Part shown: positions 1 to 64,000 of the stretch, piece by piece
Layout of the letters: each line of letters opens with the position of its first letter
Numbering within the stretch: the stretch's first letter is position 1
Virus record (IMG/VR): IMGVR_UViG_3300024955_000001
Coordinates: 4,579 to 68,578 of that record
Direction: 5' to 3' (one strand)
DNA length: 64,000 nt
Source of the DNA: a virus
The notes under the pieces: generated by a model
The model's database searches: none
What the model was told of the DNA's origin: nothing
The model's input: only the letters and a program-made list of their open reading frames with translations
Translations under genes and position numbers: made by a program

Positions 1-228
1 GCGCTCCAGCTCGCGCCGCATGATCTGCTGGCGCATGCGCTTCATCGGCAGCTCGTGCTTGATGTAGCCGTAAATCTGCACTGTCAACCAGGCAGCGGAC
101 AACACGCCCACGGCAAGGTTGACAACGCCAAGGAAGGTGCCAATCCCAAGGAAGGCGGCCAGCCAGTTGACGATGGTCTTGGCCGTCATGGCGTTTTCGG
201 GGTGCAGGATCTGGTCTTTCATGACCAT
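1..228 (-). CDS. putative holin-like small membrane protein (3' end runs off left edge)
   Basis: Own translation from ATG 228 (alt ATG 222): MVMKDQILHPENAMTAKTIVNWLAAFLGIGTFLGVVNLAVGVLSAAWLTVQIYGYIKHELPMKRMRQQIMRRELER... It has a ~35-aa hydrophobic stretch then a highly charged tail. It lies after the tail-fibre cluster, where lysis genes usually sit. No stop before nt 1. Confidence 0.45.
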   Translation of the reverse strand, partial: MVMKDQILHPENAMTAKTIVNWLAAFLGIGTFLGVVNLAVGVLSAAWLTVQIYGYIKHELPMKRMRQQIMRRELER

Positions 229-260
229 GGATCATTCCGGCGCGTCCCCAGTTGTCCCAA

Positions 261-272
261 CCCTATACAGGG
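261..272 (-). repeat. late-region motif copy (minus: CCCTGTATAGGG)
   Basis: Plus strand ccctatacaggg. 33 nt upstream of the holin-like ATG. Confidence 0.6.
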
Positions 273-290
273 CGGACAGAATGAAAGGCG

Positions 291-656
291 CTACGAAGGG
301 GTACCGCTGCTGCGCGAGGTGTAGCGCGGCTGGTTCGGCGGGTGGTACTCGCTCGGGTAGTTCTTGCGGTCGAACTCCTTGGTGTAGGCGTTCTTGCAAT
401 GGTCCGGGCCCTGCCAAAAGAACAGGAGGTTGATGATGGGCATGAACAACTTGCCCAGCACCTTCCCGTCGCGGTGAGCGCGGTACGCGCGCGCAGACAG
501 CGTTTCGTCCGCGTAGCTCACAGTGCCGTCCAGCGGCGGGATCAGGGCATTGACGAGCTGATCCACGCCAATGAACACCTGCTGCCCGTAGGCGAGAGCC
601 AGTGCAGCGATGCGTTTAAGCCGACCGGGCGGCGTCGAACTGGAAACCTGCGTCAT
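291..656 (-). CDS. hypothetical phage protein
   Basis: ORF track, 121 aa, between the fibre-assembly gene and the holin-like gene. It overlaps the upstream ORF by 41 nt, so the start is uncertain. No motif recognised. Confidence 0.45.
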   Translation of the reverse strand: MTQVSSSTPPGRLKRIAALALAYGQQVFIGVDQLVNALIPPLDGTVSYADETLSARAYRAHRDGKVLGKLFMPIINLLFFWQGPDHCKNAYTKEFDRKNYPSEYHPPNQPRYTSRSSGTPS

Positions 657-1221
657 TTGCTTCGTCCTCGATAGATGCGGGCCAACCCCCGCTGTAGTCG
701 TAGCTGCCCGGGTCTGGGCTCGCTTCCATGGTCATCCGGTGGATCTCAGCCGCCATGAAAATGGCTGAGTCGCTGGCCGCCGTGGCCTGCACGATCTGGA
801 TTGCCAGATCACGGGTCATCACCACAAACACGGGTTGGGGGACGAACGTCAGCGTCTTCCACTGCAGCCCGGGCGGAATCACGAGCGTGGCCGAGGTCAG
901 CGCGAGCTGCTGGATGCGGCTCTTCTCGTCGCTGTGGAACCAGTGCGCCCCGACCTTGACGCCCAGGGCAGCGCGGCGGTCGCGCTCGGCTTTGATGGCC
1001 TCCCAGGCTGCGGCGCGGCGCTGCTCGATTGGCGGCGAGACATAGGACGCCTCCACCTCTGCAATCAGTGCCTCGTATGGAGCAGCCTGATCGCCCAGCA
1101 CGGCGCGCAGTTGTCTCATGGCCGAATTGGAGTAGCCGTGGCGCAACTCCCCCTCGGCAGTGCTCCAAACTAGTTCAATGGATGGCGGGTCATCGCTCTT
1201 GAGTACATCAATGAGGATCAT
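616..1221 (-). CDS. tail-fibre assembly / DUF4376-like protein
   Basis: 201 aa. The segment AWEAIKAERDRRAALGVKVGAHWFHSDEKSRIQQLAL resembles the DUF4376 domain of phage fibre-assembly proteins. It lies immediately downstream of the fibre genes. Confidence 0.5.
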   Translation of the reverse strand: MILIDVLKSDDPPSIELVWSTAEGELRHGYSNSAMRQLRAVLGDQAAPYEALIAEVEASYVSPPIEQRRAAAWEAIKAERDRRAALGVKVGAHWFHSDEKSRIQQLALTSATLVIPPGLQWKTLTFVPQPVFVVMTRDLAIQIVQATAASDSAIFMAAEIHRMTMEASPDPGSYDYSGGWPASIEDEANDAGFQFDAARSA

Positions 1222-1223
1222 GG

Positions 1224-1844
1224 TCAGTACCCAGATGCGGTCCCGACAGTGCGGGCAAATGTGTTGCTCAATGCCTCATAGGCGCCATTTGTTGCGTTGA
1301 GCGTCACCTGCTGCGATGTCCACCCCTCCCCGGCACCGGAGCCCATGCTGACCCCGAAGTTCAGAATGCCCGAGCCAACCCCCGACCCTTGCGAGCTAAG
1401 CGGAAAATCGATGGCCGTGCCGTTCTGGATCGATGCCAGTAGGTGCACCTGGTAGGCGAATGAACTGGTGCCATCGGCATTCGGAAAGCGGATGTCAACA
1501 AACGTCTGGCCGTTGGTGCCGTTGTCAACGACGCGCCAAAGATACGGATGCGCGTGACCGTAGTTGTACGAGCCGAGCAGTTCCACTTTGAGGATGCCGG
1601 AGCCGTAAGCAGCGCCCTGCGTGGTTTTTGCAAACGTCACTTTCAGCATCACATGGCGCGTCGGGATGACCAGGTAGAACTCGGCCATGTAGCCAGCGTT
1701 TGAGTTCGACATGGAGCACAGCCGGTACCAATTCCCGGCGAATGGCAGTAGCGTGCCTGTGAGCACTTTGTTGGCCACGAGCACATTCGGGCCAGACATC
1801 ACATAGCCCTTATCGAACGAGAGATTGGCGCCGACGTGCTTCAT
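1224..1844 (-). CDS. tail-fibre distal subunit candidate
   Basis: Start moved to ATG 1844 (MKHVGANLSF...), giving an ATGA stop/start overlap with the upstream fibre gene. 206 aa, beta-rich composition. Confidence 0.5.
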   Translation of the reverse strand: MKHVGANLSFDKGYVMSGPNVLVANKVLTGTLLPFAGNWYRLCSMSNSNAGYMAEFYLVIPTRHVMLKVTFAKTTQGAAYGSGILKVELLGSYNYGHAHPYLWRVVDNGTNGQTFVDIRFPNADGTSSFAYQVHLLASIQNGTAIDFPLSSQGSGVGSGILNFGVSMGSGAGEGWTSQQVTLNATNGAYEALSNTFARTVGTASGY

Positions 1845-2569
1845 CAGGCCACCACAAAGACGCGATATTGACCAACGGTTGGCGCTGTGGAGAAAGTGAG
1901 CTGGATCGTGTTGACCCCATTGGCCACCCAGTCGCACAGCACACCGGCATCGCTACTGACCTCTCGCACGCTCACGGAAACGTCCTTGGTGTTCAGGTTG
2001 TGGGTGACGGTGATGGTCGTGGCGGTGCCGTCACCAACAGTCGCACCCACTTTGCGCGCCACCACCGCAGTGTCGATGGCAATCACGCCGCCAGTGATGG
2101 CGGCAATGCCCAGCCCTGCCGTGTAGCTGGTGCCTCCGCCCACCTGCACCCAGACCAGCGCCGTAGTGCCCAGCGTGATGGGCGCATCGGTGGTCATCTT
2201 GAACTGGGCGTTGCCGTTGGTGGTGCCCTCGGACACGAACACCGTGGCTCCAAGCACCTCGGCGGCAATATCGAAGTCGGTGGCACGGGTCCAGCTGCCC
2301 GAGGCTGCCACGTAGATGCCGTTGGCGGAGCCGCTGGACTGGTCTTTCACCAGCACGCGGTCCCCAGCCACCACGCTCACGCCATCGATGGTCTGGGCGC
2401 CCGACAGGGTGATGTTGGCCGTGGTTGCCGCGCGCACTGGCTCTTTCCACTTGAAGCCCTGGGCCTGGGCATCGAGCTGGGCCTTCGTCACCGCGTCTTG
2501 CGGGTTCACAGCGTCCTGCAAATTCGCCAGGCGGTTGCCGTTGGCGTCAAAGATATTGGTAATTTTCAT
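1844..2569 (-). CDS. tail fibre protein
   Basis: 241 aa. The N-terminus MKITNIFDANGNRLANLQDAVNPQDAVTKAQLD is the classic phage tail-fibre N-terminal motif. The remainder is Gly/Thr/Val-rich. Confidence 0.7.
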   Translation of the reverse strand: MKITNIFDANGNRLANLQDAVNPQDAVTKAQLDAQAQGFKWKEPVRAATTANITLSGAQTIDGVSVVAGDRVLVKDQSSGSANGIYVAASGSWTRATDFDIAAEVLGATVFVSEGTTNGNAQFKMTTDAPITLGTTALVWVQVGGGTSYTAGLGIAAITGGVIAIDTAVVARKVGATVGDGTATTITVTHNLNTKDVSVSVREVSSDAGVLCDWVANGVNTIQLTFSTAPTVGQYRVFVVA

Positions 2570-2580
2570 GGTCTGATTCC

Positions 2581-2931
2581 TCAGTTGCAGTAGGCGTAGC
2601 CGATGTAGGGCGCCCCGTGGGTAACCTGCACGATGTCGGCGTCCACATACAGAACGTCAGCGGCGAGCAGATTGCCCAGGTGGTCAGTGACCGCGACGGA
2701 AGGGCGCCGCGACAAGTTGTGAGCCACTGTCCAGACAGCGGAAGGGATTGCCTGCGTGTGGGTGTATGTGGCACCGCCAGCTGGTCCCGGCGGGCCAGGA
2801 GGTCCTGGGGGGCCCTGCTCTGCAACAGCCACAACCTCCGTAATCTCAACCTCGTCAACGACAGTGCTTTCAACCTCGTCGATGACAACATCGGTCAGCA
2901 CTTCCTCAACGCAAGCGCAGTTAGACGACAT
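2581..2931 (-). CDS. short collagen-like repeat protein (fibre/whisker component?)
   Basis: 116 aa. Acidic V/E-rich N-terminus, then GPPGPPGPPGPAGG (nt 2776-2814). Confidence 0.55.
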   Translation of the reverse strand: MSSNCACVEEVLTDVVIDEVESTVVDEVEITEVVAVAEQGPPGPPGPPGPAGGATYTHTQAIPSAVWTVAHNLSRRPSVAVTDHLGNLLAADVLYVDADIVQVTHGAPYIGYAYCN

Positions 2932-3265
2932 GGGTTGAACCTTCGCGGATGCCTACGCTGCCAGCGGCAAACGGAGTGACATCGCCGCCTGGATGGTCGA
3001 TCAGCAAGTCATAGGTGCCCCGCTCCCAATTGATAGCGCCTGTGACTTCGTCAGGGACAACGAGGTCCACCGTTCCATTCACACCGCCGAGAGTGATGAA
3101 GGCGGTCAAATCGAGCAGCAGTGCGCCTTCATCAGAACGGATCTGCATACGCGCTCCGCACCCTGTCAGGTCCACAGGGGTCCCGCTAGGCGTCTTCCAG
3201 CGCCAGCGCTTTCTGTAAGTGCCGCGCTTGTAGATCGTGAGGTTGCTCTTGATCGGCGTGTTCAT
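2921..3265 (-). CDS. hypothetical virion-associated protein
   Basis: The ORF-track start 3301 is TTG. The first ATG (MNTPIKSNLTIY...) is at 3265, giving 114 aa. That ATG lies inside a 12-bp hairpin. Confidence 0.5.
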   Translation of the reverse strand: MNTPIKSNLTIYKRGTYRKRWRWKTPSGTPVDLTGCGARMQIRSDEGALLLDLTAFITLGGVNGTVDLVVPDEVTGAINWERGTYDLLIDHPGGDVTPFAAGSVGIREGSTHVV

Positions 3266-3294
3266 GCCCTGCAGTTTTCCGGCTGCAGGGCATG
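3263..3294 (-). promoter_or_regulatory. perfect 12-bp hairpin sequestering the start codon of the gene after the giant ORF
   Basis: catgccctgcag-ttttccgg-ctgcagggcatg. On the mRNA, the 3' arm ends in the AUG at 3265. Confidence 0.5.
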
Positions 3295-3302
3295 TGGACA
3301 AA

Positions 3303-3314
3303 CCCTATACCGGG
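3303..3314 (-). repeat. late-region motif copy (minus: CCCGGTATAGGG)
   Basis: Abuts the TAA stop of the giant gene. 37 nt upstream of the next ATG. Confidence 0.6.
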
Positions 3315-6300
3315 TTACCCGTTCTCTCGTGCCATATCCCGCATCTGCTGGCGCAGCGCCTTGGGCGCCGTGTCTGCGATCCGGGCGGTGCGGTCCTTGC
3401 CCATTTCGCGCACGCGCTTCATCACGTCCGGGATCTTCACCACGATGGGCTGGTCTGGGTTGTTGCGGTTCCAGGCCGCCAGGCGGTCGCGCACCCGCTG
3501 CAGGGCATCGTCATCCTTCTCAAAGACAGCCTGCGCCCACTGCGCCTTGATGTCATTGCTGGTCTGGATGTAGAAGCTCTTGGAGCGCTGCATGAAGGAG
3601 TTGGCCTCCTGCACCTCTGCGACGGGCTTGGGCTGGAAGCCGATGGCCTTGGCAATCGCCTCGTCCAAGGTCGTGTCGATGACCTTGTAGCCCTTGGCGT
3701 CCTTGTAGATGCCGCTGGTCCCCATGTCGATGCCTTTGGCCAGGTTGCGCACCGCCGCTGGGGACACCTCCAGCGCCGCGCCGGCTACGTCGCCAGTCAG
3801 CAGCTTGCGCGCCCCAGTGAAGCCGCGCGCCACCAAGTCGCCCGCTGGGCCGGCCACCTCCAGCAGATCCCGCTCGCGGTTCTGCTTGGACAGCAGCAGG
3901 CCGGTACCGGGGATCAGGTTGCCCATGCCCAGGCGGCCCGACACGTCGATGGGGGCGCCAGGCAAGCCGGACACGCCCTGCTCCATGAAGTCGGCCAGCT
4001 CCTTGCCCACCACATCGCGCAGCGCCTGCTTGCGCCAGTGCTTGGTGCTGATGTTGTAGCCCATGAGCTGGCCGGCGCCGTCGATCAGATCCTCGGCGTC
4101 TTCCATGAACGGTAGGCCACCAGCACCACCCATCAGCAGCAGCATGGCCACTGCCCATCCCACAGCACGCTTGCCCTCGGGGCCTCCCTGTGTCCACATG
4201 CGGTGCATCAGCTCCAGATAGCTGACCGAATAGGTCTTGAAGGTGAACAGCGTTCCGCCGATGGTGCCGCGCGCCCACTTCGGCTTGTTGGCCTTGGAAT
4301 ACACGAACTGCGTTTCCTGCACGGCGCGCTCGGCAAACTTCGCCGGATCGGCCATGCCCTGCTCCTTGGCGATGCGATAGGCGGCAATGAAGGTGCTGCG
4401 GCGGTTGAACTGCTCGGCCAGGGCGAAGGGCTGGCCCCATGCCACCTTGACGCGCTCCCAGTTGTTGGCCGCCGCAGCGCGGGCGTCGCCCAGCTTGGTA
4501 CCGTCACCGGTGCGCAGCGAACCCGCGCCCCGGGCCTGCGCCATCAGCTGGTGGATTTCCTGGGGCGACACGATGCCCTCGGCCTCGGCCGTTTGCAGCG
4601 CCTTGGCCAGGTCTGGCTCGTAGCCGCTGCGGCGGGTCATGTCGCGCACTGCAGCAGCCAGGTGCGAGGCGGCGCTGCGCATGCCCCCGAACTGGGACAG
4701 CCAGGGCATGGTGATCTGGAATGGCTGGGTCATGTTGACCATGGCCGAAGCTACAGAGCCGCCCAGGTATTGCGCGAACAACATGCCGCGTACGGCTTGG
4801 CCTTCCTCCTGGGGATCTTGGATGTAACTGCGCAGGCCCATGGCCACGTCGCGCAGCTCGCCCTGCTCCTTCGGGATGCCCTCGATGGCGGTTTCCAGCG
4901 TGCCCGCGTTCAGCCCCCCGGCCGCCAGGCGGGCATTGGAGTACACGAAGCTGGCCAGCACCCGGCCCACGTCCTCGCTGTATCCGCTGATGCCCTTGCG
5001 GTGGATCAGGCGCTTGAGCGCGCTGTGGTTGTTCTTGGCCAGCTGCAGGTAGGCCTGGAATGCCTTGTCCTTCGGGTCCGTGCCCTCACCGCTCAGGCCC
5101 AGCATTTGGCCGAAGTGCTCAAGGCTTTCCGGGGTGATGCCCTGGAACAGCTTGAATGCCTCGTCGCTCATGGTGCCCTGGGTGACTGTCGCGCCAGGGA
5201 ATTCCTTCTCCATGGCGGCCTTCATCTTGTTGGACTCGTACATCGACTCAAACATGCCGAAATACTCGCGCGTGCCGTCCTTGCCCACCACGTCCACGGT
5301 GTAGCGGCCGAAGCGCGACAGCGGCGCGTAGCCGGCCTCCATCAGCGCCCGGGCGCGCTCGTAGCTCTTCACCACGGCGTTGTTCAGGCTCAGGATGCGG
5401 TCGGCCTGGTCGGGGGACTCGCGGGCTTCGGCCTGCAGCGTGTCCGTGATGAGCACCATCGCGTCTTCCACGGTGGCCTGGGCCAGGACCGCCTCGCGCA
5501 GATCGGCATAGCCGGCGCCCATGGCGCGCAGCATGTCGGCACGTGCGGTCATGTCCAGCGAGCGATCAATCGCGGCCCGCGCTTCCTGGTACAGGCTCAC
5601 CTGCTGGGCGTTCAGGCTGAACAAATCTTTCAGCTCTTTTTCACTCCAGATCACGCCCGGCTTGAGGATAGTGCTATCAAATTTGTTATTGATGATGGTG
5701 TTGTACTGATCCACCGGCAGGCCGCGCCACGCCTTGAGCATCTGCTCCTGGATCTTGCCGGTGCGCAGCAGGATCTGCGCCTTCTCATCAGGCGTGGTGT
5801 TGCGGTACTTCGCATTCAGGGCCTCGGTGGTCACGGGCGTGCCGTCCACATCGCGCGCCCACAGCAGCGTGCCCTCAAACAATGGCTTGGCCACAGCCTG
5901 GTTGTCGGCAGCGGTGATGGGCTTTTTCTTGAGGTCGGCCAGCGTCTCCACCCGGGGCAGCAGGCGCGGCGCGCGGTCGGCGGCGTCGTTGCCCAGCATG
6001 GACACGTCATCAATGAAACGCTGCGCCGCTTCGTACACCGGCTTGAACACCGGCGAGCGCTCGGCCAGGTTGCGCATGGTGCCCACGGTCTTGTCCCACA
6101 GAGACACCTTGCCAGGATGGGTCAGCGTCTGGTGGATCTGCGCCAGTGCACTGTCTTTCAGGTCGGCCGTGCTGGAACGGCTGAAACGGATATCCGGGTC
6201 AGCGCTGCCAGCGTCGCTTGCACGGCTCATCACCGGCTGGCCACCACGCGGCCCCCCGCCCGGCCCGCCGCGCACCACCCAGCCGCGTGCCGGCAGGATG

Positions 6301-9300
6301 TACGCTTGAATGATGTCGTTGTCCGTCAGGCGCAGACTTTGGAAGCCTGGCACGTGCTGGCGCAGGAAGTTGCGAATGGCGGAAATCGCCCGTTGCACAA
6401 AGGGCAGTTGGGGGGTCTTCTCGGCCATTTCTGCCAGAACTTCCTCAGCCGCTTCGCGCACGCTCAGGCTGTTCACCCCGCGCAGGCCGTATTCCCGCAT
6501 CTTGGCGGCAACCTCGGCTTTGCGCATGGTAGCAAGCTGGTTCAGCACCTGATCCAGGTCGCGGCCGAACTTGCCGCGCAGCCCGTGGTGGCCCAGCACC
6601 TCGTGGTACAGCACGCGCGCCGCGTCGTTGGGCGTGTTCAGGCGAGAGGCCATCAGGTAAGCCTTGCCACGGTAGTAGAAGCCCTCTGGCGCTCCGCGCG
6701 CACCGCCGCTGCGCTGGCGCAGGTCAGCATTTCGTGCAGCTTCGGGGATTCGCTGGTCCTGCATGTCGAAGGCCACCACCACCTCGGGCGCATTCGGGCC
6801 CCATGCGGCGCGGATGGCGTCCACTGTGCCGGACACTGAGGCGACAGCTTGGCGACGCGCGGCGTCGGAGTACACCGATGGTTGATCCATGGCCGCGAGG
6901 TAGGAGGCCATATCAAAATCGTCAGCCTGCGCAACACCAGCGGGAGCCTCGCGTCGGAATGCAGGCGCATCGCCCGCAGTTCCATCGCCCGCCTCGGATT
7001 CCTCGGGGGTCGTCGGGGCGGCACTTTGGGCCTTGCCTTCCAGCAGGCCCACCAGCTCACGCAGGCGCTCACGCTTGGCGGTCAGCTCCCCAGCCTTGGG
7101 GAACGTCTGGTTCAGCTGTTGGCGCAGCGCGGGCAGTTCTGCCTTCGCCCGCGCAAGCTGGCGCTCCAGGTAGTCAGTGCTGCTGTTGGCCAGGCGGCCA
7201 ATGTCATCGAACAGGTCTGTGACCAGGTTGCGCACGTTGGCCGGCACAACGGACTGGTTGACCGCGAACGAATTCAATCCCCGGCTGGTCACGGTGGCGC
7301 CGTCAGCGTCCACCAGCGACACCGAGGCGTCAATCTGGCCGCCACCCTTGCCGGTTTCGCGGGCCTGCGCGTCCAGCACCAGGTCATAGCCCAGCATGCT
7401 GCCCACGGTCGCGGTGCGCGAGTCGCCGGGCTGAATGCCCTTGGTCAGCTCGTTGAACTTGGCGGCCAGCTCACGCGCAGCAACGGTGTGCTGGGCGATC
7501 AGGCGCCCGTCAATGGTCACATCGAACAAGGATGAGTCACCAAGGGCAGCGCCAATCGCGGTGTCGATGCCGTCCTTGTTGGTCAGGCGCGCACCATCCA
7601 CAGAGATAGAGTACCGGGCCGTAGGCTTGCCGCCCTGCTGCTGCTCGATGGCCTCGTTCACGGCGGTCATCGCATCGCGCAGGTTGTCGTACTCCTTGCC
7701 CTCGATGGTCACACGGCGCTCTGCCTTGCGGGCGTCGGCCGCCTCCATGGCGGCGTTGGCCTTTTCCTTCTTGGCGCGCTCGTCGGCAATGCGGCCGGGA
7801 TTGCGCTCGATGGCGCGCTCCGCGCTCTCCACGGCATCCTCGATACCGAACATGCGGCGGCGGAATGCACGCTCCTGCAGCTCCAGCGTGGTGATCTCGG
7901 ATTCCGTCTTGACGCGCTCCAGCAGCAGGGGGTTGCCGGATGCCAGGGCCGCCATTTCGGCCATGCCCACGGCTTCCTCGTCATCGAACTCCATGGAAAA
8001 CGCGCCGTCGTACTTGCGAATGCCGTTGATGGTGCGCAGCTTGGTCGCGTTCAAGTCCCACATCTTGGCGTCCACCGTGCGCTCGGTGGCGTAGGCCAGG
8101 ATTTCCACCTCAAAGTCCGCGCGGAACATCGGGTTGGGCTTTTCAGCCGTTGGGGGCGTGCTGAACAGGTTACCTTGTCGGATCACCCGGCCCTCGCGCT
8201 GCTCGATGTCGCTGGGCTTCCAGGTCACGTCAACGTGGTGCAGAGCCACGGCACGCTGCTGCACGTTGGTACCTGCCCCCATGCGCGGGGTGGAGCCAAT
8301 CAGGACACGCACCTTGCCGCCGTTCACGCTGTCAAAGAGCGCGGCTTTCTGCTCATCGTTGTTGGCCTCCTGCACGAAGCGGATCTCGTTGGCCGGGATG
8401 CCAGTGGCGATCAGGTTGTCCTTGATCTGCTGGTAGGCGCTCCAGGGCGAGGTCTGCGCCTGGCGCAGCTCTGCAATCTCCCGGGGGTCGTAGCGGTCCA
8501 GGGCTTCCTGGGCTTCGTCAAAAGCCTCCTGGTCATCAGCGCGCAGCGCGGCGTCGCGCTTGGCCACCAAGTCGTCATAGGCCTTGATGATGGCGTCATC
8601 GCCCTTGGACTTCGGCACGGAACGGTCGAGGAACACCAGCTGCGTGCCCTGGTCGGCATCCCACTTGTCGTAGATGCGCTTGATGTTCTCGCTCACTACC
8701 TGCAGCTTCCCGCCTTCCTCGGTGCTGGTGCTGCGAGGGTCAACGGCGCGGATGTCCAGGGACAGCTTGCGCGCCCGGTCCATCAGGCGCAGGCGCTCGG
8801 CGTTGCGCTCATAGGGGTCTTCGATGCCGTCCAGGCCATCGAAGCCTTCCATCACATCTTTGAGGCCCTGCTCCTGGGCGGGGGTGGGCTTGATCGCCAC
8901 CAGGTTGCGGTCTTTGCCCCCTGCCACCTTCGGCACTGGGAACTCGCGGCCTGGATTGTCCTCGGCGTAGAAGCGCTTGATGTCATCCAGGCTCACCGCA
9001 TCGGTGACTTGGTAATACAAGTCCATCAGCGAACGCATGTTCGACCAGGTGCGGCCCAAGCGCGTGACCTGCTTGAGGCGGCCCGATTCGGTAGGCTCAA
9101 ACGCTGGCGTTGCCTCCACGAACTGCGCGCGGAAGGCATCGAAGTGGGACAGGCCCATGTCATCCAGCGAGTCGGCTGCCAGGTAGCGCAGCATCGTGAA
9201 CATTTCCACGGCGCTGTTGCTGATGGGCGTGCCCGTCAGGAAGGTGACGCTGCCCGTAGGCTGCTCGCGCAGCACGCGCACCTTGTTGTAAAGGTCGTTG

Positions 9301-12300
9301 GCCTTGCGCGATCCGGTCTTGTCGCCCATGCCACGCACACCCGTCAGGTTGGACGAGTAGTAGAGGTTCTTGAACTCGTGGGCTTCGTCCACGGTCAGGT
9401 CATCCACGCCCAGCTGCTCAAAGGTCAGCAGGCGGTCGCGCACGCCCTCTGCCAGGCGATCCATGCGGGCCTGAATCTTCTCGGCCAGGCGCTCGGCCTC
9501 CTTCACATTGAAGGGCTTGCGGCGCCCGTTGTCGGTACCGTCCTCGCGGGCCTGCTCCCAGGCGTCCTCGATGGCTGCCTGTGCCTGAGCCATTTCCAGC
9601 TCCAGGTAGCGGCTTTCCGTCTCCGGCGCAATGCCGATGAAGCCGAAGGACGAATGGGGCACGATCACGATGTCCCAGTCGCCCGTGGCGATCTTGCCGA
9701 ACAGGCGGCGGCGGCGCTTGGCCTCGAAATCCTTCTTGCCAGCGGCCAGCACCTTGGCGCCAGGGTACAGGCGGTACACATCGGCCGCCCACTGCTCCAC
9801 CAGGTGGTTGGGCACAGCCACCATGGGCTTGCGGGACAGGCCCATGCGGCGGCGCTCCATCGCGCGGGCGATGGCCGTGAAGGTCTTGCCGGCCCCCACG
9901 GCATGATCGACCAGCATGAAGCGCTCGTAGATGCCGCGCCAGATGGCATTCATTTGGTGGCGGCGCATCTTGAGGATGGCGTCCGGCACCTTACCGGGCA
10001 GCTGCAGGTGCTGGCCGTTGAACTGGCGCACCACGCGGGTGTTGAACTTCTCGTTGAACACGTCCACCAGGCGCTGGCGGCGCTCGCCGTTCTTGAAAAC
10101 CCAGTCGCCAAACTCGGCCTCGATCTCGCGCGCCTTGAGCCCGGCCAGGGCGGTGCGCTCCTTGTCGATGTAGGTGTTGCCGTCCGCGTCGCGGGCGGTG
10201 ACGGTCACGGCCTTGCTGTTCAGGATGCGGGTGATGATGTAGTCAGCTGGCGCACCCTCGCTGCTCCAGTTGGACATGCTGGTGCGCTCGGCGCCATCCA
10301 CGCTGACACTGAAACTGTTGGTCAGGGCCGAAAAGCTCACCCGCGCCTTGCCCCCCACCAGATGGCGCACGAAATCTGCATAGATCTCAGGGGGCACCCA
10401 GGTGGCGCCCATGGTCACGGCCACGTTCTCTGCGGTCCAGTCTGCGGGAATGATCTTTTCCAACGCCTCGGCGTTCTTGGTCATGCCAGCGGCGCGCGCT
10501 GCGTTCAGCTTGCGCTTGACCATGCCCGACAGGTAGGCGTCGGCCGTTTCCCACTGCCCCGTTTCAGGGTCTTTGAACACCAGCGGGTCGGCACCCTGCT
10601 GCAGCTGCTCGCCGGCCTGCTCTGGGCTGACGCCCAGCAGGTTGGCGATGCGCTCCATGTCCACGCGCCCAGATTCCGCCAGGGTGATTGCCAGGGCATC
10701 CGATGGAGTGGCGGCCTTGGTCGCTGGCTCATATTTGGGCACCACGCGCTCACGCAGGATAGGCGCTGGCGTGGCCTTCTCCTTCTGCGCCTCCAGCCCG
10801 GAGCGCGCGGCCTGCTCTGCAGTGCGCTCGGGTTGATAGTCCACCTCCAGCGCGGCTATCAGGCCGCCGTCCGGCATGGTCATCGCCAACTTCATGTTGG
10901 TGGAGCGCCCCACCGGTCCGTTGGCCTTCACGAATGCCTCGTAGGCAGCGGCCAGGCTCTTGCGGTTGCCCTCCATCACGGCGGGCACGGCGTCGGCGGT
11001 TTCCAGCACCAGCTGGCGTTTGAGCAGATCGCGCAGGCCGACCAGCCCGTTCAGGCGCTTCATGCCCAGCTTGCCAAGGCGCAGCTTTTCGGGCACGTCC
11101 TCGGGCTTGGCGTATACCTTGCGCTCGTACAGGTTCTTGCGCGTGGCCTCGCCCTTGGCGTTGGTCGCCTTGACGTTCTTGCCCTGCTCGTCCAGCACGG
11201 GCTCCAGAGAGTACCACTGGCCCTCCGCGTTCTGGCTCAGGGACTCGTGCCATGGGCTGTTCTCGTCAACATCCTGGTAGGCAAACTCGAAATCGCCCTC
11301 GGGTGTTTCGCGCTCAATCACGCGCTGCAGCTTCCCGTCAGGGGTAGCCTTGATGTGGCCGGCTTCCTCGTTGGCCACGGCAATGCGCAGCGCATCGCTC
11401 ATGGACTTATGGCGGGATGCAGTGGCGTCCAGCACATCCTGCTGGAAGTTCTGGATGCCCTCGGGCAGGCGCTGCACTGCCTCGCTCAGTAGCTTGCCCA
11501 GCTCGGCCGGGTTGTCCAGGCGCACGGTAATGTCGGCACCATGCTGCATGGAGCCGGAGCGCTCCATGACGCCCAGGACGTTCGCCGGGTTCTCCGCGAA
11601 ATAGGCGTTCACGTTCATGGGCTCGCCGCCCAGCGGATCGGGCACCTTGACCGTTTCGACCCAGGACGGCACCAGCGCGGCGGCGGCGGCGTCCGCGTCC
11701 TTCTTGTTGGCCTTGAGCTTGTTGTATTCCGTGATCGCGGCTTGCATCGCAGCCTGCTCGCCCGCATCCATTTTCTGGAAGATCAGGATGTCAGTCACCA
11801 CCTCCGTTCGGGCGTTCTCCTTGAATGCCGTATCTGGCAGGCGGATTGCGGCCACCAGGCGCGCCTGTGCGGCCAGCGCCAAGCGGCTGCTCTTGTCCTG
11901 CGCGTCCATCAGGAAGCGCGATACCACCATGGCCTGAATGCCGCCAGGGCGCAGCGCATCCATCCCGGCCCGGAAAAACTGGTTGTGGATCGACACGCCC
12001 TGCAGCTCGGGCTTGAACTGGAAGCGCAGAGACTCGCTGCCGAACGGCGGGTTGCCGATGTTCAGCATGAAAGCGTTGTCGGCCACCGGCACCTTCTGGA
12101 AGCCGGAATGCAGGACCGTCGCCTGCGGATACAGGGCCTGCCCGATGCGCGCGGTCAGGCTGTCGTATTCGACACCCACGAACCGATTGGGCATGTCCTT
12201 TGGCGCCAGGCCCAGGAAGTTGCCGGAGCCCATCGAGGACTCCAGCACGAGTCCTCCACGGTAGCCCAGGCGGCGCACCATGTCCCACATGGCCGACACC

Positions 12301-15300
12301 ACCGTCTGCGAGGTGTAGTGCGCGTTGCGGGTCGAACGACGCGCGGCGGTGTATTCCTCTTTGGTCAGCAGCTCGCGCAGTTCCTCACCGCGCGCCGTCC
12401 ACTTGTCCTTGAACTGGCCGGATGCGGGGTCGGGGAAAGCGTTGGCCAGGCCGCCCCAGCCCACATAGCGGGCCAGCATTGCCTGTTCTTCCGGTGTGGC
12501 GCGACGATTGGCCGCCTCGATGGCCTTGAGGGCGCGGATCGCGGCCAGGTTGTCATTGAACTTCTGAACCTCGCCACCCTTGCCCAGGCCCACCTCGTCG
12601 GTGATCTGGAAGTCGGCGGCGGGGATGTTAGGGGCGCTGGCCTCGCCCCCAGGGACAGCTACGCGCCCATCTGCTTGCGGTACTGGCTCTCCAGTTGCGC
12701 GAGTTCCTTGCGCTCCCACGGCTCCAGCTCGGCCTCGGGCTCGGGTTTTAGGAGCACGTACTGGCTCAGGGCCACTTCCTCCGCTTCGTGCTGGCGAAAG
12801 CCCTGCTCCATCAGCGACAGCACTTCCTGCTGCGCCTGCTTGCCCGCTGTCTGCAGCGCCTGCTCCAGCTCCCCGCTCGCCTTCAGCGCGGCTACCTTCT
12901 TGGGCAGCCACTGCGTCCAGTGCTTGCGGGCTCTCGCTTCGTACAGTTGTGCGCTCATCGCTGGGGTTCTCCTGCTGTGCATTATCGGCCTCGGCCTGGT
13001 CGGCAGCAACAACCGCCTCGTGTTGTTCAATCTCGGCCTTCGTCTCCACGTCGATGACCGCGCGCTTGGTATCCGCGCCCGTCTTGCCCCCCGCCATTGC
13101 GATGTAGGCGCCCTGCAGGTGATCCAGCGTCAGCGCATCGGCCGCGTCGTCGCCCAGGTTTGCGCGGATCTGATCCAAGGCGAACTTGGCCGAATCCTTG
13201 AACTTGTGGTATCCCAGGCGGAATGCGGCATCCAGCACGCGTGTGAGCACTGGCAGCAGCTTTTGCTCCTGCTCGGGCACGATGTTCATGCGGGTGCCCT
13301 TGCCAAGGATGTCGCCCAGGTCGGCCAGGGCGTTCATCAGATCGGCCTGCGCGCGCACCTGATCGGCGCTGGGCTTCTTGGCAGTAGCAGGGGCCTTATT
13401 TGCTACTGAATTGGTAGCTACTGGAGCTTCTTTGGTGCTGGTACCGGCCTGATTCTCATCAGAAACATTGATGGCTTTTTCTGCGGCTGGCGCTGGGCTG
13501 GCAGCAGGCTTGGCCGCCTCGCTCTCGGCCGCCGTCATGAACTCGGGTTTCAGCTCGCCGCGCGACACCTGCATGCCCTGGCGCGTGGGGCGCAGGGACA
13601 CGGTTTCCTCGATGCGCACGCCGCCCTGGGCGTACCAGCGCACGCCGTTCTTGTCCTGGCGGATCATCACGCCGTCAGCGCGGCGGCCGACGATGGTGTT
13701 TCCGTCCTTGTCCGCTTCTGAATTAATAGCTGCTGGAGCAATAACGGCGCCGGTATTGGGCTGTTCCTTCTCTTTGTCCTGGCGGGTTACGGCGGCGGGG
13801 GCTGCGGTGGGCACAGCTTCGCCCGTAGGTGCCGTGTTGGCGGGGAGAAAAGAACGTTCGCCATTCGCCTTCTCGGCGGTCACAACGCCATCGCGCTCCA
13901 TGCGATCCATCAGCGCATTGACTTCGCCAAAGCCGATGCCCAGCGCAGCCTGAATAGCAGGGCGATTCACAGCGCCGGCGCTGCGCACCAACTCCACAGC
14001 CTTTGTGTAGGTCGCATCGTCCTTAGCGCCGGGCTCCATCGCAACCGCCAGCTTGCGCTGCACATCGCGGTTCAGGTCAGCCCACGCTGCGCGGTGGACG
14101 TTCTTGCGCACGATGGGCTTGAGATCCGCGCGCTGGGCCAGGGCCTGGCGTTCGGCCGTGGGCATGCGCGTCCAAGCATCGCCAGTGCTGGCTACGCGCT
14201 GAGCAGGGCCTTCTGCTTGCGGCGCAGCTTGCGCGCTTGGCGCTGGCGCCGTTTGCGCTCCAGGGTTCGCAGTCGGGGCGCCATCGGTCAGGCCTGCAGC
14301 GGCTGCTTGCTGCGCGCCATTCGCGCCTGGGCGTCCTTGAGCATCTGGTGCTCCACGTGCGACTGCTGGCGCTGCTCCGACTTGCGACGGTTGCGCGCTA
14401 CCTTGCTGGGCTTGGGCGGCTTGAGGGCCATTGCGGTTTCCTTCTGTGGTTGCGGGAATGGTCAGATCAGCCGGCACTGGACCAGCGTCTTCGGTGAGGG
14501 AGGCAAAAGCGGCATCGGCGCGCTCTGCGCCGGGCACGCTGGCGCGCTGCTCTGCATCCAGCTCGGCCTGCAGCTCCTGCTGCTCACGCAGCGCACGGCG
14601 GCGGCCCAGCTCCTGGGCCAGTTGCATGCGGACCTCGCGCGACTGAGCGCCGCGGAAGGTGTTGGACAACTGGGCATCGCTCCAGCTCTCCATGGGCGAG
14701 CCCGGCGAAATTTCGCCAGTTTCCTGGTTTACGCCTTGCTGCGTGAGCGCTGGCTGCTCTTGTTTTTGATTGCCTTGGGCAGTTTTTTTGCCTTGCTTTT
14801 GCGCTACCTCGGCAGCCTGGGCCAGCGCAGCGGCCTGCTGCACTTGGTCTGAGGCGCCGGTATCGACAGCCAGCGCGGCACTGGCCGACAGTGGGCCGGC
14901 AGCAGGGTCCAAGCCCATGGCCACGGAGCGCGGCACGGTCGCACCGGTGGACTGGTAAATCTCATCGTCAGGGCTTTGCACGGCGCGCGAGGCATCCATG
15001 GCAGCCTGGCGCTGCTCGGCGGCCTGGGCCTGCTGCTGCGCCAGCGCTGCCGCGCCATCGGGAGGCGCGGTCTGGGGCACGTTGGGATCGCCTTGCTCCT
15101 GCTGCTGCAGCGCCGCCAGTTGGGCGGCAAATGCCTGCTGGATACGCTCCATGCCGAGGTTGGGCGGCGCGGCGCCGGCGTCAGTGGGTGCGGCACCAGG
15201 TTGCTCGGAAGGCGACGCACCTGGTTCCGCTTTCGGCTGCTTGAAGCCGTGATAGCCGGAAGCTGCGCCACCCATGGCGCCGCCCGACAGCACGCCCATG

Positions 15301-16220
15301 ACCGCTGCGGAATCCACATCCGTCAGCCAGTCCTTGCCAAGCGCCACGTTCTGGAAGATTTGCTCGGCCACGGACTGCGGCAGCTCTTCCAGGAAACCCT
15401 CGGAGATCGCGCCCTCAATCACGCGGCGCGGAATGCTCTTGGCAGCCGCTTGCTGCACCAGAGGATTGACGGCGGCGGTAGCGGCATCGTCAGCGTTCTG
15501 CTTCGCCATGCCCTTGGTGCCCTGGGCCAGCATGGTTTCGGCGTCACCGATACCCAACTTGTTGGCCACGCGGCCGCCCAGCACGCCGAAGCCCGCCGTG
15601 GCCACGCCGGTTGCCGCTGCGAGCGCGGCCTGGGTGGGGGTCAGCAGCCCATCGGGAGTTTCCTGGCGGATCTGCTCGGCTGCGGAACCAGCTGCGGTGA
15701 TGCCTTCGCCGGCCGCGCCCGCCAATGCAGCACCAGCGGCGCCCATCTGGCCCAGCTTTGTCGCGGCCATGAGTCCTCGCGCAGCGACGCCCCCAGCGCC
15801 CATGCTGGGCAACGACTCACCAACGGCCGTCGCAATGAGGCTGGGGTTCTGAACGGCTGTAACGGCCTTGTCCACGATGCCATTGGCATCCTGAAACTTG
15901 CGTTGCGCCTCCTTGGTAGCGTCGGAGTGCCAGTCGTTGGCGATTTCCTTGGCCTGCTTGGGGCGAAAGCCCACAGAGCCACCCTCGTTCTCCAGGAACT
16001 TGCCCACCTCGCCGCCCGTGGGAATGTCGGCAATACCAACCAGGGCCTCGGGCACGCCAATGGCGCCCTTGACAGCTGTGGCAGCAACGTCCTTGATGGT
16101 GCCGCTCAGCGTACGCTTCGGCGAATCCGCTGCACCATCGAACTGGTCAAAGTAGTTCTTTCCTTTGCCACCCGGGCCGGCAGTTGAGGGGTCGAATTGA
16201 TCAAAGAAGTTGGAGCTCAT
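3315..16220 (-). CDS. giant polyvalent virion protein (DarB-like: N6-adenine methyltransferase + SNF2/DEAH helicase + zincin-like motif + PLxRFG membrane module)
   Basis: Single 4301-codon ORF. Motifs read directly: RYVGWGG (aa 1250), NPPFG (aa 1390), GAGKT (aa 2109), DEAH (aa 2278), QREGRVIRQGN (aa 2674), LYHEVLGHHG (aa 3204), APLSRFG (aa 3632). N- and C-terminal regions are Gly/Ala-rich and hydrophobic. Confidence 0.85.
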   Translation of the reverse strand: MSSNFFDQFDPSTAGPGGKGKNYFDQFDGAADSPKRTLSGTIKDVAATAVKGAIGVPEALVGIADIPTGGEVGKFLENEGGSVGFRPKQAKEIANDWHSDATKEAQRKFQDANGIVDKAVTAVQNPSLIATAVGESLPSMGAGGVAARGLMAATKLGQMGAAGAALAGAAGEGITAAGSAAEQIRQETPDGLLTPTQAALAAATGVATAGFGVLGGRVANKLGIGDAETMLAQGTKGMAKQNADDAATAAVNPLVQQAAAKSIPRRVIEGAISEGFLEELPQSVAEQIFQNVALGKDWLTDVDSAAVMGVLSGGAMGGAASGYHGFKQPKAEPGASPSEQPGAAPTDAGAAPPNLGMERIQQAFAAQLAALQQQEQGDPNVPQTAPPDGAAALAQQQAQAAEQRQAAMDASRAVQSPDDEIYQSTGATVPRSVAMGLDPAAGPLSASAALAVDTGASDQVQQAAALAQAAEVAQKQGKKTAQGNQKQEQPALTQQGVNQETGEISPGSPMESWSDAQLSNTFRGAQSREVRMQLAQELGRRRALREQQELQAELDAEQRASVPGAERADAAFASLTEDAGPVPADLTIPATTEGNRNGPQAAQAQQGSAQPSQVGAAPAVARGAPDAQGRPGANGAQQAAAAGLTDGAPTANPGAQTAPAPSAQAAPQAEGPAQRVASTGDAWTRMPTAERQALAQRADLKPIVRKNVHRAAWADLNRDVQRKLAVAMEPGAKDDATYTKAVELVRSAGAVNRPAIQAALGIGFGEVNALMDRMERDGVVTAEKANGERSFLPANTAPTGEAVPTAAPAAVTRQDKEKEQPNTGAVIAPAAINSEADKDGNTIVGRRADGVMIRQDKNGVRWYAQGGVRIEETVSLRPTRQGMQVSRGELKPEFMTAAESEAAKPAASPAPAAEKAINVSDENQAGTSTKEAPVATNSVANKAPATAKKPSADQVRAQADLMNALADLGDILGKGTRMNIVPEQEQKLLPVLTRVLDAAFRLGYHKFKDSAKFALDQIRANLGDDAADALTLDHLQGAYIAMAGGKTGADTKRAVIDVETKAEIEQHEAVVAADQAEADNAQQENPSDERTTVRSESPQALDAVAAQEGSRAEGERGAGAGAADSGQAGAAGSAVADGAGLSPARSGGSGPEPVRAPKTRARGRAGAVGAQGTRATGEPVPQADGRVAVPGGEASAPNIPAADFQITDEVGLGKGGEVQKFNDNLAAIRALKAIEAANRRATPEEQAMLARYVGWGGLANAFPDPASGQFKDKWTARGEELRELLTKEEYTAARRSTRNAHYTSQTVVSAMWDMVRRLGYRGGLVLESSMGSGNFLGLAPKDMPNRFVGVEYDSLTARIGQALYPQATVLHSGFQKVPVADNAFMLNIGNPPFGSESLRFQFKPELQGVSIHNQFFRAGMDALRPGGIQAMVVSRFLMDAQDKSSRLALAAQARLVAAIRLPDTAFKENARTEVVTDILIFQKMDAGEQAAMQAAITEYNKLKANKKDADAAAAALVPSWVETVKVPDPLGGEPMNVNAYFAENPANVLGVMERSGSMQHGADITVRLDNPAELGKLLSEAVQRLPEGIQNFQQDVLDATASRHKSMSDALRIAVANEEAGHIKATPDGKLQRVIERETPEGDFEFAYQDVDENSPWHESLSQNAEGQWYSLEPVLDEQGKNVKATNAKGEATRKNLYERKVYAKPEDVPEKLRLGKLGMKRLNGLVGLRDLLKRQLVLETADAVPAVMEGNRKSLAAAYEAFVKANGPVGRSTNMKLAMTMPDGGLIAALEVDYQPERTAEQAARSGLEAQKEKATPAPILRERVVPKYEPATKAATPSDALAITLAESGRVDMERIANLLGVSPEQAGEQLQQGADPLVFKDPETGQWETADAYLSGMVKRKLNAARAAGMTKNAEALEKIIPADWTAENVAVTMGATWVPPEIYADFVRHLVGGKARVSFSALTNSFSVSVDGAERTSMSNWSSEGAPADYIITRILNSKAVTVTARDADGNTYIDKERTALAGLKAREIEAEFGDWVFKNGERRQRLVDVFNEKFNTRVVRQFNGQHLQLPGKVPDAILKMRRHQMNAIWRGIYERFMLVDHAVGAGKTFTAIARAMERRRMGLSRKPMVAVPNHLVEQWAADVYRLYPGAKVLAAGKKDFEAKRRRRLFGKIATGDWDIVIVPHSSFGFIGIAPETESRYLELEMAQAQAAIEDAWEQAREDGTDNGRRKPFNVKEAERLAEKIQARMDRLAEGVRDRLLTFEQLGVDDLTVDEAHEFKNLYYSSNLTGVRGMGDKTGSRKANDLYNKVRVLREQPTGSVTFLTGTPISNSAVEMFTMLRYLAADSLDDMGLSHFDAFRAQFVEATPAFEPTESGRLKQVTRLGRTWSNMRSLMDLYYQVTDAVSLDDIKRFYAEDNPGREFPVPKVAGGKDRNLVAIKPTPAQEQGLKDVMEGFDGLDGIEDPYERNAERLRLMDRARKLSLDIRAVDPRSTSTEEGGKLQVVSENIKRIYDKWDADQGTQLVFLDRSVPKSKGDDAIIKAYDDLVAKRDAALRADDQEAFDEAQEALDRYDPREIAELRQAQTSPWSAYQQIKDNLIATGIPANEIRFVQEANNDEQKAALFDSVNGGKVRVLIGSTPRMGAGTNVQQRAVALHHVDVTWKPSDIEQREGRVIRQGNLFSTPPTAEKPNPMFRADFEVEILAYATERTVDAKMWDLNATKLRTINGIRKYDGAFSMEFDDEEAVGMAEMAALASGNPLLLERVKTESEITTLELQERAFRRRMFGIEDAVESAERAIERNPGRIADERAKKEKANAAMEAADARKAERRVTIEGKEYDNLRDAMTAVNEAIEQQQGGKPTARYSISVDGARLTNKDGIDTAIGAALGDSSLFDVTIDGRLIAQHTVAARELAAKFNELTKGIQPGDSRTATVGSMLGYDLVLDAQARETGKGGGQIDASVSLVDADGATVTSRGLNSFAVNQSVVPANVRNLVTDLFDDIGRLANSSTDYLERQLARAKAELPALRQQLNQTFPKAGELTAKRERLRELVGLLEGKAQSAAPTTPEESEAGDGTAGDAPAFRREAPAGVAQADDFDMASYLAAMDQPSVYSDAARRQAVASVSGTVDAIRAAWGPNAPEVVVAFDMQDQRIPEAARNADLRQRSGGARGAPEGFYYRGKAYLMASRLNTPNDAARVLYHEVLGHHGLRGKFGRDLDQVLNQLATMRKAEVAAKMREYGLRGVNSLSVREAAEEVLAEMAEKTPQLPFVQRAISAIRNFLRQHVPGFQSLRLTDNDIIQAYILPARGWVVRGGPGGGPRGGQPVMSRASDAGSADPDIRFSRSSTADLKDSALAQIHQTLTHPGKVSLWDKTVGTMRNLAERSPVFKPVYEAAQRFIDDVSMLGNDAADRAPRLLPRVETLADLKKKPITAADNQAVAKPLFEGTLLWARDVDGTPVTTEALNAKYRNTTPDEKAQILLRTGKIQEQMLKAWRGLPVDQYNTIINNKFDSTILKPGVIWSEKELKDLFSLNAQQVSLYQEARAAIDRSLDMTARADMLRAMGAGYADLREAVLAQATVEDAMVLITDTLQAEARESPDQADRILSLNNAVVKSYERARALMEAGYAPLSRFGRYTVDVVGKDGTREYFGMFESMYESNKMKAAMEKEFPGATVTQGTMSDEAFKLFQGITPESLEHFGQMLGLSGEGTDPKDKAFQAYLQLAKNNHSALKRLIHRKGISGYSEDVGRVLASFVYSNARLAAGGLNAGTLETAIEGIPKEQGELRDVAMGLRSYIQDPQEEGQAVRGMLFAQYLGGSVASAMVNMTQPFQITMPWLSQFGGMRSAASHLAAAVRDMTRRSGYEPDLAKALQTAEAEGIVSPQEIHQLMAQARGAGSLRTGDGTKLGDARAAAANNWERVKVAWGQPFALAEQFNRRSTFIAAYRIAKEQGMADPAKFAERAVQETQFVYSKANKPKWARGTIGGTLFTFKTYSVSYLELMHRMWTQGGPEGKRAVGWAVAMLLLMGGAGGLPFMEDAEDLIDGAGQLMGYNISTKHWRKQALRDVVGKELADFMEQGVSGLPGAPIDVSGRLGMGNLIPGTGLLLSKQNRERDLLEVAGPAGDLVARGFTGARKLLTGDVAGAALEVSPAAVRNLAKGIDMGTSGIYKDAKGYKVIDTTLDEAIAKAIGFQPKPVAEVQEANSFMQRSKSFYIQTSNDIKAQWAQAVFEKDDDALQRVRDRLAAWNRNNPDQPIVVKIPDVMKRVREMGKDRTARIADTAPKALRQQMRDMARENG
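3318..6300 (-). other. C-terminal PLxRFG-type module with transmembrane segments
   Basis: APLSRFG at nt 5307-5324. Hydrophobic helices (e.g. AVGWAVAMLLLMGGAGGLPF) lie near the C-terminus, typical of ejected internal virion proteins. Confidence 0.5.
8150..9970 (-). other. SF2 (SNF2/DEAH) helicase module of giant protein
   Basis: Walker A GAGKT (nt 9882-9896), DEAH (nt 9378-9389), TGTPISNS, and motif VI QREGRVIRQGN (top nt 8201). Confidence 0.8.
11540..12650 (-). other. N6-adenine DNA methyltransferase module of giant protein
   Basis: ADFQITDEVGLGKGG...RYVGWGGLANAFPD...LESSMGSGNFLG (motif I-like)...NIGNPPFG (motif IV, nt 12039-12053). Confidence 0.8.
12659..12958 (-). CDS. embedded 99-codon ORF in +1 frame of the giant gene (hypothetical small protein)
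   Basis: ATG 12958 with AGGAG 10 nt upstream. MSAQLYEARARKHWTQWLPKKVAALKASGELEQ...QYRKQMGA has K/E/Q/W-rich, protein-like composition. My hand count gives GC3 ~86% in this frame versus ~37% for the giant frame over the same 300 nt. Confidence 0.45.
   Translation of the reverse strand: MSAQLYEARARKHWTQWLPKKVAALKASGELEQALQTAGKQAQQEVLSLMEQGFRQHEAEEVALSQYVLLKPEPEAELEPWERKELAQLESQYRKQMGA
13866..14009 (-). other. winged-helix segment of giant protein (FtsK-gamma-like)
   Basis: aa ~738-785, YTKAVELVRSAGAVNRPAIQAALGIGFGEVNALMDRMERDGVVT, resembles the FtsK gamma / wHTH DNA-binding fold. By-eye resemblance only. Confidence 0.3.
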
Positions 16221-16256
16221 CCACCCACTGTCCAGCAGCGTGAGGAATGGGCAAAA

Positions 16257-16268
16257 CCCTATGCCGGG
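16257..16268 (-). repeat. late-region motif copy (minus: CCCGGCATAGGG)
   Basis: 36 nt upstream of the giant-gene ATG. Confidence 0.6.
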
Positions 16269-16349
16269 CGATGAACGATTGGAGCTTTCGAATCTGCAGC
16301 GCCACTCTGATTGCGTACCCTGCTACATTCCTCACAGGAGGGAGAATCC

Positions 16350-17153
16350 ATGGAAGCCACTCAGGACAATCAGCCATCAACGCCCCTGCGCTTTGCCCGC
16401 CACATCGTTGGAATGATGATCTTGGCGCTGGCTTCACCCTACATCTGGTACAGCTCAGATAGCGTTGCAACCTGGGCCTCAACGTGGGTCACACCGCTGC
16501 TGATCGCGGGCGTAGCATTTGGGCTGTACCTACTGTTCTTCACCAAGCGTGCCAAGGAAGCATGGCCCGGTCGATTCTTTATGCTGGCCTGGGTGATGCT
16601 GGCCCTTGCGGTGGCCGGACCCTATCTAGAGAAGTTCAACCGGGAGCGAGCACAGTCAGCCGCATCGAATTCGCTATCAACACCGCCACAAACAGCAGTT
16701 GCACAGCCTCCCCTGAATCACTTTGACCAGTTCGACACAGCGAGTGCATCATCAAGGCAAGCATATGTGTCTCGTGTCAATGACCTGCGCCTCGCTGGCA
16801 AAAATGGATCCATACCAATATTGGATATACAAGCGCCTTCGGACGCTGACAAAGCTCTCAAGCCATGGTCGCCCCAGGATGTTGCTGCCGTGGAAAACAC
16901 TCAAACGTGGTGGGTGGACGGCGAGGCGGTTTGGATGCACATCATGAATCGCTCCATCGCAAAGATCGACGCACTGCAATTTACATACGCGGCAGGAAAT
17001 TGCGGTGCAGCACCGCCCTCTGATCAGGCTTCCTACTTCGTGCGTCTGCAGCGCTCAGTAGAGCCTGGAGCTGAGGCTCTAGTGCGTTTCGCTGCAGTTA
17101 GTGAGTTCAAACCTGCGAATGGATGTCTGACTATTGTGAAGGTGCTCGGCTAG
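16350..17153 (+). CDS. three-TM membrane protein, moron (candidate superinfection-exclusion factor)
   Basis: ATG 16350 preceded by GGAGGGAG; 267 aa. Three hydrophobic helices plus a ~150-aa soluble domain. It is the only plus-strand gene inside the late operon and has visibly lower GC. Contains NHFDQFD. Confidence 0.7.
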   Translation: MEATQDNQPSTPLRFARHIVGMMILALASPYIWYSSDSVATWASTWVTPLLIAGVAFGLYLLFFTKRAKEAWPGRFFMLAWVMLALAVAGPYLEKFNRERAQSAASNSLSTPPQTAVAQPPLNHFDQFDTASASSRQAYVSRVNDLRLAGKNGSIPILDIQAPSDADKALKPWSPQDVAAVENTQTWWVDGEAVWMHIMNRSIAKIDALQFTYAAGNCGAAPPSDQASYFVRLQRSVEPGAEALVRFAAVSEFKPANGCLTIVKVLG

Positions 17154-19105
17154 CCAAGCACCTTCTTGGCGGCCCCAGGGCCGAACTTTGCGTCAAATTC
17201 TGCAGCCTTCTTCGGGTCTGATTTCAGAGCAGAAATGTGGCCCGCCTGCGGCGCAGGCCATTGCCCCCCCTGCCCCGCATCCACACGCTCAACCGCACCC
17301 GTCTGGGTGTTGTAGCGCATCACACTACCCTCGGTAGTGGACCCATCAGCATTCTTCGTGGTCGGCGTCACCTGGAGCTTCCATGGCGATTCCGTCTTCT
17401 TGCCGGACAGGTCGCGGATCTGCTGTGCGATAGCGGCCTTTTCCTCGGGAGTCTTCGCAGCGTCGTAGCGCTCGCTCAGTTTCTCTTGGCGGTAACCCTG
17501 GCGAATGTCAAAGCCACGTGCCTCCGCCTCGGTTGCGGCGCGCTTTTCCTCGACGGCCGCTCGGCGGTTGTCGATCTGAAAACCGCGTGCCGAACGCTGG
17601 TCAGCACCGGACTGCTGCATGCCTTCTCGCTGGAGCGCAGAGTTCTCGCGCATGGCGGCCAGGTCCATGCCGGGCTGGGCCAGCTGCAGCGCCTGGTCAT
17701 TTTTGAGCGCTGCTTGAAAGGCCAGGTTGTCAGGGCTGATCGCTGCGGCACGTGCGCCAATGCGCGACGGATCGTTGGTGATCGAGCTGGCGGACACTTG
17801 CGCGCTGCGAAGCGCGTTGCGTGCAGCCCAGTCATTGGTGGAGTTGCGCACCACAGGGGCCGTCACCTGGGCAGTAGGAGCCGGTGAGGCCAAGCCAGGC
17901 GCGAAGCCAACCGAACGGGGCGCAGAGAGCGCTTCCGCTGCCGCGTTGTTCTGCGCAGTAATTGGGCCGGTACTGAGAGGCTGTGCGGCGGGCGTGGCGG
18001 TGGGCTCCCCTACCGGTGCTGTGGCCGCAGTAGGAGGCTGCACCTGTGCAGGAGAGGCCGAAGGCATGGGCGGGGAAGCCGGCTTGACAGTAGCGGCGGC
18101 GGCTGGCGCCTGTGCCATGGACGTGCCTGCAGCCCCAAAGAACTGCTTGCCGGCATCTACGACCGTAGGCGCAACAGCACGGAGCGCGCCGCCCACCACG
18201 TCATCAACAACAGCCGGCGCGTAGGCCAGTGCAGCGCGTGCGGTTTCCCCAGCGGCTGCGCCATACCGCCCTTGCTTGGCAAGATCACCGATGGCCTTGC
18301 CGGACTCGTTGAACACGGCGCGCGTGCCAGGCATGAAGCCAGCGGCGGCTGGTGCGGGGGTGGGTGTAATCTGGCTGGTGGTAGCCGCCTGCGGTGGGCT
18401 GGGAGGCATCGCTGGGCGAGTGGCAGCCGACTCCTGCGCGCCGCGCACGTACATGGCCGTCTGGTTGGCCATGCGCTGCTTTTCTTCATCCTGCACCAGC
18501 CCGCCATTGGCAAAGAACTGGCGCGGCTCTTCCGGCTGGGCTTGGGGCGCAAAGCCGCGCACCGGCTTGTGGGTTGCATCACGCATCACAGTCAGCACAG
18601 ACTCACCCAGCGCCTGCACCTGTTCTGGTGGCAGCTCGAATTCCCCATTGCTCAGGCGCACCGGCACCGATTCCCCCTGCTCTTCCATCGCGCTATCGCC
18701 CACCTCGCCAAGCTCTTCCAGAGCCTCCGGGCCAATGGCCTGCGTGCTATCGGCGGGCATGATGAAGGTACCAGGGCGCTTTGCGGTTTCAATGGAATCA
18801 CTGGTGCCAGTGCCGGGTCCACGGATCAGGCCCCCCGCCTTGAACCCGCGCGGCTTGACCGTACCACCATCTTTCAGACCTGCAGCCTTCTCGCGGCGCG
18901 CCATTGCGCCCATGCCCATGTAGTCGCTCACGGCCGGAGCGGGCGCCGGTGCTGGAGCGGCCTGCTGCTTCTGGGCAGCTTCCTGCGCGGCTTGGGCGCG
19001 GTAAGCGGCAACGCGCGCATTGCGCTCTTCGTCCATGCCAAAGGCACGCTTGAGGCCTTGTACCAAGCCGCCGTCTGCAAATTTTTGGGGTTGAAAGCCT
19101 CGCAT
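17150..19105 (-). CDS. internal virion / DNA-ejection protein candidate
   Basis: Start set to ATG 19105 (MRGFQPQKF) with AAGGAG 6 nt upstream (ORF-track start is TTG 19159). 651 aa, A/P/Q-rich, with repeated GG(L/T)V motifs and GPGTGTSDS. Confidence 0.55.
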   Translation of the reverse strand: MRGFQPQKFADGGLVQGLKRAFGMDEERNARVAAYRAQAAQEAAQKQQAAPAPAPAPAVSDYMGMGAMARREKAAGLKDGGTVKPRGFKAGGLIRGPGTGTSDSIETAKRPGTFIMPADSTQAIGPEALEELGEVGDSAMEEQGESVPVRLSNGEFELPPEQVQALGESVLTVMRDATHKPVRGFAPQAQPEEPRQFFANGGLVQDEEKQRMANQTAMYVRGAQESAATRPAMPPSPPQAATTSQITPTPAPAAAGFMPGTRAVFNESGKAIGDLAKQGRYGAAAGETARAALAYAPAVVDDVVGGALRAVAPTVVDAGKQFFGAAGTSMAQAPAAAATVKPASPPMPSASPAQVQPPTAATAPVGEPTATPAAQPLSTGPITAQNNAAAEALSAPRSVGFAPGLASPAPTAQVTAPVVRNSTNDWAARNALRSAQVSASSITNDPSRIGARAAAISPDNLAFQAALKNDQALQLAQPGMDLAAMRENSALQREGMQQSGADQRSARGFQIDNRRAAVEEKRAATEAEARGFDIRQGYRQEKLSERYDAAKTPEEKAAIAQQIRDLSGKKTESPWKLQVTPTTKNADGSTTEGSVMRYNTQTGAVERVDAGQGGQWPAPQAGHISALKSDPKKAAEFDAKFGPGAAKKVLG

Positions 19106-19161
19106 GGGGACTCCTTTATTCATCTGGCCGGATTGTTGACACCAGCCAGGGGCCCGCAAAG

Positions 19162-19173
19162 CCCTATGCAGGG
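19162..19173 (-). repeat. late-region motif copy (minus: CCCTGCATAGGG)
   Basis: Embedded in the hairpin ccgcaaa...tttgcgg. 56 nt upstream of ATG 19105. Confidence 0.6.
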
Positions 19174-19207
19174 TTTGCGGTTGCTGGAAAACAAGTGCCT
19201 GGCTCCT

Positions 19208-21055
19208 TTAGCCCGGCGAAGAGATCGCCGGTACCGTACCGGTCACATCGCCGCTGTAGCTGTAACTCACCCCCATGGACGCGCTGCCGCTGATGCCGGC
19301 ATTCGCGTGCATCATGCTGTAGGCACTCGACGTGAGCTGTGCGTACACCTGCGTGCCGGCCTTGGCCGCATCGAGGCGCGCATTGTTGGTCTGGATGGCC
19401 GCGTCGTTGTTGATCTTGGCGGCCTGCATCGCCACCTGAACGCCCGCCTCGTACTGCTTCATGTTGGATTCCCAGACCTTGGTCTGCAGCTCGGCCTGCG
19501 CGCTGAGCGCCTGGGTTTGTGCACGGAAGCCATCGAGCAGCGCCCCGGATTGCTTGCCCAGCGCCTCGATGCGGGTGCTTTCGGCCAGCACGCGGGCACG
19601 GTAGCCTTCCCACTCCCCCGTCTTGGCAGAAATCAGGGCCTGGTAGCGCGAGATCAGCGCGCGCGAGTGCTCGGCCTGCGCCCCCACCCGGATGCCGTAC
19701 ACCTGCGCCTTGGTCTTCCAAATGTCGATCTTGGTTGCCTCGGCCTGCACGCTGGCCTTGTACGCTTCGACCTTGGAGGTTTCGGCGTTGACCTGGGCCA
19801 CGTAGGCACGGATCTGCTCGCCCGCCGCGCCGATCTTGGCCTGCTCCAACTCCACCAGGGTCTTGGCCGCGCCCACCTGGGCCTCGTAAATCTTGACCTG
19901 CGACATGCCGGCCTCGATCTGGGCCTTGTACTGCTCCACCAGTACCTTGTTGATCTCGGCCTTGGCCAGCTCACCCTGCAGCTGCGCCTTGAACACCTCC
20001 ACCTTGGCCAGCTGGCCGTCGATGATGGTCTTGTAGACGCTGGCGTAGGTCTGGTAGCCCTGCAGCAGCCCCTTGAATTGCTCAATGGCCGCGTTGTGGA
20101 TCTGGATGGCGTTGTCGGCCAGGGCTTTGGAGGCCTCGAAAGACAGCTGCTCCATCTGGTAGGAGTAGGTAATCAGCTGCTGCTCCAGCTGCATGCCGGC
20201 CGCGATGGCGGATTTCAGGTTCTCCTGCTCCAGGTCCGCCTGCTTGATTGCAATGTCGCGGGACAGGCCAGACAGCTTGTCGTAGTAGTCCCGCTGGGCA
20301 TCGCGCAGCTGGGCCGCCAGCACACCCGCGGGCAGGGAGAAACCGAAAGATTCACTGGTGCGCATCACCTCAGCCACGTTGGCCAAGGCAATCTGCGTCT
20401 CGCGGCCGCGCGCGCGGTCCCAGATGGCCAGCTCCACCGCAGGGTCCAAGCCGGTGCCACCGCTCATGCGGGCATCAAGCACCGCTTTCAGCTTGTCCAG
20501 CAGCTCGGAGGCGTACTCAGGCCCGCGCGCGTAGGAATACGGAGTGGGCGCGGCCAGCTCCAGCGTAGGCCGGTCGCCCAGGCTGTCGAGCCATTCGTCG
20601 TGCAGGTCGATGCCGCCGAAGGGCACGGCATTGATGCTCACGTAGGTGGGCACGGCAGGCATGCTCACCGTGGGCGCATCTGGGACCGCCACCGTCCCAA
20701 TAGAGGGCACGGCCGGGATGTCTCCATAGCTGATGGCCGGGGCGGTGGGCAGGCTCAGGTCCGGCGCCACATCCGTGAAGTCGGAGATCGCCAAGTTCGG
20801 CGCGGCCTCGTTGAACAGGCTCGGCGCGTTGCCCAGAATGCCCGGATCAAAATTGATGGTGGGCATCGTCGGCGCCGTGGGCATGGCTGCGAGCGTGGGC
20901 GCCCCCAGCGTTGTCCATGTGACGCTCAGGGTGGGCGGGGTGTAGATCGCGTTTTTCAGGCGATCCGAGAACGACACCAAACTCTGCTGCGCGCTCTGCG
21001 CATAGCCCTGGGCGAGGGCGAAGGTGTTGTTGACAAGTTCTGCTGCGCTGGCCAT
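19208..21055 (-). CDS. internal virion / ejection protein candidate (long coiled coil)
   Basis: 615 aa. Pro/Ala-rich N-terminal third, then heptad-like A/Q/E/K-rich sequence. Lies between tail and ejection genes. Confidence 0.5.
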   Translation of the reverse strand: MASAAELVNNTFALAQGYAQSAQQSLVSFSDRLKNAIYTPPTLSVTWTTLGAPTLAAMPTAPTMPTINFDPGILGNAPSLFNEAAPNLAISDFTDVAPDLSLPTAPAISYGDIPAVPSIGTVAVPDAPTVSMPAVPTYVSINAVPFGGIDLHDEWLDSLGDRPTLELAAPTPYSYARGPEYASELLDKLKAVLDARMSGGTGLDPAVELAIWDRARGRETQIALANVAEVMRTSESFGFSLPAGVLAAQLRDAQRDYYDKLSGLSRDIAIKQADLEQENLKSAIAAGMQLEQQLITYSYQMEQLSFEASKALADNAIQIHNAAIEQFKGLLQGYQTYASVYKTIIDGQLAKVEVFKAQLQGELAKAEINKVLVEQYKAQIEAGMSQVKIYEAQVGAAKTLVELEQAKIGAAGEQIRAYVAQVNAETSKVEAYKASVQAEATKIDIWKTKAQVYGIRVGAQAEHSRALISRYQALISAKTGEWEGYRARVLAESTRIEALGKQSGALLDGFRAQTQALSAQAELQTKVWESNMKQYEAGVQVAMQAAKINNDAAIQTNNARLDAAKAGTQVYAQLTSSAYSMMHANAGISGSASMGVSYSYSGDVTGTVPAISSPG

Positions 21056-21490
21056 TTAGAGCCTCCGGGATTTGGTTTTGATGGAAGGGATCTCCATGCG
21101 GTCGATGCGGAAGAAGGCACCGGCCACGTTCTTGTAGGAGAACCCCAGGTAGTTCTCGCGGATGCCACGCCCAGGCACGCCACGCGAAACGCCATCTGGC
21201 AGGGACTGCACCGGGTAGGAATAGGTATCGCTGGGTGTGTGCACCTGCAGCACCCCGTTACCCGCGCTCTGCATGGCGAAATAGACGCCCGACATCAGGC
21301 TCTTGGTGGTTTCGCCCCACACCCGCTTGGGCGTGGTGATCGTGGCGTCAATGGGTTGCCCGGCGTCTGTATCGCCGCCGAGGGCGTAGAGCGCCACCGC
21401 AGAACCGGCGTGGGTCGGCGTGATGGACTGGAAATCCCAGTCGTATTCACTCACCGCGCCGGTGAGGGTGTTCATGACGATGGTGGTCAT
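21056..21490 (-). CDS. virion structural protein (hypothetical)
   Basis: 144 aa, tightly packed (stop/start adjacency) within the structural operon. Confidence 0.55.
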   Translation of the reverse strand: MTTIVMNTLTGAVSEYDWDFQSITPTHAGSAVALYALGGDTDAGQPIDATITTPKRVWGETTKSLMSGVYFAMQSAGNGVLQVHTPSDTYSYPVQSLPDGVSRGVPGRGIRENYLGFSYKNVAGAFFRIDRMEIPSIKTKSRRL

Positions 21491-21493
21491 GGT

Positions 21494-23581
21494 TCAAACC
21501 TTCTTGGTGATGTCCAGCGCGTGGGCAACCAGCGGCGGAATGTTGAGACTGCCATCCCACTCCTGCGCCAGCAGCTCGCGGATGATCTTGAGGTCGCCAC
21601 TCCACAGCGGCGGCGACAGGACGCCATTGGCGATGGGGAAAGCGGTTGGCGGCAGGCCCTCGAAAATGACCACGGCGAACGGGTTGTTGCCCGTGCCCGC
21701 CAACACTTCCTTGTCCCATACCCCCTCGTCCTTGAGCTTCTTGGGGTCCACCAGCTCGGGGACGCTCCAGGTCATGTCAGGCTTGCGCCGCAGCGTCTGC
21801 ACCTTGCGCACGCGCACACGGCGCGGCCGGTCGGCACCATCGGGCGGCACAGGCGCGGGCGGCATGGTGTACCGGCCCAGGCTGGCGATCCATAGCGAAT
21901 CGAAGCGGCGGATGTCAAAGCACGGCGTCCAGATCCACAGCCCCGTGAACAGATCGAAAACCTCGTATTCCAGGTGCACCACAGTGAGCCGCGTGCCTGG
22001 CGGCACATACCCATCAGAGTTCACCCGGGCGTCGTTGGTGGTGGCGCGCACCACGCCCGCAGCCAGGAACTGGTCATATTGCGAGCGCACGTCAAACGCC
22101 ATCGTGCTCAGATCGTGGGGGCGCACCTCGGGCGGCTCTGCGTTGTGGAACGCGCGGTAGGCGGCAAACCGCTGATAGGTGCCGTTCGCCACCCAGCCGA
22201 ACAGGCACTTCGGCATGGCGAAGTCGCGCCCCAGGGGGTGTGGTGCGTCGTGCCCAAACTGGGCCTCGTCAATCGGGTTGTCCGTGATCGGGTCAGGCAC
22301 TATCGCCTGGCGATCAGCGCCCGTCACCGTGAAATCGAGATACCGGTCGATGTCATCGCCGTTCGGGCCCGATGCCGTCACCTCGCCCAGGGCAGGCAAG
22401 GTGCTTGCGGGCTTGGTCGCAATATTCCAGGGGAACTCCAGCATGCGCGCGGCCAGGTGCGGGCTGCTCTGCACACCACCGTCCAGCCATTTGCGCAGCG
22501 CAGTCAGCTGGATTGCCCGCTGCTCGGCACGCAGCTCGGCCATGCCCGGGTACGGGCCCAGTGGTGGGTACATATCGTCAATGGCCTGGCAGGCATCGAG
22601 CCACGCCTGGTAGGTGGTGGCCAGCCACTCTTCGTGCGCAATGCCCCAGGCCTCCACAGCAGCCAAGTAGGCCGCCTCGTAGGTTGCATTCAGGGCTGCG
22701 GCGGCGGCCTCCTGCGACTGGTATTCAGTCCACAGCGCGGCATTCACCGACACGGCAATCCCGGTCGCTCCGCCGGGCACGAAATCCTTGTACTGCGTTG
22801 CGCCAGAAAATGCGTTCGACCCTGTGCGGATGAAGAAATAGACGTTGGAATAAGGCCCAAGGTTTTCCCCTGGTGTGAAGTCGTCCGGGTTGGCGCCTGC
22901 GTTGTTGTATTCCGCGCTGTAGAACTTGTCCGGGTTCTCAGGGTCGGGCAACGCCATGGGCACGAGCGGCGCATTCACCAGGTCGAACAGGATGGAGCTG
23001 GTCCAGGTGAGCGAGCCATCCAGCGAATAGGTCTCTTCGCCGCCTGCGGTGATGGTGGAGCGATAGGTGATGTTCCGAAAGAAGCTGCCCGGCGCCTCGG
23101 GGAAAGACACCACCGCCCCGTATTCCTGGCTGAACCGTACGCGCACGATGGGCGCGAACTGCCGCACCGGGAACGGGAGGTCGAACTCGGGCTCTTCGGG
23201 GTACGGCGGCTTTTCATCACCGCTCAGGTCGATGACGGGGCGATCAAAGATCGGCGCGAACCCCAGGTTCACGTAGGCCGGCACGGCAATGAAGGCCTTC
23301 CCACCACCGGCCACCGTTGCGGCAGGCCACACCATCACCCGGTCCTTGCCCTGAATGGACTCCATGAACACGCGCGTACCGTCCGCAAGCACACGGTTCT
23401 CGGTCAAGTGCTCACAAATGGAAGTCGTCTTGCGCTGGCAGAAGGTGGTGTACTCATGGATCACCAGCGCATGCTGTCGGTCGGTCATCACGCCCTCAAC
23501 CACGATCAGGCGCGGCGGGGTGGCGCCAGTCACGGGCGCGCCCTCCAGCGTCATCCAGTTGTTGGGCGTGAGCTGGCTCAT
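21494..23581 (-). CDS. large virion structural protein (tail tube/nozzle candidate)
   Basis: 695 aa. ATGA-type overlap with the upstream gene. Position is analogous to tail tubular protein B of podoviruses. No motif proof. Confidence 0.45.
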   Translation of the reverse strand: MSQLTPNNWMTLEGAPVTGATPPRLIVVEGVMTDRQHALVIHEYTTFCQRKTTSICEHLTENRVLADGTRVFMESIQGKDRVMVWPAATVAGGGKAFIAVPAYVNLGFAPIFDRPVIDLSGDEKPPYPEEPEFDLPFPVRQFAPIVRVRFSQEYGAVVSFPEAPGSFFRNITYRSTITAGGEETYSLDGSLTWTSSILFDLVNAPLVPMALPDPENPDKFYSAEYNNAGANPDDFTPGENLGPYSNVYFFIRTGSNAFSGATQYKDFVPGGATGIAVSVNAALWTEYQSQEAAAAALNATYEAAYLAAVEAWGIAHEEWLATTYQAWLDACQAIDDMYPPLGPYPGMAELRAEQRAIQLTALRKWLDGGVQSSPHLAARMLEFPWNIATKPASTLPALGEVTASGPNGDDIDRYLDFTVTGADRQAIVPDPITDNPIDEAQFGHDAPHPLGRDFAMPKCLFGWVANGTYQRFAAYRAFHNAEPPEVRPHDLSTMAFDVRSQYDQFLAAGVVRATTNDARVNSDGYVPPGTRLTVVHLEYEVFDLFTGLWIWTPCFDIRRFDSLWIASLGRYTMPPAPVPPDGADRPRRVRVRKVQTLRRKPDMTWSVPELVDPKKLKDEGVWDKEVLAGTGNNPFAVVIFEGLPPTAFPIANGVLSPPLWSGDLKIIRELLAQEWDGSLNIPPLVAHALDITKKV

Positions 23582-24750
23582 TGCTGGGCCACCGCGATGT
23601 ACTGGGGAATCCCATTGACCTTGCGGAAGGTGGCGGCTACCTCCCGCACGTCCGTGGTGTACCGATTGGCGCTCAGGTGCGACAGGCTGCCGCCATCGAA
23701 GCCCGCGACGATCTCGCCGCCTGCAATGCAGATCATGGCCCGGCCAGCACCTGCGCCGTCGCCCGCCTTGACCTGATCGCCGCTCACCGGCACGCCGGAA
23801 CCCAGCACCACGCGGCCATCCATGACCTTGTCGTAGGCCAGGGAGTCGAAGTCCACACCGCCCAGGAAAGCCAGCTCAGTGCCCGTCCCCACGTAGATCC
23901 CGCTCTTGACCGGCTCCACCAGGGTGATGTCGGAGCTGAACTGCTTGAAGTCCTTGCGGGGGTCGAACAATTCCCACTGGTGGGGGCGCGAGGCATAGAG
24001 CACCTTGCCCACCGCGATGAGGGCCCGGCCGCGCCAGAAGGCCAGGCAGATTCCCGCAGGTGCAGGCACTAACCCGTCCGTGGCATATGGGGTCACGAGC
24101 GCATCATTGGCGCCCAGATAGCTGAAACTGTTGGTCAGCGTGCTGCCCGCCAGGTGTGCGGATGTGCCATTGGCACCGGTCAGGTACACGTTGATCTTGT
24201 AGCCCTCCCGCTGTGGCAGGTTCATCAACAGCAGGCCGCCATCGGGCAATTGCACCGGCGCGCTCCACAGGCCCGCGCCTTCGAGGCCATCGAGCAGGCG
24301 CACATAGGTAAGGACGTAGCGATACTCGCCGGGGTGCAATGCGCCGGCCACGGGCGATGCGGCACCTGCCCTATCAGGCTCTGGCACACCCCACTCGGTC
24401 GCCACCTTGCCATCGGTGAGCCCGCGGATCAGGCCGTTGGAAAACGCCGTGCGCCCATCGGGAAAATTGCAGTACCAGACCCGCGCACTGCCCAGGGCTG
24501 GGTGAAGGACTGTCTTGGCACTATCGGGCGCAATGCCCACCAAGGCACCTTCTGCGGTGGCCAGCTTAAAGCCAACGCCTTCGTGCAAGTTCTTGTGGCA
24601 CCCATCGGCCGCCACCGAATACCCGCCGCGCCGCCACACCTCGCCCGTGAGCCCAATGTCCACGTTCGTTGCCACGGTCAAATCCGTGGTGTCCAGCCGC
24701 TCCTGAGGTACCACGTTGTTGATGCCCGAAAACTTCTCCAGCGTCAGCAT
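23578..24750 (-). CDS. virion structural protein (tail tubular A-like candidate)
   Basis: 390 aa, overlapping its neighbours. Call rests on position only. Confidence 0.45.
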   Translation of the reverse strand: MLTLEKFSGINNVVPQERLDTTDLTVATNVDIGLTGEVWRRGGYSVAADGCHKNLHEGVGFKLATAEGALVGIAPDSAKTVLHPALGSARVWYCNFPDGRTAFSNGLIRGLTDGKVATEWGVPEPDRAGAASPVAGALHPGEYRYVLTYVRLLDGLEGAGLWSAPVQLPDGGLLLMNLPQREGYKINVYLTGANGTSAHLAGSTLTNSFSYLGANDALVTPYATDGLVPAPAGICLAFWRGRALIAVGKVLYASRPHQWELFDPRKDFKQFSSDITLVEPVKSGIYVGTGTELAFLGGVDFDSLAYDKVMDGRVVLGSGVPVSGDQVKAGDGAGAGRAMICIAGGEIVAGFDGGSLSHLSANRYTTDVREVAATFRKVNGIPQYIAVAQQ

Positions 24751-25934
24751 GGAAGGCTCCCCAGAACAATGCGGCCAAAGCGGCCGCGTCCGACGACAGG
24801 AAATGCGCGATAGGTCCAGCGCCCAGTCACAGCGCCCAGCTGACCACCACCAAACCCGCTGACCTCGTGCGATGAGCTGGCAAAGGCCCGTGGCTTGCCC
24901 AATGCACCGCCAGAGAACCCCGCTACGGGCTGGATCAGGACGGCGGTAGGCCGCCCCACGGCACCACGGTGCACGGGCTTGACGGCGCCCGCCATCGCCA
25001 GGCCGACAACACCAAAGGCGCCCGCCTGCAGTCCCTGCACTGGCAGGATCTGCGCAACCCGCACGGGGCCGAACGAGCCACTGCGCAGGCCTGTGACTTC
25101 GGGCTCTACCACGGCCGACATAGCCACAGCGCCAAAAGCACTGCCACGAATTCCCGCCACATAGCCCGCCTGGTTGGTGGGTCCGGTCACGCCACCGGGG
25201 ACCGAGATCCAGCCGAAGCGGCCAGTCTTGAATCCCCGCACATTGGCGCCCTGGTTGGTGCGCAGCACCACGCGGCCAAATGCTGATGCGGCCTGCAGCC
25301 CAGACACATCGCCCTTTTGCACCAGGCGCGGGCTGCCAAAGCTGGCCGACTTGAACCCTGAAATGATGGGCGGATAGTCAATGGTCGGCGTGCCCAGGGC
25401 CGCGCTCTTGAAGCCCGTCACCAGCAGCACCGGGTCAGACGATCCGAAGCCCGCTTCATAGCCTGCGGGAACCGTGCCCACAAAGGCCGATCCGCCAAAA
25501 TTGGCAGTGATCTGCACCGGACCGGATGCGTCCACCTGAGCGATGCACGGCCCCCAAGCTGGCGGCAGGCCCGGGTCGCGGGCCACGCTGGTCAGCGTTT
25601 TCCACACCGTGCCATTGCGAGTCACTACCAGGGTGCCGGCAGCCACATCAAAAGCAAAGCCCAGCACATCCCCCTCATCGAGGGTGCTGACACTGCCGGA
25701 CCAAAACAGGCCCGACTCGGAGGCCGAATCGGCATCTACGCCGATCTTCAATGTGGAGCCCGAGGGGAACAGGTCGAGCGTGTATTGCCAATAGAACAGC
25801 CCATCATCCCTACCCGCCACGGTGCGAACACCGTTGGCGTAGTAGTTGGAGGTCGAGTAGATCAGCCCACCGCCTGAGATAGCGGCATTCGGGCCTGCGC
25901 CGCTGGCGTCCCAGGTGGTCGGGGTCAAGGGCAT
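24744..25934 (-). CDS. structural protein with SPRY/ConA-like N-domain and degenerate G-x-(K/R)-S-x-x-F-G repeats
   Basis: 396 aa. The N-terminal ~170 aa looks like a B30.2/SPRY-type beta sandwich. About 8 repeats follow (TGFKSAALG, SGFKSASFG, RGFKTGRFG, GIRGSAFG, GLRSGSFG, GLQAGAFG, GFSGGALG, GFGGGQLG). Confidence 0.45.
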   Translation of the reverse strand: MPLTPTTWDASGAGPNAAISGGGLIYSTSNYYANGVRTVAGRDDGLFYWQYTLDLFPSGSTLKIGVDADSASESGLFWSGSVSTLDEGDVLGFAFDVAAGTLVVTRNGTVWKTLTSVARDPGLPPAWGPCIAQVDASGPVQITANFGGSAFVGTVPAGYEAGFGSSDPVLLVTGFKSAALGTPTIDYPPIISGFKSASFGSPRLVQKGDVSGLQAASAFGRVVLRTNQGANVRGFKTGRFGWISVPGGVTGPTNQAGYVAGIRGSAFGAVAMSAVVEPEVTGLRSGSFGPVRVAQILPVQGLQAGAFGVVGLAMAGAVKPVHRGAVGRPTAVLIQPVAGFSGGALGKPRAFASSSHEVSGFGGGQLGAVTGRWTYRAFPVVGRGRFGRIVLGSLPC

Positions 25935-25944
25935 GGCCGCCCTC

Positions 25945-26349
25945 TTAAAGCGAGTAGATCTTCAACGGGCCGTTGTCAAACTGGGGCGAAATGTCGCCGC
26001 CGTTGGTGGACAGCGGGAAGCCCGTCACCTCATCGATGTAGAAGATGAGGGGCGACGTGCCCGCCACGCCGGTGTCTTTGTAGATCACCAGTGCCTTGGC
26101 GGTGCTGCCCGCAGCGATGGAGGCCCACACAGGGTCATCTGCATCGAAGGTGCCATTGGCCACCACTTTGTTTGCAAGCGTCTGGTTGGTGCCGATAGTG
26201 TTGGCGCCCAGGTCCGAAAGGAACTCGTGCACATCCAAAGATGGGGCGTAACCAATGCCGACCAGAGCAACCTTGAAGGGATCAGTTGCGAAATTGATTT
26301 GGGCCGTGAGGATGCGGTTCTTCCCCTTGGTGTAAACGTCGTTGGCCAT
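25945..26349 (-). CDS. hypothetical virion protein
   Basis: 134 aa, in the structural operon. Confidence 0.5.
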   Translation of the reverse strand: MANDVYTKGKNRILTAQINFATDPFKVALVGIGYAPSLDVHEFLSDLGANTIGTNQTLANKVVANGTFDADDPVWASIAAGSTAKALVIYKDTGVAGTSPLIFYIDEVTGFPLSTNGGDISPQFDNGPLKIYSL

Positions 26350-26405
26350 GGTGCTTCCTCCGATGGAAATAATGGATAGATGTGTCAGTCAGCCGCGCGC
26401 AGGGC

Positions 26406-27101
26406 TCACGGCAGAATCGCCTCGTTGTGGTGCGGGACATCCTCACGAGTGACGCGGCGCATGTCGCTGTCCGGCATCGGGCCAAAGTACGCGGTGAACG
26501 CGCGCTCGGCCTTCTCCGCGCGCACTGGGTCGTACACCTCGGAATCGGGTACGCTGAAAGCCCGGTGCAGAGCCCACTGAATCAGGTGCTCGTGGTGCGC
26601 GGCATGGATCTCGGGGGAAGCGGTATCGTTGTCGGCGGTCAGCTTCTTGAGAGGAAGGCGGTAGGCCTCAATGGTCAGCGTGCCGTCCTCACCTGGCACC
26701 GGCACGATGCGCACCGAAGTGTCGTTTTGCACCAGGTAGCGCTGCTCATCCCGGGTGTACTGCCAGTCGTCAGCATCGCGCCACTCCGGGTAGTTGGCGT
26801 CCAGCCACTCCCGCGACTTGAGCGAGAACTTGCAAGGGCGCCCACCTGCAGCGGCGGGACGGAAGCCGGTACGCACCAGCTCGTACACCGTGGGGTGCAG
26901 CTTGTAGGTATGGCGGCCAGCTACGACCGCCACCTCACAAATGGCCGGGTTTGCATCCTCCACCAGCAGGCGGCCACGCACGGCGGCTTGGGCCTGGGCA
27001 TCGTTCAGCCAGTCCGTGATGTCTTCGTCAGACCACAGGTACGGCTTCACTTTGTCTTCCGCCAGAACGCGGAAGCGGCGGATCAAATCGGCCAGCGTCA
27101 T
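26406..27101 (-). CDS. head-tail adaptor/connector candidate
   Basis: 231 aa. Lies downstream of the capsid/decoration genes. ATGA overlap with the upstream gene. Confidence 0.4.
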   Translation of the reverse strand: MTLADLIRRFRVLAEDKVKPYLWSDEDITDWLNDAQAQAAVRGRLLVEDANPAICEVAVVAGRHTYKLHPTVYELVRTGFRPAAAGGRPCKFSLKSREWLDANYPEWRDADDWQYTRDEQRYLVQNDTSVRIVPVPGEDGTLTIEAYRLPLKKLTADNDTASPEIHAAHHEHLIQWALHRAFSVPDSEVYDPVRAEKAERAFTAYFGPMPDSDMRRVTREDVPHHNEAILP

Positions 27102-27565
27102 CAGTTGAGCCCGCCCTGCACCAGCGCTGTGACCTGGTTGCGCAGGTCATCGGCCTTGTCCTTCATGTCCAGCTTCACGCCGTAGTTCGCCTTGGCGAAG
27201 TCCGACAAGGCGTTCTTGGTCATGTGCGACACCTCCAGCAGCGTCGCCTCGATCTGCTCGCTGGCCTGCTTCTCGCGCAGCAGCTGCTCGGTGGTTGCCT
27301 TTTGGGCCTGGGCCAGTGCAGCAGCGTTGTCGTCCTTGCTGTCATCGGTCTTAGAGGTCGGCTCCGTGCCCGCCTTGTCGGACTTCTCAGCCTTGGCGGC
27401 CTTCTTGGCGACAGCGGGCACGCGCTTGAACTCCAGGTAGCGCATCAGCAACTTGGCATCCACCTCGGACACCAGCTTTTCCTCGCCCGGCTCCCAAGCG
27501 TTACGCATGGGGGTACGGTCGGTGTACGGGGATGTGCCCTCGTAGCGGATCAACTCAAATTTCAT
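27101..27565 (-). CDS. hypothetical head-associated protein
   Basis: 154 aa with a central K/A/D-rich linker. Confidence 0.5.
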   Translation of the reverse strand: MKFELIRYEGTSPYTDRTPMRNAWEPGEEKLVSEVDAKLLMRYLEFKRVPAVAKKAAKAEKSDKAGTEPTSKTDDSKDDNAAALAQAQKATTEQLLREKQASEQIEATLLEVSHMTKNALSDFAKANYGVKLDMKDKADDLRNQVTALVQGGLN

Positions 27566-27574
27566 TGGAGCCTC

Positions 27575-27604
27575 CAGAAAAGGAGACAGGCCGGTTTCCC
27601 GGCC
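27575..27604 (-). terminator. attenuator-like hairpin after decoration gene
   Basis: GGCCGG-GAAA-CCGGCC (27589-27604) followed by UGUCUCCUUUUCUGG on the minus strand. Confidence 0.35.
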
Positions 27605-27613
27605 CGCCGTTCC

Positions 27614-28093
27614 TTACTTCACGCCTTCGGCAATGCCGTAGATCACGACTTCGATTTCCGAAGCCTTGTCGTTGCCCACCGTCTTGACGGTCAGCAGCAG
27701 ATTGGCATCCTTCGGCAGGACGATGCTGGGGTTGGTGGTCGCATTGCGCAGACGGGCTGCGGTGGCGATAGCCAGGCCGGCGCCGAAGTAGTCCGCGTCC
27801 TGCGGCACAGCGGCGTCATCCACTCCGTCCTTGTAGGCAAAGCCCAAGTCGCCGGTGGCAGTGGCCTTCATGCCCGTCACCACAGTGACCTGGCTGTCAA
27901 TGAAACGGAAACCGGAGGGCAGATGGCCCAGGTTCACGATGTCATTGGCAGCAATGGCCGCAGTGGAGTCGGAGTTGATGACGGCGCCAGTAGCGCCGGT
28001 TTTGACGACATAGCGCAGCGCCGTGAGATTGCCCCAGGGCGTATTGCCCAGGTGTACGCCGTAGCCGACGCTCTTGACTTTGATGGTTGCCAT
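27614..28093 (-). CDS. head decoration / minor capsid protein candidate
   Basis: 159 aa, beta-rich, immediately after the major capsid gene and followed by an attenuator-like hairpin. Confidence 0.45.
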   Translation of the reverse strand: MATIKVKSVGYGVHLGNTPWGNLTALRYVVKTGATGAVINSDSTAAIAANDIVNLGHLPSGFRFIDSQVTVVTGMKATATGDLGFAYKDGVDDAAVPQDADYFGAGLAIATAARLRNATTNPSIVLPKDANLLLTVKTVGNDKASEIEVVIYGIAEGVK

Positions 28094-28128
28094 GGGTGGC
28101 CTCCGTTCTTGAATTGAGGGGGATGGGG

Positions 28129-28151
28129 GCGGGGCGCACGTGGCGCCCCGC
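28129..28151 (-). other. 9-bp GC hairpin immediately downstream of major capsid gene
   Basis: gcggggcgc-acgtg-gcgccccgc with no U tract. Possible mRNA stabiliser or processing site. Confidence 0.35.
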
Positions 28152-28159
28152 GTGGCCTA

Positions 28160-29455
28160 TCAGCGTTCGCCCGGGATGAGCTTCACCACGGTGTCGATGG
28201 CCATAGGGCCGATGTCGGTCCAGTGCTTGGTACCGTCGCCCTGGTCCACCGCAAAGCGCACCTTCTGCAGGCCCTGGATCACGCCGATCATCAGTTCGCG
28301 CTTGTCCTTGTGGTCGAAGGTTTCTTCGTTCCAGAAGAACGGCATGCCCGACAGGCCAGAGGCCGCGAAGGCTTGCATCAGCGACTGACCGCCCAGCAGG
28401 ATCGCGCGGTCCACCGCGTGGGTGTTGGTGAACGACGCAGGCACCACGCACGAGCTTTCAGCTTCCGAGGTGAAGCTGTTGGCGTAGCGGATGGTGTTGC
28501 CCGCATAGAAGCGCACCGGCTTGGGCTGCTTGAGCAGCAGAATGCCGTTCCACAGACCAGCCTCGCCCAGGAACAGGGGGTGACGCTTCGCGTTCGATGC
28601 GCGGTTGAGGGCCGCCACCTGGAACTTGCGGAAAGCATCGTCCTGCGAGAAGGCGTGGTACTGCGCTGGGGACAGCAGCAGAGCGCGCAGAGGCTCATCC
28701 TCGGCAGCCACGTCGCCGGGAATCTTCACGGCGGGAGGTGGCATCGCAATGGACTCGATGAGCGTGCGGATCGCGTCCACCACGGTCATGTTCAGGTCGT
28801 CAGTGGTTGCCAGCGATGCCTCGCCAGCGTTCACGGTGAAGGCCTTGACGCCGTTGGTGCCGTCCGCCATGTAGTGGCGGTTCTTGGTGGGAACCTTGAC
28901 CGGGTTCACCAGCAGCTCAGCGAACTCGGGATCTTCCTCGGTGGGCAGGCGCCACTCGATGTTGTCGTGGAAACCACGAGCACCGGCCAAGTGGGTCAGG
29001 ATCGACTGGTCGAGGTAGGCGTTGGCATCGGCCTGCGCCACTGGGCGTGCCAGCTTGGTGAAGTCCACAGCCGAACGCAGGTTCGTCATGGTGTCGCCCA
29101 GCTTCACGGGGATACGCGCCTGGTCAACGCGGGTGCGGGCCTTGTCGTACGCGAAGCCCTTGCCCTTACCCTCGGCCATGCGCGAGCCCATGATGGGGCG
29201 GCGCTTCGACGGCTGAACGAAGTGGAATTCCACCTCGTCACCCATGCCGCGAGACAAATCCATGCACTTCACGATGGGGAAATCGGAGCTGGACTGCTTG
29301 CGGATCATTTCCGCGACCTTGCCCTCGCCCTTGGGCAGAGGACCGGAGAGTTGGCCAAGGCGCGACAGGCGGTTTTCGGCCAGGGCAAACATGCCGGCAG
29401 ACTGGACAAACTGCGCCTTATCGGAACCGGCCGGTACGTGGCTGTTCATGGTCAT
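28160..29455 (-). CDS. major capsid protein (DUF4043 / N4-gp56-like by recollection)
   Basis: Start set to ATG 29455 (MTMNSHVPAG), 5 nt after AAGGAGG (ORF-track start is TTG 29470). 431 aa. Follows the scaffold gene, and a strong GC hairpin lies downstream. Confidence 0.7.
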   Translation of the reverse strand: MTMNSHVPAGSDKAQFVQSAGMFALAENRLSRLGQLSGPLPKGEGKVAEMIRKQSSSDFPIVKCMDLSRGMGDEVEFHFVQPSKRRPIMGSRMAEGKGKGFAYDKARTRVDQARIPVKLGDTMTNLRSAVDFTKLARPVAQADANAYLDQSILTHLAGARGFHDNIEWRLPTEEDPEFAELLVNPVKVPTKNRHYMADGTNGVKAFTVNAGEASLATTDDLNMTVVDAIRTLIESIAMPPPAVKIPGDVAAEDEPLRALLLSPAQYHAFSQDDAFRKFQVAALNRASNAKRHPLFLGEAGLWNGILLLKQPKPVRFYAGNTIRYANSFTSEAESSCVVPASFTNTHAVDRAILLGGQSLMQAFAASGLSGMPFFWNEETFDHKDKRELMIGVIQGLQKVRFAVDQGDGTKHWTDIGPMAIDTVVKLIPGER

Positions 29456-29512
29456 AGTGACCTCCTTCAATGGGACGGGGGCGGCTCATCACGAGCGGCC
29501 CGGTTTCAAAAA

Positions 29513-30556
29513 CTAAACGGCGTTCATCACGCGCTCGATCTGCTCGGGCGACATGTCTTGCATGCGCTCCAGGAGCGCATTGGGGTTGGTACCGGCCGAA
29601 GCCAGAACCTGTTGGGCGATGTCCTGGTGCTGCTCACCCGCGATCTCCGACAGCGAGTTGGGGACGCGGCGTTGCACCTCCGGTGCCTTGCCCTTGTCCT
29701 GAGCGGCAGGCGCTGCGGCCATACCGGTCTGCGCCTTGAACGTGTCAAAAACTTCGATAACTTGCGCAGCAGTGCCGCCCGTTTCCGGGTGGAGCACCGC
29801 ATCCACGGCGCCGCGCTGGAAGCCCGGCAAGCCGTTGACCCAGGCCTTGAACTCAACCGACTGCACGATCTCGTTGGCATCGGGATGCTTTTCGTAGATC
29901 GCGCCGTAGTGCTCGTCCTTGACCTCCTTGGCCTCGCGGTCCTTGATAGGCTTCAACTCGCGGGCGGCTTCTTCGCGCAGCTCGGCGCGAAGTTCCTCAC
30001 GCAGCTCCTCGCGGGTGCGCCCCATCAGGGCGGCGATGCCCTTGGCGATGCCTTCCTCCGAGAAGTCACCGAACAGGGATGCATCCACACCCTGCCCCAT
30101 GGCGGTCTTCGCGGCTTCAAGGTTCTGGTCGGCCTGGGTCTGCGCCTTCCCGGCATCCGCTCGGGCTTGGGCTTTGTCCTCGGCCTGTTCCAGGTTCGCC
30201 TGCTGCTTGGCGTTCAGCTCAGCCAGCTGTGCGCGCAGGGACTCGTTTTCACCTTCCAGAGACTTCACGCGCTCGCGTGACTGCTCCAACTTCTCGTAGG
30301 GAATGGTGTAAGCGCCAGACTTGCTGGCAATCGGCGCGCCCTTGGGCTCGTCGTCTTCGGTGGTACCAGCGCCGCCCGTGGCCTTGCCCTGGTCAGCCGC
30401 GCCGGTCTTGGCAGCATCCGCTGCGCCTTCGGCGTTGTTGTCCTTGGGGTCTTCCTGGGTGGTCGTGGTGGTGGTCGTACCTTCGCCAGCGCCATCGTCA
30501 TCCAACGACTCGCCGCTGAGGGCCTTTTCAAGAAGTTCGGCAGGTGTGAGTGCCAT
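29513..30556 (-). CDS. scaffolding protein
   Basis: 347 aa, very acidic, A/E/K/Q-rich and helical. Lies directly upstream of the capsid gene. Confidence 0.65.
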   Translation of the reverse strand: MALTPAELLEKALSGESLDDDGAGEGTTTTTTTQEDPKDNNAEGAADAAKTGAADQGKATGGAGTTEDDEPKGAPIASKSGAYTIPYEKLEQSRERVKSLEGENESLRAQLAELNAKQQANLEQAEDKAQARADAGKAQTQADQNLEAAKTAMGQGVDASLFGDFSEEGIAKGIAALMGRTREELREELRAELREEAARELKPIKDREAKEVKDEHYGAIYEKHPDANEIVQSVEFKAWVNGLPGFQRGAVDAVLHPETGGTAAQVIEVFDTFKAQTGMAAAPAAQDKGKAPEVQRRVPNSLSEIAGEQHQDIAQQVLASAGTNPNALLERMQDMSPEQIERVMNAV

Positions 30557-30750
30557 TTGCTGCGTGCTCCATCCCAGCTATCCGGCTGGGCCTGACTGGG
30601 CATGCGGTCGAGGGTTGGCCAGGGCCATCGCCCCGGCTTTCCGCTCTCCTGCTGCGGGATATGCGCCGCTTCACAGCGGTGCGGTTTCGCCCGGCGCTTC
30701 ACAGCGGGGGGCTTGGAACAAGTATTCCCAGGTGTGGCAAAAACCCTCTG

Positions 30751-30762
30751 CCCTATGCTGGG
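30751..30762 (-). repeat. late-region motif copy (minus: CCCAGCATAGGG)
   Basis: Just downstream of the internal terminator, at the head of the ~195-nt scaffold leader. Confidence 0.6.
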
Positions 30763-30768
30763 TAGGCG

Positions 30769-30794
30769 CAAAAAAGCCGCCTCAGTGGGCGGCT
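30769..30794 (-). terminator. intrinsic terminator inside late operon (before scaffold leader)
   Basis: Minus-strand RNA AGCCGCC-CACUGA-GGCGGCU + U6. Lies 23 nt after the stop of the 96-aa membrane-protein gene. Confidence 0.65.
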
Positions 30795-30816
30795 TTCTGG
30801 GGTTCGCGGTGGGCGC

Positions 30817-31107
30817 TTATGTGGACGGGCACATACGCCACAGCGGGGTCACGTTTGGGCGCTCGCGTTTGGCCATGCGCATGATGAAGGCCTTGGCCGC
30901 CACCAGCTTCACGCGCGGCTTGTCCTGGCTCGGGCTTGCCCGCTGCACTTCCACACTCATGCGGAAGCCATCGAGCACGAAGTCCCAGGCGCGGTGCACG
31001 GCGGCCACCACGTAGTCGCGAGAGGCAACGGCAGCCGAAACGAAGGCACCGGCTGCGGCTACGCAGGCAATGGCGGCGATGGCGAAAAGGCGAGAAGTGC
31101 GGGACAT
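30817..31107 (-). CDS. small membrane/secreted protein
   Basis: Start set to ATG 31107 (MSRTSRLFAIAAIACVAAAGAFVSAAVA...) with AGGAG 8 nt upstream. 96 aa. Followed by an intrinsic terminator. Confidence 0.5.
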   Translation of the reverse strand: MSRTSRLFAIAAIACVAAAGAFVSAAVASRDYVVAAVHRAWDFVLDGFRMSVEVQRASPSQDKPRVKLVAAKAFIMRMAKRERPNVTPLWRMCPST

Positions 31108-31201
31108 AGCTGGAACTCCTGTGATGGTGCCGTGGCTGCGGCGAAACCCTGACCGTTGCGGGTAGGGCCTCATGGTCAAGCCACGGCGCCGGATCGCTGC
31201 G

Positions 31202-31213
31202 CCCTATGCCGGG
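31202..31213 (-). repeat. late-region motif copy (minus: CCCGGCATAGGG)
   Basis: Contains the TAG stop of the 77-aa gene. Confidence 0.6.
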
Positions 31214-31437
31214 CGGCGACCACAGATGCGCAGCGGGTACACATCCACAGTGACCTGCACATCGTTGTGGTCACGCACGTGGCAGATTGCGCGGCCTGGC
31301 TGAATGGTCCCTGCGCGGAAGTCCATGCGGTTGACCAGCTCCTGCAGCGCGTCATTGACGAATGGAGCGACGTGCGCCCCCTCGGTGCTACCGGTCACTG
31401 TCACGTCAATGCTCAGACGCAGTTCGGGGCCCATCAC
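31204..31437 (-). CDS. hypothetical protein
   Basis: 77 aa. ATGA overlap with the upstream gene. The stop TAG lies inside a CATAGGG motif copy. Confidence 0.5.
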   Translation of the reverse strand: MMGPELRLSIDVTVTGSTEGAHVAPFVNDALQELVNRMDFRAGTIQPGRAICHVRDHNDVQVTVDVYPLRICGRRPA

Positions 31438-31973
31438 TTTGCGCTCCCAGCCTTGCGGGCGGTCTTCGCAGCGGGCGTTACTTCCTTCTTGCCCGAAACG
31501 AGTGTCAGCACGGCGGGCGGTACCGCGACGGTGATGATTTCCGAGTAGGAATGCTCCATGAAGCGCTCGTACACACAGACCATGAGGCCATCGTCATCCA
31601 GCCCGGCTGCCACCATGTCTTGCTTGCCGCCAACGATGCGCACGGGCTTGCCCACCAAATCCACAAACTGCTGCGCGTCCTGGTCGTTCACCTTGGCGAG
31701 AATGGAGCGCAGGGCACCAACTTCTTCTTTCAGCTCGGCTACGAATTGCAGAGAGCCCGCCTCTACGTTGGCTGCGTTGCGCTCCAGGTCATCAATACGA
31801 CGCTCGACGCCTTTCACGCGCTCCGACAGGGCATCGGCAGACTTGATCGCACCCTGGTACGACTGAACCAGTCTGTCGCGCTCGCTGATGGCGCGACTCA
31901 TGGCGGCATTGATGACGCTGTTCACCTTCTCCTCGATAGCTTCGAGGCTGGGCGTTTGTGGATTGGGTGGCAT
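31434..31973 (-). CDS. coiled-coil hypothetical protein
   Basis: ATG 31973 (MPPNPQTPSLE) with AGGAG 5 nt upstream. 179 aa. Confidence 0.55.
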   Translation of the reverse strand: MPPNPQTPSLEAIEEKVNSVINAAMSRAISERDRLVQSYQGAIKSADALSERVKGVERRIDDLERNAANVEAGSLQFVAELKEEVGALRSILAKVNDQDAQQFVDLVGKPVRIVGGKQDMVAAGLDDDGLMVCVYERFMEHSYSEIITVAVPPAVLTLVSGKKEVTPAAKTARKAGSAK

Positions 31974-32030
31974 GAACACTCCTGGGTTGATGAGGGTTCG
32001 ATGCTCAGTGCCACCCTAGGAATGCCATAG

Positions 32031-32042
32031 CCCTATGCCGGT
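32031..32042 (-). repeat. late-region motif copy (minus: ACCGGCATAGGG)
   Basis: Starts 6 nt after the portal stop. 58 nt upstream of ATG 31973. Confidence 0.55.
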
Positions 32043-32047
32043 CGGAC

Positions 32048-34336
32048 TCACTGCGGCAGATTGTCGGCAAGGGCGGGTGTCTCGATCCCCTGCATGCCCT
32101 GCCCTGCCTCTTGTGGCACGGGCGGGAATTCCGGGCTGGTGTTCTCGCGCACGGCTGGCGCACCCTGCGCCTCGGCCTCTGGCGAAGCCGCAGCACCGCC
32201 ACCGCCCTGGATGTATGGGCTCTTGATGTTCATGGCGGCCGTAACGTCCGGGGTAGGGAAATTCGGGTCCACGCCACCGGGGTTGGGCGGCTGGTATCCA
32301 GCGCCCTGCATCACCTTGTCCGCTATGGGCGCGATCATTGGCATCTGCGCCACTTGCGCTCCTGCTTGCATAGCAGAGAACGCAGCTTGCACGCCGGTTT
32401 GCACCGCTTGGGCCATCAGCTGCTTAATGCGCGCATCGCTCTCGGCCTCCTTCATGGCCACCTCGCGCTCCTTGAGGTCGTGCATCAGCTCCTGCTTGAC
32501 CTGGTTACGGATGGCCTCGGGATCGGCTTGGCCCTGGGCGTTGCGGATGGCCTCCACCACTTCCTTCTTGCGGGGCAAGTCCATCAGGTCGATCATGAAC
32601 GGCATCACAACCTGCTGGATCTCGGGCGTGGCGGCCTTGATCGACTCGGACAGCGCGTTGAGCTGCTGGGCGCGGAAGCTGGAGGAGCTGGGCACATCCT
32701 CCAATGCAACCTTGAGGCGCGTGCGCTGTACGTCATTGCTCAGGAGCACGATGTTGGTGTGCGGGTCCACCTCGGGGCTGTTGAGCACCACCGTGCGCGG
32801 TGGGTTGAGCACGTCGCCCTCGATCACCACCACCGTTTCCTCCTTGCCGATGTCTTCAATGATGAGGGCCGTCAGCATTTCGCCCACCAGCGCACGGGAG
32901 TCCTTGAAGTTGTCCATGAGGTCGGCCAGCGACACCTGGGACTGCTCCACCTGGGTCTGCTCCTGCACGCCGCTGGTGGCCGTGCCTTGCTGGCCCTGGA
33001 ACGACGGTGTGACGCCCGACACACCAGCAGCAGCCGCGCGCGAGTCCTGCATGAGCTGGAAGTGCTGCGCGTTGAGCTGGAAGTCGCGGTTGCGCTCGAA
33101 CTTCGCCCCTGGCTGCCCCATGTGGTCGGCGTCGAGCACAAAGTCTGCATCCACCCGGGATGCCATCTGCCGGAATTGCGCATCCGGCATTTTCACGGCG
33201 CCCTTGGTGCGGATCGTCTCCACCGCCGACATGCCCCAGCGCAGCTTGGAAATCGTGCTGTTGAGGTTGTCCTGCGGGAAAAGCATGTCGCGCACCAGCC
33301 CGAAGGGGATGCCGGTCAGGTCTTCCTGGGCGGCGATGACGCGCACATAGGGGAAGTGCGGATGTGGGTACGGGCTCGGGCCATCGAACAGGCAATGCGG
33401 GCCCATCCAGTAGCTGCGGCGCACCACGGGCAGCAGTTCCTCCACCAGCTTGCCACGGCCCAGCGACAGGGCTGCTTGGTGCAGCTGATTGGCCGGGTCG
33501 TACTTCACCGCGCGCCCGTCCTTCATCTTGAGCATCACGGTCGTCACCCAGCGCCGGTACCACAGCTCCGTGATACAGACGGTCTTGTTTTCCTCGTTGT
33601 AGTAGGCGTCCTCCACCGTGGTCCACGCCCGGTGTGCCTCGGCGGCAGCGTGCAGGCCGGTGGACTGTCCGCCCTCCAGCTCCTGGATGCCGAACTCCGC
33701 GATCCACTTGTCCGCCCCGTTCATGATGATCGTGGCGTGATCGCGGAACATGCGCGCGGCGCGGGTGCGGCTGATCCAGCGGCGGCGGAAGAGCCAGCGA
33801 GCGTCCGACAGATCGGGCTCGATGGCCTTCATGTCCCACCAAATCTCGTTGCGGTGGATGTAGCGGCACTTGTAGGGGAACTCCAGCGAGTTGCTGGCGC
33901 GCGCAACCTCGACCCAGCCGATGCCCACAGCGCAGGCAGGCTTGAACGCAGCCGACAACGCGCGATCCGCCTTGGAGTGGCGCTCGGCCTGGTTCAGCTT
34001 GAAGTTCAGCGCATCGGCCACGTCCTGGCCGCCCGGGTCGCCGTCCGGCGTCACGCGCCAGTCGGTGCGCGTCTTGGCCTCCATGCCGCACACGGCGCGG
34101 ATGGCGGGGCCAATGATGTTTTCCTTGGCGGGCGGGATGCCCATGTCCTTCAGCTTGCGCAGCAGCTCAGTGCTCAGCTGGTTGCCATCGGCGTAGTCAG
34201 CCTCCTTGTCGGCCTGGGCGCGCCATGGCGGCTGGGCCAGGCTCTCGCGCACGATGGAGGCGAACTCATCACGGGTGATGGGCTCGTCCCGGCCGTCCTG
34301 CAGCTCGTAGTTTGTGAGGGGTTGGGTAGCGTTCAT
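32048..34336 (-). CDS. portal protein
   Basis: Start set to ATG 34336 (MNATQPLTNYEL), 10 nt after the terL stop. 762 aa. Canonical position after terL, with a Gly/Ala/Pro-rich C-terminal tail. Confidence 0.75.
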   Translation of the reverse strand: MNATQPLTNYELQDGRDEPITRDEFASIVRESLAQPPWRAQADKEADYADGNQLSTELLRKLKDMGIPPAKENIIGPAIRAVCGMEAKTRTDWRVTPDGDPGGQDVADALNFKLNQAERHSKADRALSAAFKPACAVGIGWVEVARASNSLEFPYKCRYIHRNEIWWDMKAIEPDLSDARWLFRRRWISRTRAARMFRDHATIIMNGADKWIAEFGIQELEGGQSTGLHAAAEAHRAWTTVEDAYYNEENKTVCITELWYRRWVTTVMLKMKDGRAVKYDPANQLHQAALSLGRGKLVEELLPVVRRSYWMGPHCLFDGPSPYPHPHFPYVRVIAAQEDLTGIPFGLVRDMLFPQDNLNSTISKLRWGMSAVETIRTKGAVKMPDAQFRQMASRVDADFVLDADHMGQPGAKFERNRDFQLNAQHFQLMQDSRAAAAGVSGVTPSFQGQQGTATSGVQEQTQVEQSQVSLADLMDNFKDSRALVGEMLTALIIEDIGKEETVVVIEGDVLNPPRTVVLNSPEVDPHTNIVLLSNDVQRTRLKVALEDVPSSSSFRAQQLNALSESIKAATPEIQQVVMPFMIDLMDLPRKKEVVEAIRNAQGQADPEAIRNQVKQELMHDLKEREVAMKEAESDARIKQLMAQAVQTGVQAAFSAMQAGAQVAQMPMIAPIADKVMQGAGYQPPNPGGVDPNFPTPDVTAAMNIKSPYIQGGGGAAASPEAEAQGAPAVRENTSPEFPPVPQEAGQGMQGIETPALADNLPQ

Positions 34337-34346
34337 GGTCGTCGCC

Positions 34347-36086
34347 TCATGTGCGCCAGTCGGGTGCTGGCGGCATTTCAAATTCGTCATCGGTGCCGTA
34401 TCCGTCTTCGGATGGCTGGTACAGGCCGGACTCCTTGGCCTGGGCCCACTGGCGCAGGGCGTCAGCGCCCTCGGTGCAGCCGTTGGACTTGTCGGGTTCG
34501 TCCAGGAACTTGGCCAGGGCATGGCTGTATTTCTTGCGATACCCGCGCAGGCGCTCCAGGCCGAACGCGCATGCGTCCTTGTCGAACCAGGCCCCGCGCA
34601 TGTGCTTGCGCAGGGTGTTCACGCCGGTGATGAGCTGGGTGACGCGCGGCACGATCACGAACTTGTGCCCCGGCATTAGCTGCTGAAGCTGCTGCTTGGT
34701 GCTGCGGTTCGTATCACCCAGACGCTTGTGGTCCGCGTCGTGCGGCAGGTAGTGCTTGCCGAAGACATAGCCCAGGCTCTGCAGGTGCCGCACGTAGTGC
34801 CGCAGGTCTTCGTCGTGCTCTTCGTAGTAGTTGATGAACCGGTCCTCGCCGCGCAGCTGCTGGGCAAACCAGATGGCGCACCCGTCGCTGTTGCCGATGT
34901 CCCAGAACGTGTAAACGGGCAGGTCCAGCACTGGCACAGCGGTGATGCCGCCGCGCTTGGTCAGCTCGGTGATCGCCTTGGTGAGGTAGTGGCCCTCGGT
35001 GGACTGCTGGAAGGCCTCGCGCGGGGTTGAGGGGTACTCCTGCCACATGCGCTCTTCCCGCCCCGGGAAGTCGGCAGCCTGGGTCGCCGCGTACCAAGCC
35101 CGCTGTTCCATGTCCAGCGTGGTACCGGCCTCCACCTCGATGTCATCGAAGTATTTATGCAGGGCATCCGGCACCACCACCGCGCTCGCGTCCATGCGAT
35201 AACTGGGCTCCTGCCACCACGCATAGAAGTGGAAACGGTAGTCCCGCTCCGTGAGTCTCTGGTGGGCGTGGTGCAAGGCCTCGGCCCGCGTGCACAGCTC
35301 GTAGAACTCCCCGTTCGCCCCTTCGGCGGTGGACTCGATCACCAGGACGCCAGACAGCGGCACAGCCGGGATGGAGCCGGTCATCACCTCCTTGGCCTTG
35401 TGCGGGAACTTGGCGCAGATCTTCCCGAACTCGGACACGTGCAGCCGGTGGATCGTGCCGCCCCGCACGCTGGTGGCCACGCGCATGCTGCTGTTGTTGT
35501 GCGCGAAGCGGATTTCCTTCGTGCTCGCGCGGGCCAGGGGGAAGCGCTCGCGGATTTCCTCCGGCAGGTGGTCGTAGGCAAAGATCACCTTGTCCCGGAA
35601 GATGGATTCAGCCGTCTCCCGGTCCTGGGCGATCATCCCGCAGCGCTTATTCCCATTGAACAGGGCCTCATCCAGCCACAGGATGGCAATCAGGGTCGTG
35701 AAGCCCAGTTGGCGGGCCTTGAGGATGATGTTGCGGTGCCACAGGCGCTTGATGAATCGGCGCTGCGCACGATTGGGGATGAACGGCTTGACGAACGACT
35801 CGCCCTCGTCAATGACCTCGCCCTTCTCGTTCTTTACCGGGTCGCCCTTGACGATGATCTGGTACAGCGCACCACTGAACAGGCGCCACTCCGGGTCGGC
35901 AAGGCAGCGCTCCAGCTCTTCCGCGTCGGCGGGCATGCGCACCGCTGGTTGCACGCGCACGCGCTTGAGGTCGCGCGGCTCGTGCGGCCAAATCTTGGTG
36001 TCCAGGCTAGACGCCTCATCGCCTGGGCCTGCAACCCATACGTTGTCGTCCTCTTCCTCGCGCTGAACCTGGGGAGCCTTTGCCAT
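34347..36086 (-). CDS. terL: terminase large subunit
   Basis: Start ATG 36086 (MAKAPQVQ), adjacent to the terS stop. 579 aa. ATPase-like NIILKARQLGFTT and nuclease-like WDIGNSDGCAIWF motifs. Confidence 0.85.
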   Translation of the reverse strand: MAKAPQVQREEEDDNVWVAGPGDEASSLDTKIWPHEPRDLKRVRVQPAVRMPADAEELERCLADPEWRLFSGALYQIIVKGDPVKNEKGEVIDEGESFVKPFIPNRAQRRFIKRLWHRNIILKARQLGFTTLIAILWLDEALFNGNKRCGMIAQDRETAESIFRDKVIFAYDHLPEEIRERFPLARASTKEIRFAHNNSSMRVATSVRGGTIHRLHVSEFGKICAKFPHKAKEVMTGSIPAVPLSGVLVIESTAEGANGEFYELCTRAEALHHAHQRLTERDYRFHFYAWWQEPSYRMDASAVVVPDALHKYFDDIEVEAGTTLDMEQRAWYAATQAADFPGREERMWQEYPSTPREAFQQSTEGHYLTKAITELTKRGGITAVPVLDLPVYTFWDIGNSDGCAIWFAQQLRGEDRFINYYEEHDEDLRHYVRHLQSLGYVFGKHYLPHDADHKRLGDTNRSTKQQLQQLMPGHKFVIVPRVTQLITGVNTLRKHMRGAWFDKDACAFGLERLRGYRKKYSHALAKFLDEPDKSNGCTEGADALRQWAQAKESGLYQPSEDGYGTDDEFEMPPAPDWRT

Positions 36087-36087
36087 G

Positions 36088-37095
36088 TCAGCTCCCGTCG
36101 TCGGGCTCGTCGGGCTCGTCGGGCCGCATAGGCATGCTGGACGCTGGGCGCTCAGGGTCATCCGCAACGGGCTTGAACCCATTGCCACTGCCCGATGCAA
36201 TGCGCTGCAGCAGGGATGCGAGCGGATCGGTCTTCTGGTCGTTGTCCTTCTCGTAGAGGCCCAGATGGCGGAAGAGCTTTTCCGCATAGGGCGACTTGTC
36301 GTGCGTCTTCACCTCGATGCCGAACTGCGTCTGCTTGGCTCCTGCGTAGAGCGCAGCGCCCTTCTCGCTCAGGTAGCGGGTGTCCTTGAGCACCACGCGC
36401 GCATGGCCGTCGCCGCCGCACTCGGGGCACTCGGCGTGTGGGGCGCGCAGGGGGTTGAATCCGATGCCGCCTTGCTCATCGAACTCGGCGGGGTTGTTGC
36501 CCTTCTCCACCCACTTCTCGCGGTCGCGGTTCATTTCGCCCACGGTGCGCTGCCACTTGTGGCCCTCGCCGTAGCAGCAGCGGCAGCAGCCGGTTTTGAG
36601 CTCCACCAGCTCGCGGGTGTCAGCCGTGACGATGTTCCACGCCTCACGCAGGACGCCATCGGCGGTGATCTGGGTGCGCTCCTGCTGCTCCTTGCGGGCG
36701 GCGTTCAGGGCGCGCTGGATACTAAGTTTTGCTAAGAGCTGGGAGCCCTGCTCATTGGCCGTGTGCGGGCTGTACCCGGCACGAATGGCGGCCTGGGTGG
36801 CGTTCATGTCCACCATGTACTCATCGACAAAGCGCTGCTGCTTGTCGGTCAGTACGGTTTCGGTGGGGGTGATGGTGGGCGCCGGTTCCGGCTGGGGTGT
36901 GGCTTGCGCCTTGGCCTTCGCCTTCGGAGGTGGTGGTGCCTTGGCGGGTTTGGCGCTTGCTGCGGGCGCCTTCTTGGCCGGTGCTGCCTTGCGCGCAGGC
37001 GTGACTGAGCCTGCGGCCTTCTTGGGGGCTGCAGGCTTGGTGGGGGTCTTCTTACTGGGGGGTGCGGACTTCTTGCCCGCTGGGGGTTTGGCCAT
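36088..37095 (-). CDS. terS: terminase small subunit (Terminase_2-like) with K/A/P-rich N-terminal tail and Cys cluster
   Basis: LTDKQQRFVDEYMVDMNATQAAIRAGYSPHTANEQGSQLL is the classic small-terminase HTH. aa 1-78 are KPAA-type low complexity. CCRCC...CPECGGDGH lies C-terminal. Confidence 0.8.
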   Translation of the reverse strand: MAKPPAGKKSAPPSKKTPTKPAAPKKAAGSVTPARKAAPAKKAPAASAKPAKAPPPPKAKAKAQATPQPEPAPTITPTETVLTDKQQRFVDEYMVDMNATQAAIRAGYSPHTANEQGSQLLAKLSIQRALNAARKEQQERTQITADGVLREAWNIVTADTRELVELKTGCCRCCYGEGHKWQRTVGEMNRDREKWVEKGNNPAEFDEQGGIGFNPLRAPHAECPECGGDGHARVVLKDTRYLSEKGAALYAGAKQTQFGIEVKTHDKSPYAEKLFRHLGLYEKDNDQKTDPLASLLQRIASGSGNGFKPVADDPERPASSMPMRPDEPDEPDDGS

Positions 37096-37119
37096 GCCCG
37101 GGAGTCTTCCGGGGCATGG
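37092..37119 (-). promoter_or_regulatory. hairpin sequestering terS start codon
   Basis: ccatgccc(gg)...(cc)gggcatgg, 8+2 bp. The AUG at 37095 is in the 3' arm. Uses the same CAUGCCC/GGGCAUG arms as the 3263 hairpin. Confidence 0.45.
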
Positions 37120-37132
37120 GGGATTGGCCTAA

Positions 37133-37144
37133 CCCTATGCTGGG
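37133..37144 (-). repeat. late-region motif copy (minus: CCCAGCATAGGG)
   Basis: 38 nt upstream of the terS ATG. Confidence 0.6.
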
Positions 37145-37176
37145 CCGCGCAGTGGGCGGCCTGGGGGTGGTGTGGG

Positions 37177-37362
37177 TTACTGGTCTGGTAGCTCGTCCAG
37201 CTTGGTACGCACCCACTCGGCGCCGCCCAGGGCTTTGAGCTTTGCCTTGTGCGCTGGGCTCAGGCGTAGTGGCACAACAACCTTGAGCTCTTCGGCGGGC
37301 TTGGGCTTTCGGCCCTGGCCTCGGTCGTTGGGTGGGCGCTTGGGTTTGCTCTCGGTCGTCAT
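37177..37362 (-). CDS. small basic hypothetical protein
   Basis: 61 aa, K/R/P-rich N-terminus. Confidence 0.4.
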   Translation of the reverse strand: MTTESKPKRPPNDRGQGRKPKPAEELKVVVPLRLSPAHKAKLKALGGAEWVRTKLDELPDQ

Positions 37363-37386
37363 GGGCGCAATCCTACTGGGTGGCAG

Positions 37387-37884
37387 TCATTCCTGGATGG
37401 GCGTGGCGCTCCACACCACGGCGCCGATGAAGATTTCGGCGCTGTACGGATCATCTGGGTCCACGTTGCGGATGGCGCGCAACTCGGTCTTGAACCCCTC
37501 GGCGGCTTGGTCGTGGTTCTCGGCGGTCAGCAGCAACAGGGTGTCCTCATCGTCGCCGCGCAGGCGGCCGGTCACGGCGTAGTGGCGCTGGCCGGTGGGT
37601 TGGGCTTGCTCCAGGGTGCGCTCGGCTCTATCGGCGCGGTCCTGCTCGCTCTGGAATGCGGCCAGCATGCCCGGCCCAGTCTCCAGGGCTTCGGTGCTGA
37701 TTCCCTCGCAAGCGTTCCAGCACGCGGCCAAGCGGCGCAGGTTGGCCTGCTGGCGGGCTTCCATCTGTCTGCCGTTCACCAGCATGCTCATGAACCACTC
37801 GCCCTGGTCGTCCAGCAGGGTGTAGCTGTTGGCATTGCCGTTGGCGCGATGCGTGAGGCGTGTGGATGTGTGGGTGATGGTCAT
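37387..37884 (-). CDS. hypothetical protein
   Basis: Start set to ATG 37884 (MTITHTSTRL) with GGAG ~9 nt upstream. 165 aa. Confidence 0.5.
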   Translation of the reverse strand: MTITHTSTRLTHRANGNANSYTLLDDQGEWFMSMLVNGRQMEARQQANLRRLAACWNACEGISTEALETGPGMLAAFQSEQDRADRAERTLEQAQPTGQRHYAVTGRLRGDDEDTLLLLTAENHDQAAEGFKTELRAIRNVDPDDPYSAEIFIGAVVWSATPIQE

Positions 37885-37888
37885 GGTG

Positions 37889-38203
37889 TCAAGCTCCAAT
37901 GGCGTCAAGGTGGGCGCGCAGCTCGTCGGCCAGTTTGTCCCGGCCTTGCTGGTCCCCGGTGGTCATGGCGTTGCGGGCCTTGGGGTCCAACATGATGTTC
38001 TCCAGGGCAGCACAGGCCACGCTCGCAAGATCAAGCGTCTTGGTCACGGCGGCGATTTCCTGCTCGATGCGGGACCGCTCCAGCTCGGCGGATTCCAGGT
38101 CTTCCTGGGTGTAAAAGTTGTGCCGGTCATCGCGGATGTTCTGGATGCGCTCCGCGATCTGCTCGCGGGCGGCGTTGAACAGGTTTGAGAAGTCGATAGG
38201 CAT
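37889..38203 (-). CDS. hypothetical protein
   Basis: Start set to ATG 38203 (MPIDFSNLF), preceded by AAGGAG (ORF-track start is GTG 38218). 104 aa. Confidence 0.5.
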   Translation of the reverse strand: MPIDFSNLFNAAREQIAERIQNIRDDRHNFYTQEDLESAELERSRIEQEIAAVTKTLDLASVACAALENIMLDPKARNAMTTGDQQGRDKLADELRAHLDAIGA

Positions 38204-38214
38204 GGCGGGCTCCT

Positions 38215-38478
38215 TCACTCCGCGGCTGCGTCGAGATCATCGGTGTCCAGGTCGGTGAACTCGGTGATACCGCTGATGATGTTTTCCATGAGGTCGATGG
38301 CGGCTTGGGCCTTCTGACCCTTCTCCCCCTCCTGCAGGCTCTCTGGCATGTTGTCCAGGTAGTCCTGTTCCTCGTTGAGAACATCCTGCAGGTCGGTCAT
38401 GAGCGTGCTGGCTTGATCCTGCAGCTCGCTCATGCGGTCGCGCAGCTCGGCCAGTTTGGTGCGGCGTTGTTTGTTCAT
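38215..38478 (-). CDS. acidic coiled-coil hypothetical protein
   Basis: 87 aa. ATGA-type overlap with the upstream gene. Confidence 0.5.
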   Translation of the reverse strand: MNKQRRTKLAELRDRMSELQDQASTLMTDLQDVLNEEQDYLDNMPESLQEGEKGQKAQAAIDLMENIISGITEFTDLDTDDLDAAAE

Positions 38479-38798
38479 GCTGCGGCGCCTTCCTTGGCCG
38501 CGTAGTGGGCGCGCGCGGCGGCCAGGGTTTCCTCGATCTTGCTCAGGGCCAACTGGTGCAGCTCGCGCACCGTCTTTTCAGTGCAGCGCGCGCCCTTGTA
38601 GACCGTGCGGGCGCTGTAGTCGCCAAACATATCCCAGGTCAGGAACCCGTCTTTGTTGTCGGTGTTGACCACTGCGCGCGTGACCATTCCGCCATTCGTC
38701 TTGCCAGTGCTCACGATCAGCACGCGGTTTGCCGCTCCCATTTCGATAGCGGTCTTTGCTTCCCAGCCGTCGCGGCCCTTGCCAATTTGCATTTCCAT
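38475..38798 (-). CDS. hypothetical protein (first gene after sigma70-like promoter)
   Basis: ATG 38798 (MEMQIGKG), 8 nt after AAGGAG. 107 aa. Confidence 0.5.
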   Translation of the reverse strand: MEMQIGKGRDGWEAKTAIEMGAANRVLIVSTGKTNGGMVTRAVVNTDNKDGFLTWDMFGDYSARTVYKGARCTEKTVRELHQLALSKIEETLAAARAHYAAKEGAAA

Positions 38799-38829
38799 TT
38801 CAATCACTCCTTGGGGTTGGTGTGATTGA

Positions 38830-38859
38830 ATTATGTATTACCCAAATCAACTCAGTCAA
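38830..38859 (-). promoter_or_regulatory. sigma70-like promoter upstream of small-gene/terS block
   Basis: Minus strand TTGACT (38854-59), 18 nt, CATAAT (38830-35), in the only AT-rich 73-bp gap of the leftward genes. Confidence 0.45.
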
Positions 38860-38880
38860 CTGTTTTCCGTATTTCTTTTT

Positions 38881-39597
38881 TCAAACGCTCGCACGCGGCG
38901 CTTGGGAGAACAGATCAGCATGGCGCTCCACAAACCGGCGCAGGAACTCTAGGCCCCGCCCGGTCACGCGCGCCACGCGGCTGAGCTGGCGCCCGCGCGT
39001 GTTCGTGTCGAAGGTGTGCAGCGATTCCTTGAAGTAGCCTTGGGCCACGTAGCGCGCGGCCGGGGCGTTGTCGGGCAGGATCACGCCCTTCTGGCGCAAA
39101 GCCTTCTCCAGCTTGCGCACGGGCACGCCGATGGTTTTGGCCGCGTCACGGACCAGCACCGTGCCGTCCGAGTTCAGCATGGCGTCGGCGTACACCACCT
39201 TCGGGCGGGCTGCCTCCAGCGCGGCCTGCTGCAGTTCAATCTGCTCCTGCTGCTCGGCAGCCAGGCGCAGGGCCTGGGCGAAGGTCTTGGGGACGCCCTG
39301 CCCATCCTCCAGCTCCTGCCAGCGAGCAATGATGCGGCTGCGCAGCTGCAGGCTGTAGCCGGACACCAGCACCAGCGTTTCGTGCTTGGGCAGCGCCAGG
39401 ATGGGGTAAAGCTGTCCGTTCTGGATGTCACGGTGGGTCTGCTCAAATTTGAGCACCCCCCGGGGGCCGTGAAGTTCCACCAGCATGGCGCGCGCATCGC
39501 GCAGCACGTTGCGGTGCTCCTTGCCCGTGAGCGCGGCGATCTCCCGCGTGCTCATCGTCAGTGGCTGGCCTGCGGCCATGGTCATCAGCGTGTTCAT
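38881..39597 (-). CDS. Rha-family regulator / antirepressor (Rha N-domain + KilAC-like C-domain)
   Basis: MSTREIAALTGKEHRNVLRDARAMLVEL matches the phage pRha motif. The C-terminal ADAMLNSDGTVLVRDAAKTIGV... is ANT/KilAC-like. Confidence 0.65.
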   Translation of the reverse strand: MNTLMTMAAGQPLTMSTREIAALTGKEHRNVLRDARAMLVELHGPRGVLKFEQTHRDIQNGQLYPILALPKHETLVLVSGYSLQLRSRIIARWQELEDGQGVPKTFAQALRLAAEQQEQIELQQAALEAARPKVVYADAMLNSDGTVLVRDAAKTIGVPVRKLEKALRQKGVILPDNAPAARYVAQGYFKESLHTFDTNTRGRQLSRVARVTGRGLEFLRRFVERHADLFSQAPRASV

Positions 39598-40196
39598 GCC
39601 TTGGTCCCTTCACGAAAAACGGCGTCTTCGGGGCCGGTGAAGCCCAACAGATCCTGCTGGCGCGCGTCCAGCTTCCCTTGCAGCAAATCGCGCATGGATT
39701 TCAGCTCGCGGCCCTGCGCCTCCACCTTGGCCGCCAGCTCGGTCGCCAGATAGAGGTGCTGGTTGGTGCTGTTGATGAGGATGGCCTGCCCCGCAGAGCC
39801 CACGGACAGCATGGACAGGGCACGGTCCTCGTCCGGCGTCAGGTGGAGCACGACATCGGGGACGCCCTTGCGGCCCGTGATTTCGATCATCACGTAGCCG
39901 CTATCCAGGATCGTCTTGCTGATGTTGCGCTTTGGCGGGTAAGTCTCCACCAGCTCGTAAATGCCACGCAGCAGGCGCTTGAGGCGGTTGTCATCGACCA
40001 GCGCGCGCAGGCGGTCGTCCACGATGGACAGTTTCAGCCCGGTGAGCTCGGCCACCGTCTCGCGCGTGGCGATCTGATCCACACTCCGCAGGTCGCGCAC
40101 CGCGCAGTACACGCGCTCCGTGCTCGGGATCGGCTTCGTGGGCTCGATGGGCTCAGCCCCTGGGGTGGCAATCTGTTGCTGGGTGGTTTCGGTCAT
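39594..40196 (-). CDS. hypothetical DNA-binding protein (wHTH-like)
   Basis: Start ATG 40196 (MTETTQQQ), ATGA overlap with the upstream stop. 200 aa. Confidence 0.45.
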   Translation of the reverse strand: MTETTQQQIATPGAEPIEPTKPIPSTERVYCAVRDLRSVDQIATRETVAELTGLKLSIVDDRLRALVDDNRLKRLLRGIYELVETYPPKRNISKTILDSGYVMIEITGRKGVPDVVLHLTPDEDRALSMLSVGSAGQAILINSTNQHLYLATELAAKVEAQGRELKSMRDLLQGKLDARQQDLLGFTGPEDAVFREGTKA

Positions 40197-40723
40197 GCTT
40201 CCTCGTCTTCGGTGAACTGCGGGATTCCTGCGGGCCAAAGGCCCATGGTGTTGAGCTGGTGGCGGGTCTGGGCAGCCATGGCGCGGCCCAGTGCCACATG
40301 CGCCTCACGGCCACCGGTCACCAGGCGGTACTGGTCGAAAGCAACGTGGCAGCCCTCGATGCCGGGGCGGGTGCAGCACAGGGGCATGGCGCGGCGGTCG
40401 TCCACCTTCTGGCCTTTGCCCTTGCCCGCGTTCTCGTGGGCGTGCTGGCTGTAGCCTGCGACCTGGCAGTGCGCGCACGGCAGGCTGGCCACGGCGCGGC
40501 GGTATTTCTCGCTGCGCAGCGGGGTGTCTTTGAGCACGGGAGTGGAGCAGGCGACCGCGCAGGCAATCACCGAAGCTCGCGGAGTGGCCGAAGCCATGGC
40601 GCGCGCTGCGCGTTCTTCCAGGCGCTGGTCCCGAAGCATGAAGACCGATGGACCTAGGGAACGGGTCTTGAATATCGTGCGGGCCATGGCCGTGCGCTTG
40701 AGGGGGGTACGACGGGTCAGCAC
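40193..40723 (-). CDS. DUF1364/YbcO-like putative nuclease
   Basis: 176 aa. The Cys/His pattern LPCAHCQVAGYSQHAHENAGKGKGQKVDDRRAMPLCCTRPGIEGCHVAFD is typical of lambdoid nin-region YbcO-like proteins. Confidence 0.45.
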   Translation of the reverse strand: MLTRRTPLKRTAMARTIFKTRSLGPSVFMLRDQRLEERAARAMASATPRASVIACAVACSTPVLKDTPLRSEKYRRAVASLPCAHCQVAGYSQHAHENAGKGKGQKVDDRRAMPLCCTRPGIEGCHVAFDQYRLVTGGREAHVALGRAMAAQTRHQLNTMGLWPAGIPQFTEDEEA

Positions 40724-40974
40724 GGCACACCCCCATCGGACAGGGCATCTGCCTCCAGCTCGCGTTCGGCCAGGGCCACCACGTCACCGGCAATCTGACG
40801 GCGGTACCGCACGGTGGCCGTGAGCAGGTAGCGGCGCTGGGCGGGCGTGAGCGCCTGGGCATCGGGCAGCGCGGCGCGTGCTGCCATGTCCTTGGCGAAG
40901 CGCTTGGTACCGATGCCGGGCTTGAAGCAGCACGCGGCCAGAGCGCGGGCCAGGGTCTTCTCGTTCTCTGTCAC
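40717..40974 (-). CDS. hypothetical protein
   Basis: Start set to GTG 40974 (GTGA overlap with the upstream stop). 85 aa. Confidence 0.4.
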   Translation of the reverse strand: MTENEKTLARALAACCFKPGIGTKRFAKDMAARAALPDAQALTPAQRRYLLTATVRYRRQIAGDVVALAERELEADALSDGGVPC

Positions 40975-41303
40975 CGGGTGGCTCCTTCCAAGCGGCGGTT
41001 GTTGGCGTTCTCGCTGCGCCACACCTCAACACGGAGCTGTGCGGCGGTCAGGCGCCAGCGCAGTGCTTCCTCCACGCGCACGGCCTCGCGCAGGCCTTCG
41101 AGCAGCGCGATGTATTCGGGGTGGCTGTAGGCGTACTGCTCGCGGGCCGCCACGGCTTTTTCCTGGCAGGCGTTCATCAGCAGCGCCTTCTTGCTCTTGC
41201 GGAAGTGCTCCAGGTGCACGCGGTCGGCCTTGGCCTGGGCGTATTTGCGCGAGTGCTCGATGAGGAAATCGACGGCGCGCTGTGGGTCCACGGTTTCGCT
41301 CAT
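40971..41303 (-). CDS. hypothetical protein
   Basis: 110 aa, helical. ATGA overlap with the upstream gene. Confidence 0.5.
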   Translation of the reverse strand: MSETVDPQRAVDFLIEHSRKYAQAKADRVHLEHFRKSKKALLMNACQEKAVAAREQYAYSHPEYIALLEGLREAVRVEEALRWRLTAAQLRVEVWRSENANNRRLEGATR

Positions 41304-41683
41304 CGGCGGCCCCTCCAGTCCTGGCCCGTAACCTTGCGAAGGTGGGCCATGTGGTCTTTGGGATTGAGGCGCGGGGCGCGATACACGAGGGGGCTGATCG
41401 GCTTCAACTCGGTGAAGTGCAATCCGTTCACGAACCCCAACAAATCCCGTTCGCCATCGGTCAGCGCATCGCGGTCGCGCACTTGGAGGACTCGCACCAG
41501 GGCTACCCCGTCCTCGTCACGCGTGAATTCGGCGATGGCAGTACGGTCCACCTCGCGGGCCATGTCCACGGCAAGTTGCGGCGGGATGACCAGAACAAAG
41601 GGCTTACGCGGCGCACGTAGCTCCGCTTCAATGAGTTCCCGCATGTGGTCGATGGCCTCGATGACAGTGAACTCGTCATTCAT
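41300..41683 (-). CDS. hypothetical protein
   Basis: Start set to ATG 41683 (MNDEFTVIEAI). 127 aa. Confidence 0.5.
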   Translation of the reverse strand: MNDEFTVIEAIDHMRELIEAELRAPRKPFVLVIPPQLAVDMAREVDRTAIAEFTRDEDGVALVRVLQVRDRDALTDGERDLLGFVNGLHFTELKPISPLVYRAPRLNPKDHMAHLRKVTGQDWRGRR

Positions 41684-41885
41684 GACCGACCTCCGCGAAC
41701 AGATCCAGGGTCTGCGGGTCCGGGCGGCGAAGGCCCGCGCTCGGACGCCCCAGGCGCAGCACGCCCGACTTCTTGCGCGCCAGCTCCAGCAAGCCAGCCT
41801 TGCGCGCGCAGGTGGGCCCAATGGGCAGAGCGCCGACAAACACAGCGGCGGCCAGCATGGGGCGATTGCAGAAAGCGCACTTCAC
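41676..41885 (-). CDS. small zinc-ribbon-like protein
   Basis: Start set to GTG 41885 with AGGAG 6 nt upstream and a GTGA overlap with the RuvC stop. Contains KCAFCNRPM...GPTCARK. Confidence 0.4.
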   Translation of the reverse strand: MKCAFCNRPMLAAAVFVGALPIGPTCARKAGLLELARKKSGVLRLGRPSAGLRRPDPQTLDLFAEVGHE

Positions 41886-42310
41886 CGGGCGCTCCTGTAT
41901 GGCCACGCCACCATGGCCGCATCGCGCTCATGCTGGTTGCTGCTGTGCGTCCAGCCCGTGTAGACGGCGAAGTTCTCGGCCCCGCGCTTCGGGCCCTTGG
42001 CCGTTGGGCTGATGCCGTGCGCCGGCACACCCAGCTCACTGCACACCTCCGTAATGAGGCGGCACCATGCATCGACCTGCCCCAGGCTGCGCGCGGTGGC
42101 CAGCGCTGCGCCGTAGGCACCCTTGGTGCGCGCGTTCCAGGTGCGAGTCTCCAGGCGCGAGTCCTCAAAGACCACGCGCGCAGGCATCATTTCGCGGATC
42201 GTGCGCTCGATCTCCACTGGCTTGATGGTGTCCAGGTGCACGAGCTGGCCGTCCACAAAATGCGCCACGCCCGTGCTGGCGCCGGGGTCCATGCCAAGAA
42301 TCAGGCTCAT
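41882..42310 (-). CDS. RuvC-like Holliday junction resolvase
   Basis: 142 aa. ILGMDPGASTG (catalytic Asp), FEDSR and NQHERDAAM motifs typical of phage RuvC/RusA-position resolvases. Confidence 0.65.
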   Translation of the reverse strand: MSLILGMDPGASTGVAHFVDGQLVHLDTIKPVEIERTIREMMPARVVFEDSRLETRTWNARTKGAYGAALATARSLGQVDAWCRLITEVCSELGVPAHGISPTAKGPKRGAENFAVYTGWTHSSNQHERDAAMVAWPYRSAR

Positions 42311-42843
42311 GGGCGGCCTCCTGCGATCAGGGCAGAAAACAGCCCGTTGTCCGCACGCACCGCGATGGATTCACCCCGGCGATACTTGCTCAACACCGAA
42401 GTGCTCACCCCCAGTTCCTCGGCCAGCTCAACGCCGGTCTTCTTGCTCGTCTGCACGTACAGGATCTGCTCCGGGTTCAGGAGAGCCCGCTGGCGCCCTA
42501 TCGCCCGATTCGCAAGGATGCGATTTGTCTGCCCCTTCAACTTACCTGTGCGCTGCAGCCAGGCGCCATAGTCGGCCACCTTTGTGCACTTGATGTGTGC
42601 CGGGTTGCAGCAGGCAAGCTCATCGCAGGTACCAAACACGCGATAGCCCTCCGGCACGGCCTGCTCGTTGAGGCAATGCCATACCGCGCGCATGCCGCAC
42701 TGGGTCCGCATTCCTCCATCGGCGCGGGTGTAGTCCGGCGCGTAGATATTGGGGCGGCCGTCATGGCGCAGAGCGCCGCGCCACAGCCAGTGCCCGTCCT
42801 CAGTGATGACGCAGCGGCCCTTGATCTCTTCAATGGTTCTCAC
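42307..42843 (-). CDS. HNH-like DNA-binding protein with C-terminal HTH
   Basis: 178 aa. GHWLWRG...TCDELACCNPAHI (HNH_3-like), then VELAEELGVSTSVLSKY (HTH). Confidence 0.45.
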   Translation of the reverse strand: MRTIEEIKGRCVITEDGHWLWRGALRHDGRPNIYAPDYTRADGGMRTQCGMRAVWHCLNEQAVPEGYRVFGTCDELACCNPAHIKCTKVADYGAWLQRTGKLKGQTNRILANRAIGRQRALLNPEQILYVQTSKKTGVELAEELGVSTSVLSKYRRGESIAVRADNGLFSALIAGGRP

Positions 42844-43169
42844 TGTGCACCGCCCTTCTCGCGGGCGAAGCGCAACTTGCCCAGCACGTTGCGCTCCAGC
42901 TTGCCGTGGCGGATCAGCGCCTGCACGTGGAAGTCGGCCGCACCGTCCGACACCCAGCCGAAGTGCTCACGGATGCACTTGATGGTCGGCAACTGATCGT
43001 TCTCAGCGAAGAATTCGCGTGCGTATGCCAGCACATCCAGGTTGCGAGGCGTTGGCTGGCCGTCCGGCGCACGACGGCCCGGTGGCTTGGCCTTGCCTCG
43101 CAACGGGGCCTTACCGCGCAGCGTGGCAGCGATGGCGTTGGCCTCCTGCATGAAATTGCTCACTGCCAT
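42840..43169 (-). CDS. LexA-N-terminal-like winged-helix protein
   Basis: 109 aa. TPRNLDVLAYAREFFAENDQLPTIKCIREHFGWVSDGAADFHVQALIRHGKLE resembles the LexA DNA-binding domain. Confidence 0.45.
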   Translation of the reverse strand: MAVSNFMQEANAIAATLRGKAPLRGKAKPPGRRAPDGQPTPRNLDVLAYAREFFAENDQLPTIKCIREHFGWVSDGAADFHVQALIRHGKLERNVLGKLRFAREKGGAQ

Positions 43170-43630
43170 GCTGCCCGCCCTTCCAGGCCCAGGGCCTGGC
43201 GTGCGCTCTGCAGCGTGAACGGCAGGATCTTGTCTCCGGCCTCGGCGCGCTGAACGATGGTGCGGGCCCAGCCCTTCTCGTCGGCCTTGGGCGCCAGCGC
43301 CTGCTTGAGTTCCAGTTGCTTTGCCACCTGCGCCGACACCACCGCCTCATCCGCCTTGGGCGCGGGCAGCGCCTTGAACACGGGCGGTGGGCACAGGTTG
43401 GCGATCTTCTTGAGCTGGCCCACGTTCGTAGGGCAGCGCTCCGGCAGGTGGCGCAGGGCGTACCGAAGCGGCTCCAGGTTGTTGGCGTAGCCGCTCAGTT
43501 CCTCGGCCCAGTCGGCTTTGACGAATGCCATGTCCATGCCATCCCACTGGCGCAGCCACTCGTGGCCATAGCGCACAGTGAGCTTGTCGAAAATGGCGTC
43601 GATGACGACCATGAATTCAGGGCTTGTCAT
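43160..43630 (-). CDS. replication protein P-like (helicase loader candidate)
   Basis: 156 aa. ATGA overlap with the initiator gene. Layout and the LPERCPTNVGQLKKI segment recall lambda P. No DnaB/DnaC gene in the window. Confidence 0.4.
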   Translation of the reverse strand: MTSPEFMVVIDAIFDKLTVRYGHEWLRQWDGMDMAFVKADWAEELSGYANNLEPLRYALRHLPERCPTNVGQLKKIANLCPPPVFKALPAPKADEAVVSAQVAKQLELKQALAPKADEKGWARTIVQRAEAGDKILPFTLQSARQALGLEGRAAWQ

Positions 43631-44682
43631 GCTGCTGCTCCTTCAATGCGCGGCGCGGCCTCGCGCGCCTGAACGTCGATGACCGGCCCTCCAGCCATGA
43701 AGCGCTGGGCAGCCTCAAAGCCGCTCTCTGCGCCGGGGGCCTTGCGGGCAACGCCCGGGGCGACTTCCTCCATGCGCTGGCGGGCAGCGCGCTGGGCAAA
43801 GGTTTCGGTGGGTGCGTCAGGCGCTGGGGGCCCACCAGCGGTGCCGGTTTGGCACTGGGTTGCCCACTTCTCTGCGTCCGACAGCAGCAGCTTTACGGGG
43901 TGCATCTGCTTGACCACGAAAGGCTCCTGCACCTTGGCGACGTAGTGGTAAGCCACGCGGGGGGCGCGCTCGACGCCCACGCGGTCGATGAACTGGCTCA
44001 CCTGACCGGCCACGGTGGCATTCCACACGGGCCATGCGCCGTAGCGGGTGTGGTACGCGATGGCGTAGGCGCACCATGCGTCGTGGGTTTTGGTCTTGCT
44101 GCCGGGGTAGCGCAGATCGGCAGGGATTTCATGGACGACACCCTTCTTGTCCGTCACCCGCATCGGCTCGACCACGGCGTCAGCCTTGGTCGTAATATTC
44201 TTTGTAGTAGTCTTTGTAGTAGTCTTTGTATCTATACAGTCATCGGTGCAATTTGCACTGATCGATTGGTGCAACTTGCCCTGTTCCATCGGTGCAGATT
44301 GCCCTGTTCCATTGGTGCAATTTGCACCGATGCATTGGTGCAAATTGCCCGCTTCCATCAGTGCAATTTGCGCGTAGTCGATGGTGTAGTAGTTGGTCCG
44401 GTCGCGGCCGACTTCGGACAGCTTTTCGACCTTCACCAGCCCCTTGGATTTGAGGGCGGCAAGCGTGCGCTTGATCGTGTCTTGCGACCAAAATGGGAAC
44501 TGCTCGTGCCAGCGCTCCAGGGAGTTGAAAACCCAGCGGCTACCGGCGTGCTCAACCCCGCCACCCTTCTTCTTGATCCAGTAGTGGATCTGCTGGAGCA
44601 CGATGGCCTCATTCAAGCCGATGAGGGCCGCGAGCTTGCGGTTCACCAGCAGGATTTCGTCTTTGCTGAACAAAAGGCTCAT
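43627..44682 (-). CDS. replication initiator (O-like / DnaD-like wHTH) containing the origin iterons
   Basis: 351 aa. The N-terminal wHTH (LNEAIVLQQIHYWIKKK...TIKRTLAALKSKGLV) is followed by a region encoded by six 23-bp iterons. Confidence 0.65.
   Translation of the reverse strand: MSLLFSKDEILLVNRKLAALIGLNEAIVLQQIHYWIKKKGGGVEHAGSRWVFNSLERWHEQFPFWSQDTIKRTLAALKSKGLVKVEKLSEVGRDRTNYYTIDYAQIALMEAGNLHQCIGANCTNGTGQSAPMEQGKLHQSISANCTDDCIDTKTTTKTTTKNITTKADAVVEPMRVTDKKGVVHEIPADLRYPGSKTKTHDAWCAYAIAYHTRYGAWPVWNATVAGQVSQFIDRVGVERAPRVAYHYVAKVQEPFVVKQMHPVKLLLSDAEKWATQCQTGTAGGPPAPDAPTETFAQRAARQRMEEVAPGVARKAPGAESGFEAAQRFMAGGPVIDVQAREAAPRIEGAAA
44199..44230. repeat. tandem 12-mer (tctttgtagtag x2.7), AT-rich, flanking the iterons
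   Basis: Read directly. Encodes KTTTKTTTK in the initiator. Candidate DNA-unwinding element. Confidence 0.6.
44245..44382. repeat. origin iterons: six direct repeats with exact 23-bp period
   Basis: Units start at 44245, 44268, 44291, 44314, 44337 and 44360. The core is (G/A)GTGCAAnTTGC (palindromic TGCAA/TTGCA). They lie inside the initiator gene, as in lambda ori. Confidence 0.8.
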
Positions 44683-44688
44683 CAGTCC

Positions 44689-44880
44689 CTACCCCCGCAC
44701 CACGGCGCGGCGTCCGCCCTGGCGGCTCACAGCCAGCTCGCGCCCGTGCTGTGCAGCCTGCAGAGCACGCGCCGCGTGGTGCTCCGGCGTGTCAGCCAGC
44801 GCGGAATGTGTGTTGGTGTGCCCTACGCGGCGAAAGCCGGGCGGTTGATTCAAGGGCTTTGCGCGGTTCCAGAGGCTCAT
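44689..44880 (-). CDS. small hypothetical protein
   Basis: 63 aa. ATGA overlap with the upstream gene suggests translational coupling. Composition is only weakly protein-like. Confidence 0.3.
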   Translation of the reverse strand: MSLWNRAKPLNQPPGFRRVGHTNTHSALADTPEHHAARALQAAQHGRELAVSRQGGRRAVVRG

Positions 44881-45296
44881 CAGCGCCCTCCGATTTCGCG
44901 GCCCGCAAATGGCACTGCCATCTGCTCACGAATGTCCATAGCATCAGCGTCATGCAATGCTTTTTCAGCCGCCATCAACGTGTAGGTTTTGCCATGCACC
45001 CATGCGTAGGCGCAGTCGCGCAGCGCTGCGGAGGCCTCCTGGTGGCGCATGGCCGCCTTGCGGGAGAACAGCTCTGCGGTGCCTTCGTCCAGCCAGGTCT
45101 TGATGGGGGTGTCCAGCTTGCCCATGGGGCCGTGGGGGCGTCCACGGGCAAACACTGGCCCATCTTGGGCTTCGGCGTCGAGGTGTTCCTCAACGTCCGC
45201 GAGAACGCGAGTCACGCCATCGGGGGGGAGCTGGGCCAGCAGTGCGCGGATCTGGTCCGCAATGTCCTGCTCTTGGCGGTTCAAGGAGTCGGCCAT
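44880..45296 (-). CDS. hypothetical early protein (cII position)
   Basis: 138 aa, immediately after the cro-like gene. No motif recognised. Confidence 0.5.
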   Translation of the reverse strand: MADSLNRQEQDIADQIRALLAQLPPDGVTRVLADVEEHLDAEAQDGPVFARGRPHGPMGKLDTPIKTWLDEGTAELFSRKAAMRHQEASAALRDCAYAWVHGKTYTLMAAEKALHDADAMDIREQMAVPFAGREIGGR

Positions 45297-45569
45297 TTAC
45301 GCGGCCTCCTTCGCTTGTGTGGCGGCTCCGTTGCGCAAGTACGCCCAATCGACATCAGGGTGCAAGCGCTCGCACTGAACTCCGGTCAGGCGCTCAATGA
45401 ACGGGCACATTTCTGCTGGCGCTCGCTGATCGCGGTTGACCCAGTTCCAAACCCGAGCCTGGGAAACCGGGCTGGGCGCCAGTGCTGACAGCTTTTCGGC
45501 CAGCGCAGATTGACCGCCAGCGAGCTTCACCGCTTCGATCAATGCATCAACAGGTGTTGTGTTACTCAT
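45297..45569 (-). CDS. cro: Cro-like / YdaS-family HTH regulator
   Basis: 90 aa. GGQSALAEKLSALAPSPVSQARVWNWVNR HTH. Divergent from the cI-like gene across an operator-rich 69-bp spacer. Confidence 0.7.
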   Translation of the reverse strand: MSNTTPVDALIEAVKLAGGQSALAEKLSALAPSPVSQARVWNWVNRDQRAPAEMCPFIERLTGVQCERLHPDVDWAYLRNGAATQAKEAA

Positions 45570-45626
45570 CCCTTGAGAATAACACTTGTTGATTTAGGCA
45601 TCAACCCTTGTTTTCAACATTTGTTT
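45548..45626. promoter_or_regulatory. right-operator-like cluster: four CAACA-NN-TGTTG sites between/over cro and cI starts
   Basis: caacaggtgttg 45548-59 (perfect palindrome, inside cro codons 4-8), taacacttgttg 45580-91, caacccttgttt 45602-13, caacatttgttt 45615-26. Confidence 0.6.
45576..45604 (-). promoter_or_regulatory. PR-like promoter for cro operon
   Basis: On the minus strand TTGATG (45599-45604), 17 nt, TATTCT (45576-45581). Colinear with the PL-like promoter sequence. The -10 ends 6 nt before the cro ATG. Confidence 0.5.
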
Positions 45627-45638
45627 TAGGCTAGAGCA

Positions 45639-46397
45639 ATGAAATTCGGAGAGCGGCTGGATGCAGCCTTAAAACACTTGGGTTGGGGCCCTTCTGACCT
45701 TGCGGGCCGCACCTCCGTTGCTATGCCGACGATCAGCGCGATAACTACGCGCGGCAGTGACAGGACAAACTACAAGGAGGATCTGATTCGCGGCTTCCCT
45801 GCGGACAAGATCAGCCATGAATGGCTGCGCTCAGAGTTGGGCAGCATGATCCCCGCTGCCGCGCTGGATTCACAAGGAGTGGCCACCAACATCCTTGCTC
45901 CAGCACCAGCACCTCACGAGGCTCCGTCTGGAGCACCGGGCGCCCCTCCTGATTTGGTCATCGCCGAGTACGATACGGGTGGCGGCATGGACACCACCGG
46001 GCGCCTGATGCTGGACGACCAGCCAGGCATCATCAAGAGTTGGCGCGTGTCTCACGATTGGCTGCGCCTGAATGTTCCATCCCATACTGGCGTTCGCAAC
46101 CTCTGCATCGTTACTGGCTTTGGGCCATCCATGCGGCCCATGTTCAACCCCGGCGACCCGCTGCTGGTGGACATTGGCGTGAAGACCGTGACCCACGAGG
46201 GCGTATATTTCTTCCGCGTCGGTGACGAAGGGTTTATCAAAATGATCCAGCGTGTGCCAGACCCTCATGGGGACGGCGTGATGCTGAATATCATTTCCAA
46301 GAACCCGGACTACCCCCCTTACCCTATGTCACCCAAGAATCCGCATTTCGAGATTTTGGGCAAGGTACTGACGGTGTGGCGCAGCGAACAGTATTGA
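45639..46397 (+). CDS. cI: CI-like repressor (XRE HTH + S24 LexA-type autopeptidase)
   Basis: 252 aa. N-terminal HTH. C-terminal TGFGPSMRPMFNPGDPLLVD...FIKMIQR carries the Ser/Lys dyad pattern of S24 peptidases. Confidence 0.85.
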   Translation: MKFGERLDAALKHLGWGPSDLAGRTSVAMPTISAITTRGSDRTNYKEDLIRGFPADKISHEWLRSELGSMIPAAALDSQGVATNILAPAPAPHEAPSGAPGAPPDLVIAEYDTGGGMDTTGRLMLDDQPGIIKSWRVSHDWLRLNVPSHTGVRNLCIVTGFGPSMRPMFNPGDPLLVDIGVKTVTHEGVYFFRVGDEGFIKMIQRVPDPHGDGVMLNIISKNPDYPPYPMSPKNPHFEILGKVLTVWRSEQY

Positions 46398-46687
46398 GCC
46401 TGGCAAAACCGACACTCATGCTGTTCGCTGTGCTTTGCGCATGGCCACAGATGGCTGGCGCAAGAACAGAGCGCGACCGTTCCCAGGTGCGCGCGTTCCG
46501 CGCCGAGCACCCGTGCCCAGCCACTGGCCGCACGCGCGGCGCCTGTCCGGGGTGGCATGTGGATCATGTGATTGCGCTATGTGCTGGAGGTGCTGACAGG
46601 CCCAACAACATGCAGTGGATCACGAGAGAGGACCACCGCTTTAAGACCTTGGTAGATGTGAGAGAGTGCCGAAAAGACCGCCGATAG
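46376..46687 (+). CDS. small HNH nuclease with N-terminal signal peptide
   Basis: 103 aa (GTG 46376, or ATG 46418). LMLFAVLCAWPQMAGA signal-like sequence, then CPGWHVDHVIALCAGGADRPNNMQWITREDHRFKT (HNH). Overlaps the cI 3' end and shares its terminator. Confidence 0.65.
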   Translation: MAQRTVLSLAKPTLMLFAVLCAWPQMAGARTERDRSQVRAFRAEHPCPATGRTRGACPGWHVDHVIALCAGGADRPNNMQWITREDHRFKTLVDVRECRKDRR

Positions 46688-46721
46688 GCGCCCAGAGGCC
46701 CACAACTCGTTGCCACAACAC

Positions 46722-46747
46722 AACCGCCCGTGAGGCGGTTTTTTGTT
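46722..46747 (+). terminator. intrinsic terminator after cI-HNH unit
   Basis: aaccgcc-cgtga-ggcggtt followed by ttttgtt. Confidence 0.75.
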
Positions 46748-46786
46748 GCCCGTCTGAGCCGATAGTTTCCCGAAATTCAATGAAAT

Positions 46787-46833
46787 CAACGAATGTTAAA
46801 AACACTTGTTGACCGCACAATCAACACTTGTTA
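46787..46833. promoter_or_regulatory. second operator cluster (three CAACA-NN-TGTTG-like sites), mirror image of first
   Basis: caacgaatgtta 46787-98, aaacacttgttg 46800-11, caacacttgtta 46822-33. Spacings are 13 and 22 bp, versus 22 and 13 bp in the cro-cI cluster. Confidence 0.6.
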
Positions 46834-46837
46834 TATT
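46809..46837 (+). promoter_or_regulatory. PL-like sigma70 promoter of rightward early operon
   Basis: TTGACC (46809-14), 17 nt, TATATT (46832-37), both overlapped by operator sites. Predicted TSS ~46844. Confidence 0.6.
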
Positions 46838-47386
46838 TCGCCTACGCCGTCAACAACGGCTCAGGTGGGTGGATCGGCGCACACCGGAGGCTCTTTCAAA
46901 AAATGCACGCCGATGTTGCTGGCCCCACCTGCGGGGCCTTCGTCCGGCGAAAGAGCACCTTCGGGCATGGGCCGAAGCTATGCGCCGCCGAGATCCGAGG
47001 CGGTTCCCAGTCCGCCGAAGCGCGGTAAACGGGATGGGAACCCCGCAAGGGGCTGACACCACGGAAACGGTGCTGCATGTTGATGCAGCGACACGGCTAC
47101 CAGATGCCGGGATGCCCTCGCAAGAGGGCCATCACGCAGGTGGATTGGAGCAATGTGACTCGCCGCAGGATCAAGCGGAAAGAGAGCACCAGCCCACCGT
47201 CGTGATGGCGCCGCCATCAATCCATACGGGCAAAAGCCACTTCACAAACTTTGGACGGTGCGTGAATCCCCCGGCGAGTAGCCCACCCATTCCTCCCTTT
47301 GACAACAGAACCAGTGCATGCCCTGCGGGCAGGTCATGCGCGGGGTTTGTTGCCGCCTGCCCCAGCGGCGTTTGACAAGGAACCAT

Positions 47387-47806
47387 ATGAAGACCTCCCT
47401 GATCGCCTTGGCAGCTGTCGCAGCCATGGCCATGGCCGCGTGCGGCGACAAAGAAGTGCCGTTCGACCGGCTGGAAGAAGCCCGGCAGACGGCCAAGGCC
47501 AATGCCGAGTTCAACGCGGCGCTCTACAAGGCGCAGAACCCGCGTTTCACCTCGGACTTCACCATCGTGAGCCGCAGCGACGACATGCAATCGCCCAACT
47601 GCCCCCAGGGCGACGGCTGGGCAGAGCTGTCCATCATGCGTGTCGAAGGCAAGCAGGTGGACAAGACGGTGCTGATGTGCTCCACGTTCTCGCAAAGCGT
47701 GGGCTGCTACCGCAAGGAAGACTTCGACAAGAACACCAACCTTGCGAAGCAAAACGGAACCTGCAATTCGCAAGCGCCCTTCCCCGTCCCCCGCATCGGC
47801 AAGTAG
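47387..47806 (+). CDS. lipoprotein (moron; possible exclusion/host-modifying factor)
   Basis: ATG 47387 after AAGGAA. MKTSLIALAAVAAMAMAAC|GDK carries a lipobox. 139 aa with 4 further Cys. Confidence 0.7.
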   Translation: MKTSLIALAAVAAMAMAACGDKEVPFDRLEEARQTAKANAEFNAALYKAQNPRFTSDFTIVSRSDDMQSPNCPQGDGWAELSIMRVEGKQVDKTVLMCSTFSQSVGCYRKEDFDKNTNLAKQNGTCNSQAPFPVPRIGK

Positions 47807-47809
47807 CCA

Positions 47810-47920
47810 ATGGCGCTCATCACCACGCTGATAGGCGGTGGGCTGGCCGCCTGGACGGCTGCGATCTTCTACGCGGCCTATCGCCTTGGCCGGTGGGTGG
47901 AGCGCCGCCGCCGCACCTGA
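47810..47920 (+). CDS. 36-aa single-TM micro-ORF
   Basis: Own translation: MALITTLIGGGLAAWTAAIFYAAYRLGRWVERRRRT. Starts 4 nt after the lipoprotein stop and is followed by terminators. Confidence 0.35.
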   Translation: MALITTLIGGGLAAWTAAIFYAAYRLGRWVERRRRT

Positions 47921-48057
47921 CACAACCATCCATGCCTCGCGTGCGGGGCATTGGTGGGACACGTCCCGAACCTTTCCAACCGCGCCGGGGGTGTCTCCTC
48001 CCTCCCTCCTTTGTGTTCCCCCGGCAGGCCCCGCAAGGGCAGCGGTTTTTTCTCCCC

Positions 48058-48081
48058 AGCCCGCACCACGCGGGCTTTTTT
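48058..48081 (+). terminator. intrinsic terminator after lipoprotein moron
   Basis: agcccgc-accac-gcgggct + TTTTTT. Preceded at 48028-48051 by a weaker hairpin + T6. Confidence 0.75.
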
Positions 48082-48097
48082 ACGCCCAGGAGGCGCA

Positions 48098-48295
48098 ATG
48101 CAAAACGTACACACCACTGTGCAGCCGCTGCTGCGCATCCCTGGCGCACCGCCGCCGATTTCCGAGCAGGAGCTGCAGCGCCTGCGCAGCAAGGCCTGGG
48201 CCGATGTGGCGGCACTGGAGGCCAGCGATCCCCGCTACCACCGCGCGCTGGTCGATCAGGTCCAGCACAACGCGCACATGGGGGTGTGGTCGTGA
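48098..48295 (+). CDS. hypothetical protein
   Basis: ATG 48098 after AGGAGG. 65 aa (MQNVHTTVQPLL...). Confidence 0.5.
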   Translation: MQNVHTTVQPLLRIPGAPPPISEQELQRLRSKAWADVAALEASDPRYHRALVDQVQHNAHMGVWS

Positions 48296-48531
48296 GCACG
48301 AAGACATTCATCCACGCCGACAACGCACTGGCACGCCTGAAAGCGGAAATGTCGGCCGAAATGCAGCGCGCGGCAGAGCCCGCCATTCAACAGGCAGTAG
48401 CGCAAGCAGAGAAGGCCATCCGCGAGCGGGTTGGAGCCATGTGTATCGCCCTGATCGAAAAGGATTTCTCGGTGCAGAGATACGGCGAGAACCTGCAAAT
48501 CACCGTGCGCGGCTTTGGGAGCGAGAAGTGA
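48292..48531 (+). CDS. hypothetical protein
   Basis: GTG 48292, GTGA overlap. 79 aa with protein-like composition (STKTFIHADNALARLKAEM...). Confidence 0.4.
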   Translation: MSTKTFIHADNALARLKAEMSAEMQRAAEPAIQQAVAQAEKAIRERVGAMCIALIEKDFSVQRYGENLQITVRGFGSEK

Positions 48532-48707
48532 TCGACCCCATCAACTCCCCGCACTTCACCAGCACCAGCCGCGATGCCCTTGCCGCATCCCAGGAAGCAC
48601 AGGCTGAAACCAAGCGCCGCAATGAAGCCGCCACCCAGCGCCAGAGAGAGGCTGCGGCCATTGGCGCGGATCTGGACCCGGACGCACTTGAACAAGGAGA
48701 ACCCTGA
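48528..48707 (+). CDS. hypothetical protein
   Basis: GTG 48528, GTGA overlap. 59 aa. Confidence 0.35.
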   Translation: MIDPINSPHFTSTSRDALAASQEAQAETKRRNEAATQRQREAAAIGADLDPDALEQGEP

Positions 48708-48955
48708 TGCCCCCCTTTGAAAACCTCAAGGCTTTTTTCTGTATCGCCGCAGCAGTTCTGTTGACCTCGTATCTCTTGGGCGGCAGCTACCTGCTGGACG
48801 GCCCCGCAGACTGGGAATCCGAGGCCGACAACGCTGCAAACCTGCGGGATGCACTGGCACAGGCGCAGCAAGAGCGCCCCGACCTTTGGACGCCCGAGCG
48901 CCGCGCTCGCGCTGATGTTGCAGCCGGAATGGTGGCGCGGGGCGTGCAGCCATGA
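48707..48955 (+). CDS. small membrane protein
   Basis: 82 aa with one TM helix (FFCIAAAVLLTSYLLGGSYLL). Confidence 0.5.
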   Translation: MPPFENLKAFFCIAAAVLLTSYLLGGSYLLDGPADWESEADNAANLRDALAQAQQERPDLWTPERRARADVAAGMVARGVQP

Positions 48956-49536
48956 AAGAGCGCCCCCTTCCCTTCAAAGTGCCAATGGTGCGCGCCACGC
49001 TGAGCGACATCAAGTTGATGACGCGGCGGATCGTGAAAGGCGCAGCCCTGGACTGGCTTGAACGCGATGGCTTCACGCCTGAGTTCGTGGCGCTGCCCGA
49101 AAATGCAATGTGCCCCTACGGCGTCCCCGGCGACCGCTTACGGGTGCGTGAGGCGTGGCGCACAGTTTCTGCCGTGGATCACCTGCCACCACGCGAGCTG
49201 ACCCCGGCACATCGCATTTGGTACGAGGCCGACGCCCCGCACCAGCCTGGATTCGGGAAGCTGCGCCCGAGCATGTTCATGCCCCGCTGGGTCAGCCGCA
49301 TCACCCTGGAAATCACCCGCGTGCGCGTGGAGCGGCTGCAGGACATCAGCGACGCCGATTGCGTTGACGAGGGCTGTGGCGCACTGCCATCCGCCATCGG
49401 CTGCCCCATGACCAGCGCCCCAGGCGAGACGATCCCGCGCGCCATGTTTCGCGCGCTGTGGGAATCCATCAACGGTCCAGGCAGCTGGGACGCCAACCCC
49501 TGGGTGTGGGTAGTCGAGTTTCGGAGGCTGCCGTGA
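48952..49536 (+). CDS. ASCH/PUA-like domain protein
   Basis: 194 aa. KLMTRRIV...GDRLRVREAW...MFMPRWVSRITLEITRVRVERLQDISDAD pattern, common in phage ASCH-domain proteins. Confidence 0.4.
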   Translation: MKERPLPFKVPMVRATLSDIKLMTRRIVKGAALDWLERDGFTPEFVALPENAMCPYGVPGDRLRVREAWRTVSAVDHLPPRELTPAHRIWYEADAPHQPGFGKLRPSMFMPRWVSRITLEITRVRVERLQDISDADCVDEGCGALPSAIGCPMTSAPGETIPRAMFRALWESINGPGSWDANPWVWVVEFRRLP

Positions 49537-49718
49537 AGGTCATCAAGCAAGGCAAGCTGCCAGACGAGCAGATTCACCGCGAAACCTGCGGCCACTGCAA
49601 GAGCGAGCTGGAATTCAAGCACTCCGAGGTGCAGTGGTCACCAGATCCACGCGATGGCGCCCGTTGGTTCGTCATCTGCCCGGTGTGCACACGGCATGTC
49701 TGGGGTAGCTCCAAATGA
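49533..49718 (+). CDS. zinc-ribbon protein
   Basis: GTG 49533 after GGAGG. 61 aa. CGHCKSE...CPVCTRH. Confidence 0.45.
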   Translation: MKVIKQGKLPDEQIHRETCGHCKSELEFKHSEVQWSPDPRDGARWFVICPVCTRHVWGSSK

Positions 49719-49936
49719 TCCAGCTCGCCCTCGCATTCTTCGGGCTGACCGCCCTCTACATGGCCACGGGAAACAACGCGCGAGCCCGGCGCTGGGCGCC
49801 CATCGTAGGCCTGTGCGGGCAGCCTTTCTGGATCACCTTTGCGCTGCAGTCATCGGCCTGGGGCCTGCTGGCCCTATCCGTCGCCTACAGCGCTGTCTAT
49901 CTGCGTGGCGCCTGGGTGCAGTGGAAGAAGCCATGA
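49715..49936 (+). CDS. small membrane protein
   Basis: 73 aa with 2-3 hydrophobic helices. Confidence 0.5.
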   Translation: MIQLALAFFGLTALYMATGNNARARRWAPIVGLCGQPFWITFALQSSAWGLLALSVAYSAVYLRGAWVQWKKP

Positions 49937-50031
49937 AAACAGTCCTGCTCCTGGCCGCCGCCCTGTTCTTTTTCCACGCCGCTGCCCTGGCCTTCTACAT
50001 GGCCTGGGTTCACCAACCATTCATTCCGTGA
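49933..50031 (+). CDS. 32-aa single-TM micro-ORF
   Basis: MKTVLLLAAALFFFHAAALAFYMAWVHQPFIP. ATGA overlap with the upstream gene. Confidence 0.35.
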   Translation: MKTVLLLAAALFFFHAAALAFYMAWVHQPFIP

Positions 50032-50038
50032 GGTTCAC

Positions 50039-50878
50039 ATGAACGATGCCGCAACTGCAACCGCCGATGGGCTGACATTGACGCCCCTTGAAACGCATCC
50101 GACCCCCGTGCAGCAACGCTCCACCGAGGTGACCCGCTCTGATTCTTCGGCGCTGACGCAGGCCATCATTTCCGCAGCACACGACCCCAGTGTGAACATA
50201 GAGAAGATGGAGAGGCTGCTCGGAATGCACGAGCACATCGCAGCTCGGGATGCTGAGCAGCAATTCAACGCGGCCATGGCCGCAGCCCAAAGCCGCATGG
50301 GCCGTGTGTCTGCAGATGCCGTCAACCCGCAGACCCGCAGCCTTTACGCCTCCTATGCACAGCTGGACCGCCACATCCGGCCGATCTACACAAGCCATGG
50401 GTTTGCCTTGAGCTTTGACCAGGCCGATGGAGCGCCTGACGGTCATATCCGGGTGCTTTGCTATGTGTCGCACATCGCCGGTCATACCCGCACTTACCGG
50501 TGCGACATACCTGCAGATGGCAAGGGAGCCAAGGGCGGCGACGTGATGACCAAAACGCACGCCGTGGGCTCAGGCAAGACCTACGCCAAACGCTACTTGC
50601 TCAAAGACATCTTCAACGTGGCCGTTGGCGAGGACGACGACGACGGGAACAGCGCTGGCAACGGCCAGGGGCCCGAAAAAACGATGCTGGAGCAGTGGAC
50701 CGAGAAGGTCAAATCCACCAAGACGCGCGCAGTGCTCACCGACGTGATGCGCCAAGCCCGAAAGACCTTCCAGGATGCGAAGGACTTTGAGGGCTACCAG
50801 TCGCTGATGCAAATCATCACCCAGCACGGCAACAGCCTGCCCGCTGACCCGCAACAGACGCGACGTGCCCATGCGTGA
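50039..50878 (+). CDS. ERF-family single-strand annealing protein
   Basis: 279 aa. LYASYAQLDRHIRPIYTSHGFAL...SGKTYAKRYLLKDIFNVAVGEDDDDGN matches the ERF superfamily signature. Confidence 0.65.
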   Translation: MNDAATATADGLTLTPLETHPTPVQQRSTEVTRSDSSALTQAIISAAHDPSVNIEKMERLLGMHEHIAARDAEQQFNAAMAAAQSRMGRVSADAVNPQTRSLYASYAQLDRHIRPIYTSHGFALSFDQADGAPDGHIRVLCYVSHIAGHTRTYRCDIPADGKGAKGGDVMTKTHAVGSGKTYAKRYLLKDIFNVAVGEDDDDGNSAGNGQGPEKTMLEQWTEKVKSTKTRAVLTDVMRQARKTFQDAKDFEGYQSLMQIITQHGNSLPADPQQTRRAHA

Positions 50879-51605
50879 CATTCGTTTCCGCTGCTCCAGC
50901 CTGGGTCACCTGATGACGGAGCCGCGCACCAGGGCCGAGGGCGATCTGTCCATGGGCGCGCGCTCCTACATCCGCCAGCTGGTCAAGGAAGAACTGTTCA
51001 GCGTGGAGTTTGAGGTGTCCAGCAAGGAAACCGACAAGGGCATTGCGGTGGAGAACACCGCCATCGCCCTGCTGAACAAGGTGCGCGGCCTGAATCTGGC
51101 GAAGAACACCGAGCGCCGCCGCAACGAGTGGATCACCGGCGAGTGCGACCTGTTCGACGCTCCCCGGCGCCGTGGGCACGACATCAAAGCACCATGGTCC
51201 CTCAAGACCTTCCCGGCATGGACCGTTGACGCCATCGACCCGCTCTACGACTGGCAAATGCGCGGCTACATGATGCTCTGGGATGCCGACGAGTGGGAAG
51301 TGAACTACGTGATGGTGAACACCCCGCACGAGCTGATCCGCAACGAGCCCATGGATCAGCACCTGGTTGACCACATCCCGCCACAGCACCGATTGACCAC
51401 CTGGGTCATTGAACGCGACTTCCAGAAGGAATCGCTCATCCGCCACCGCTGTGAGGCTGCCAGCGCGTACTACGAGCAGCTGATCCGCGAGTTTGACGAC
51501 ACACACCGCATGGACGTGATCGACGTTCAGGCCAAGGTTGTCACCCCACCCCCACAACTTTCCAGCACAGCCGCCTCGCGCGTGCTGCTGCCAACCCTTT
51601 TCTGA
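50871..51605 (+). CDS. PD-(D/E)xK recombination exonuclease (YqaJ/lambda Exo-like)
   Basis: ATG 50871 (MRDIRF). 244 aa. RCSSLGHLMT...GIAVEN...GHDIKAPWS motifs. Partner of ERF. Confidence 0.55.
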   Translation: MRDIRFRCSSLGHLMTEPRTRAEGDLSMGARSYIRQLVKEELFSVEFEVSSKETDKGIAVENTAIALLNKVRGLNLAKNTERRRNEWITGECDLFDAPRRRGHDIKAPWSLKTFPAWTVDAIDPLYDWQMRGYMMLWDADEWEVNYVMVNTPHELIRNEPMDQHLVDHIPPQHRLTTWVIERDFQKESLIRHRCEAASAYYEQLIREFDDTHRMDVIDVQAKVVTPPPQLSSTAASRVLLPTLF

Positions 51606-51614
51606 GGAGATTTC

Positions 51615-52724
51615 ATGACTGAAACCGCAACCCCCACCACCGCCGTGGCGCAACAGCAGGCCACCAACATCGCGGCCAAGCCTATGTCCATCAAGGACAC
51701 GGTGCTGGCCCAGTTCAAGGACACCGAGGCAGGGCTGACCGCCATGGCGGAGAAGTACCGCGACGTGGTTTACAGCGTAGCCGACTCAAAGGGCATGGCC
51801 GACGCTAAGGCGGCCCGCGCGGATCTGCGCGACAACGGCCGGCGCATGCTGACCCGCACCGAGGCCTCCGTGAAAGCGGACGTGAACGAACTCAAGAAGG
51901 TGATGGGCGACGAAGTGGAGCGCCTGATCGCCATCGTGAAGCCGGTCGAAGATGCCATTGATGCCCAGATCAAGGCCGAGGAAAAGCGCAAGGCCGATGA
52001 GAAGGCCGAGCGCGACCGCGAGGAGGCCGAGCGTGTCGGCGCCCATCGCGCCAACATCGAACAGCTCAAGGCCTACGTGGAGCAGGCCGAGGGCCAGCCG
52101 GTGGAAGTGATCGAGAACGCCATTGCCACCCTGGGCGCAATGACCTTTGGCGAGGAATGGGAGGAATTCGCCAAGGAAGCCGAGGCAGCATGCCTCGCCA
52201 CCGTGCAGCGCCTGCTGGCCATGGTCGAGAGCGAAAAGACCCGTATCGAAAACGCCCGCCTGCAAAAAGAACTTGAAGAAGCCCGCGCCAAGCTGGCCGC
52301 CCAGGCACCCGCGCCAGCCCCTGCCCCGGTGGAGCCACCCGCAGCAGCACCAGCCGCGGATTACACGGCGTTCGAGGTAGAGCCATGGGGTGGGCCCACC
52401 GCAGATCAGATAGTGCAGCCTGCGGCCGAGCAAGTTGACCCGCTCGCCCCGGCCCGCCAGCGCGTGAGCAGTTGGGCCGCCGCCCGCAACGCCCCCGCGC
52501 CCGCGCCTGTTCAGGAAGCAGCAGCTCCCGGCCTCAAGCTGGGCACGATCAATGAGCGCCTGGGCGGCGCCATCACCACCAGCGCCGAGGGCTTGCGCAT
52601 CCTGGGCTTTGAACCTGCTGGCAAGGTGGGCGCCCATGGCGTGTACCGCGAGGCCGATTTCCCTCTGATCCTGGCCGCCATGGTGCGCCACATCGAGGCC
52701 GTGCAGGCTAAGGCAGCCGCGTAA
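51615..52724 (+). CDS. coiled-coil hypothetical protein
   Basis: 369 aa. GAGGAG RBS. Long K/E/A-rich helix. Confidence 0.55.
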   Translation: MTETATPTTAVAQQQATNIAAKPMSIKDTVLAQFKDTEAGLTAMAEKYRDVVYSVADSKGMADAKAARADLRDNGRRMLTRTEASVKADVNELKKVMGDEVERLIAIVKPVEDAIDAQIKAEEKRKADEKAERDREEAERVGAHRANIEQLKAYVEQAEGQPVEVIENAIATLGAMTFGEEWEEFAKEAEAACLATVQRLLAMVESEKTRIENARLQKELEEARAKLAAQAPAPAPAPVEPPAAAPAADYTAFEVEPWGGPTADQIVQPAAEQVDPLAPARQRVSSWAAARNAPAPAPVQEAAAPGLKLGTINERLGGAITTSAEGLRILGFEPAGKVGAHGVYREADFPLILAAMVRHIEAVQAKAAA

Positions 52725-52774
52725 CTATCCCGGGACCGATCCAGACCTTTCACTCCAGCACCCAACACCACCAA

Positions 52775-52797
52775 AGCCCGCCGCGTGCGGGCTTTCT
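52775..52797 (+). terminator. terminator-like hairpin (weak T tract)
   Basis: agcccgc-cgcgt-gcgggct then ttct. Same stem as the 48058 terminator. Confidence 0.45.
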
Positions 52798-52816
52798 CAT
52801 GCCCCAAGGAGCATCC

Positions 52817-53101
52817 ATGAGCGACACGACTGACCCGAACAAGCCCGGTGTGCACCGCGCTACCAAAGAAATCAAGACTGGCGGCGCAGGCGATCTGGCT
52901 GACAAGGTCATTGACCTGATGAACGAGTGCTCTGACGCACATGGCGTATTCACCGCTCTCTACGGCGTGCTGTATGCCGCTGGCTCTGCAATGGCTTGCG
53001 CTGGTGTAGCCCTGGATGAGCGGATAGACCTGCGCCAGCAGTTGAACCCTTTGTTCTCTGGTTACGACGACCAGCGCGCAAGCCGGGCCAAGAAACACTG
53101 A
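52817..53101 (+). CDS. hypothetical protein
   Basis: ATG 52817 after AAGGAG. 94 aa. Confidence 0.5.
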   Translation: MSDTTDPNKPGVHRATKEIKTGGAGDLADKVIDLMNECSDAHGVFTALYGVLYAAGSAMACAGVALDERIDLRQQLNPLFSGYDDQRASRAKKH

Positions 53102-53116
53102 TCTCACCACCCCACC

Positions 53117-53142
53117 GGCCCGCCCTCTGCGGGTCTTTTTTT
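53117..53142 (+). terminator. intrinsic terminator
   Basis: ggcccgc-cctct-gcgggtc + T7. Confidence 0.7.
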
Positions 53143-53164
53143 GCCTATCTCAAGGAGAACCTCA

Positions 53165-53656
53165 ATGTCCGCAACCTCTACCCGCCCTCCCATGAGCGCC
53201 ATGCTGGCAGCCCTGCTGCTGGCAGACATCATCGCCTCCATTCCCGACACCGCCCCTGGTGCCGATGGTCTTCCCCCTGGCCTCAAGGAACTGCTGTCAG
53301 CCAAGTGCGATGACCCCACCTGCGACGCCTGCCACCCGACCACGGCGGGCGAGCAGAAGGTGAATGCCGCCGCTGAAGCGGCAGAAGAAACCGAGCACCG
53401 ACACGTCAGCGCCGCTGTCGAGATCCCGCCCGATGTGGCCGAGCTGGTGGGCATGGCCAAGCCCGGCTTCGACCCTGACAGCCTGGAAGGCCACACCCGC
53501 CTGCTGGCAGCCGCTTTCATCATCAACGTGCGCAAGTTGGGCGAGCAGCCGGTGAACACCTTCCCCAAGGCCGCCGCCACCATGAGCGGCATCCGCTACG
53601 TGGAGAACACCGTTCTCGCCGCGCTGTCCACCTTCGCCACCCTGGCAGGCAAGTAA
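53165..53656 (+). CDS. hypothetical protein
   Basis: ATG 53165 after AAGGAG. 163 aa. Confidence 0.5.
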   Translation: MSATSTRPPMSAMLAALLLADIIASIPDTAPGADGLPPGLKELLSAKCDDPTCDACHPTTAGEQKVNAAAEAAEETEHRHVSAAVEIPPDVAELVGMAKPGFDPDSLEGHTRLLAAAFIINVRKLGEQPVNTFPKAAATMSGIRYVENTVLAALSTFATLAGK

Positions 53657-53685
53657 GCCCTCGCCGCCGCCCCATTCCCGCAACC

Positions 53686-53713
53686 GGCCCGCCACTGTGC
53701 GGGCCATTTTTTT
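53686..53713 (+). terminator. intrinsic terminator
   Basis: ggcccgc-cactgt-gcgggcc + aTTTTTTT. Confidence 0.7.
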
Positions 53714-53723
53714 GGAGTGACCC

Positions 53724-54140
53724 ATGAGTACCACACTCAAATCGCCCACGCTGCAGACCAAGCGCAAGCCGTTCACCGACTTCTTCAAGCAGCTGGATTT
53801 CGGCAACCTGGAGCAGGAAGCCACCGACGCGCTGCAGGACATCGTGCACGCGGCCACGCAGACCGGCAAAGCTGGTGAGCTGACCATCAAAGTCAAGCTG
53901 AAACCCATCGGCACCACCGGCCAGGTGGAGCTGGAGGCCGATGTGAAGGCCAAAGTACCGCAGCCCACGCGCGGCAAGACCCTCATGTTCGCCACGCCTG
54001 ACAACAACCTGCAGCGCGAGAACCCCCGCCAAACCACGCTGGACGGCCTGCGCACCGCCGACCAGGAAGCCGCCGCTCGAACCGAGCTGCGCACGGCGCC
54101 CGCCGCCGACGACGCGCAACCCCTGCGCGCCGTCCACTGA
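53724..54140 (+). CDS. hypothetical protein
   Basis: 138 aa. GGAG RBS. Confidence 0.5.
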   Translation: MSTTLKSPTLQTKRKPFTDFFKQLDFGNLEQEATDALQDIVHAATQTGKAGELTIKVKLKPIGTTGQVELEADVKAKVPQPTRGKTLMFATPDNNLQRENPRQTTLDGLRTADQEAAARTELRTAPAADDAQPLRAVH

Positions 54141-54179
54141 TCCCCATTCCATCAACCCGTTCCAACCAGGAGAAAACCC

Positions 54180-54986
54180 ATGGGACAACAAGAGAAAACT
54201 GAAACCGAAGCCCGCGACGAGCTGGCCGCGTGCAATCAGGGCGGCTACCAGTTTGCTGGCACCCCCGGATTCATCCTGCCCGAGGGCTATGAATTCAAGG
54301 AGCTGTCTCACCTGCTCCCAGCGCCGACCCGCAAAAAGGGCACCACCACGCTGAACGACGCAGAGAGCTTCATCGCCGTGGTCAACGACCAAAAGGCGGA
54401 AAGCAGAACGCGCCTGTTCAGCACCATCGACCCGCCAACCTTCACCGCCGTGTTCAACCACATCGGCGCCGAAGCCGGTTGGGGCGACCACCGTGCGCGC
54501 TACAACGCGCCGCTGTCGCCCGAGTGGAAGGCATGGAACGGCATGAACGGCGTTCACAAGTCCCAGGTGGAGCTGGCCCAGTTCATCGAAAACAACCTGG
54601 TGGACGTGGTGAACCCGGACGGCGCCACCCTGCTGGAAATCTGCCGCACCCTGGAAGCCAAGAAGAAGGTGAACTTCGCCAGCGCCATCCGCCTGTCGGA
54701 CGGCTCGCACCAGTTCACCTACGAGGAAGACGTTCAGGGCACCGCGCAGAAGGGTCAGCTCAAGGTGCCCGAGGAATTCATCATCGGCATCCCGGTGTTT
54801 GAAAACGGCGCCAAGTGGCAGCTGAATGTGCGCCTGCGCTACCGCATTCAAGACGGTGGCCGCCTGACCATGTGGATCGAACTGATCCGCCCGCACAAGA
54901 CCATCGAGGCCGCCGTGGCAGAGCTGCGCAAGCAGATCGCTGACGAAACCAAGCTGCCGATCCTCAACGGCACCCCCAACACCTAA
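54180..54986 (+). CDS. DUF2303 (YfdQ-like) protein
   Basis: 268 aa. Overall pattern (FILPEGYEFKEL...FTAVFNH...WGDHRA...SPEWKAW) matches prophage YfdQ-family proteins that accompany recombination modules. Confidence 0.5.
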   Translation: MGQQEKTETEARDELAACNQGGYQFAGTPGFILPEGYEFKELSHLLPAPTRKKGTTTLNDAESFIAVVNDQKAESRTRLFSTIDPPTFTAVFNHIGAEAGWGDHRARYNAPLSPEWKAWNGMNGVHKSQVELAQFIENNLVDVVNPDGATLLEICRTLEAKKKVNFASAIRLSDGSHQFTYEEDVQGTAQKGQLKVPEEFIIGIPVFENGAKWQLNVRLRYRIQDGGRLTMWIELIRPHKTIEAAVAELRKQIADETKLPILNGTPNT

Positions 54987-55072
54987 ACCCCAAGCCCCGC
55001 CCGCCACCCGCGGGCAGGCCGGGCCATGAGCACAGGGCGCGCGGCGCTCTGTCCTGATTGCCTGGAGAACCC

Positions 55073-55663
55073 ATGGAACGACGACAGAGAGACATCCACA
55101 CCATGGCCGAGCAAGCCGGCCTTTCCCCCGTGCGCTACGAGCGCAAAGCCAACCGGGCCACGCTGCTGTGCCTGGCAGAGAACGGCGCGGAGCGCGTTTT
55201 CAGCATCAGCATGGGCACACGCAGCGACGCACGCGGCGACTTGAACGAGCTGAGCGCCATGAAGCGCTTCGCCCGCGAAAACGCCCTGCCATTGCCCGTC
55301 ACCACCAATCGAACCACCCCCAAACCCGACGCCATCACCATGACCAAAACCACCGCCCAAGCCGCGCTCGATCCCGTTGCCTTCTACCGCGCCTGCGAAT
55401 GGCTCAAAGGCCAAAAAATGTCCGCGTTCTCCAGCCTGGAAGGGCTGACGTTGCAGGCCGCGCAGCATGTCGGTACCGCTGTGACCGAGGCAGACATGAA
55501 GCTGGTGATGACCACTCTGAACGTGCAGGAGCCAGCGCTCTGGCACGAACCCAAAGACCCACAGGCCATCCTCGTGCGCGAGCTGTCCACGATCATGAAG
55601 AAGCTGGGCGAGACACCCTCCCCCGCCTTCGACCGATTGGCTGCGAGCCTGCTGCGGGTATGA
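55073..55663 (+). CDS. hypothetical protein
   Basis: ATG 55073, 5 nt after GGAG. 196 aa. Confidence 0.5.
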   Translation: MERRQRDIHTMAEQAGLSPVRYERKANRATLLCLAENGAERVFSISMGTRSDARGDLNELSAMKRFARENALPLPVTTNRTTPKPDAITMTKTTAQAALDPVAFYRACEWLKGQKMSAFSSLEGLTLQAAQHVGTAVTEADMKLVMTTLNVQEPALWHEPKDPQAILVRELSTIMKKLGETPSPAFDRLAASLLRV

Positions 55664-56310
55664 GCCGCCCCGATCACTACGCCACGCTGGGCGTGGCACC
55701 TGATGCCAGCTTGGACGACATCAAGCGGGCATACCGCCGCGCCGCGCGCCACGCACACCCAGACCGTGGCGGAAGCCATGAGCGCATGCAGGCCCTGAAC
55801 GCAGCCAAGGACGTTCTGACCGACCCCGCCCGGCGCGCACGGTACGACGCCGGGGAAGACGGCCAGGCCACAACCGAGGAAGAAGGCGCCCGAGAGCTGA
55901 TCCGCAAACTGTTCGCGGAGGCGGTGGACATCAACAAGGATGACCCTGTGGAAGGTGTGCGCGAAGCGCTGCAGGCCGGCCGCGCCGGTGCCGCTATGAA
56001 GACCTCCATAGCACGCCAGTCCATCAGGCGCCTTGAGGCCCAGCGCGACCGCGTGAAGCCCAAGACCGAGCGCAACGTGTACCTGGACGTGATCGAGTCG
56101 CGCATCGCAGGTGAGCGCGCCCTGATCGCCGCCATGGAAGCCACGGAGCGCACGGCCAAGCTGGCGCTTGAAATTCTGGCCGCCGAATACGAGCGCGGGA
56201 CGGGCGTGGAACGCACTCAGCGCATGTACCCCGACACACCACGCAGTCACTTTGCCGATGCCCTTGGCTACAGCTTCTTGGGCCGCGAACAGACACGGAG
56301 AGGATTCTGA
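55660..56310 (+). CDS. J-domain (DnaJ-like) co-chaperone protein
   Basis: ATG 55660 (ATGA overlap). DHYATLGVAPDASLDDIKRAYRRAARHAHPDRGGSHERMQALNAAKDVLTDPARRARYD contains the HPD tripeptide. 216 aa. Confidence 0.8.
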   Translation: MSRPDHYATLGVAPDASLDDIKRAYRRAARHAHPDRGGSHERMQALNAAKDVLTDPARRARYDAGEDGQATTEEEGARELIRKLFAEAVDINKDDPVEGVREALQAGRAGAAMKTSIARQSIRRLEAQRDRVKPKTERNVYLDVIESRIAGERALIAAMEATERTAKLALEILAAEYERGTGVERTQRMYPDTPRSHFADALGYSFLGREQTRRGF

Positions 56311-57440
56311 TGACCACCACAACGAACCATGATCTGGCCCAGCGCCTGCGCGACGCCTGCACATCGGTGCGCGCCAAGAGCTACCCACTGGCCGACCTGA
56401 TTCCGCTGATGCAGCAGGCGGCCGATGCACTATCGCGGCCAGTGATCAAACTGGGGGCAGCTCCCGACGAACTGCCGGAGCACGTCACCGATGCGGTGGC
56501 GACCGCCCTGGGCGATGCCTACGACTGCACGCGCGTCTGGCAAGCGTGGAGCCACGGCACCATGAGCAGCGATGACTTCCGCCTAGTAGCGGAGGATGGT
56601 GAGCGAGTGGCGGAAATTGCCAAAGCTGCCATCGACGCAGACCGCACAGCGCGGGCAATGCCCAGCGAGGGCGTGGTGCGCGCGCTCTGGATTGCCTATG
56701 GTGGCGAGTTCCATGGCCCGACCATTGAAACAGGCACCATGCCCGAGGCGAAGCTGCTGCCGTTCCTGCAGTCGCTGGCGGCCAACGCGGGCGGTACGAC
56801 CGGGGCCGAGCTGCAGCTGCTGCACACCCTGCTCTATACGGCGCAGCGCTGTACCGGAGAGGTGCAAAAGCAGGCGATCAACGACGCCAGGATCGTACTG
56901 GCGCGCATGCGTGCCGGGCATGGAGGCTCTGCGGTTTGCGCGACCTGCAACGACAACGGCATGATCGGTGGTCCGAGCTACCACCAGCCGGACGAAGGCG
57001 GCGTACCCTGCCCCGAATGCTCCACCCAGGCAGCCCCAACAGAGCAGCAGGCCTACGACATGGGCGCGAAGGGCGCCCCGGCCACGGACGCCGAGCGCCT
57101 GCTTTTTGAGGCATGGATGCGTGGGCACTGCTGGGCTCTGTGCGCAACGTGGGATGGGAAGGGCTATCGGAGCGATGCTGAGCAAGGCGGCAACATCGAC
57201 CCACGGGCAATGAACACGCGCCAACTTTGGGCCGCATGGCGCGACCGTGCAGCGCTCGCCGCCCCACAACAGCCTGCAGTAGCAGCGGGGCGTGAGCAGA
57301 TTGCAGAAGCCGCATTGTGCAAGGTGCTGGCTGCGGTGCAGCGCTACCTGCCACCAGACGGCCCGAATGCCAACGACACGCTGTCCGAAATCATCGAAAT
57401 CGTTGACCCCTGGCCGCTGGGCCCTCTGGAGAAATCATGA
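56310..57440 (+). CDS. hypothetical protein with CxxC...CxxC zinc knuckle
   Basis: 376 aa. TGATG overlap with the J-domain gene. CATCNDNGMIGGPSYHQPDEGGVPCPEC. Confidence 0.55.
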   Translation: MTTTTNHDLAQRLRDACTSVRAKSYPLADLIPLMQQAADALSRPVIKLGAAPDELPEHVTDAVATALGDAYDCTRVWQAWSHGTMSSDDFRLVAEDGERVAEIAKAAIDADRTARAMPSEGVVRALWIAYGGEFHGPTIETGTMPEAKLLPFLQSLAANAGGTTGAELQLLHTLLYTAQRCTGEVQKQAINDARIVLARMRAGHGGSAVCATCNDNGMIGGPSYHQPDEGGVPCPECSTQAAPTEQQAYDMGAKGAPATDAERLLFEAWMRGHCWALCATWDGKGYRSDAEQGGNIDPRAMNTRQLWAAWRDRAALAAPQQPAVAAGREQIAEAALCKVLAAVQRYLPPDGPNANDTLSEIIEIVDPWPLGPLEKS

Positions 57441-57697
57441 GTACCAAGACCATTCCAGCGCAAACCATCAAGACCTGCGACCGCTGCGGCGTCACGATGG
57501 ATCGGGGCAACTCTCGCCAAGAGGGGAAGCTAACGCTCAATGCCCACGCGCTGGACATGCACGGTCATGCCTGCGCCGACGCAACACGCAAGTTCGATCT
57601 GTGTGATTCGTGCCTGTACAGCGTTGCAAAGGCAATCGACTCGGCCATGAAGCCCCTCCCCCCTGCTTCATCTACTGAGGGAGAGCGGAATGGGTGA
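57437..57697 (+). CDS. zinc-ribbon hypothetical protein
   Basis: 86 aa. CDRCG...CDSC. Confidence 0.5.
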   Translation: MSTKTIPAQTIKTCDRCGVTMDRGNSRQEGKLTLNAHALDMHGHACADATRKFDLCDSCLYSVAKAIDSAMKPLPPASSTEGERNG

Positions 57698-57995
57698 ACT
57701 CAAGGACAACGAGAAGGCCTACGACGAAGAAATCGCCCCGGCCCTGCTCGCGCTTGGCAAGCGCTGCGAGGAACTTGGGATGCCGTTTTTAGCTGTCGCT
57801 GAGTGGGCGCCTGGTCAGATCGGGCGCACCGAAGCGTCACCGCCAGAAACAGGCCTCGCTTTCAGAATCATCCAGTACGCAGCCCGCGCGACCCCCAACT
57901 TCGACAGCTTGGCGATCAACCTGATCCGCTACTGCCGCACCAACAACATCGACACCAGCGCGAGCATGTTTCTGTCTCGCTTTTCCAAGGATTGA
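57690..57995 (+). CDS. hypothetical protein
   Basis: 101 aa. Confidence 0.5.
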   Translation: MGELKDNEKAYDEEIAPALLALGKRCEELGMPFLAVAEWAPGQIGRTEASPPETGLAFRIIQYAARATPNFDSLAINLIRYCRTNNIDTSASMFLSRFSKD

Positions 57996-57998
57996 GCC

Positions 57999-58739
57999 AT
58001 GACCAACACCACCGTATCGGCAGAACTGCCGGAAGCGCTGCGACTGGCTGATGCTATTGACCCGTTCGTGCGCAAAGAAAGACCTGACCATCTGACTTCC
58101 AAGGTTGCGGCAGACGAACTGCGCCGCCTCCACGCCCAGGTCGAGGCACTCAGCGCAGCGCAGGCAGGGGTGCCTAGCGATGCGATGGTGGAAGCCTACC
58201 TGCAGGCCCAGCGGCGCGCATGCGAAGAAGCCGACCGTTATTGGGGTGGTCCGAGCATTGGCGCCCTACACACCAACACCGTGCGCGATGCGTGCCGTGC
58301 TGGCCTGAAAGCCGCGCTCGCCGCAGCACCCCAGCCCAGCCCATCCCCTGCGCCAGCCCAGCCGGGGCAGGAGGGGGAGCGCGACTACCCGCCGCTGCCT
58401 GAGCCTGACCTCGGCATGCCATGGCGCGTGAATGCAAAGTCCGATGGCGCTGCGCATTCCTCTGGCTTCACATACACCCAGATGCGCGCCTACGTTGACG
58501 CCGACCGCGCAGCCCGTGCCGCACCACAGCCAGCAACGGCAGATGCGGTGGATGCGCGAATCACTGCAATTGAGCAGGCAATCCGCGACTACCACTATGC
58601 GCTGGACACTCGGCAGCATGGCGGCGTGGCGCAGGATCGGGCGTTCAACGCGATCAGCAACGCCATGGGCATGCACTGGACGCAGGGCGAGGAATCGGCG
58701 CGCCGCGCCCTGTCCGCGCAACCCGGAGGCACGTCATGA
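57999..58739 (+). CDS. hypothetical protein (Ea22/ead-like style)
   Basis: 246 aa. Confidence 0.5.
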   Translation: MTNTTVSAELPEALRLADAIDPFVRKERPDHLTSKVAADELRRLHAQVEALSAAQAGVPSDAMVEAYLQAQRRACEEADRYWGGPSIGALHTNTVRDACRAGLKAALAAAPQPSPSPAPAQPGQEGERDYPPLPEPDLGMPWRVNAKSDGAAHSSGFTYTQMRAYVDADRAARAAPQPATADAVDARITAIEQAIRDYHYALDTRQHGGVAQDRAFNAISNAMGMHWTQGEESARRALSAQPGGTS

Positions 58740-59323
58740 GCGAGCAAGGCGAACTGCTGGAACTGGTGCACACACCGATCCGCCCGCCGCGCGCTGGCAC
58801 ACCAGGAGAGGGTATCTATCTGCAGCTATGGCAGGACTACATGGCCGCCGATCCAAACCGCCTGCACACCATCCTCTGGAGCACGGGCAGTAGTGTTGGC
58901 CAGCGCGAGGCCTCGGTGTGCGCGTCGTTCATGACTTTCATGGGATGCAACTGCGGGAGCGGCTTCACGCACGCTGCCGAGCAGATGCTGACTATCGGCG
59001 TTCAGAGCAGTCCATCGACCAGCGCCGAAGGGCGTTTCCTGATGGCCTGGGCGCTGGAAAACAGGCGCCATCGCGGTGTCGATGGTGGCATCCGCACCAT
59101 CGAGGCAATGCTGGCGAAGTCTGATGCTTTCGTGTCCACGTCCTTTGACCGCCGAGTGGATTGGGATGCGTTCTCTGACATCACCACCACCGACTACGAC
59201 ACCGTGGAATGCATGGTTGCCTGGTGGGCTTGCCGTGACGCCACAGAAATGCGTTCCATCGCCAAGCCAATGATCGAGGCCGAGAACAAACGGATTCAGA
59301 GCCGTCTTTTCAAGCATCAATAA
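58736..59323 (+). CDS. hypothetical protein
   Basis: 195 aa. ATGA overlap. Confidence 0.5.
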   Translation: MSEQGELLELVHTPIRPPRAGTPGEGIYLQLWQDYMAADPNRLHTILWSTGSSVGQREASVCASFMTFMGCNCGSGFTHAAEQMLTIGVQSSPSTSAEGRFLMAWALENRRHRGVDGGIRTIEAMLAKSDAFVSTSFDRRVDWDAFSDITTTDYDTVECMVAWWACRDATEMRSIAKPMIEAENKRIQSRLFKHQ

Positions 59324-59346
59324 ACCGCTCAACACGAGGACCACCA

Positions 59347-59442
59347 ATGTCCATTGAACTTGTGCAAGCAATCGGCACGTACATCGTCAGTCCTATCTGC
59401 GGGCTGGTGGCTCTTGCAATCATCTTTTGGAGTCTCAAATGA
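59347..59442 (+). CDS. 31-aa single-TM micro-ORF
   Basis: MSIELVQAIGTYIVSPICGLVALAIIFWSLK. Its stop overlaps the next ATG (ATGA). Confidence 0.35.
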   Translation: MSIELVQAIGTYIVSPICGLVALAIIFWSLK

Positions 59443-60155
59443 CCGGCCCCAAAAAACCGACCTACGGGGAGTTGGCTGCAATCTACCGCGAGGCAAATGG
59501 CGAACTCACCGGGAAAGCCCAGCCCATCACCACACCGCGCATATTCCGAGCAATGCAGGCGGCCATCACTCGCTGGGGCGAACAGTCCGCTGGGGCAACT
59601 TTCCAGCAGCGCGTGCAGCCGTGGCTGCTGGAGTGCTTCGGCGCCGAGATCGCGGCAGACCGCACAGAGCGCAACCACCGGTTTCTGGAGGAATCTCTGG
59701 AACTGGTGCAGGCCCTGGGGTGCACGGCCAGCGAGGCGCACCAGCTGGTTGACTACGTGTTTGGCCGTCCCGTTGGCGATCCACCGCAGGAAGTCGGAGG
59801 CGTGATGGTCACGCTGGCTGCGCTCTGCCTCGCCAACGGTCTGGACATGCACGATGCCGGGGAGGTGGAGCTGTCGCGCATCAGTGTGCCCGAGCTGGTG
59901 GCCAAGATCCGGGCCAAGCAGGCAGCAAAGCCGAAGCATTCGCCATTGCCTGTCGCGCACCCAAGTAAGCCTACGCCAGTACGGGGGGCGCTGACACCTG
60001 AGCAGACAACTGCAGCCGCCAAGAAGCTGGCCGAGTGCATGGACTACCCGTGGGAGCACATGCCCGAACAGGGGCGCGCAGAAATGCGAAAGCATGCCCA
60101 GTCCGTTATCGAAGCCGCCAACAGCGGGAAGGGGGCGCGCGATGGCAGTCTGTAA
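59439..60155 (+). CDS. MazG-like all-alpha NTP pyrophosphohydrolase candidate
   Basis: ATG 59439 (MTGPKKPTYGEL). 238 aa. ERNHRFLEESLELVQA...EVGGVMVTLAALCLANGLDMHDAGEVEL pattern. Confidence 0.4.
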   Translation: MTGPKKPTYGELAAIYREANGELTGKAQPITTPRIFRAMQAAITRWGEQSAGATFQQRVQPWLLECFGAEIAADRTERNHRFLEESLELVQALGCTASEAHQLVDYVFGRPVGDPPQEVGGVMVTLAALCLANGLDMHDAGEVELSRISVPELVAKIRAKQAAKPKHSPLPVAHPSKPTPVRGALTPEQTTAAAKKLAECMDYPWEHMPEQGRAEMRKHAQSVIEAANSGKGARDGSL

Positions 60156-60354
60156 ACACGGGATGCCTCTCTCGTTCGGTTGCGACGACTGCACGATCTC
60201 AGGCCTCAATGACCAGCGAAAGCAGGATGAGGCACTCATCAAAGACCTGGCCGATGCTCTGGCTTCGTGTAGCTCAGTGCCTCACTGGCCATCGCATCAG
60301 CCCATCCTCGCTGCCGCCCGCACCCGACTGGCCCAGCCGACGCCCGCGCCCTGA
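60142..60354 (+). CDS. hypothetical protein
   Basis: ATG 60142 (MAVCKHGMPLSFGCDDC). 70 aa. Confidence 0.4.
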   Translation: MAVCKHGMPLSFGCDDCTISGLNDQRKQDEALIKDLADALASCSSVPHWPSHQPILAAARTRLAQPTPAP

Positions 60355-60375
60355 CAGGCCCCACCCCACAACACA

Positions 60376-60398
60376 GCCCCGCTCATGCGGGGTTTTTC
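60376..60398 (+). terminator. intrinsic terminator upstream of methyltransferase block
   Basis: ccccgc-tcat-gcgggg + TTTTT. Confidence 0.7.
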
Positions 60399-60413
60399 GT
60401 TTCTGGAGCAACG

Positions 60414-62171
60414 ATGCTTACCCCCCAATTCATCCTGGCGCTTTCCGCCAAGCTGGTGATCGACCTCTTTGCCGGTGGCGGCGGCGCCAGCACCGGCATC
60501 GAACAGGCCATTGGCCGGCATGTCGATGTGGCGATCAACCACGACGCCGACGCCATTGGCATGCACGAGATCAACCACCCGCAGACCCGGCACTACCGGG
60601 AAGACATTCGCCGGGTTGATCCTCTGGCCGTCACGCGCGGTGAGGCCGTGGGTCTGCTGCACGCATCACCGGACTGCACCCACCACAGCCAGGCCCTGGG
60701 CGGCCAGCCGCGCAGCCAGGAGATCCGCTCACTGGCCTGGATGGTGCACCGCTGGGCAGGCAAGACCCGGCCCGATGTCATCACGCTGGAGAACGTCGAG
60801 CAGATGCTGCAGTGGTCCCCGCTGGTGGCAAAGCGCGACCCCGCCACCGGCCGCGTCATCACCCTGGACAAGATCACCTGCGCCAACGGCAAGACCACCT
60901 ACCGCGTGGCCGATCCGGGCGAGGTGGTTCCACGGGGCAATCAATTCCTGGTGCCCGACCCCACGCGCAAGGGCAAGAACTGGAACCATTTTGTGGAGGG
61001 CCTACGGGCCATGGGCTACAAGGTGGAGTGGCGGGTGATCTGCAATGCCAAGGTGGGCTGCCGCAGCACGCGCACCCGGCTCTACATGATCGCCCGGTGC
61101 GATGGCCTGCCCATCGTGTGGCCTGAGCTGACCCACGCCAAGAACCCCACAGGCAAGCAGAAGCCGTACAAGCAGGCCGCCGAGTGCATCGACTGGAGCA
61201 TCCCGGGCACCAGCATCTTCGGCCGCAAAAAGGAGCTGGCCGAGGCCACCATGCGGCGCATTGCCTACGGCATGAAGCGGTTCGTGCTGGAGAGCAAAGA
61301 CCCGTTCATCGTGGAAGGCGCGGCCCACACGCTGGTGCAGACTGGCTATGGTGAGGCAGAGGGCCAGGCCCCGCGCGCCATGGACATTCAATCCGCCATC
61401 GGCACGATGGTGGCGGGCGGCATCAAGCATGCGGTGGCATCTGCCTACCTCGTGCAGGCTGGCCACGGCGAAGGCTCCGGCGACAGCAAGCGCCGCAGCT
61501 ACGGGGTGAACGACGTGCAGGGCCCCGTGGGCACGGTCACTGCCAGCGGCGGCGGCCAGAGCTTGGCAACCGCCTTCATGGTGCAAGCCAACGGCGGACA
61601 TAACACCGTGCACGCCCGCGACCTGCGCAACGGGGTATCGACCATCACCACCAGCGGCAGCCAGCAGCAACTGGCCGTGGCCCACCTCACCACGCTGCGC
61701 AAGCACAGCATCGGCCGCGATGCGCGCGACCCGGTGCCGGTGGTATCAGCAGGCGGCGAACACCACGCCCTGGTGCAGTACGAGCTGGGCAAGGAGGACG
61801 AGGCGGATGCCCTGCGCTGCGCTGCCTTCCTGATGCGCTACCACGCCAGCGGAGGTCAGTGGGCAGACCCGCGCGACCCCATGACCACCATCACCACGCA
61901 CGACCGCCTGGCGCTGGTGACGGTATGGCTCAAGGGCGAGCCCTGGGTGATCGTGGACATCACGCTGCGCATGCTCACCCCGCGCGAGCTTTACAACGCC
62001 CAGGACTTCCCGCCTGACTACGTGATCGACCGCACATCCAGCGGCAAGAAGCTCACGAAGACAGCCCAGGTGCGGATGGCCGGGAACAGCGTCAGCCCAT
62101 TGCCCATGCGGCTGATCGTGGCAGCCAACTACTCCGAGGCGGCCAACGGCGCGATGCGCAAAGCCGCATGA
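60414..62171 (+). CDS. DNA (cytosine-5) methyltransferase
   Basis: 585 aa. DLFAGGGGAS (motif I), HASPDCTHHS (motif IV Pro-Cys), TLENVEQM (motif VI), QDFPPDY, GNSVSP (motif X). Large variable region. Confidence 0.85.
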   Translation: MLTPQFILALSAKLVIDLFAGGGGASTGIEQAIGRHVDVAINHDADAIGMHEINHPQTRHYREDIRRVDPLAVTRGEAVGLLHASPDCTHHSQALGGQPRSQEIRSLAWMVHRWAGKTRPDVITLENVEQMLQWSPLVAKRDPATGRVITLDKITCANGKTTYRVADPGEVVPRGNQFLVPDPTRKGKNWNHFVEGLRAMGYKVEWRVICNAKVGCRSTRTRLYMIARCDGLPIVWPELTHAKNPTGKQKPYKQAAECIDWSIPGTSIFGRKKELAEATMRRIAYGMKRFVLESKDPFIVEGAAHTLVQTGYGEAEGQAPRAMDIQSAIGTMVAGGIKHAVASAYLVQAGHGEGSGDSKRRSYGVNDVQGPVGTVTASGGGQSLATAFMVQANGGHNTVHARDLRNGVSTITTSGSQQQLAVAHLTTLRKHSIGRDARDPVPVVSAGGEHHALVQYELGKEDEADALRCAAFLMRYHASGGQWADPRDPMTTITTHDRLALVTVWLKGEPWVIVDITLRMLTPRELYNAQDFPPDYVIDRTSSGKKLTKTAQVRMAGNSVSPLPMRLIVAANYSEAANGAMRKAA

Positions 62172-62374
62172 CGACAGCCCCCGACTGGAACGCCGCAGAC
62201 AAGGCCTACCAGGCACACCACGCCATCTGCCCCACCTGTCGCGCGGCCGGCGCCAACCCCAACCACCTGCAGCGCTGCCCCACCGGGGCGCCGCTGTGGG
62301 CCACCTATCAAGCAGCGGGGATGCCCCCGCATTTCACCTGGCTGCGGAAGCGGCCAACAGGGAAGAAACCATGA
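62168..62374 (+). CDS. small Cys-containing hypothetical protein
   Basis: 68 aa. ATGA overlaps on both sides. Confidence 0.45.
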   Translation: MTTAPDWNAADKAYQAHHAICPTCRAAGANPNHLQRCPTGAPLWATYQAAGMPPHFTWLRKRPTGKKP

Positions 62375-62892
62375 ATCAAGAATCTGTCCACGTCCTGGAC
62401 CCATGCTGCGGCAGTCGAATGATGTGGTTCGACAAAGCTGATCCCCGGGCAGTCTTTGGCGATCAGCGCCGCGAGACGATCACCGTCACCGACCGCTCGC
62501 ACCGCGATGACGGCACGCGCACCTTGCGCATTGAGCCCGATGTGCTGCTGGACTTCCGGGCTCTGCCCTACCCAGACTGCAGTTTCAAGTTGGTGGCGTT
62601 CGACCCGCCGCATGTGGTGCGCGCAGGCCCCCGCAGCTGGCTGGCCGCGAAGTACGGGAAGCTGGGGCAGGACTGGCGCGACGACATGCGCCAAGGCTTT
62701 GCTGAGTGTTTCCGCGTGCTGGAACCCGGTGGAGTGCTGGTCTTCAAGTGGAACGAAACGCAGGTGAAGCTGGCCGAGGTGCTGGCCACCACGCCCGCGA
62801 GGCCTCTTTTTGGGCAGGTCAGCGGGCGCCGGGGAATGACCCACTGGCTAGTCTTTATGAAGCCCTTTGCGCAGGAAGGCGGTGCAGCATGA
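62371..62892 (+). CDS. small SAM-dependent (probable N6A/N4C DNA) methyltransferase
   Basis: ATG 62371 (MNQESVHVLDPCCGS). 173 aa. LDPCCGS (SAM motif I) and FDPPHV (DPPY-like motif IV). Confidence 0.6.
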   Translation: MNQESVHVLDPCCGSRMMWFDKADPRAVFGDQRRETITVTDRSHRDDGTRTLRIEPDVLLDFRALPYPDCSFKLVAFDPPHVVRAGPRSWLAAKYGKLGQDWRDDMRQGFAECFRVLEPGGVLVFKWNETQVKLAEVLATTPARPLFGQVSGRRGMTHWLVFMKPFAQEGGAA

Positions 62893-63344
62893 AGATGGCA
62901 AAACCCTCCACGCGCGACCTTGACGCTGGCATGTCGCTGCTGGGCGTGCTTGACGCAATAGACGGACGCTTCGGCGGGCCGTGGCCCAACTGCGACTGCC
63001 CGGATCGCATCAACGATCTGGATGGGGACTTCGACTGCGAGGACGTGAACCACCTGCGGGCGCTATACAACAGCCTATCCGACTTGCTGCGCACTGCTCC
63101 GGGATTCGCCGGCCGGGTGATCTTCGGCATGTGCGGCGTCATCTGCTACGACAAGAATCTGTTCTTGAACCCTGGCGTGGACTACCTGGACATGCACCCT
63201 GATGTTCAAGCCGGCCTGCGCCTTCTAGCAGCCCAGCGTGCCGACTTCCTGCCCAAGCTGGAGCGCGAGGCACGCGCGGCGGTGGCCACAGCCATCAATG
63301 CATCCGCCGACCGCCACCTGCGGGAAATGGGTCTGTCGCCATGA
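62889..63344 (+). CDS. hypothetical protein
   Basis: ATG 62889 (ATGA overlap). 151 aa. Confidence 0.5.
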   Translation: MKMAKPSTRDLDAGMSLLGVLDAIDGRFGGPWPNCDCPDRINDLDGDFDCEDVNHLRALYNSLSDLLRTAPGFAGRVIFGMCGVICYDKNLFLNPGVDYLDMHPDVQAGLRLLAAQRADFLPKLEREARAAVATAINASADRHLREMGLSP

Positions 63345-63562
63345 CCACGCGCCCCTCCCTCTCGCCTGCCCAGCGCAACGCGCTATGGCGGGCCACGGTG
63401 GGGCAACAGCCCTCCAAAGACCACCGCACCCTGCAGGCCCTGCACCGCAAGGGCTTGCTCCAAGGAATCGACCACAAGCCGACAGCAGCGGGCGCCGCGT
63501 ATTTCGCCCTGCCCGCCAGTTCGTGCCAACCCCGTGAAATGCAAGGAGCCAGCACAGCATGA
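63341..63562 (+). CDS. hypothetical protein
   Basis: 73 aa. Confidence 0.45.
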   Translation: MTTRPSLSPAQRNALWRATVGQQPSKDHRTLQALHRKGLLQGIDHKPTAAGAAYFALPASSCQPREMQGASTA

Positions 63563-63756
63563 ACACCGCACAACACCAACTCGCCTATCAGATCAACCGT
63601 GCCGCCGAAAAGCTCGATGTCTCCCGCTCGACCATCTACCGGCTGGTCAACGACAAGCACTTGACGCTGGTGAAAGTCGGCAAGCGCGCCAGCCGGATCA
63701 CGGCGAAAAGCATCCACGACTACCTGGCATCCCGGGCAGGCGACAATGCCAAGTAG
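63559..63756 (+). CDS. xis: excisionase-family / AlpA-like HTH protein
   Basis: 65 aa. AAEKLDVSRSTIYRLVNDKHLTLVKVGKRASRI is the HTH_17/excisionase pattern. Last gene before an AT-richer repeat-containing region. Confidence 0.6.
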   Translation: MNTAQHQLAYQINRAAEKLDVSRSTIYRLVNDKHLTLVKVGKRASRITAKSIHDYLASRAGDNAK

Positions 63757-64000
63757 GCCCACGGCGCACGGTTCGCCAAGGGCAATAAATTCGGGTAGCT
63801 AGCTGGGTAGCCAGCCGCAAAAATCCCAACACAACCAACGCAACACGTTGATTCAAAAAAGGTTTTCTCACCAATGCAAATTGCCACCTGGAATTTCAAT
63901 TAGTGTTTCAGAGTGGGTCACAACGTCTCAGTAAGTATCGCAAACCGTTGTTTTCATTGGGTTTTTTGATTCACACTGTCGCACACTGATTCTCATTGGC

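Follow-up and report, generated by a model that had tools for sequence, protein, structure and literature searches.

A conserved 12-mer as the probable upstream element of eight late promoters in an F116-like prophage

Results

Eight copies of a 12-mer lie in gaps between late genes

The window, by which we mean the whole stretch of 64,000 nucleotides analysed here, is an F116-like prophage. A search of the window for the 12-mer CCCNGYATAGGG gave seven exact matches, at 261, 3303, 16257, 19162, 30751, 31202 and 37133, and each of them lies on the minus strand; 0.02 were expected from shuffles and none of 100 shuffles reached seven. The eighth copy, ACCGGCATAGGG at 32031-32042 on the minus strand, was the sole one-mismatch match to CCCNGYATAGGG in the window, and two-mismatch matches were at chance level (36 found versus 34 expected). 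The plus strand and the early regions (37.4-64 kb) were free of copies, and all eight lie among the late genes in gaps separating minus-strand ORFs. An earlier reading made from the sequence only had described eight same-strand, intergenic copies, with none in the early regions or in the other orientation, and had proposed a count on both strands; the count on the phage window bore this out, and the distances it had given from motif to next start codons were correct. The 3303 copy adjoins the TAA stop of the 4301-aa gene, and the stop codon of ORF 31204-31437 is the TAG within the 31202 copy. No conservation was found upstream of the CCC. After the GGG, the kept positions are Y, T, n, G, R and C, so the continuation GGGTTT(T)G(C/T)CC noted in that reading holds loosely, not in its exact form.

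The predicted promoters are listed below, each with the hexamer found downstream of its 12-mer, together with a neighbouring terminator, a hairpin and the candidate activator gene.

39594..40196, minus strand: candidate late activator gene, encoding a 200-aa protein; early operon, 2.5 kb upstream of promoter 1
37093..37144, minus strand: predicted late promoter 1, small terminase (TerS); 12-mer CCCAGCATAGGG at 37144-37133; −35-like TAGGC at 37131-37127; −10-like AAGACT at 37108-37103; ATG at 37095-37093, 7 nt past the hexamer, predicted leaderless start
37093..37118, minus strand: predicted hairpin of promoter 1, CAUGCCCCGG/CCCGGGCAUG, with the −10 hexamer in the loop and the TerS AUG in the 3' arm
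31994..32042, minus strand: predicted late promoter 2, downstream of the portal gene; 12-mer ACCGGCATAGGG at 32042-32031; hexamer GAGCAT at 32006-32001; leader with AGGAG ribosome-binding site, then ATG at 31973
31165..31213, minus strand: predicted late promoter 3; 12-mer CCCGGCATAGGG at 31213-31202; hexamer GACCAT at 31177-31172; likely start at ATG 31107, with GGAG ribosome-binding site
30770..30793, minus strand: intrinsic terminator read from the sequence, GCCGCC-CACTGA-GGCGGC then TTTTTT
30714..30762, minus strand: predicted late promoter 4, serving the scaffold-like and capsid genes and those downstream; 12-mer CCCAGCATAGGG at 30762-30751; hexamer AATACT at 30726-30721; leader of ~160 nt before ATG 30556
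19121..19173, minus strand: predicted late promoter 5, 651/657-aa virion protein; 12-mer CCCTGCATAGGG at 19173-19162; hexamer AACAAT at 19137-19132; ATG 19123, 8 nt past the hexamer; second in-frame ATG 19105 with ribosome-binding site
16218..16268, minus strand: predicted late promoter 6, 4301-aa DarB-like giant gene; 12-mer CCCGGCATAGGG at 16268-16257; hexamer GACAGT at 16232-16227; ATG 16220, 6 nt past the hexamer, predicted leaderless
3263..3314, minus strand: predicted late promoter 7, directly past the giant gene stop codon; 12-mer CCCGGTATAGGG at 3314-3303; hexamer AAAACT at 3278-3273; ATG 3265, 7 nt past the hexamer
220..272, minus strand: predicted late promoter 8; 12-mer CCCTGTATAGGG at 272-261; hexamer AATGAT at 236-231; ATG 222, 8 nt past the hexamer

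The identity of the small terminase downstream of promoter 1 comes from Pfam Terminase_2. At promoter 8, an alternative ATG at 228 would fall upstream of the predicted transcription start.

A −10-type hexamer follows the 12-mer at a fixed distance

Exactly 24 nt past the 12-mer lies the hexamer RAnAMT, in which A2 and T6 are invariant (nAnnnT in 8/8 window copies). Among 60 non-redundant related sites, A2 and T6 were kept 24 nt after the box in 57, and position 1 was T in one. Such an invariant A and T are the hallmark of a σ70-type −10, and the fixed distance puts the 12-mer between about −48 and −37, directly next to a weak −35-like element, TnGRC, which stands 17 bp from the hexamer. T was found at −35 in 49 of 57 sites, G at −33 in 32, G or A at −32 in 47 and C at −31 in 34. 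The −10-like consensus reads R−12, A−11, C, A, C, T−7, with T at −12 nearly absent. In 15 of the 57 sites a T-run lies just upstream of the box. The hexamer is a second element that was overlooked in the first reading, whose statement that the motif does not resemble sigma70 promoters was half right, since the hexamer, with its invariant A and T, is of the −10 type and a TnGRC that weakly resembles a −35 is also present. A simple consensus promoter/terminator scan missed these promoters as well as the terminator at 30770-30793.

The motif is kept in relatives, with lineage-specific variants of the box

Across 2.92 Mb from 186 related loci, exact copies of the 12-mer numbered 84 on the gene strand and none on the opposite strand. 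At orthologous sites, similarity starts exactly at the CCC and runs downstream, and the upstream flanks are unrelated; the comparison of orthologous spacers, also proposed earlier, showed the motif kept at corresponding sites. The promoter 1 site is kept in L002-5, L021, L029-31 and L056-68, again with unrelated flanks upstream of the motif. The orthologue of promoter 2 in L003/L029 is CCCGGCATAGGG, those of promoter 3 are found in L002, L003, L029 and L041, and promoter 4 has one in every relative covering the site, with N and Y varying. Many relatives carry the motif, hexamer and ATG before the giant gene as at promoter 6, with different N-terminal codons. Orthologues of promoter 7 are present in L122-L187, and sites like promoter 8 (AATGAT, 8 nt, ATG) in L141 and L173. 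The terminator at 30770..30793 ends 7 nt upstream of promoter 4, and an intrinsic terminator 7-9 nt upstream of the box is kept at this scaffold/capsid site in all relatives; at the TerS site the same arrangement was seen in L031, L063-65 and L067.

In distant relatives, including Pseudomonas phage F116, the architecture is kept and the box changed. The F116 box CCCCCYGTARGG occurs five times on the gene strand versus 0.24 expected. Other variants are CCCCTGTAGGG in L037, CCCTTTGTAGGG in L035, CCCCCACTGGGG in L006, CCCGGCTAGGG in L007/L032 and CCCCTTGTGGGG in L049; ATAGGG is replaced by GTAAGG or ACTGGGG, with the remaining architecture kept. Comamonas, a single host genus, has two of the box variants, which points to a phage factor more than to a host factor.

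Megablast of the window against sequenced phages matched BcepMigl and Ralstonia phages, and these in the terminase only. BcepMigl (Lessievirus) was rejected as a guide for lack of the motif, and for the same reason the Bcep22 literature gave nothing on it. Among the papers that could be searched, nothing relevant was found on the motif strings or on F116 late promoters.

Start codons are coupled to the hexamer and in part enclosed in predicted hairpins

An ATG lies 6–8 nt past the hexamer in 36 of the 60 non-redundant sites, and leaderless mRNAs are therefore predicted. A metagenome scan with a 14-base pattern gave mostly chance matches and served as background control; among these unrelated matches the coupling was seen in 9 of 113 (~8%). 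In the window, a start codon stands at this distance at four or five of the eight promoters, and no Shine-Dalgarno was found before the ATGs at 37095, 16220, 3265 and 222. The TerS N-terminus that begins at ATG 37095 is conserved at the protein level, and in F116 the true TerS start is probably 75 nt further upstream than annotated. Judged from these sequence features, the first nucleotides of a transcript often appear to be the ATG of the gene that follows. This leaderless reading does not extend to all sites, since three of those in the window have ordinary leaders. Late leaderless mRNAs are unusual among Proteobacteria.

Per-sequence folding showed AUG-enclosing hairpins mainly at sites of the leaderless type. 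The promoter 1 hairpin folds at -19.4 kcal/mol (z -3.9), and its arms vary in sequence among relatives with complementarity retained. At promoter 7, a 12-bp hairpin at 3294-3263 encloses both hexamer and ATG (-24 kcal/mol, z -6.0). RNAalifold predicted no structure common to 21 leaderless-type sites, whose stems differ in register, and per-sequence folding was used instead. Rfam at the gathering threshold gave no match at motif sites.

A winged-helix protein of the early operon is the candidate activator

As modelled by AF2 (pLDDT 74), the 200-aa protein has an N-terminal winged helix-turn-helix (wHTH), a small beta sheet and a long C-terminal helix. Its only family match is phrog_8117, a family without assigned function, and no Pfam or NCBIfam match was above threshold. 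A fold search pointed to winged-helix regulators, with marginal hits (best E about 4e-3) covering the winged helix only, and the PDB sequence search gave nothing significant. The protein is present at ≥55% identity in every motif-bearing relative covering the region, and in F116 the homologous gene, gp37, closes the early operon and stops 2 nt short of the TerS box. Sequence classes of the wHTH in this family track the box variants, a co-occurrence and co-variation that shared ancestry alone could explain. A second conserved protein without assigned function (48952-49536, phrog_874, F116p07) is also shared with F116, a point against the wHTH assignment. In the window ORFs scanned with Pfam, PHROGs and NCBIfam, neither an RNA polymerase or sigma factor nor a Mor/C, Ogr or Q protein was found. 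The 200-aa winged-helix protein, of the F116 gp37 family, is thus far the likeliest candidate for the activator.

Discussion

We consider it probable that the eight sites are activator-dependent late promoters for the host sigma70-type RNA polymerase. A phage DNA-binding protein from the early operon would bind the CCC…GGG box and would recruit or stabilise RNA polymerase as class II activators do, such as lambda cI at PRM or Mu C/Mor. Because the −35 is degenerate and the −10 weak, the promoters should be nearly silent alone, and late expression would be turned on from eight separate places in the 37-kb late region. At four or five promoters the transcript would begin at the AUG or within ~2 nt of it. 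At the strongest leaderless-type sites a hairpin may bury the AUG in read-through RNA from upstream, so that only promoter-initiated transcripts would be translated. Of what the sequence-only reading had offered, the activator- or phage-sigma-dependent late promoter element is supported, and the analogy to promoters of single-subunit (T7-type) RNA polymerases is not.

The sites could also be late promoters whose 12-mer is read by a phage sigma-like factor or a polymerase-modifying protein, as with T4 gp55/gp33 or MotA/AsiA, which we think improbable. Many early ORFs are without recognisable family, and the near absence of T at hexamer position 1 (1/60) is atypical of housekeeping sigma70 promoters; however, the scanned ORFs showed no sigma70 region 2/4, gp55 or RNA polymerase domain, the box ends 24 bp from the hexamer, too far for the −35 of one sigma, and the −35-like TnGRC is present at the normal 17-bp spacing. 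It is scarcely credible that the motif is the promoter of a single-subunit T7-like or virion-borne RNA polymerase initiating at GGG. The letters (C/T)ATAGGG superficially match −4 to +3 of T7-class promoters, and a giant 4301-aa virion-type protein is present that may be compared with the N4 virion RNA polymerase. But the domain signals of this protein are confined to FtsK-gamma, SNF2/ResIII and helicase-C, the annotation of its homologue in BcepMigl is DarB-like, and no single-subunit polymerase was found in the scanned ORFs, the giant protein included, as the earlier reading had also remarked. Nothing upstream of the CCC is conserved (−17 to −10 relative to GGG included), relatives change ATAGGG to GTAAGG or ACTGGGG, and the downstream hexamer with its coupled ATG would be left unexplained.

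Action in RNA, whether as a CCC/GGG hairpin, a processing site or a site bound by an RNA-binding protein, for instance a CsrA-like regulator, in late polycistronic transcripts, is very unlikely. The strict coding-strand and intergenic placement would suit it, as would the CCC…GGG complementarity retained even in variant boxes and the CsrA-like proteins encoded by F116 and Lessieviruses. The stem, however, has only 3 bp and negligible stability, with flanks that extend it inconsistently, and several copies stand directly past strong intrinsic terminators, so little RNA would cross them; both points weigh against the RNA processing site or hairpin suggested earlier. Nor would it explain the invariant A and T of the hexamer at a fixed 24 nt, with or without an adjacent ATG, and Rfam had no match. 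A CsrA site in particular was rejected, as the motif is without a GGA core and no CsrA gene or homologue was found among the window ORFs scanned. We give equally little credit to a DNA-level element with no part in transcription, for example a linker for recombination at module boundaries, a signal for packaging or replication, or a target of methylation. The 5' edge of the motif is exactly where homology among relatives breaks off, and the phage encodes a C5-cytosine methyltransferase, but strict gene-strand orientation, fixed spacing to a −10-type hexamer and start-codon coupling are not expected of such elements, and Chi-like, pac and methylation sites were rejected because of the latter two. 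Since promoters are natural module boundaries, the homology break fits the promoter reading equally well.

Starting from activator-dependent late promoters, a wider reading is possible, although as a whole, with all its parts taken together, we hold it only tentatively. F116-like temperate podophages of Beta- and Gammaproteobacteria would share an undescribed late-gene regulon, governed by a new winged-helix/coiled-coil activator family (phrog_8117; F116 gp37). These activators would read a lineage-specific C3-5…G3-4 box at −42 and fire about eight promoters, most of which would launch leaderless mRNAs, including those of the small terminase and the 4301-aa DarB-like protein, and AUG-burying hairpins would tie translation to the transcription start and keep read-through RNA silent.

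The analysis provides a testable map of late transcription for a widespread temperate group, namely F116-like phages and the prophages of Acidovorax, Comamonas, Pseudomonas and relatives carrying a DarB-like giant gene. F116 and its host are in standard laboratory use, which opens every prediction to a direct check. It proposes a likely function for the phrog_8117 family, so far without one, and start-codon corrections follow, for example for F116 TerS. Unusual leaderless mRNAs with hairpin-masked start codons are predicted in the late genes of proteobacterial phages, and the lineage-specific boxes with their paired activators may be ready orthogonal promoter/activator parts.

Comparison with known systems

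In phage Mu, late and middle promoters are activated by C and Mor. Its genome carries several late promoters, which combine a recognisable −10 with a poor −35, and the C/Mor site has partial dyad symmetry, is centred near −43 and abuts or overlaps the −35, and the activator comes from the preceding temporal class. The window promoters are alike in that the box, as predicted activator site, spans −48 to −37 on promoters with a −10 and a poor −35. They differ in box sequence, which is unrelated, in the candidate, which is a winged-helix protein with a coiled coil, in that many are predicted to be leaderless, and in that no Mor/C-family protein (Pfam Mor) was found among the ~60 window ORFs scanned. 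In class II activation, as by lambda cI at PRM or by CRP and FNR at −41.5, the factor sits at about −42 beside a weak −35, placed to contact sigma region 4 or the alpha subunit, and the PRM mRNA is leaderless. The predicted box centre at about −42, beside a weak −35, resembles this, whereas the window has a dedicated late regulon of at least eight sites, an unrelated factor and box, and a box that is strongly asymmetric in its centre.

The late promoters of P2/186/P4 are activated by the zinc-finger proteins Ogr, B and Delta at TGT-N12-ACA at −55. Here too a temperate phage is predicted to run several activator-dependent late operons on the host polymerase, but the box has another sequence and lies at −42.5, not −55, its upstream side is unconserved, and no Ogr-like zinc-finger protein was found. 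T7-class promoters share only the letters TATAGGG with the window sites, which lack a polymerase gene and conservation at −17 to −5 and have variants that lose the resemblance; conservation of the window motif starts 9 nt before the GGG, versus ~20 bp (−17 to +6) in T7-like promoters. Lambdoid Q antitermination uses a single late promoter with a Q-binding element and reads through the terminators that follow, whereas the copies in the window number at least eight, are dispersed and in several cases stand after a terminator, not before one.

The closest characterised phage is F116 (Hollowayvirus): its genome follows the same plan, and its TerS, TerL, portal and capsid are homologues at 54-63% identity. 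It differs in its box, CCCCCYGTARGG rather than CCCNGYATAGGG, and in a box-to-hexamer spacing of 24-25 nt. The promoter architecture is shared at corresponding positions: the promoter 4 arrangement recurs before p42, and a site equivalent to promoter 5 stands before p58, the homologue of the 651/657-aa virion protein gene.

Box copies and gene layout in the window

An ORF map with GC3 filtering was used to lay out the genes of the window: from position 1 up to about 45.6 kb they lie on the minus strand, and past that point on the plus strand. The early operon starts at 45.6 kb and proceeds leftward to 37.4 kb, through replication genes and a Rha/ANT protein. The first motif copy therefore sits precisely where the early genes give way to the late ones.

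Main genes of the window
28160-29455, minus: capsid protein (Pfam)
32048-34336, minus: P22-like portal (Pfam)
36088-37095, minus: small terminase, TerS (Pfam)
3315-16220, minus: 4301-aa giant protein with helicase-type domains, like DarB-like proteins of Lessieviruses
45297-45569, minus: Cro/YdaS-like gene, facing the repressor gene
45639-46397, plus: cI-like S24 repressor, facing the Cro/YdaS-like gene

The window contains seven exact copies of the 12-mer CCCNGYATAGGG (the box), every one on the minus strand, with 0.02 matches expected from shuffles, and the eighth copy, ACCGGCATAGGG at 32031, was the sole one-mismatch match. Two-mismatch matches were at chance level, and the shorter core GYATAGGG gave just one extra match, on the plus strand within a gene. 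All eight copies lie in gaps separating minus-strand genes; one adjoins the TAA stop of the 4301-aa gene, and the internal TAG of one copy is the stop codon of the ORF upstream. With these counts, position and orientation, the motif described in the sequence-only reading proved to be real.

Identity of the phage's proteins to those of F116 was 61% for TerS, 63% for TerL, 56% for the portal and 54% for the capsid. Judged by protein similarity, it is distantly related to Pseudomonas phage F116, and its close relatives are Acidovorax and Comamonas prophages. Also common to F116 are a protein of unknown function (48952-49536, phrog_874) and a C5-cytosine DNA methyltransferase (60414-62171, plus strand; 45-51% identity, in the region annotated F116 p10). 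CCGG is present in four of the eight motif copies, and a link of this methyltransferase to the motif is thus not evident.

Several other features of the window were recorded. The 4301-aa protein has an FtsK-gamma match near threshold (residues 733-790; 30.3 bits vs a 30.6-bit cut-off) and SNF2, ResIII and helicase-C signals, all sub-threshold, and F116 carries two genes, p59 and p60, in place of the equivalent region. On the plus strand, 16311-17153 holds an ORF of at most 280 aa with predicted membrane helices. It lies in a patch of lower G+C between two late genes, in antisense orientation to the late operon; it resembles a moron, and its presence would account for the giant gene having a promoter of its own. 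The TerS promoter is immediately preceded by a 61-aa ORF (37177-37362, minus strand) whose sequence is reminiscent of a ribbon-helix-helix protein; the related loci contain no homologue of it, and it matched no family. The sole Rfam match in the window was a Burkholderiales-2 RNA (RF02917; 46909-46983, minus strand; 91 bits vs a gathering score of 67.9), in the immunity region just past the cI-like repressor gene.

A -10-like hexamer at fixed distance from the box

The motif copies of the window and of related phages were all aligned on the 12-mer, with its first C counted as 0. A at +37 and T at +41 were near-invariant, and A at +39 and a purine at +36 were frequent. In each of the eight window copies, nAnnnT follows GGG at a distance of exactly 24 nt (AAGACT, GAGCAT, GACCAT, AATACT, AACAAT, GACAGT, AAAACT and AATGAT); a hexamer whose second base is always A and whose sixth is always T bears the signature of a sigma70-family -10. 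If the hexamer is read as a -10, the 12-mer falls at about -48 to -37. The constrained bases after it are Y at -36, T at -35 (49 of 57 sites), G at -33, G/A at -32 and C at -31, and the bases from -35 to -31 would make up a degenerate -35 element, separated from the hexamer by 17 bp.

Related loci were gathered by homology to TerS, to the capsid, to the candidate regulator and to either end of the giant gene, giving 186 loci (2.92 Mb), some of which overlap. This set contains 84 exact copies of the 12-mer on the gene strand and none on the opposite strand. After removal of near-duplicates, 60 sites remained; the hexamer was kept in 57 of them, with consensus R-A-C-A-C-T and T at its first position in one case. 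At orthologous sites only N and Y of the 12-mer vary, the other ten positions being fixed, and similarity between phages starts exactly at CCC, with unrelated flanks upstream.

In distant relatives the box was changed and the architecture was whole: a box ending in GG or GGG, 24-25 nt, the hexamer and often an ATG. The C-run and G-run were retained and the interior was altered.

Variant boxes in related loci
L037: CCCCTGTAGGG (three copies) and CCCCCTCTAGGG (one copy)
L035: CCCTTTGTAGGG
L039: CCCCGC(A/T)TAGGG
L006: CCCCCACTGGGG
L007 and L032: CCCGGCTAGGG
L049: CCCCTTGTGGGG
F116: CCCCCYGTARGG (five on the gene strand vs 0.24 expected)

The F116 copies precede TerS, p42 (after a terminator), p58, the holin gene and p64. 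Two box types were found in prophages of a single host genus, Comamonas, which points to a phage-encoded reader. The Lessievirus BcepMigl lacks the motif; it has four exact copies of TTTCGCACCA, at 2214, 6961, 18465 and 42952, of which one precedes its small terminase, and with one mismatch allowed the count (6 vs 3.0 expected) was not clearly above chance.

Start codons and hairpins at the probable promoters

An ATG starts 6, 7 or 8 nt after the hexamer, where transcription should start if the hexamer acts as a -10, at 36 of the 60 non-redundant sites. As a control, metagenome contigs were scanned with a 14-base version of the pattern, and just 9 of 113 matches in unrelated DNA had an ATG at this distance. 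Such sites (leaderless-type) in the window precede TerS (ATG at 37095), the giant gene (16220), the gene after it (3265), the gene at the left window end (222) and possibly a 651-aa protein (19123); no Shine-Dalgarno sequence was found at these ATGs. At the remaining three window promoters, an ordinary leader with a ribosome-binding site precedes the gene. In giant-gene orthologues the N-terminal codons differ and the hexamer-to-ATG distance is constant. We infer that sites with this spacing would give leaderless mRNAs. In F116, where the box before TerS occupies 22727-22738, the small terminase is annotated from record nt 22851. An in-frame ATG 75 nt upstream (nt 22776) follows the -10-like hexamer by 7 nt, the spacing seen in the window and in its relatives, so that the annotation probably cuts the gene short at its start.

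In the leaderless-type sites, the spacer immediately before the hexamer is complementary to a segment that runs from just past the hexamer to the ATG, which places the hexamer in a loop and the AUG in a stem. Mean folding energy was -16.4 kcal/mol at these sites (mean z -2.1; z < -2 in 20/38) vs -7.6 kcal/mol at leader sites (mean z 0.2; z < -2 in 1/19), a significant difference (Mann-Whitney p = 4e-6). In the window, the TerS hairpin reached -19.4 kcal/mol (z -3.9) and that at 3294-3263 reached -24 kcal/mol (z -6.0). The arms vary in sequence among relatives with complementarity kept, and RNAalifold found no common structure across sites because the stem register varies. A transcript starting at the ATG would be without the 5' arm, and the simplest reading is that the hairpin would hide the start codon in read-through RNA only. 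CCGGAA, with a GGA triplet and resembling CsrA/RsmA-type sites, is present in loops or upper stems of start-codon hairpins (3279-3286 and 37106-37113, minus strand). CsrA-like genes are annotated among structural genes of F116 (p47) and BcepMigl (gp35); no CsrA homologue was found among the window ORFs scanned.

A candidate reader of the box

The 200-aa product of 39594-40196 (minus strand) has homologues of at least 55% identity in all motif-bearing relatives with the early region covered, and more distant ones (26-45%) in variant-box phages. In F116 the homologue is gp37; its gene is the last of the early ones and stops 2 nt short of the TerS box. The sole family match above threshold was phrog_8117, of unknown function. 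An AlphaFold model (pLDDT 74) combined a winged helix-turn-helix at the N-terminus with a small sheet and a long helix at the C-terminus, and fold matches were winged-helix regulators (IdeR/DtxR, ROK repressors) with marginal E-values. Sequence classes of the helix-turn-helix and wing track the box classes. Taken together, these findings are suggestive, not proof, of this protein as the box reader, as shared ancestry could give the same pattern. The phrog_874 protein (48952-49536), likewise common to F116 and the window, may be the reader instead.

Nature of the element

The scaffold/capsid copy lies 7 nt downstream of a canonical intrinsic terminator (30770-30793), an arrangement that holds in every relative; the TerS copy likewise follows a terminator in several relatives, and a T-run stands just upstream in 15 of 57 sites. 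An element placed after a terminator and before a gene must restart transcription, which argues for a promoter and against a signal acting in RNA. An RNA element is also unlikely given a stem of just 3 bp and a fixed DNA spacing to a -10-type hexamer, with or without an adjacent ATG. The likeness to T7-type promoters drawn in the sequence-only reading was wrong: no such polymerase was found, conservation does not extend upstream of -9 as counted from GGG, and variant boxes lose the TATAGGG resemblance, so that promoters of this type are excluded for practical purposes. A phage sigma-like factor might instead read the box, but none was detected. The alternative listed in that reading, an activator-dependent late promoter, is the one best supported by the fixed-spaced hexamer, the upstream terminators and the ATG coupling.

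Literature searches found no description of the box, the candidate activator family, frequent transcription starts at start codons or the hairpins; the original F116 genome paper was outside the search and may have noted the F116 repeat. F116, a tractable phage, offers clear experiments on the feature. Late promoters that have a poor -35 and depend on an activator are themselves well known, as with Mu C/Mor, P2 Ogr, and lambda cII and cI.

What the first reader, a model, noticed from the sequence alone, without database searches (positions are those of the whole stretch)
3315..16220. 12.9-kb single ORF: polyvalent, probably capsid-packaged anti-restriction protein with unassigned N-terminal third
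One uninterrupted ORF occupies 20% of the window, between ejection-protein and tail-fibre genes. Motifs read by eye give this order: a hydrophobic Gly/Ala N-terminus with two FDQFD motifs; ~600 aa of A/Q/P linkers; a wHTH resembling FtsK-gamma (aa ~738-785); a gamma-class N6-adenine MTase (RYVGWGG, SGNFLG, NPPFG); an SF2/SNF2 helicase (GAGKT, DEAH, QREGRVIRQGN); LYHEVLGHHG (zincin-like?); and PLSRFG plus C-terminal TM helices. This fits established knowledge of DarB-type and polyvalent proteins of phages and conjugative elements, which are injected with the DNA to blunt restriction. About 1100 N-terminal residues and the 2700-3150 region have no function I can name.
Basis: partly seen in the sequence, partly recalled or inferred. 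Interest (0 to 1): 0.7.

Follow-up and report, generated by a model that had tools for sequence, protein, structure and literature searches.

The report
Giant injected anti-restriction phage protein
This is a real 4,301-residue gene of a temperate phage of Acidovorax-like bacteria, a new member of the known family of giant "DarB-like / PLxRFG" proteins that are packed into the phage head and injected with the DNA; it is not a new kind of system.

Summary
The ORF is real: 3315..16220 on the minus strand, 4,301 codons, ATG start. It is intact over about 4,200 aligned codons at 91% identity in an independent Acidovorax genome, with dN/dS 0.14.

- An FtsK-gamma-like wHTH.
- An EcoKI/TaqI-like N6-adenine methyltransferase.
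- A SWI2/SNF2 ATPase.
- A conserved HExxxH block. A zincin fold could not be shown for it.
- A C-terminal PLxRFG domain (NCBIfam NF032893, 793 bits).

The gene lies last in the head/internal-protein module of a temperate F116/8P-like podophage. Homologues (JC1 gp69; Bcep22 gp75 as cited) are virion proteins by mass spectrometry. It is therefore a new member of a known kind: a polyvalent, injected DarB-type protein.

What the tools added:
- The N-terminal ~330 residues, and the last ~1,200 residues (HExxxH block plus PLxRFG), recur across relatives. The middle varies: MTase-helicase here; ART, MuF_C, PBECR, InPase and LPD domains elsewhere.
- The PLxRFG module models as an all-alpha fold with no PDB match.
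- The protein has no cysteine, and relatives are nearly cysteine-free (0.011% in 95 giant proteins).

Homology to T7 gp16 was tested and not established.

The parts
3315..16220 (-). Whole giant ORF: 4301 aa plus stop, ATG start.
   Evidence: Intact orthologue in Acidovorax sp. NB1 with dN/dS 0.136.
16116..16220 (-). Extreme N-terminus (aa 1-35) with two FDQFD motifs (aa 6-10 and 24-28). Candidate capsid-targeting signal (inferred).
   Evidence: Homologues also carry a duplicated short aromatic/acidic motif here, such as FSYEE x2, KPWE(E/A)F x2 and FDQFD x2. The N-terminal 30 aa of P1 DarB are a capsid-targeting signal (PMC9024508).
15231..16115 (-). Conserved Gly/Ala-rich N-terminal module (aa ~36-330). 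Motifs include GVPE..VG.ADI.TGG.VGK and EGAISEGFLEELPQS. Function unknown; proposed to be part of the delivery or packaging apparatus.
   Evidence: phrog_30335. 71 homologues and alignment A2. Present in 8P, F116 p59 and Atu_ph08 and in Bcep22 gp75 (hhalign probability 97.5%). dN/dS 0.13. No Pfam match.
14031..15230 (-). A/Q/P/G-rich low-complexity linker (aa 331-730). It holds a conserved short motif, MGLDPAAGPLSASAALAVDTGA (aa 435-456, nt 14853-14918).
   Evidence: Composition. Conserved with 8P to aa 730. dN/dS 0.13.
13851..14024 (-). FtsK-gamma-like winged helix-turn-helix (aa 733-790), predicted to bind dsDNA. This is a variable cassette.
   Evidence: Pfam PF09397, E 3.5e-7, 30.3 bits (cut-off 30.6). 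PDB FtsK gamma 2j5o and 2ve8, E 5e-4. Only 39% identical in the otherwise 91%-identical NB1 orthologue.
12981..13433 (-). Conserved helical domain of unknown function (aa ~930-1080), common in giant polyvalent proteins.
   Evidence: Exhaustive search with aa 731-1200: 249 clusters at E<=1e-3, nearly all matching this stretch, mostly proteins of 3000-6500 aa. No Pfam match.
11421..12653 (-). Gamma-class N6-adenine DNA methyltransferase of EcoKI/TaqI type (aa 1190-1600). Features: GLGKGG 1211-1216, TP cap (ATPEE 1241-1245), motif I SGNFLG 1332-1337 and motif IV NPPFG 1390-1394.
   Evidence: Alignment A4 with invariant G..G.F and N.PF. Profile against PDB: EcoKI M 1.2e-9, BsaXI 5e-8, TaqI 1e-7. 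P1 DarB E 2e-18. dN/dS 0.04.
10104..11420 (-). Conserved bridge between MTase and helicase (aa 1601-2039), part of the DarB-like block.
   Evidence: phrog_10089, phrog_11801 and phrog_1685 cover it. BLASTP to 8P, Atu_ph08, LASTA and PEp14 from aa 1721. dN/dS 0.07.
8061..10103 (-). SWI2/SNF2-type SF2 ATPase/translocase (aa 2040-2720). Motifs: GAGKT 2109, DEAH 2278, TGTP 2329 and QREGRVIRQGN 2674.
   Evidence: Alignment A5 with all motifs invariant, P1 DarB included. Profile against PDB: SMARCAD1 4e-9, ISWI 4e-8, SsoRad54 1.6e-7, RapA. Weak Pfam matches to SNF2-rel, ResIII and Helicase_C. dN/dS 0.045.
6954..8060 (-). Post-helicase extension (aa 2721-3089). Conserved with other DarB-like giants to about aa 2900; after that, specific to close relatives.
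   Evidence: phrog_10089 reaches aa 3140. BLASTP ends at aa 2805-2905. Homologue hits with aa 2860-3335 cover only 14-53% of that query, and an aa 3090-3335 alignment of 26 of them is well conserved. dN/dS 0.10.
6216..6953 (-). Conserved HExxxH block (aa 3090-3335): HEVLGHH 3206-3212 and AAEEVLAE 3257-3264. Candidate zincin-like autoprocessing peptidase.
   Evidence: Alignment A3: H, E and H nearly invariant. The motif is kept in 47 of 51 matched stretches, on 50 genomic ORFs, always upstream of PLxRFG. AF2 pLDDT 81.8 with topology helix, strand, helix, two strands, then the HExxxH helix. No Foldseek or profile match in PDB. hhalign to the P1 DdrB peptidase region gives probability 4%.
3318..6215 (-). 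C-terminal all-alpha module containing the PLxRFG domain (aa 3336-4301): PLSRFG 3633-3638 (nt 5307-5324) and the hydrophobic hairpin aa ~3982-4040.
   Evidence: NCBIfam NF032893, 793 bits against a cut-off of 100. 184 homologues. AF2 pLDDT 77.7, pTM 0.69. No PDB fold match. BFVD matches to C-termini of other polyvalent proteins and to 'internal virion protein D' of phages CRP-4 and CRP-5. Hydropathy.
17150..19159 (-). Upstream 669-aa gene, syntenic partner of the giant gene and probable internal virion/ejection protein. One Cys.
   Evidence: BLASTP to F116 p58 and 8P_022, the genes directly upstream of the giant genes there. phrog_11341. Cys count.
19208..21055 (-). 615-aa gene, probable internal virion protein. 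No Cys.
   Evidence: phrog_10969. BLASTP to F116 p57. Cys count.

Best explanation
The ORF encodes a virion-packaged, host-injected 'polyvalent' protein of a temperate F116/8P-like podophage (free or integrated) of an Acidovorax-like Comamonadaceae host. It is built as beads on a string.

Delivery parts (inferred role):
- An N-terminal tandem FDQFD signal plus a conserved Gly/Ala-rich module.
- A C-terminal ~1,200-residue block: an HExxxH domain followed by the all-alpha PLxRFG module.

Cargo between them:
- An FtsK-gamma-like dsDNA-binding wHTH.
- A helical domain of unknown function.
- A DarB-type dyad: an EcoKI/TaqI-like N6-adenine methyltransferase fused to a SWI2/SNF2 translocase.

Proposed mechanism:
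1. The protein is loaded into the procapsid, with the N-terminus acting as a targeting signal as in P1 DarB.
2. At infection it is threaded, largely unfolded, through the portal/tail channel with the other internal proteins. The low-complexity linkers and the complete absence of cysteine suit this step.
3. The C-terminal module's hydrophobic hairpin engages the inner membrane or the ejectosome.
4. In the cytoplasm the SNF2 motor tracks along the entering phage DNA. The methyltransferase modifies or occludes it in cis, blunting type I (and perhaps other) restriction before any phage gene is expressed.
5. The HExxxH domain may cut the polyprotein into working pieces.

Shown here: the ORF, its domains and their catalytic motifs, purifying selection, synteny, and family membership. 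Inferred: packaging, ejection, membrane engagement, anti-restriction and autoprocessing.
For: - ORF reality and selection.
- Phage structural context. [quoted passage not shown] A CI-like repressor, Erf and Ant mark a temperate phage.
- Family membership. PHROG 10089 'DarB-like antirestriction' at 1593 bits. tblastn to the giant genes of 8P (47%), USP_25, PEp14, PBC5, Atu_ph08 and LASTA. Synteny of the upstream genes with F116 p57/p58 and 8P_022.
- Catalytic modules. The MTase profile hits EcoKI M and TaqI, with motifs I and IV invariant. The helicase profile hits the SNF2 family, with motifs I, II, III and VI invariant. Direct alignment to P1 DarB. dN/dS is 0.04-0.045 on both.
- Virion association of homologues. 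JC1 gp69 gave 51 unique peptides in CsCl-purified virions, and that paper cites the same for Bcep22 (PMC9144972). P1 DarB is a head protein with an N-terminal capsid-targeting signal (PMC9024508). The N-module is shared with Bcep22 gp75 (hhalign 97.5%).
- Recurring end modules with varied cargo. The PLxRFG and HExxxH blocks lie next to MuF_C, ART-PolyVal, LPD1/3, InPase, PBECR3 (scanned), PBECR1 by precomputed Pfam accession, and RadC. Of 47 complete PLxRFG ORFs in bacterial genomes, 23 start with the N-module. Only 14 of all 82 PLxRFG ORFs carry the MTase-helicase.
- Cysteine exclusion. 0 of 4,301 residues against 1.08% in the other 46 ORFs of the window (P about 5e-21). 0.011% in 95 giant relatives, 67 of which have none.
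- Analogy. The N4 vRNAP 'beads-on-a-string' model for threading a giant protein through the tail (PMC13434306).
Against: - No experiment bears on this protein. Packaging, ejection and anti-restriction rest on homologues that are 21-47% identical.
- P1 DarB needs partner proteins (DarA, Hdf, DdrA, DdrB, Ulx). None was identified here.
- The MTase did not reach Pfam thresholds as a single sequence.
- The zincin assignment has no fold or profile support.
- The PLxRFG module models as a compact soluble helical domain with only one moderately hydrophobic segment, so membrane insertion is conjecture.
- Homology to T7 gp16 was not established.
- Bcep22 gp75, one of the MS-verified homologues, lacks a detectable PLxRFG domain. 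That module is therefore not required for packaging in every giant protein.
Confidence: 0.72

Rival explanations
1. The protein is primarily an essential structural ejection protein, the functional counterpart of T7 gp16 / P22 gp16. It would build the inner-membrane end of the DNA conduit. The enzymatic domains would be dispensable passengers.
For: - It is the last and largest gene after two Cys-poor internal-protein genes and lies before tail-fibre-like genes, the same order as T7 gp14-15-16-17.
- Foldseek matches the C-terminal module to proteins annotated 'internal virion protein D' in phages CRP-4 and CRP-5 (E 1.6e-8 and 3e-6).
- hhalign places the only hydrophobic hairpin (aa 3982-4092) on T7 gp16 residues 1096-1196, overlapping its putative TMH II at 1119-1290 (E 0.0014; PMC8954989).
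- Relatives Pavtok and Stean are annotated as transglycosylases.
- The end modules recur widely while the middle differs between relatives.
Against: - The gp16 link weakened with a six-member gp16 profile (probability 0.6%, E 0.09).
- Foldseek and profile searches of the PDB listed no ejection protein: no Foldseek match at E <= 0.001 and none named among the 50 shown, and one unrelated profile hit.
- No lytic transglycosylase domain is present in this protein.
- The MTase and helicase are the most strongly constrained parts (dN/dS 0.04), which does not fit dispensable passengers.
- This rival does not exclude the best explanation.
Confidence: 0.35
2. The MTase-helicase cargo is not an anti-restriction device. 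It would serve another early function, such as epigenetic marking of the phage genome for its own regulation or packaging, countering non-R-M defences (BREX, DISARM, Dnd-like), or attacking or excluding competing elements.
For: - The SNF2 lobes resemble defence-system helicases (DrmD, PbeA, BrxH) at weak scores.
- The phage encodes a second, separate DNA methyltransferase at 60414-62171, so methylation by the giant protein need not be the protective one.
- Iyer et al. note that polyvalent domains may also act in superinfection conflicts (PMC5512222).
Against: - The only member of the dyad family with genetics, P1 DarB, protects against type I restriction in cis (PMC5512222; PMC9024508).
- The MTase is of the EcoKI/TaqI type, the class used by type I systems.
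- Delivering the enzyme together with the DNA makes most sense for a function needed before gene expression.
Confidence: 0.2
3. The ORF is an artefact: a pseudogene, a fusion made by assembly error, or a non-coding open frame of a GC-rich sequence.
For: High-GC DNA yields long spurious ORFs, and several of 400-1200 aa overlap this one on the other strand. F116's homologue is annotated as two genes, p59 and p60.
Against: - GC3 is 0.81 in this frame.
- HMM matches run along the whole length.
- The orthologue in an independent genome is intact and under purifying selection in every segment.
- Single ORFs of 4,433-5,145 aa occur in 8P, Bcep22, PEp14, LASTA and Atu_ph08.
Confidence: 0.01

Closest known systems
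Phage P1 DarB (2,255 aa), the archetypal 'defence against restriction' head protein
   Same: It has the same dyad in the same order: a gamma-class EcoKI/TaqI-like N6A MTase (27% identity, E 2e-18; the NPPF/NVPF motif aligns) followed by a SWI2/SNF2 ATPase with motifs I, II, III and VI conserved. DarB is packaged in the head, has an N-terminal targeting signal, and is believed to enter the cell (PMC9024508).
   Different: P1 is a myovirus. DarB is half the size, has 9 cysteines, and lacks both the N-module and the PLxRFG module. It also depends on separate partner proteins (DarA, Hdf, DdrA, DdrB, Ulx), and no homologue of these was noticed in the window. The putative peptidase sits on a separate protein in P1 (DdrB) but inside the giant protein here.
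Giant proteins of Pseudomonas phages 8P (8P_023, 5,145 aa) and F116 (p59 + p60)
   Same: These are the closest characterised genomes. 8P shares the N-terminal 700 aa (40%), the MTase, the helicase and the last 1,120 aa (53%). F116 shares the N-module (48%) and the PLxRFG module (58%). The upstream genes are also shared. All are temperate podophage-type genomes.
   Different: F116 carries a different middle: ART-PolyVal (PF18760) and PF18838 by precomputed Pfam accession. It is annotated as two ORFs. 8P is 844 aa longer. The FtsK-gamma cassette was not seen in either alignment. There is no nucleotide-level similarity.
Bcep22 gp75 / JC1 gp69 (Lessievirus, 4,515-4,602 aa) and PEp14 gp27 / Pavtok gp27 / LASTA gp01 ('DarB-like antirestriction', PHROG 10089)
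   Same: They share the MTase-helicase block (31-40% identity over 1,100-1,600 aa), the position at the end of the morphogenesis module, a cysteine-free composition, and in Bcep22 the N-module. JC1 gp69 was found in purified virions by mass spectrometry, and that paper cites the same for Bcep22 (PMC9144972).
   Different: Bcep22 gp75 has no detectable PLxRFG domain. PEp14, LASTA and Atu_ph08 have it at only 24-27% identity. Pavtok and Stean carry a transglycosylase annotation that is absent here.
T7 gp16 (internal virion protein D) and other podophage ejection proteins
   Same: It is a large, mostly alpha-helical internal protein encoded after smaller internal-protein genes and before the tail fibre. 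It has a C-terminal hydrophobic region and must unfold to pass the tail channel (PMC8954989). There is a weak local alignment of the hydrophobic hairpins.
   Different: Homology is not established. This protein has no transglycosylase domain and is three times larger, with enzymatic cargo.
Phage N4 virion RNA polymerase gp50 (~3,500 aa)
   Same: It is a giant, single-chain, encapsidated and ejected enzyme made of loosely connected domains ('beads on a string'). Its terminal domains have roles other than the central catalysis (PMC13434306; PMC5512222 also notes a zincin-like domain there).
   Different: The cargo differs (an RNA polymerase, not an MTase-helicase), and no sequence relationship was seen.

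Membership tests
DarB-type MTase-SNF2 dyad of polyvalent proteins (Iyer et al. 2017) | EcoKI/TaqI-like gamma-class N6-adenine MTase with AdoMet motif I before NPP(Y/F) motif IV | tested here: met
   SGNFLG (aa 1332-1337) precedes NPPFG (aa 1390-1394). Both are invariant across 7 homologues, P1 DarB included. Profile hits EcoKI M at 1.2e-9 and TaqI at 1e-7.
DarB-type MTase-SNF2 dyad of polyvalent proteins (Iyer et al. 2017) | N-terminal helix capped by a TP motif | tested here: met
   ATPEE at aa 1241-1245. The T is invariant in alignment A4. The feature is as described in PMC5512222.
DarB-type MTase-SNF2 dyad of polyvalent proteins (Iyer et al. 2017) | SWI2/SNF2-clade SF2 ATPase fused C-terminal to the MTase | tested here: met
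   GAGKT, DEAH, TGTP and QREGRxxRxG are invariant. The profile hits SMARCAD1, ISWI, SsoRad54, INO80 and RapA.
DarB-type MTase-SNF2 dyad of polyvalent proteins (Iyer et al. 2017) | LPD36 four-helix domain with a GxG[GAS] motif N-terminal to the MTase | tested here: inconclusive
   GLGKGG (aa 1211-1216), conserved as GKGG in relatives, lies just upstream of the MTase. No LPD36 model was available for comparison.
DarB-type MTase-SNF2 dyad of polyvalent proteins (Iyer et al. 2017) | Packaged in the virion, injected, and protective against type I restriction in cis | not testable with these tools
   Only homologue data exist: P1 DarB (PMC9024508) and MS of JC1 virions, with Bcep22 cited there (PMC9144972).
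PLxRFG domain-containing proteins (NCBIfam NF032893 'tail-700') | HMM score above the curated cut-off | tested here: met
   793.3 bits against a cut-off of 100, covering aa 3630-4289 and profile positions 2-680 of 681.
PLxRFG domain-containing proteins (NCBIfam NF032893 'tail-700') | PLxRFG signature, at the C-terminus of a very long protein | tested here: met
   PLSRFG at aa 3633-3638. P, L, R and G are invariant in 43 sequences. The domain ends 12 residues before the stop.
PHROG 10089 giant 'DarB-like antirestriction' virion proteins of podophages | Profile match, and position as last gene of the morphogenesis module after internal-virion-protein genes | tested here: met
   1593 bits. Gene order and upstream-gene homology with F116 and 8P. 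The same layout holds in Bcep22, PEp14 and LASTA.
Zincin-like metallopeptidase of polyvalent proteins (HEXXXH clade) | Conserved HEXXXH plus a downstream helix bearing Glu | tested here: met
   H3206, E3207 and H3211 are nearly invariant, and AAEE.LAE (aa 3257-3264) is conserved. The motif is kept in 47 of 51 matched stretches. Which Glu would be the ligand is inferred.
Zincin-like metallopeptidase of polyvalent proteins (HEXXXH clade) | Zincin fold: a three-stranded sheet packed on the active-site helices | tested here: inconclusive
   The AF2 model (pLDDT 81.8) has three strands preceding the HExxxH helix. Foldseek against PDB gives a best E of 0.95, the profile against PDB finds nothing, and hhalign to P1 DdrB gives probability 4%.
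FtsK gamma wHTH (Pfam PF09397) | Pfam gathering score | tested here: inconclusive
   30.3 bits against a cut-off of 30.6, E 3.5e-7, profile positions 2-59 of 63. Independent phmmer hits to FtsK gamma structures 2j5o and 2ve8 at E 5e-4.
T7 gp16-type internal virion protein D | Sequence or fold homology to gp16 | tested here: inconclusive
   hhalign to T7 gp16 gives E 0.0014 but probability 17.6%. A gp16 family profile gives probability 0.6%. No PDB fold or profile hit. Foldseek does hit BFVD entries named 'internal virion protein D'.
T7 gp16-type internal virion protein D | N-terminal lytic transglycosylase domain (T7-like members) | tested here: not met
   No SLT or lysozyme family appears in the Pfam, PHROG or NCBIfam scans of the whole protein.

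The most novel reading that the evidence does not exclude
The N-terminal module (tandem acidic/aromatic signal plus Gly/Ala-rich domain) and the C-terminal HExxxH + PLxRFG block together form a conserved, cysteine-free protein-delivery chassis. It would be an ejectosome component that phages of Burkholderiales and other Proteobacteria use to inject interchangeable enzymatic cargo. The PLxRFG module would be a previously unrecognised, structurally novel counterpart of gp16-type inner-membrane ejection proteins. The near-total exclusion of cysteine would be a selected requirement for threading multi-thousand-residue chains through the tail and the oxidising periplasm.
Probability: 0.35. Interest if true: 0.55.

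Novelty: new member of a known kind. Interest (0 to 1): 0.33.

Why it matters
For annotation, this gene can be named with confidence as a DarB-like, PLxRFG-domain polyvalent virion protein. It marks the window as a temperate F116/8P-like phage of an Acidovorax-like host.

More broadly, these are among the largest bacterial virus proteins, taking up a fifth of the genome. Yet apart from P1 DarB the family has only virion proteomics. No function has been tested for the PLxRFG module, the N-module or the HExxxH block.

Two patterns seen here give concrete handles for experiments on how phages push megadalton-scale proteins through a channel of about 35 A. One is the recurring end modules with differing middles. 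The other is the near-absolute lack of cysteine, in this protein and in 67 of 95 giant relatives. The same patterns bear on engineering phages as protein-delivery vehicles. None of this makes the locus itself a new kind of system.

Tried and rejected
- **Megablast of the ORF against phage genomes:** no match. A 25-kb neighbouring stretch gave only short terminase hits. The phage is therefore not a sequenced isolate.
- **Single-sequence searches:** Pfam and PDB searches detect only FtsK-gamma and weak helicase lobes. Profiles were needed for the MTase and helicase.
- **Foldseek of the PLxRFG model against PDB:** best E 0.13, weak matches to ABC transporters and other large, mostly helical proteins; rejected as chance. 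The profile against PDB found nothing relevant.
- **T7 gp16 homology:** a suggestive single-sequence hhalign hit did not survive a six-member gp16 profile, so it is not claimed. The N-module against T7 gp15 and gp16 gave nothing.
- **Zincin fold:** Foldseek, the PDB profile search and hhalign to P1 DdrB were all negative. It is kept only as a motif-level hypothesis.
- **PLxRFG in Bcep22 gp75:** not detected by hmmsearch or hhalign.
- **Pfam on the isolated unassigned segments** (aa 1-340, 790-1200, 2860-3335): nothing meaningful.
- **Exact-sequence look-up of the protein in public assemblies:** not on record.
- **Tandem repeats inside the ORF:** none. tRNA scan of the window: none.
- **tblastn of the opposite-strand ORF 16311-17153 against phages:** no match.
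- **The aa 930-1080 helical domain as LPD36:** considered and not adopted. It also occurs in giant proteins in which the local MTase/helicase profiles found no match at E <= 1e-5, and it lacks the exact GxG[GAS] motif.
- **Papers not available:** Gill et al. 2011 (Bcep22) and Piya et al. 2017 (P1 Dar) were not in the library.

Full report
**1. The observation**

The window contains one uninterrupted ORF at 3315..16220 on the minus strand: 4,301 codons with an ATG start. It occupies 20% of the window.
- At about 65% GC, roughly 2.5% of random codons would be stops. By my own arithmetic an open run of this length then has a chance of about e^-109.
- The frame shows the coding signature of this genome: GC3 0.81, GC2 0.47. 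The long ORFs on the opposite strand are the usual shadows of a GC-rich gene.
- Homologues align from M1, which supports the start. There are no tandem repeats.
- Acidovorax sp. NB1 (L022) carries the same ORF, open to the edge of the fetched locus. It gives 4,198 aligned codons at 91% amino-acid identity and dN/dS 0.136. Every segment is under purifying selection: MTase 0.04, helicase 0.045, PLxRFG 0.10, N-module 0.13, linker 0.13.

**2. Context**

The minus strand from about 37 kb down to 0.3 kb is a phage morphogenesis module. In order it holds:
- several unassigned virion-type genes;
- two Cys-poor genes of 615 and 669 aa;
- the giant gene;
- small ORFs and tail-fibre-like genes.

The plus-strand half carries a CI-like repressor, an Erf recombinase, an exonuclease and a separate DNA methyltransferase. 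An anti-repressor lies on the minus strand. This is therefore a temperate phage, free or integrated.

The 669- and 615-aa genes are homologous to F116 p58/p57 and 8P_022, the genes that precede the giant genes in those phages.

No sequenced phage is close at the nucleotide level. The nearest C-terminal modules come from Acidovorax genomes (96% and 94%) and other Comamonadaceae. That points to an Acidovorax-like host.

**3. Anatomy, N to C**

- **aa 1-35.** Two FDQFD motifs. Homologues also carry a duplicated short aromatic/acidic motif here, though its sequence differs.
- **aa ~36-330.** A conserved Gly/Ala-rich module (phrog_30335; 71 homologues).
  - It has no Pfam match.
  - It is shared with 8P, F116 p59 and Atu_ph08.
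  - By profile comparison it is also shared with Bcep22 gp75 (probability 97.5%).
- **aa 331-730.** A/Q/P/G-rich linker with a conserved island, MGLDPAAGPLSASAALAVDTGA.
- **aa 733-790.** An FtsK-gamma-like wHTH.
  - Pfam gives 30.3 bits, 0.3 below the gathering score. FtsK-gamma structures match at E 5e-4.
  - The cassette is only 39% identical in the otherwise 91%-identical NB1 orthologue.
- **aa ~930-1080.** A helical domain found in 249 clusters, mostly proteins of 3,000-6,500 aa. Its function is unknown.
- **aa 1190-1600.** An N6-adenine methyltransferase.
  - Motif I precedes motif IV, and the TP cap is present. All are invariant in relatives, P1 DarB included.
  - A family profile hits EcoKI HsdM, BsaXI and TaqI.
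- **aa 2040-2720.** A SWI2/SNF2 ATPase with motifs I, II, III and VI invariant. Profile hits go to SMARCAD1, ISWI, SsoRad54, INO80 and RapA.
- **aa 2721-3089.** A post-helicase extension, conserved among DarB-like giants to about aa 2900.
- **aa 3090-3335.** A block with nearly invariant HExxxH and a conserved Glu-rich helix.
- **aa 3336-4301.** A module containing NCBIfam's PLxRFG domain, at 793 bits against a cut-off of 100.

**4. The two structure predictions**

*The C-terminal module* (43-sequence alignment) gave mean pLDDT 77.7 and pTM 0.69. It is almost entirely helical.
- Foldseek found nothing in the PDB (best E 0.13). A profile search of PDB sequences found nothing either.
- In BFVD it matched 60 entries at E<=1e-3. 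Those listed are mostly the C-terminal pieces of other polyvalent proteins, named MTase, helicase, ART or LPD; LT_GEWL once. They also include 'internal virion protein D' of roseophages CRP-4 and CRP-5.
- I therefore tested a link to T7 gp16. hhalign placed the only clearly hydrophobic hairpin (aa 3982-4092; hydropathy peak at 4020-4038) on gp16 residues 1096-1196. That stretch overlaps gp16's putative TMH II (PMC8954989). The probability was only 17.6%, and it fell to 0.6% with a six-member gp16 profile. I do not claim homology.

*The HExxxH block* modelled well (pLDDT 81.8) with three strands ahead of the motif helix.
- Foldseek, a PDB profile search and hhalign to the P1 DdrB peptidase region were all negative.
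- It fits the 'HEXXXH' clade of polyvalent-protein metallopeptidases described by Iyer et al. (PMC5512222), but only at motif level.

**5. Family picture**

tblastn and BLASTP place the protein among the giant 'DarB-like' proteins:
- 8P (5,145 aa), USP_25 and F116;
- PEp14 and Pavtok (4,914 and 5,007 aa), LASTA and Atu_ph08;
- PBC5 and Bcep22 (4,602 aa).

Two of these bear on packaging. JC1 gp69 was found in CsCl-purified virions by mass spectrometry, and that paper cites the same for Bcep22 (PMC9144972). P1 DarB is a head protein whose first 30 residues target cargo to the capsid (PMC9024508).

The ends and the middle of these proteins behave differently. The PLxRFG and HExxxH blocks occur next to many other polyvalent cargo domains:
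- MuF_C, ART-PolyVal, LPD1, LPD3, InPase, PBECR3 and RadC, all confirmed by the Pfam scan;
- PBECR1, known here only from a precomputed Pfam accession.

In 80 bacterial genome loci I found 47 complete PLxRFG ORFs of 506-4,286 aa (median 2,825). Twenty-three of them start with the N-module. Only 14 of all 82 PLxRFG ORFs carry the MTase-helicase. So the end modules recur and the middle is swapped between relatives.

**6. Cysteine**

The protein has no cysteine. The other 46 ORFs of the window average 1.08%, which gives P about 5e-21.
- Counts in relatives: Bcep22 gp75, PEp14 gp27 and LASTA gp01 have none, Atu_ph08 has 1, 8P has 2, and P1 DarB has 9.
- In 82 PLxRFG ORFs from genomes the frequency is 0.03%.
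- In 95 giant relatives it is 0.011%, and 67 of them have none.
- The neighbouring putative internal proteins are also Cys-poor.

I read this as selection against disulfide or metal trapping in a chain that must unfold, pass the tail channel and cross the periplasm. That is an inference. Two ejection-protein papers, opened for other reasons, do not contain the word cysteine; that is not a literature check.

**7. Mechanism**

The best-supported reading is an injected polyvalent protein with a DarB-type anti-restriction cargo, carried by conserved N- and C-terminal delivery modules. A possible autoprocessing peptidase sits between them. The beads-on-a-string layout is like that proposed for N4 vRNAP (PMC13434306).
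- Shown here: the domains, their motifs, purifying selection, synteny and family membership.
- Inferred: packaging, ejection, membrane engagement, restriction protection and cleavage.

The main rival is that the protein is first of all an essential ejectosome component. That is compatible with the best reading, and gene order and the BFVD matches partly support it.

**8. Verdict**

The zincin assignment is unproven, and the 'TM helices' are a single hydrophobic hairpin.

The gene is a new member of a known kind, already captured by PHROG 10089 and NCBIfam NF032893. Interest is modest. The most novel defensible reading concerns the family rather than this locus: a conserved cysteine-free delivery chassis whose C-terminal module has no PDB fold match.

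Noticed in passing
window 16311-17153 (+), in the 930-bp gap between the 669-aa gene and the giant gene: An opposite-strand 280-aa ORF with low GC (0.55; GC3 0.57 against about 0.8 elsewhere) and three hydrophobic TM-like segments. It contains NHFDQFD, the same FDQFD pentapeptide that occurs twice at the giant protein's N-terminus. These are the only three FDQFD in all six frames. At the DNA level this is a 21-nt, 90% inverted repeat (16138-16158 / 16715-16735). It could be a moron-type membrane protein, possibly for superinfection exclusion by motif mimicry, or it could be chance. There is no PHROG hit, only sub-threshold Pfam matches (E 0.006 and 0.03, both far below the gathering score), and no phage tblastn match.
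   Followed up: partly
window 3315-16220 (-) and relatives (L004-L007, L008-L087, P0226-P0375): Cysteine is completely absent from the 4,301-aa protein and nearly absent from the whole family: 0.011% in 95 giant relatives, 67 of them with none. P1 DarB, by contrast, has 9.
   Followed up: yes
window 13851-14024 (-), aa 731-800: The FtsK-gamma-like cassette is only 39% identical to the corresponding stretch of the Acidovorax sp. NB1 orthologue, which is otherwise 91% identical. aa 801-1190 also show relaxed constraint (dN/dS 0.41). This looks like a local hot spot of cassette replacement.
   Followed up: partly
window 14853-14918 (-), aa 435-456: A short conserved island, MGLDPAAGPLSASAALAVDTGA, lies inside the low-complexity linker and recurs in many homologues. 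It may be a docking or cleavage motif.
   Followed up: no
window 17138-17165: A 14+14-nt near-perfect palindrome lies exactly where the convergent ORFs 16311-17153 (+) and 17150-19159 (-) meet. It is a candidate bidirectional terminator.
   Followed up: no
window 60414-62171 (+): A second, separate DNA methyltransferase gene (585 aa; phrog_116 and phrog_23072) lies in the early region. The phage therefore has two methyltransferases with presumably different timing.
   Followed up: no
window 34347-36287 (-) and 32048-34522 (-): The large-terminase ORF overlaps the portal ORF by 176 nt as listed, so the portal's true start is probably downstream of the listed ATG (the profile match starts at aa 92). 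The small- and large-terminase ORFs also overlap by 200 nt.
   Followed up: no
L002 (phage F116, NC_006552) 3564-14925: F116's homologue is annotated as two adjacent genes. p59 carries the N-module and p60 carries ART-PolyVal plus PLxRFG. They are separated by 22 nt, whereas relatives have a single ORF. This is either a real split or a sequencing or annotation frameshift.
   Followed up: no
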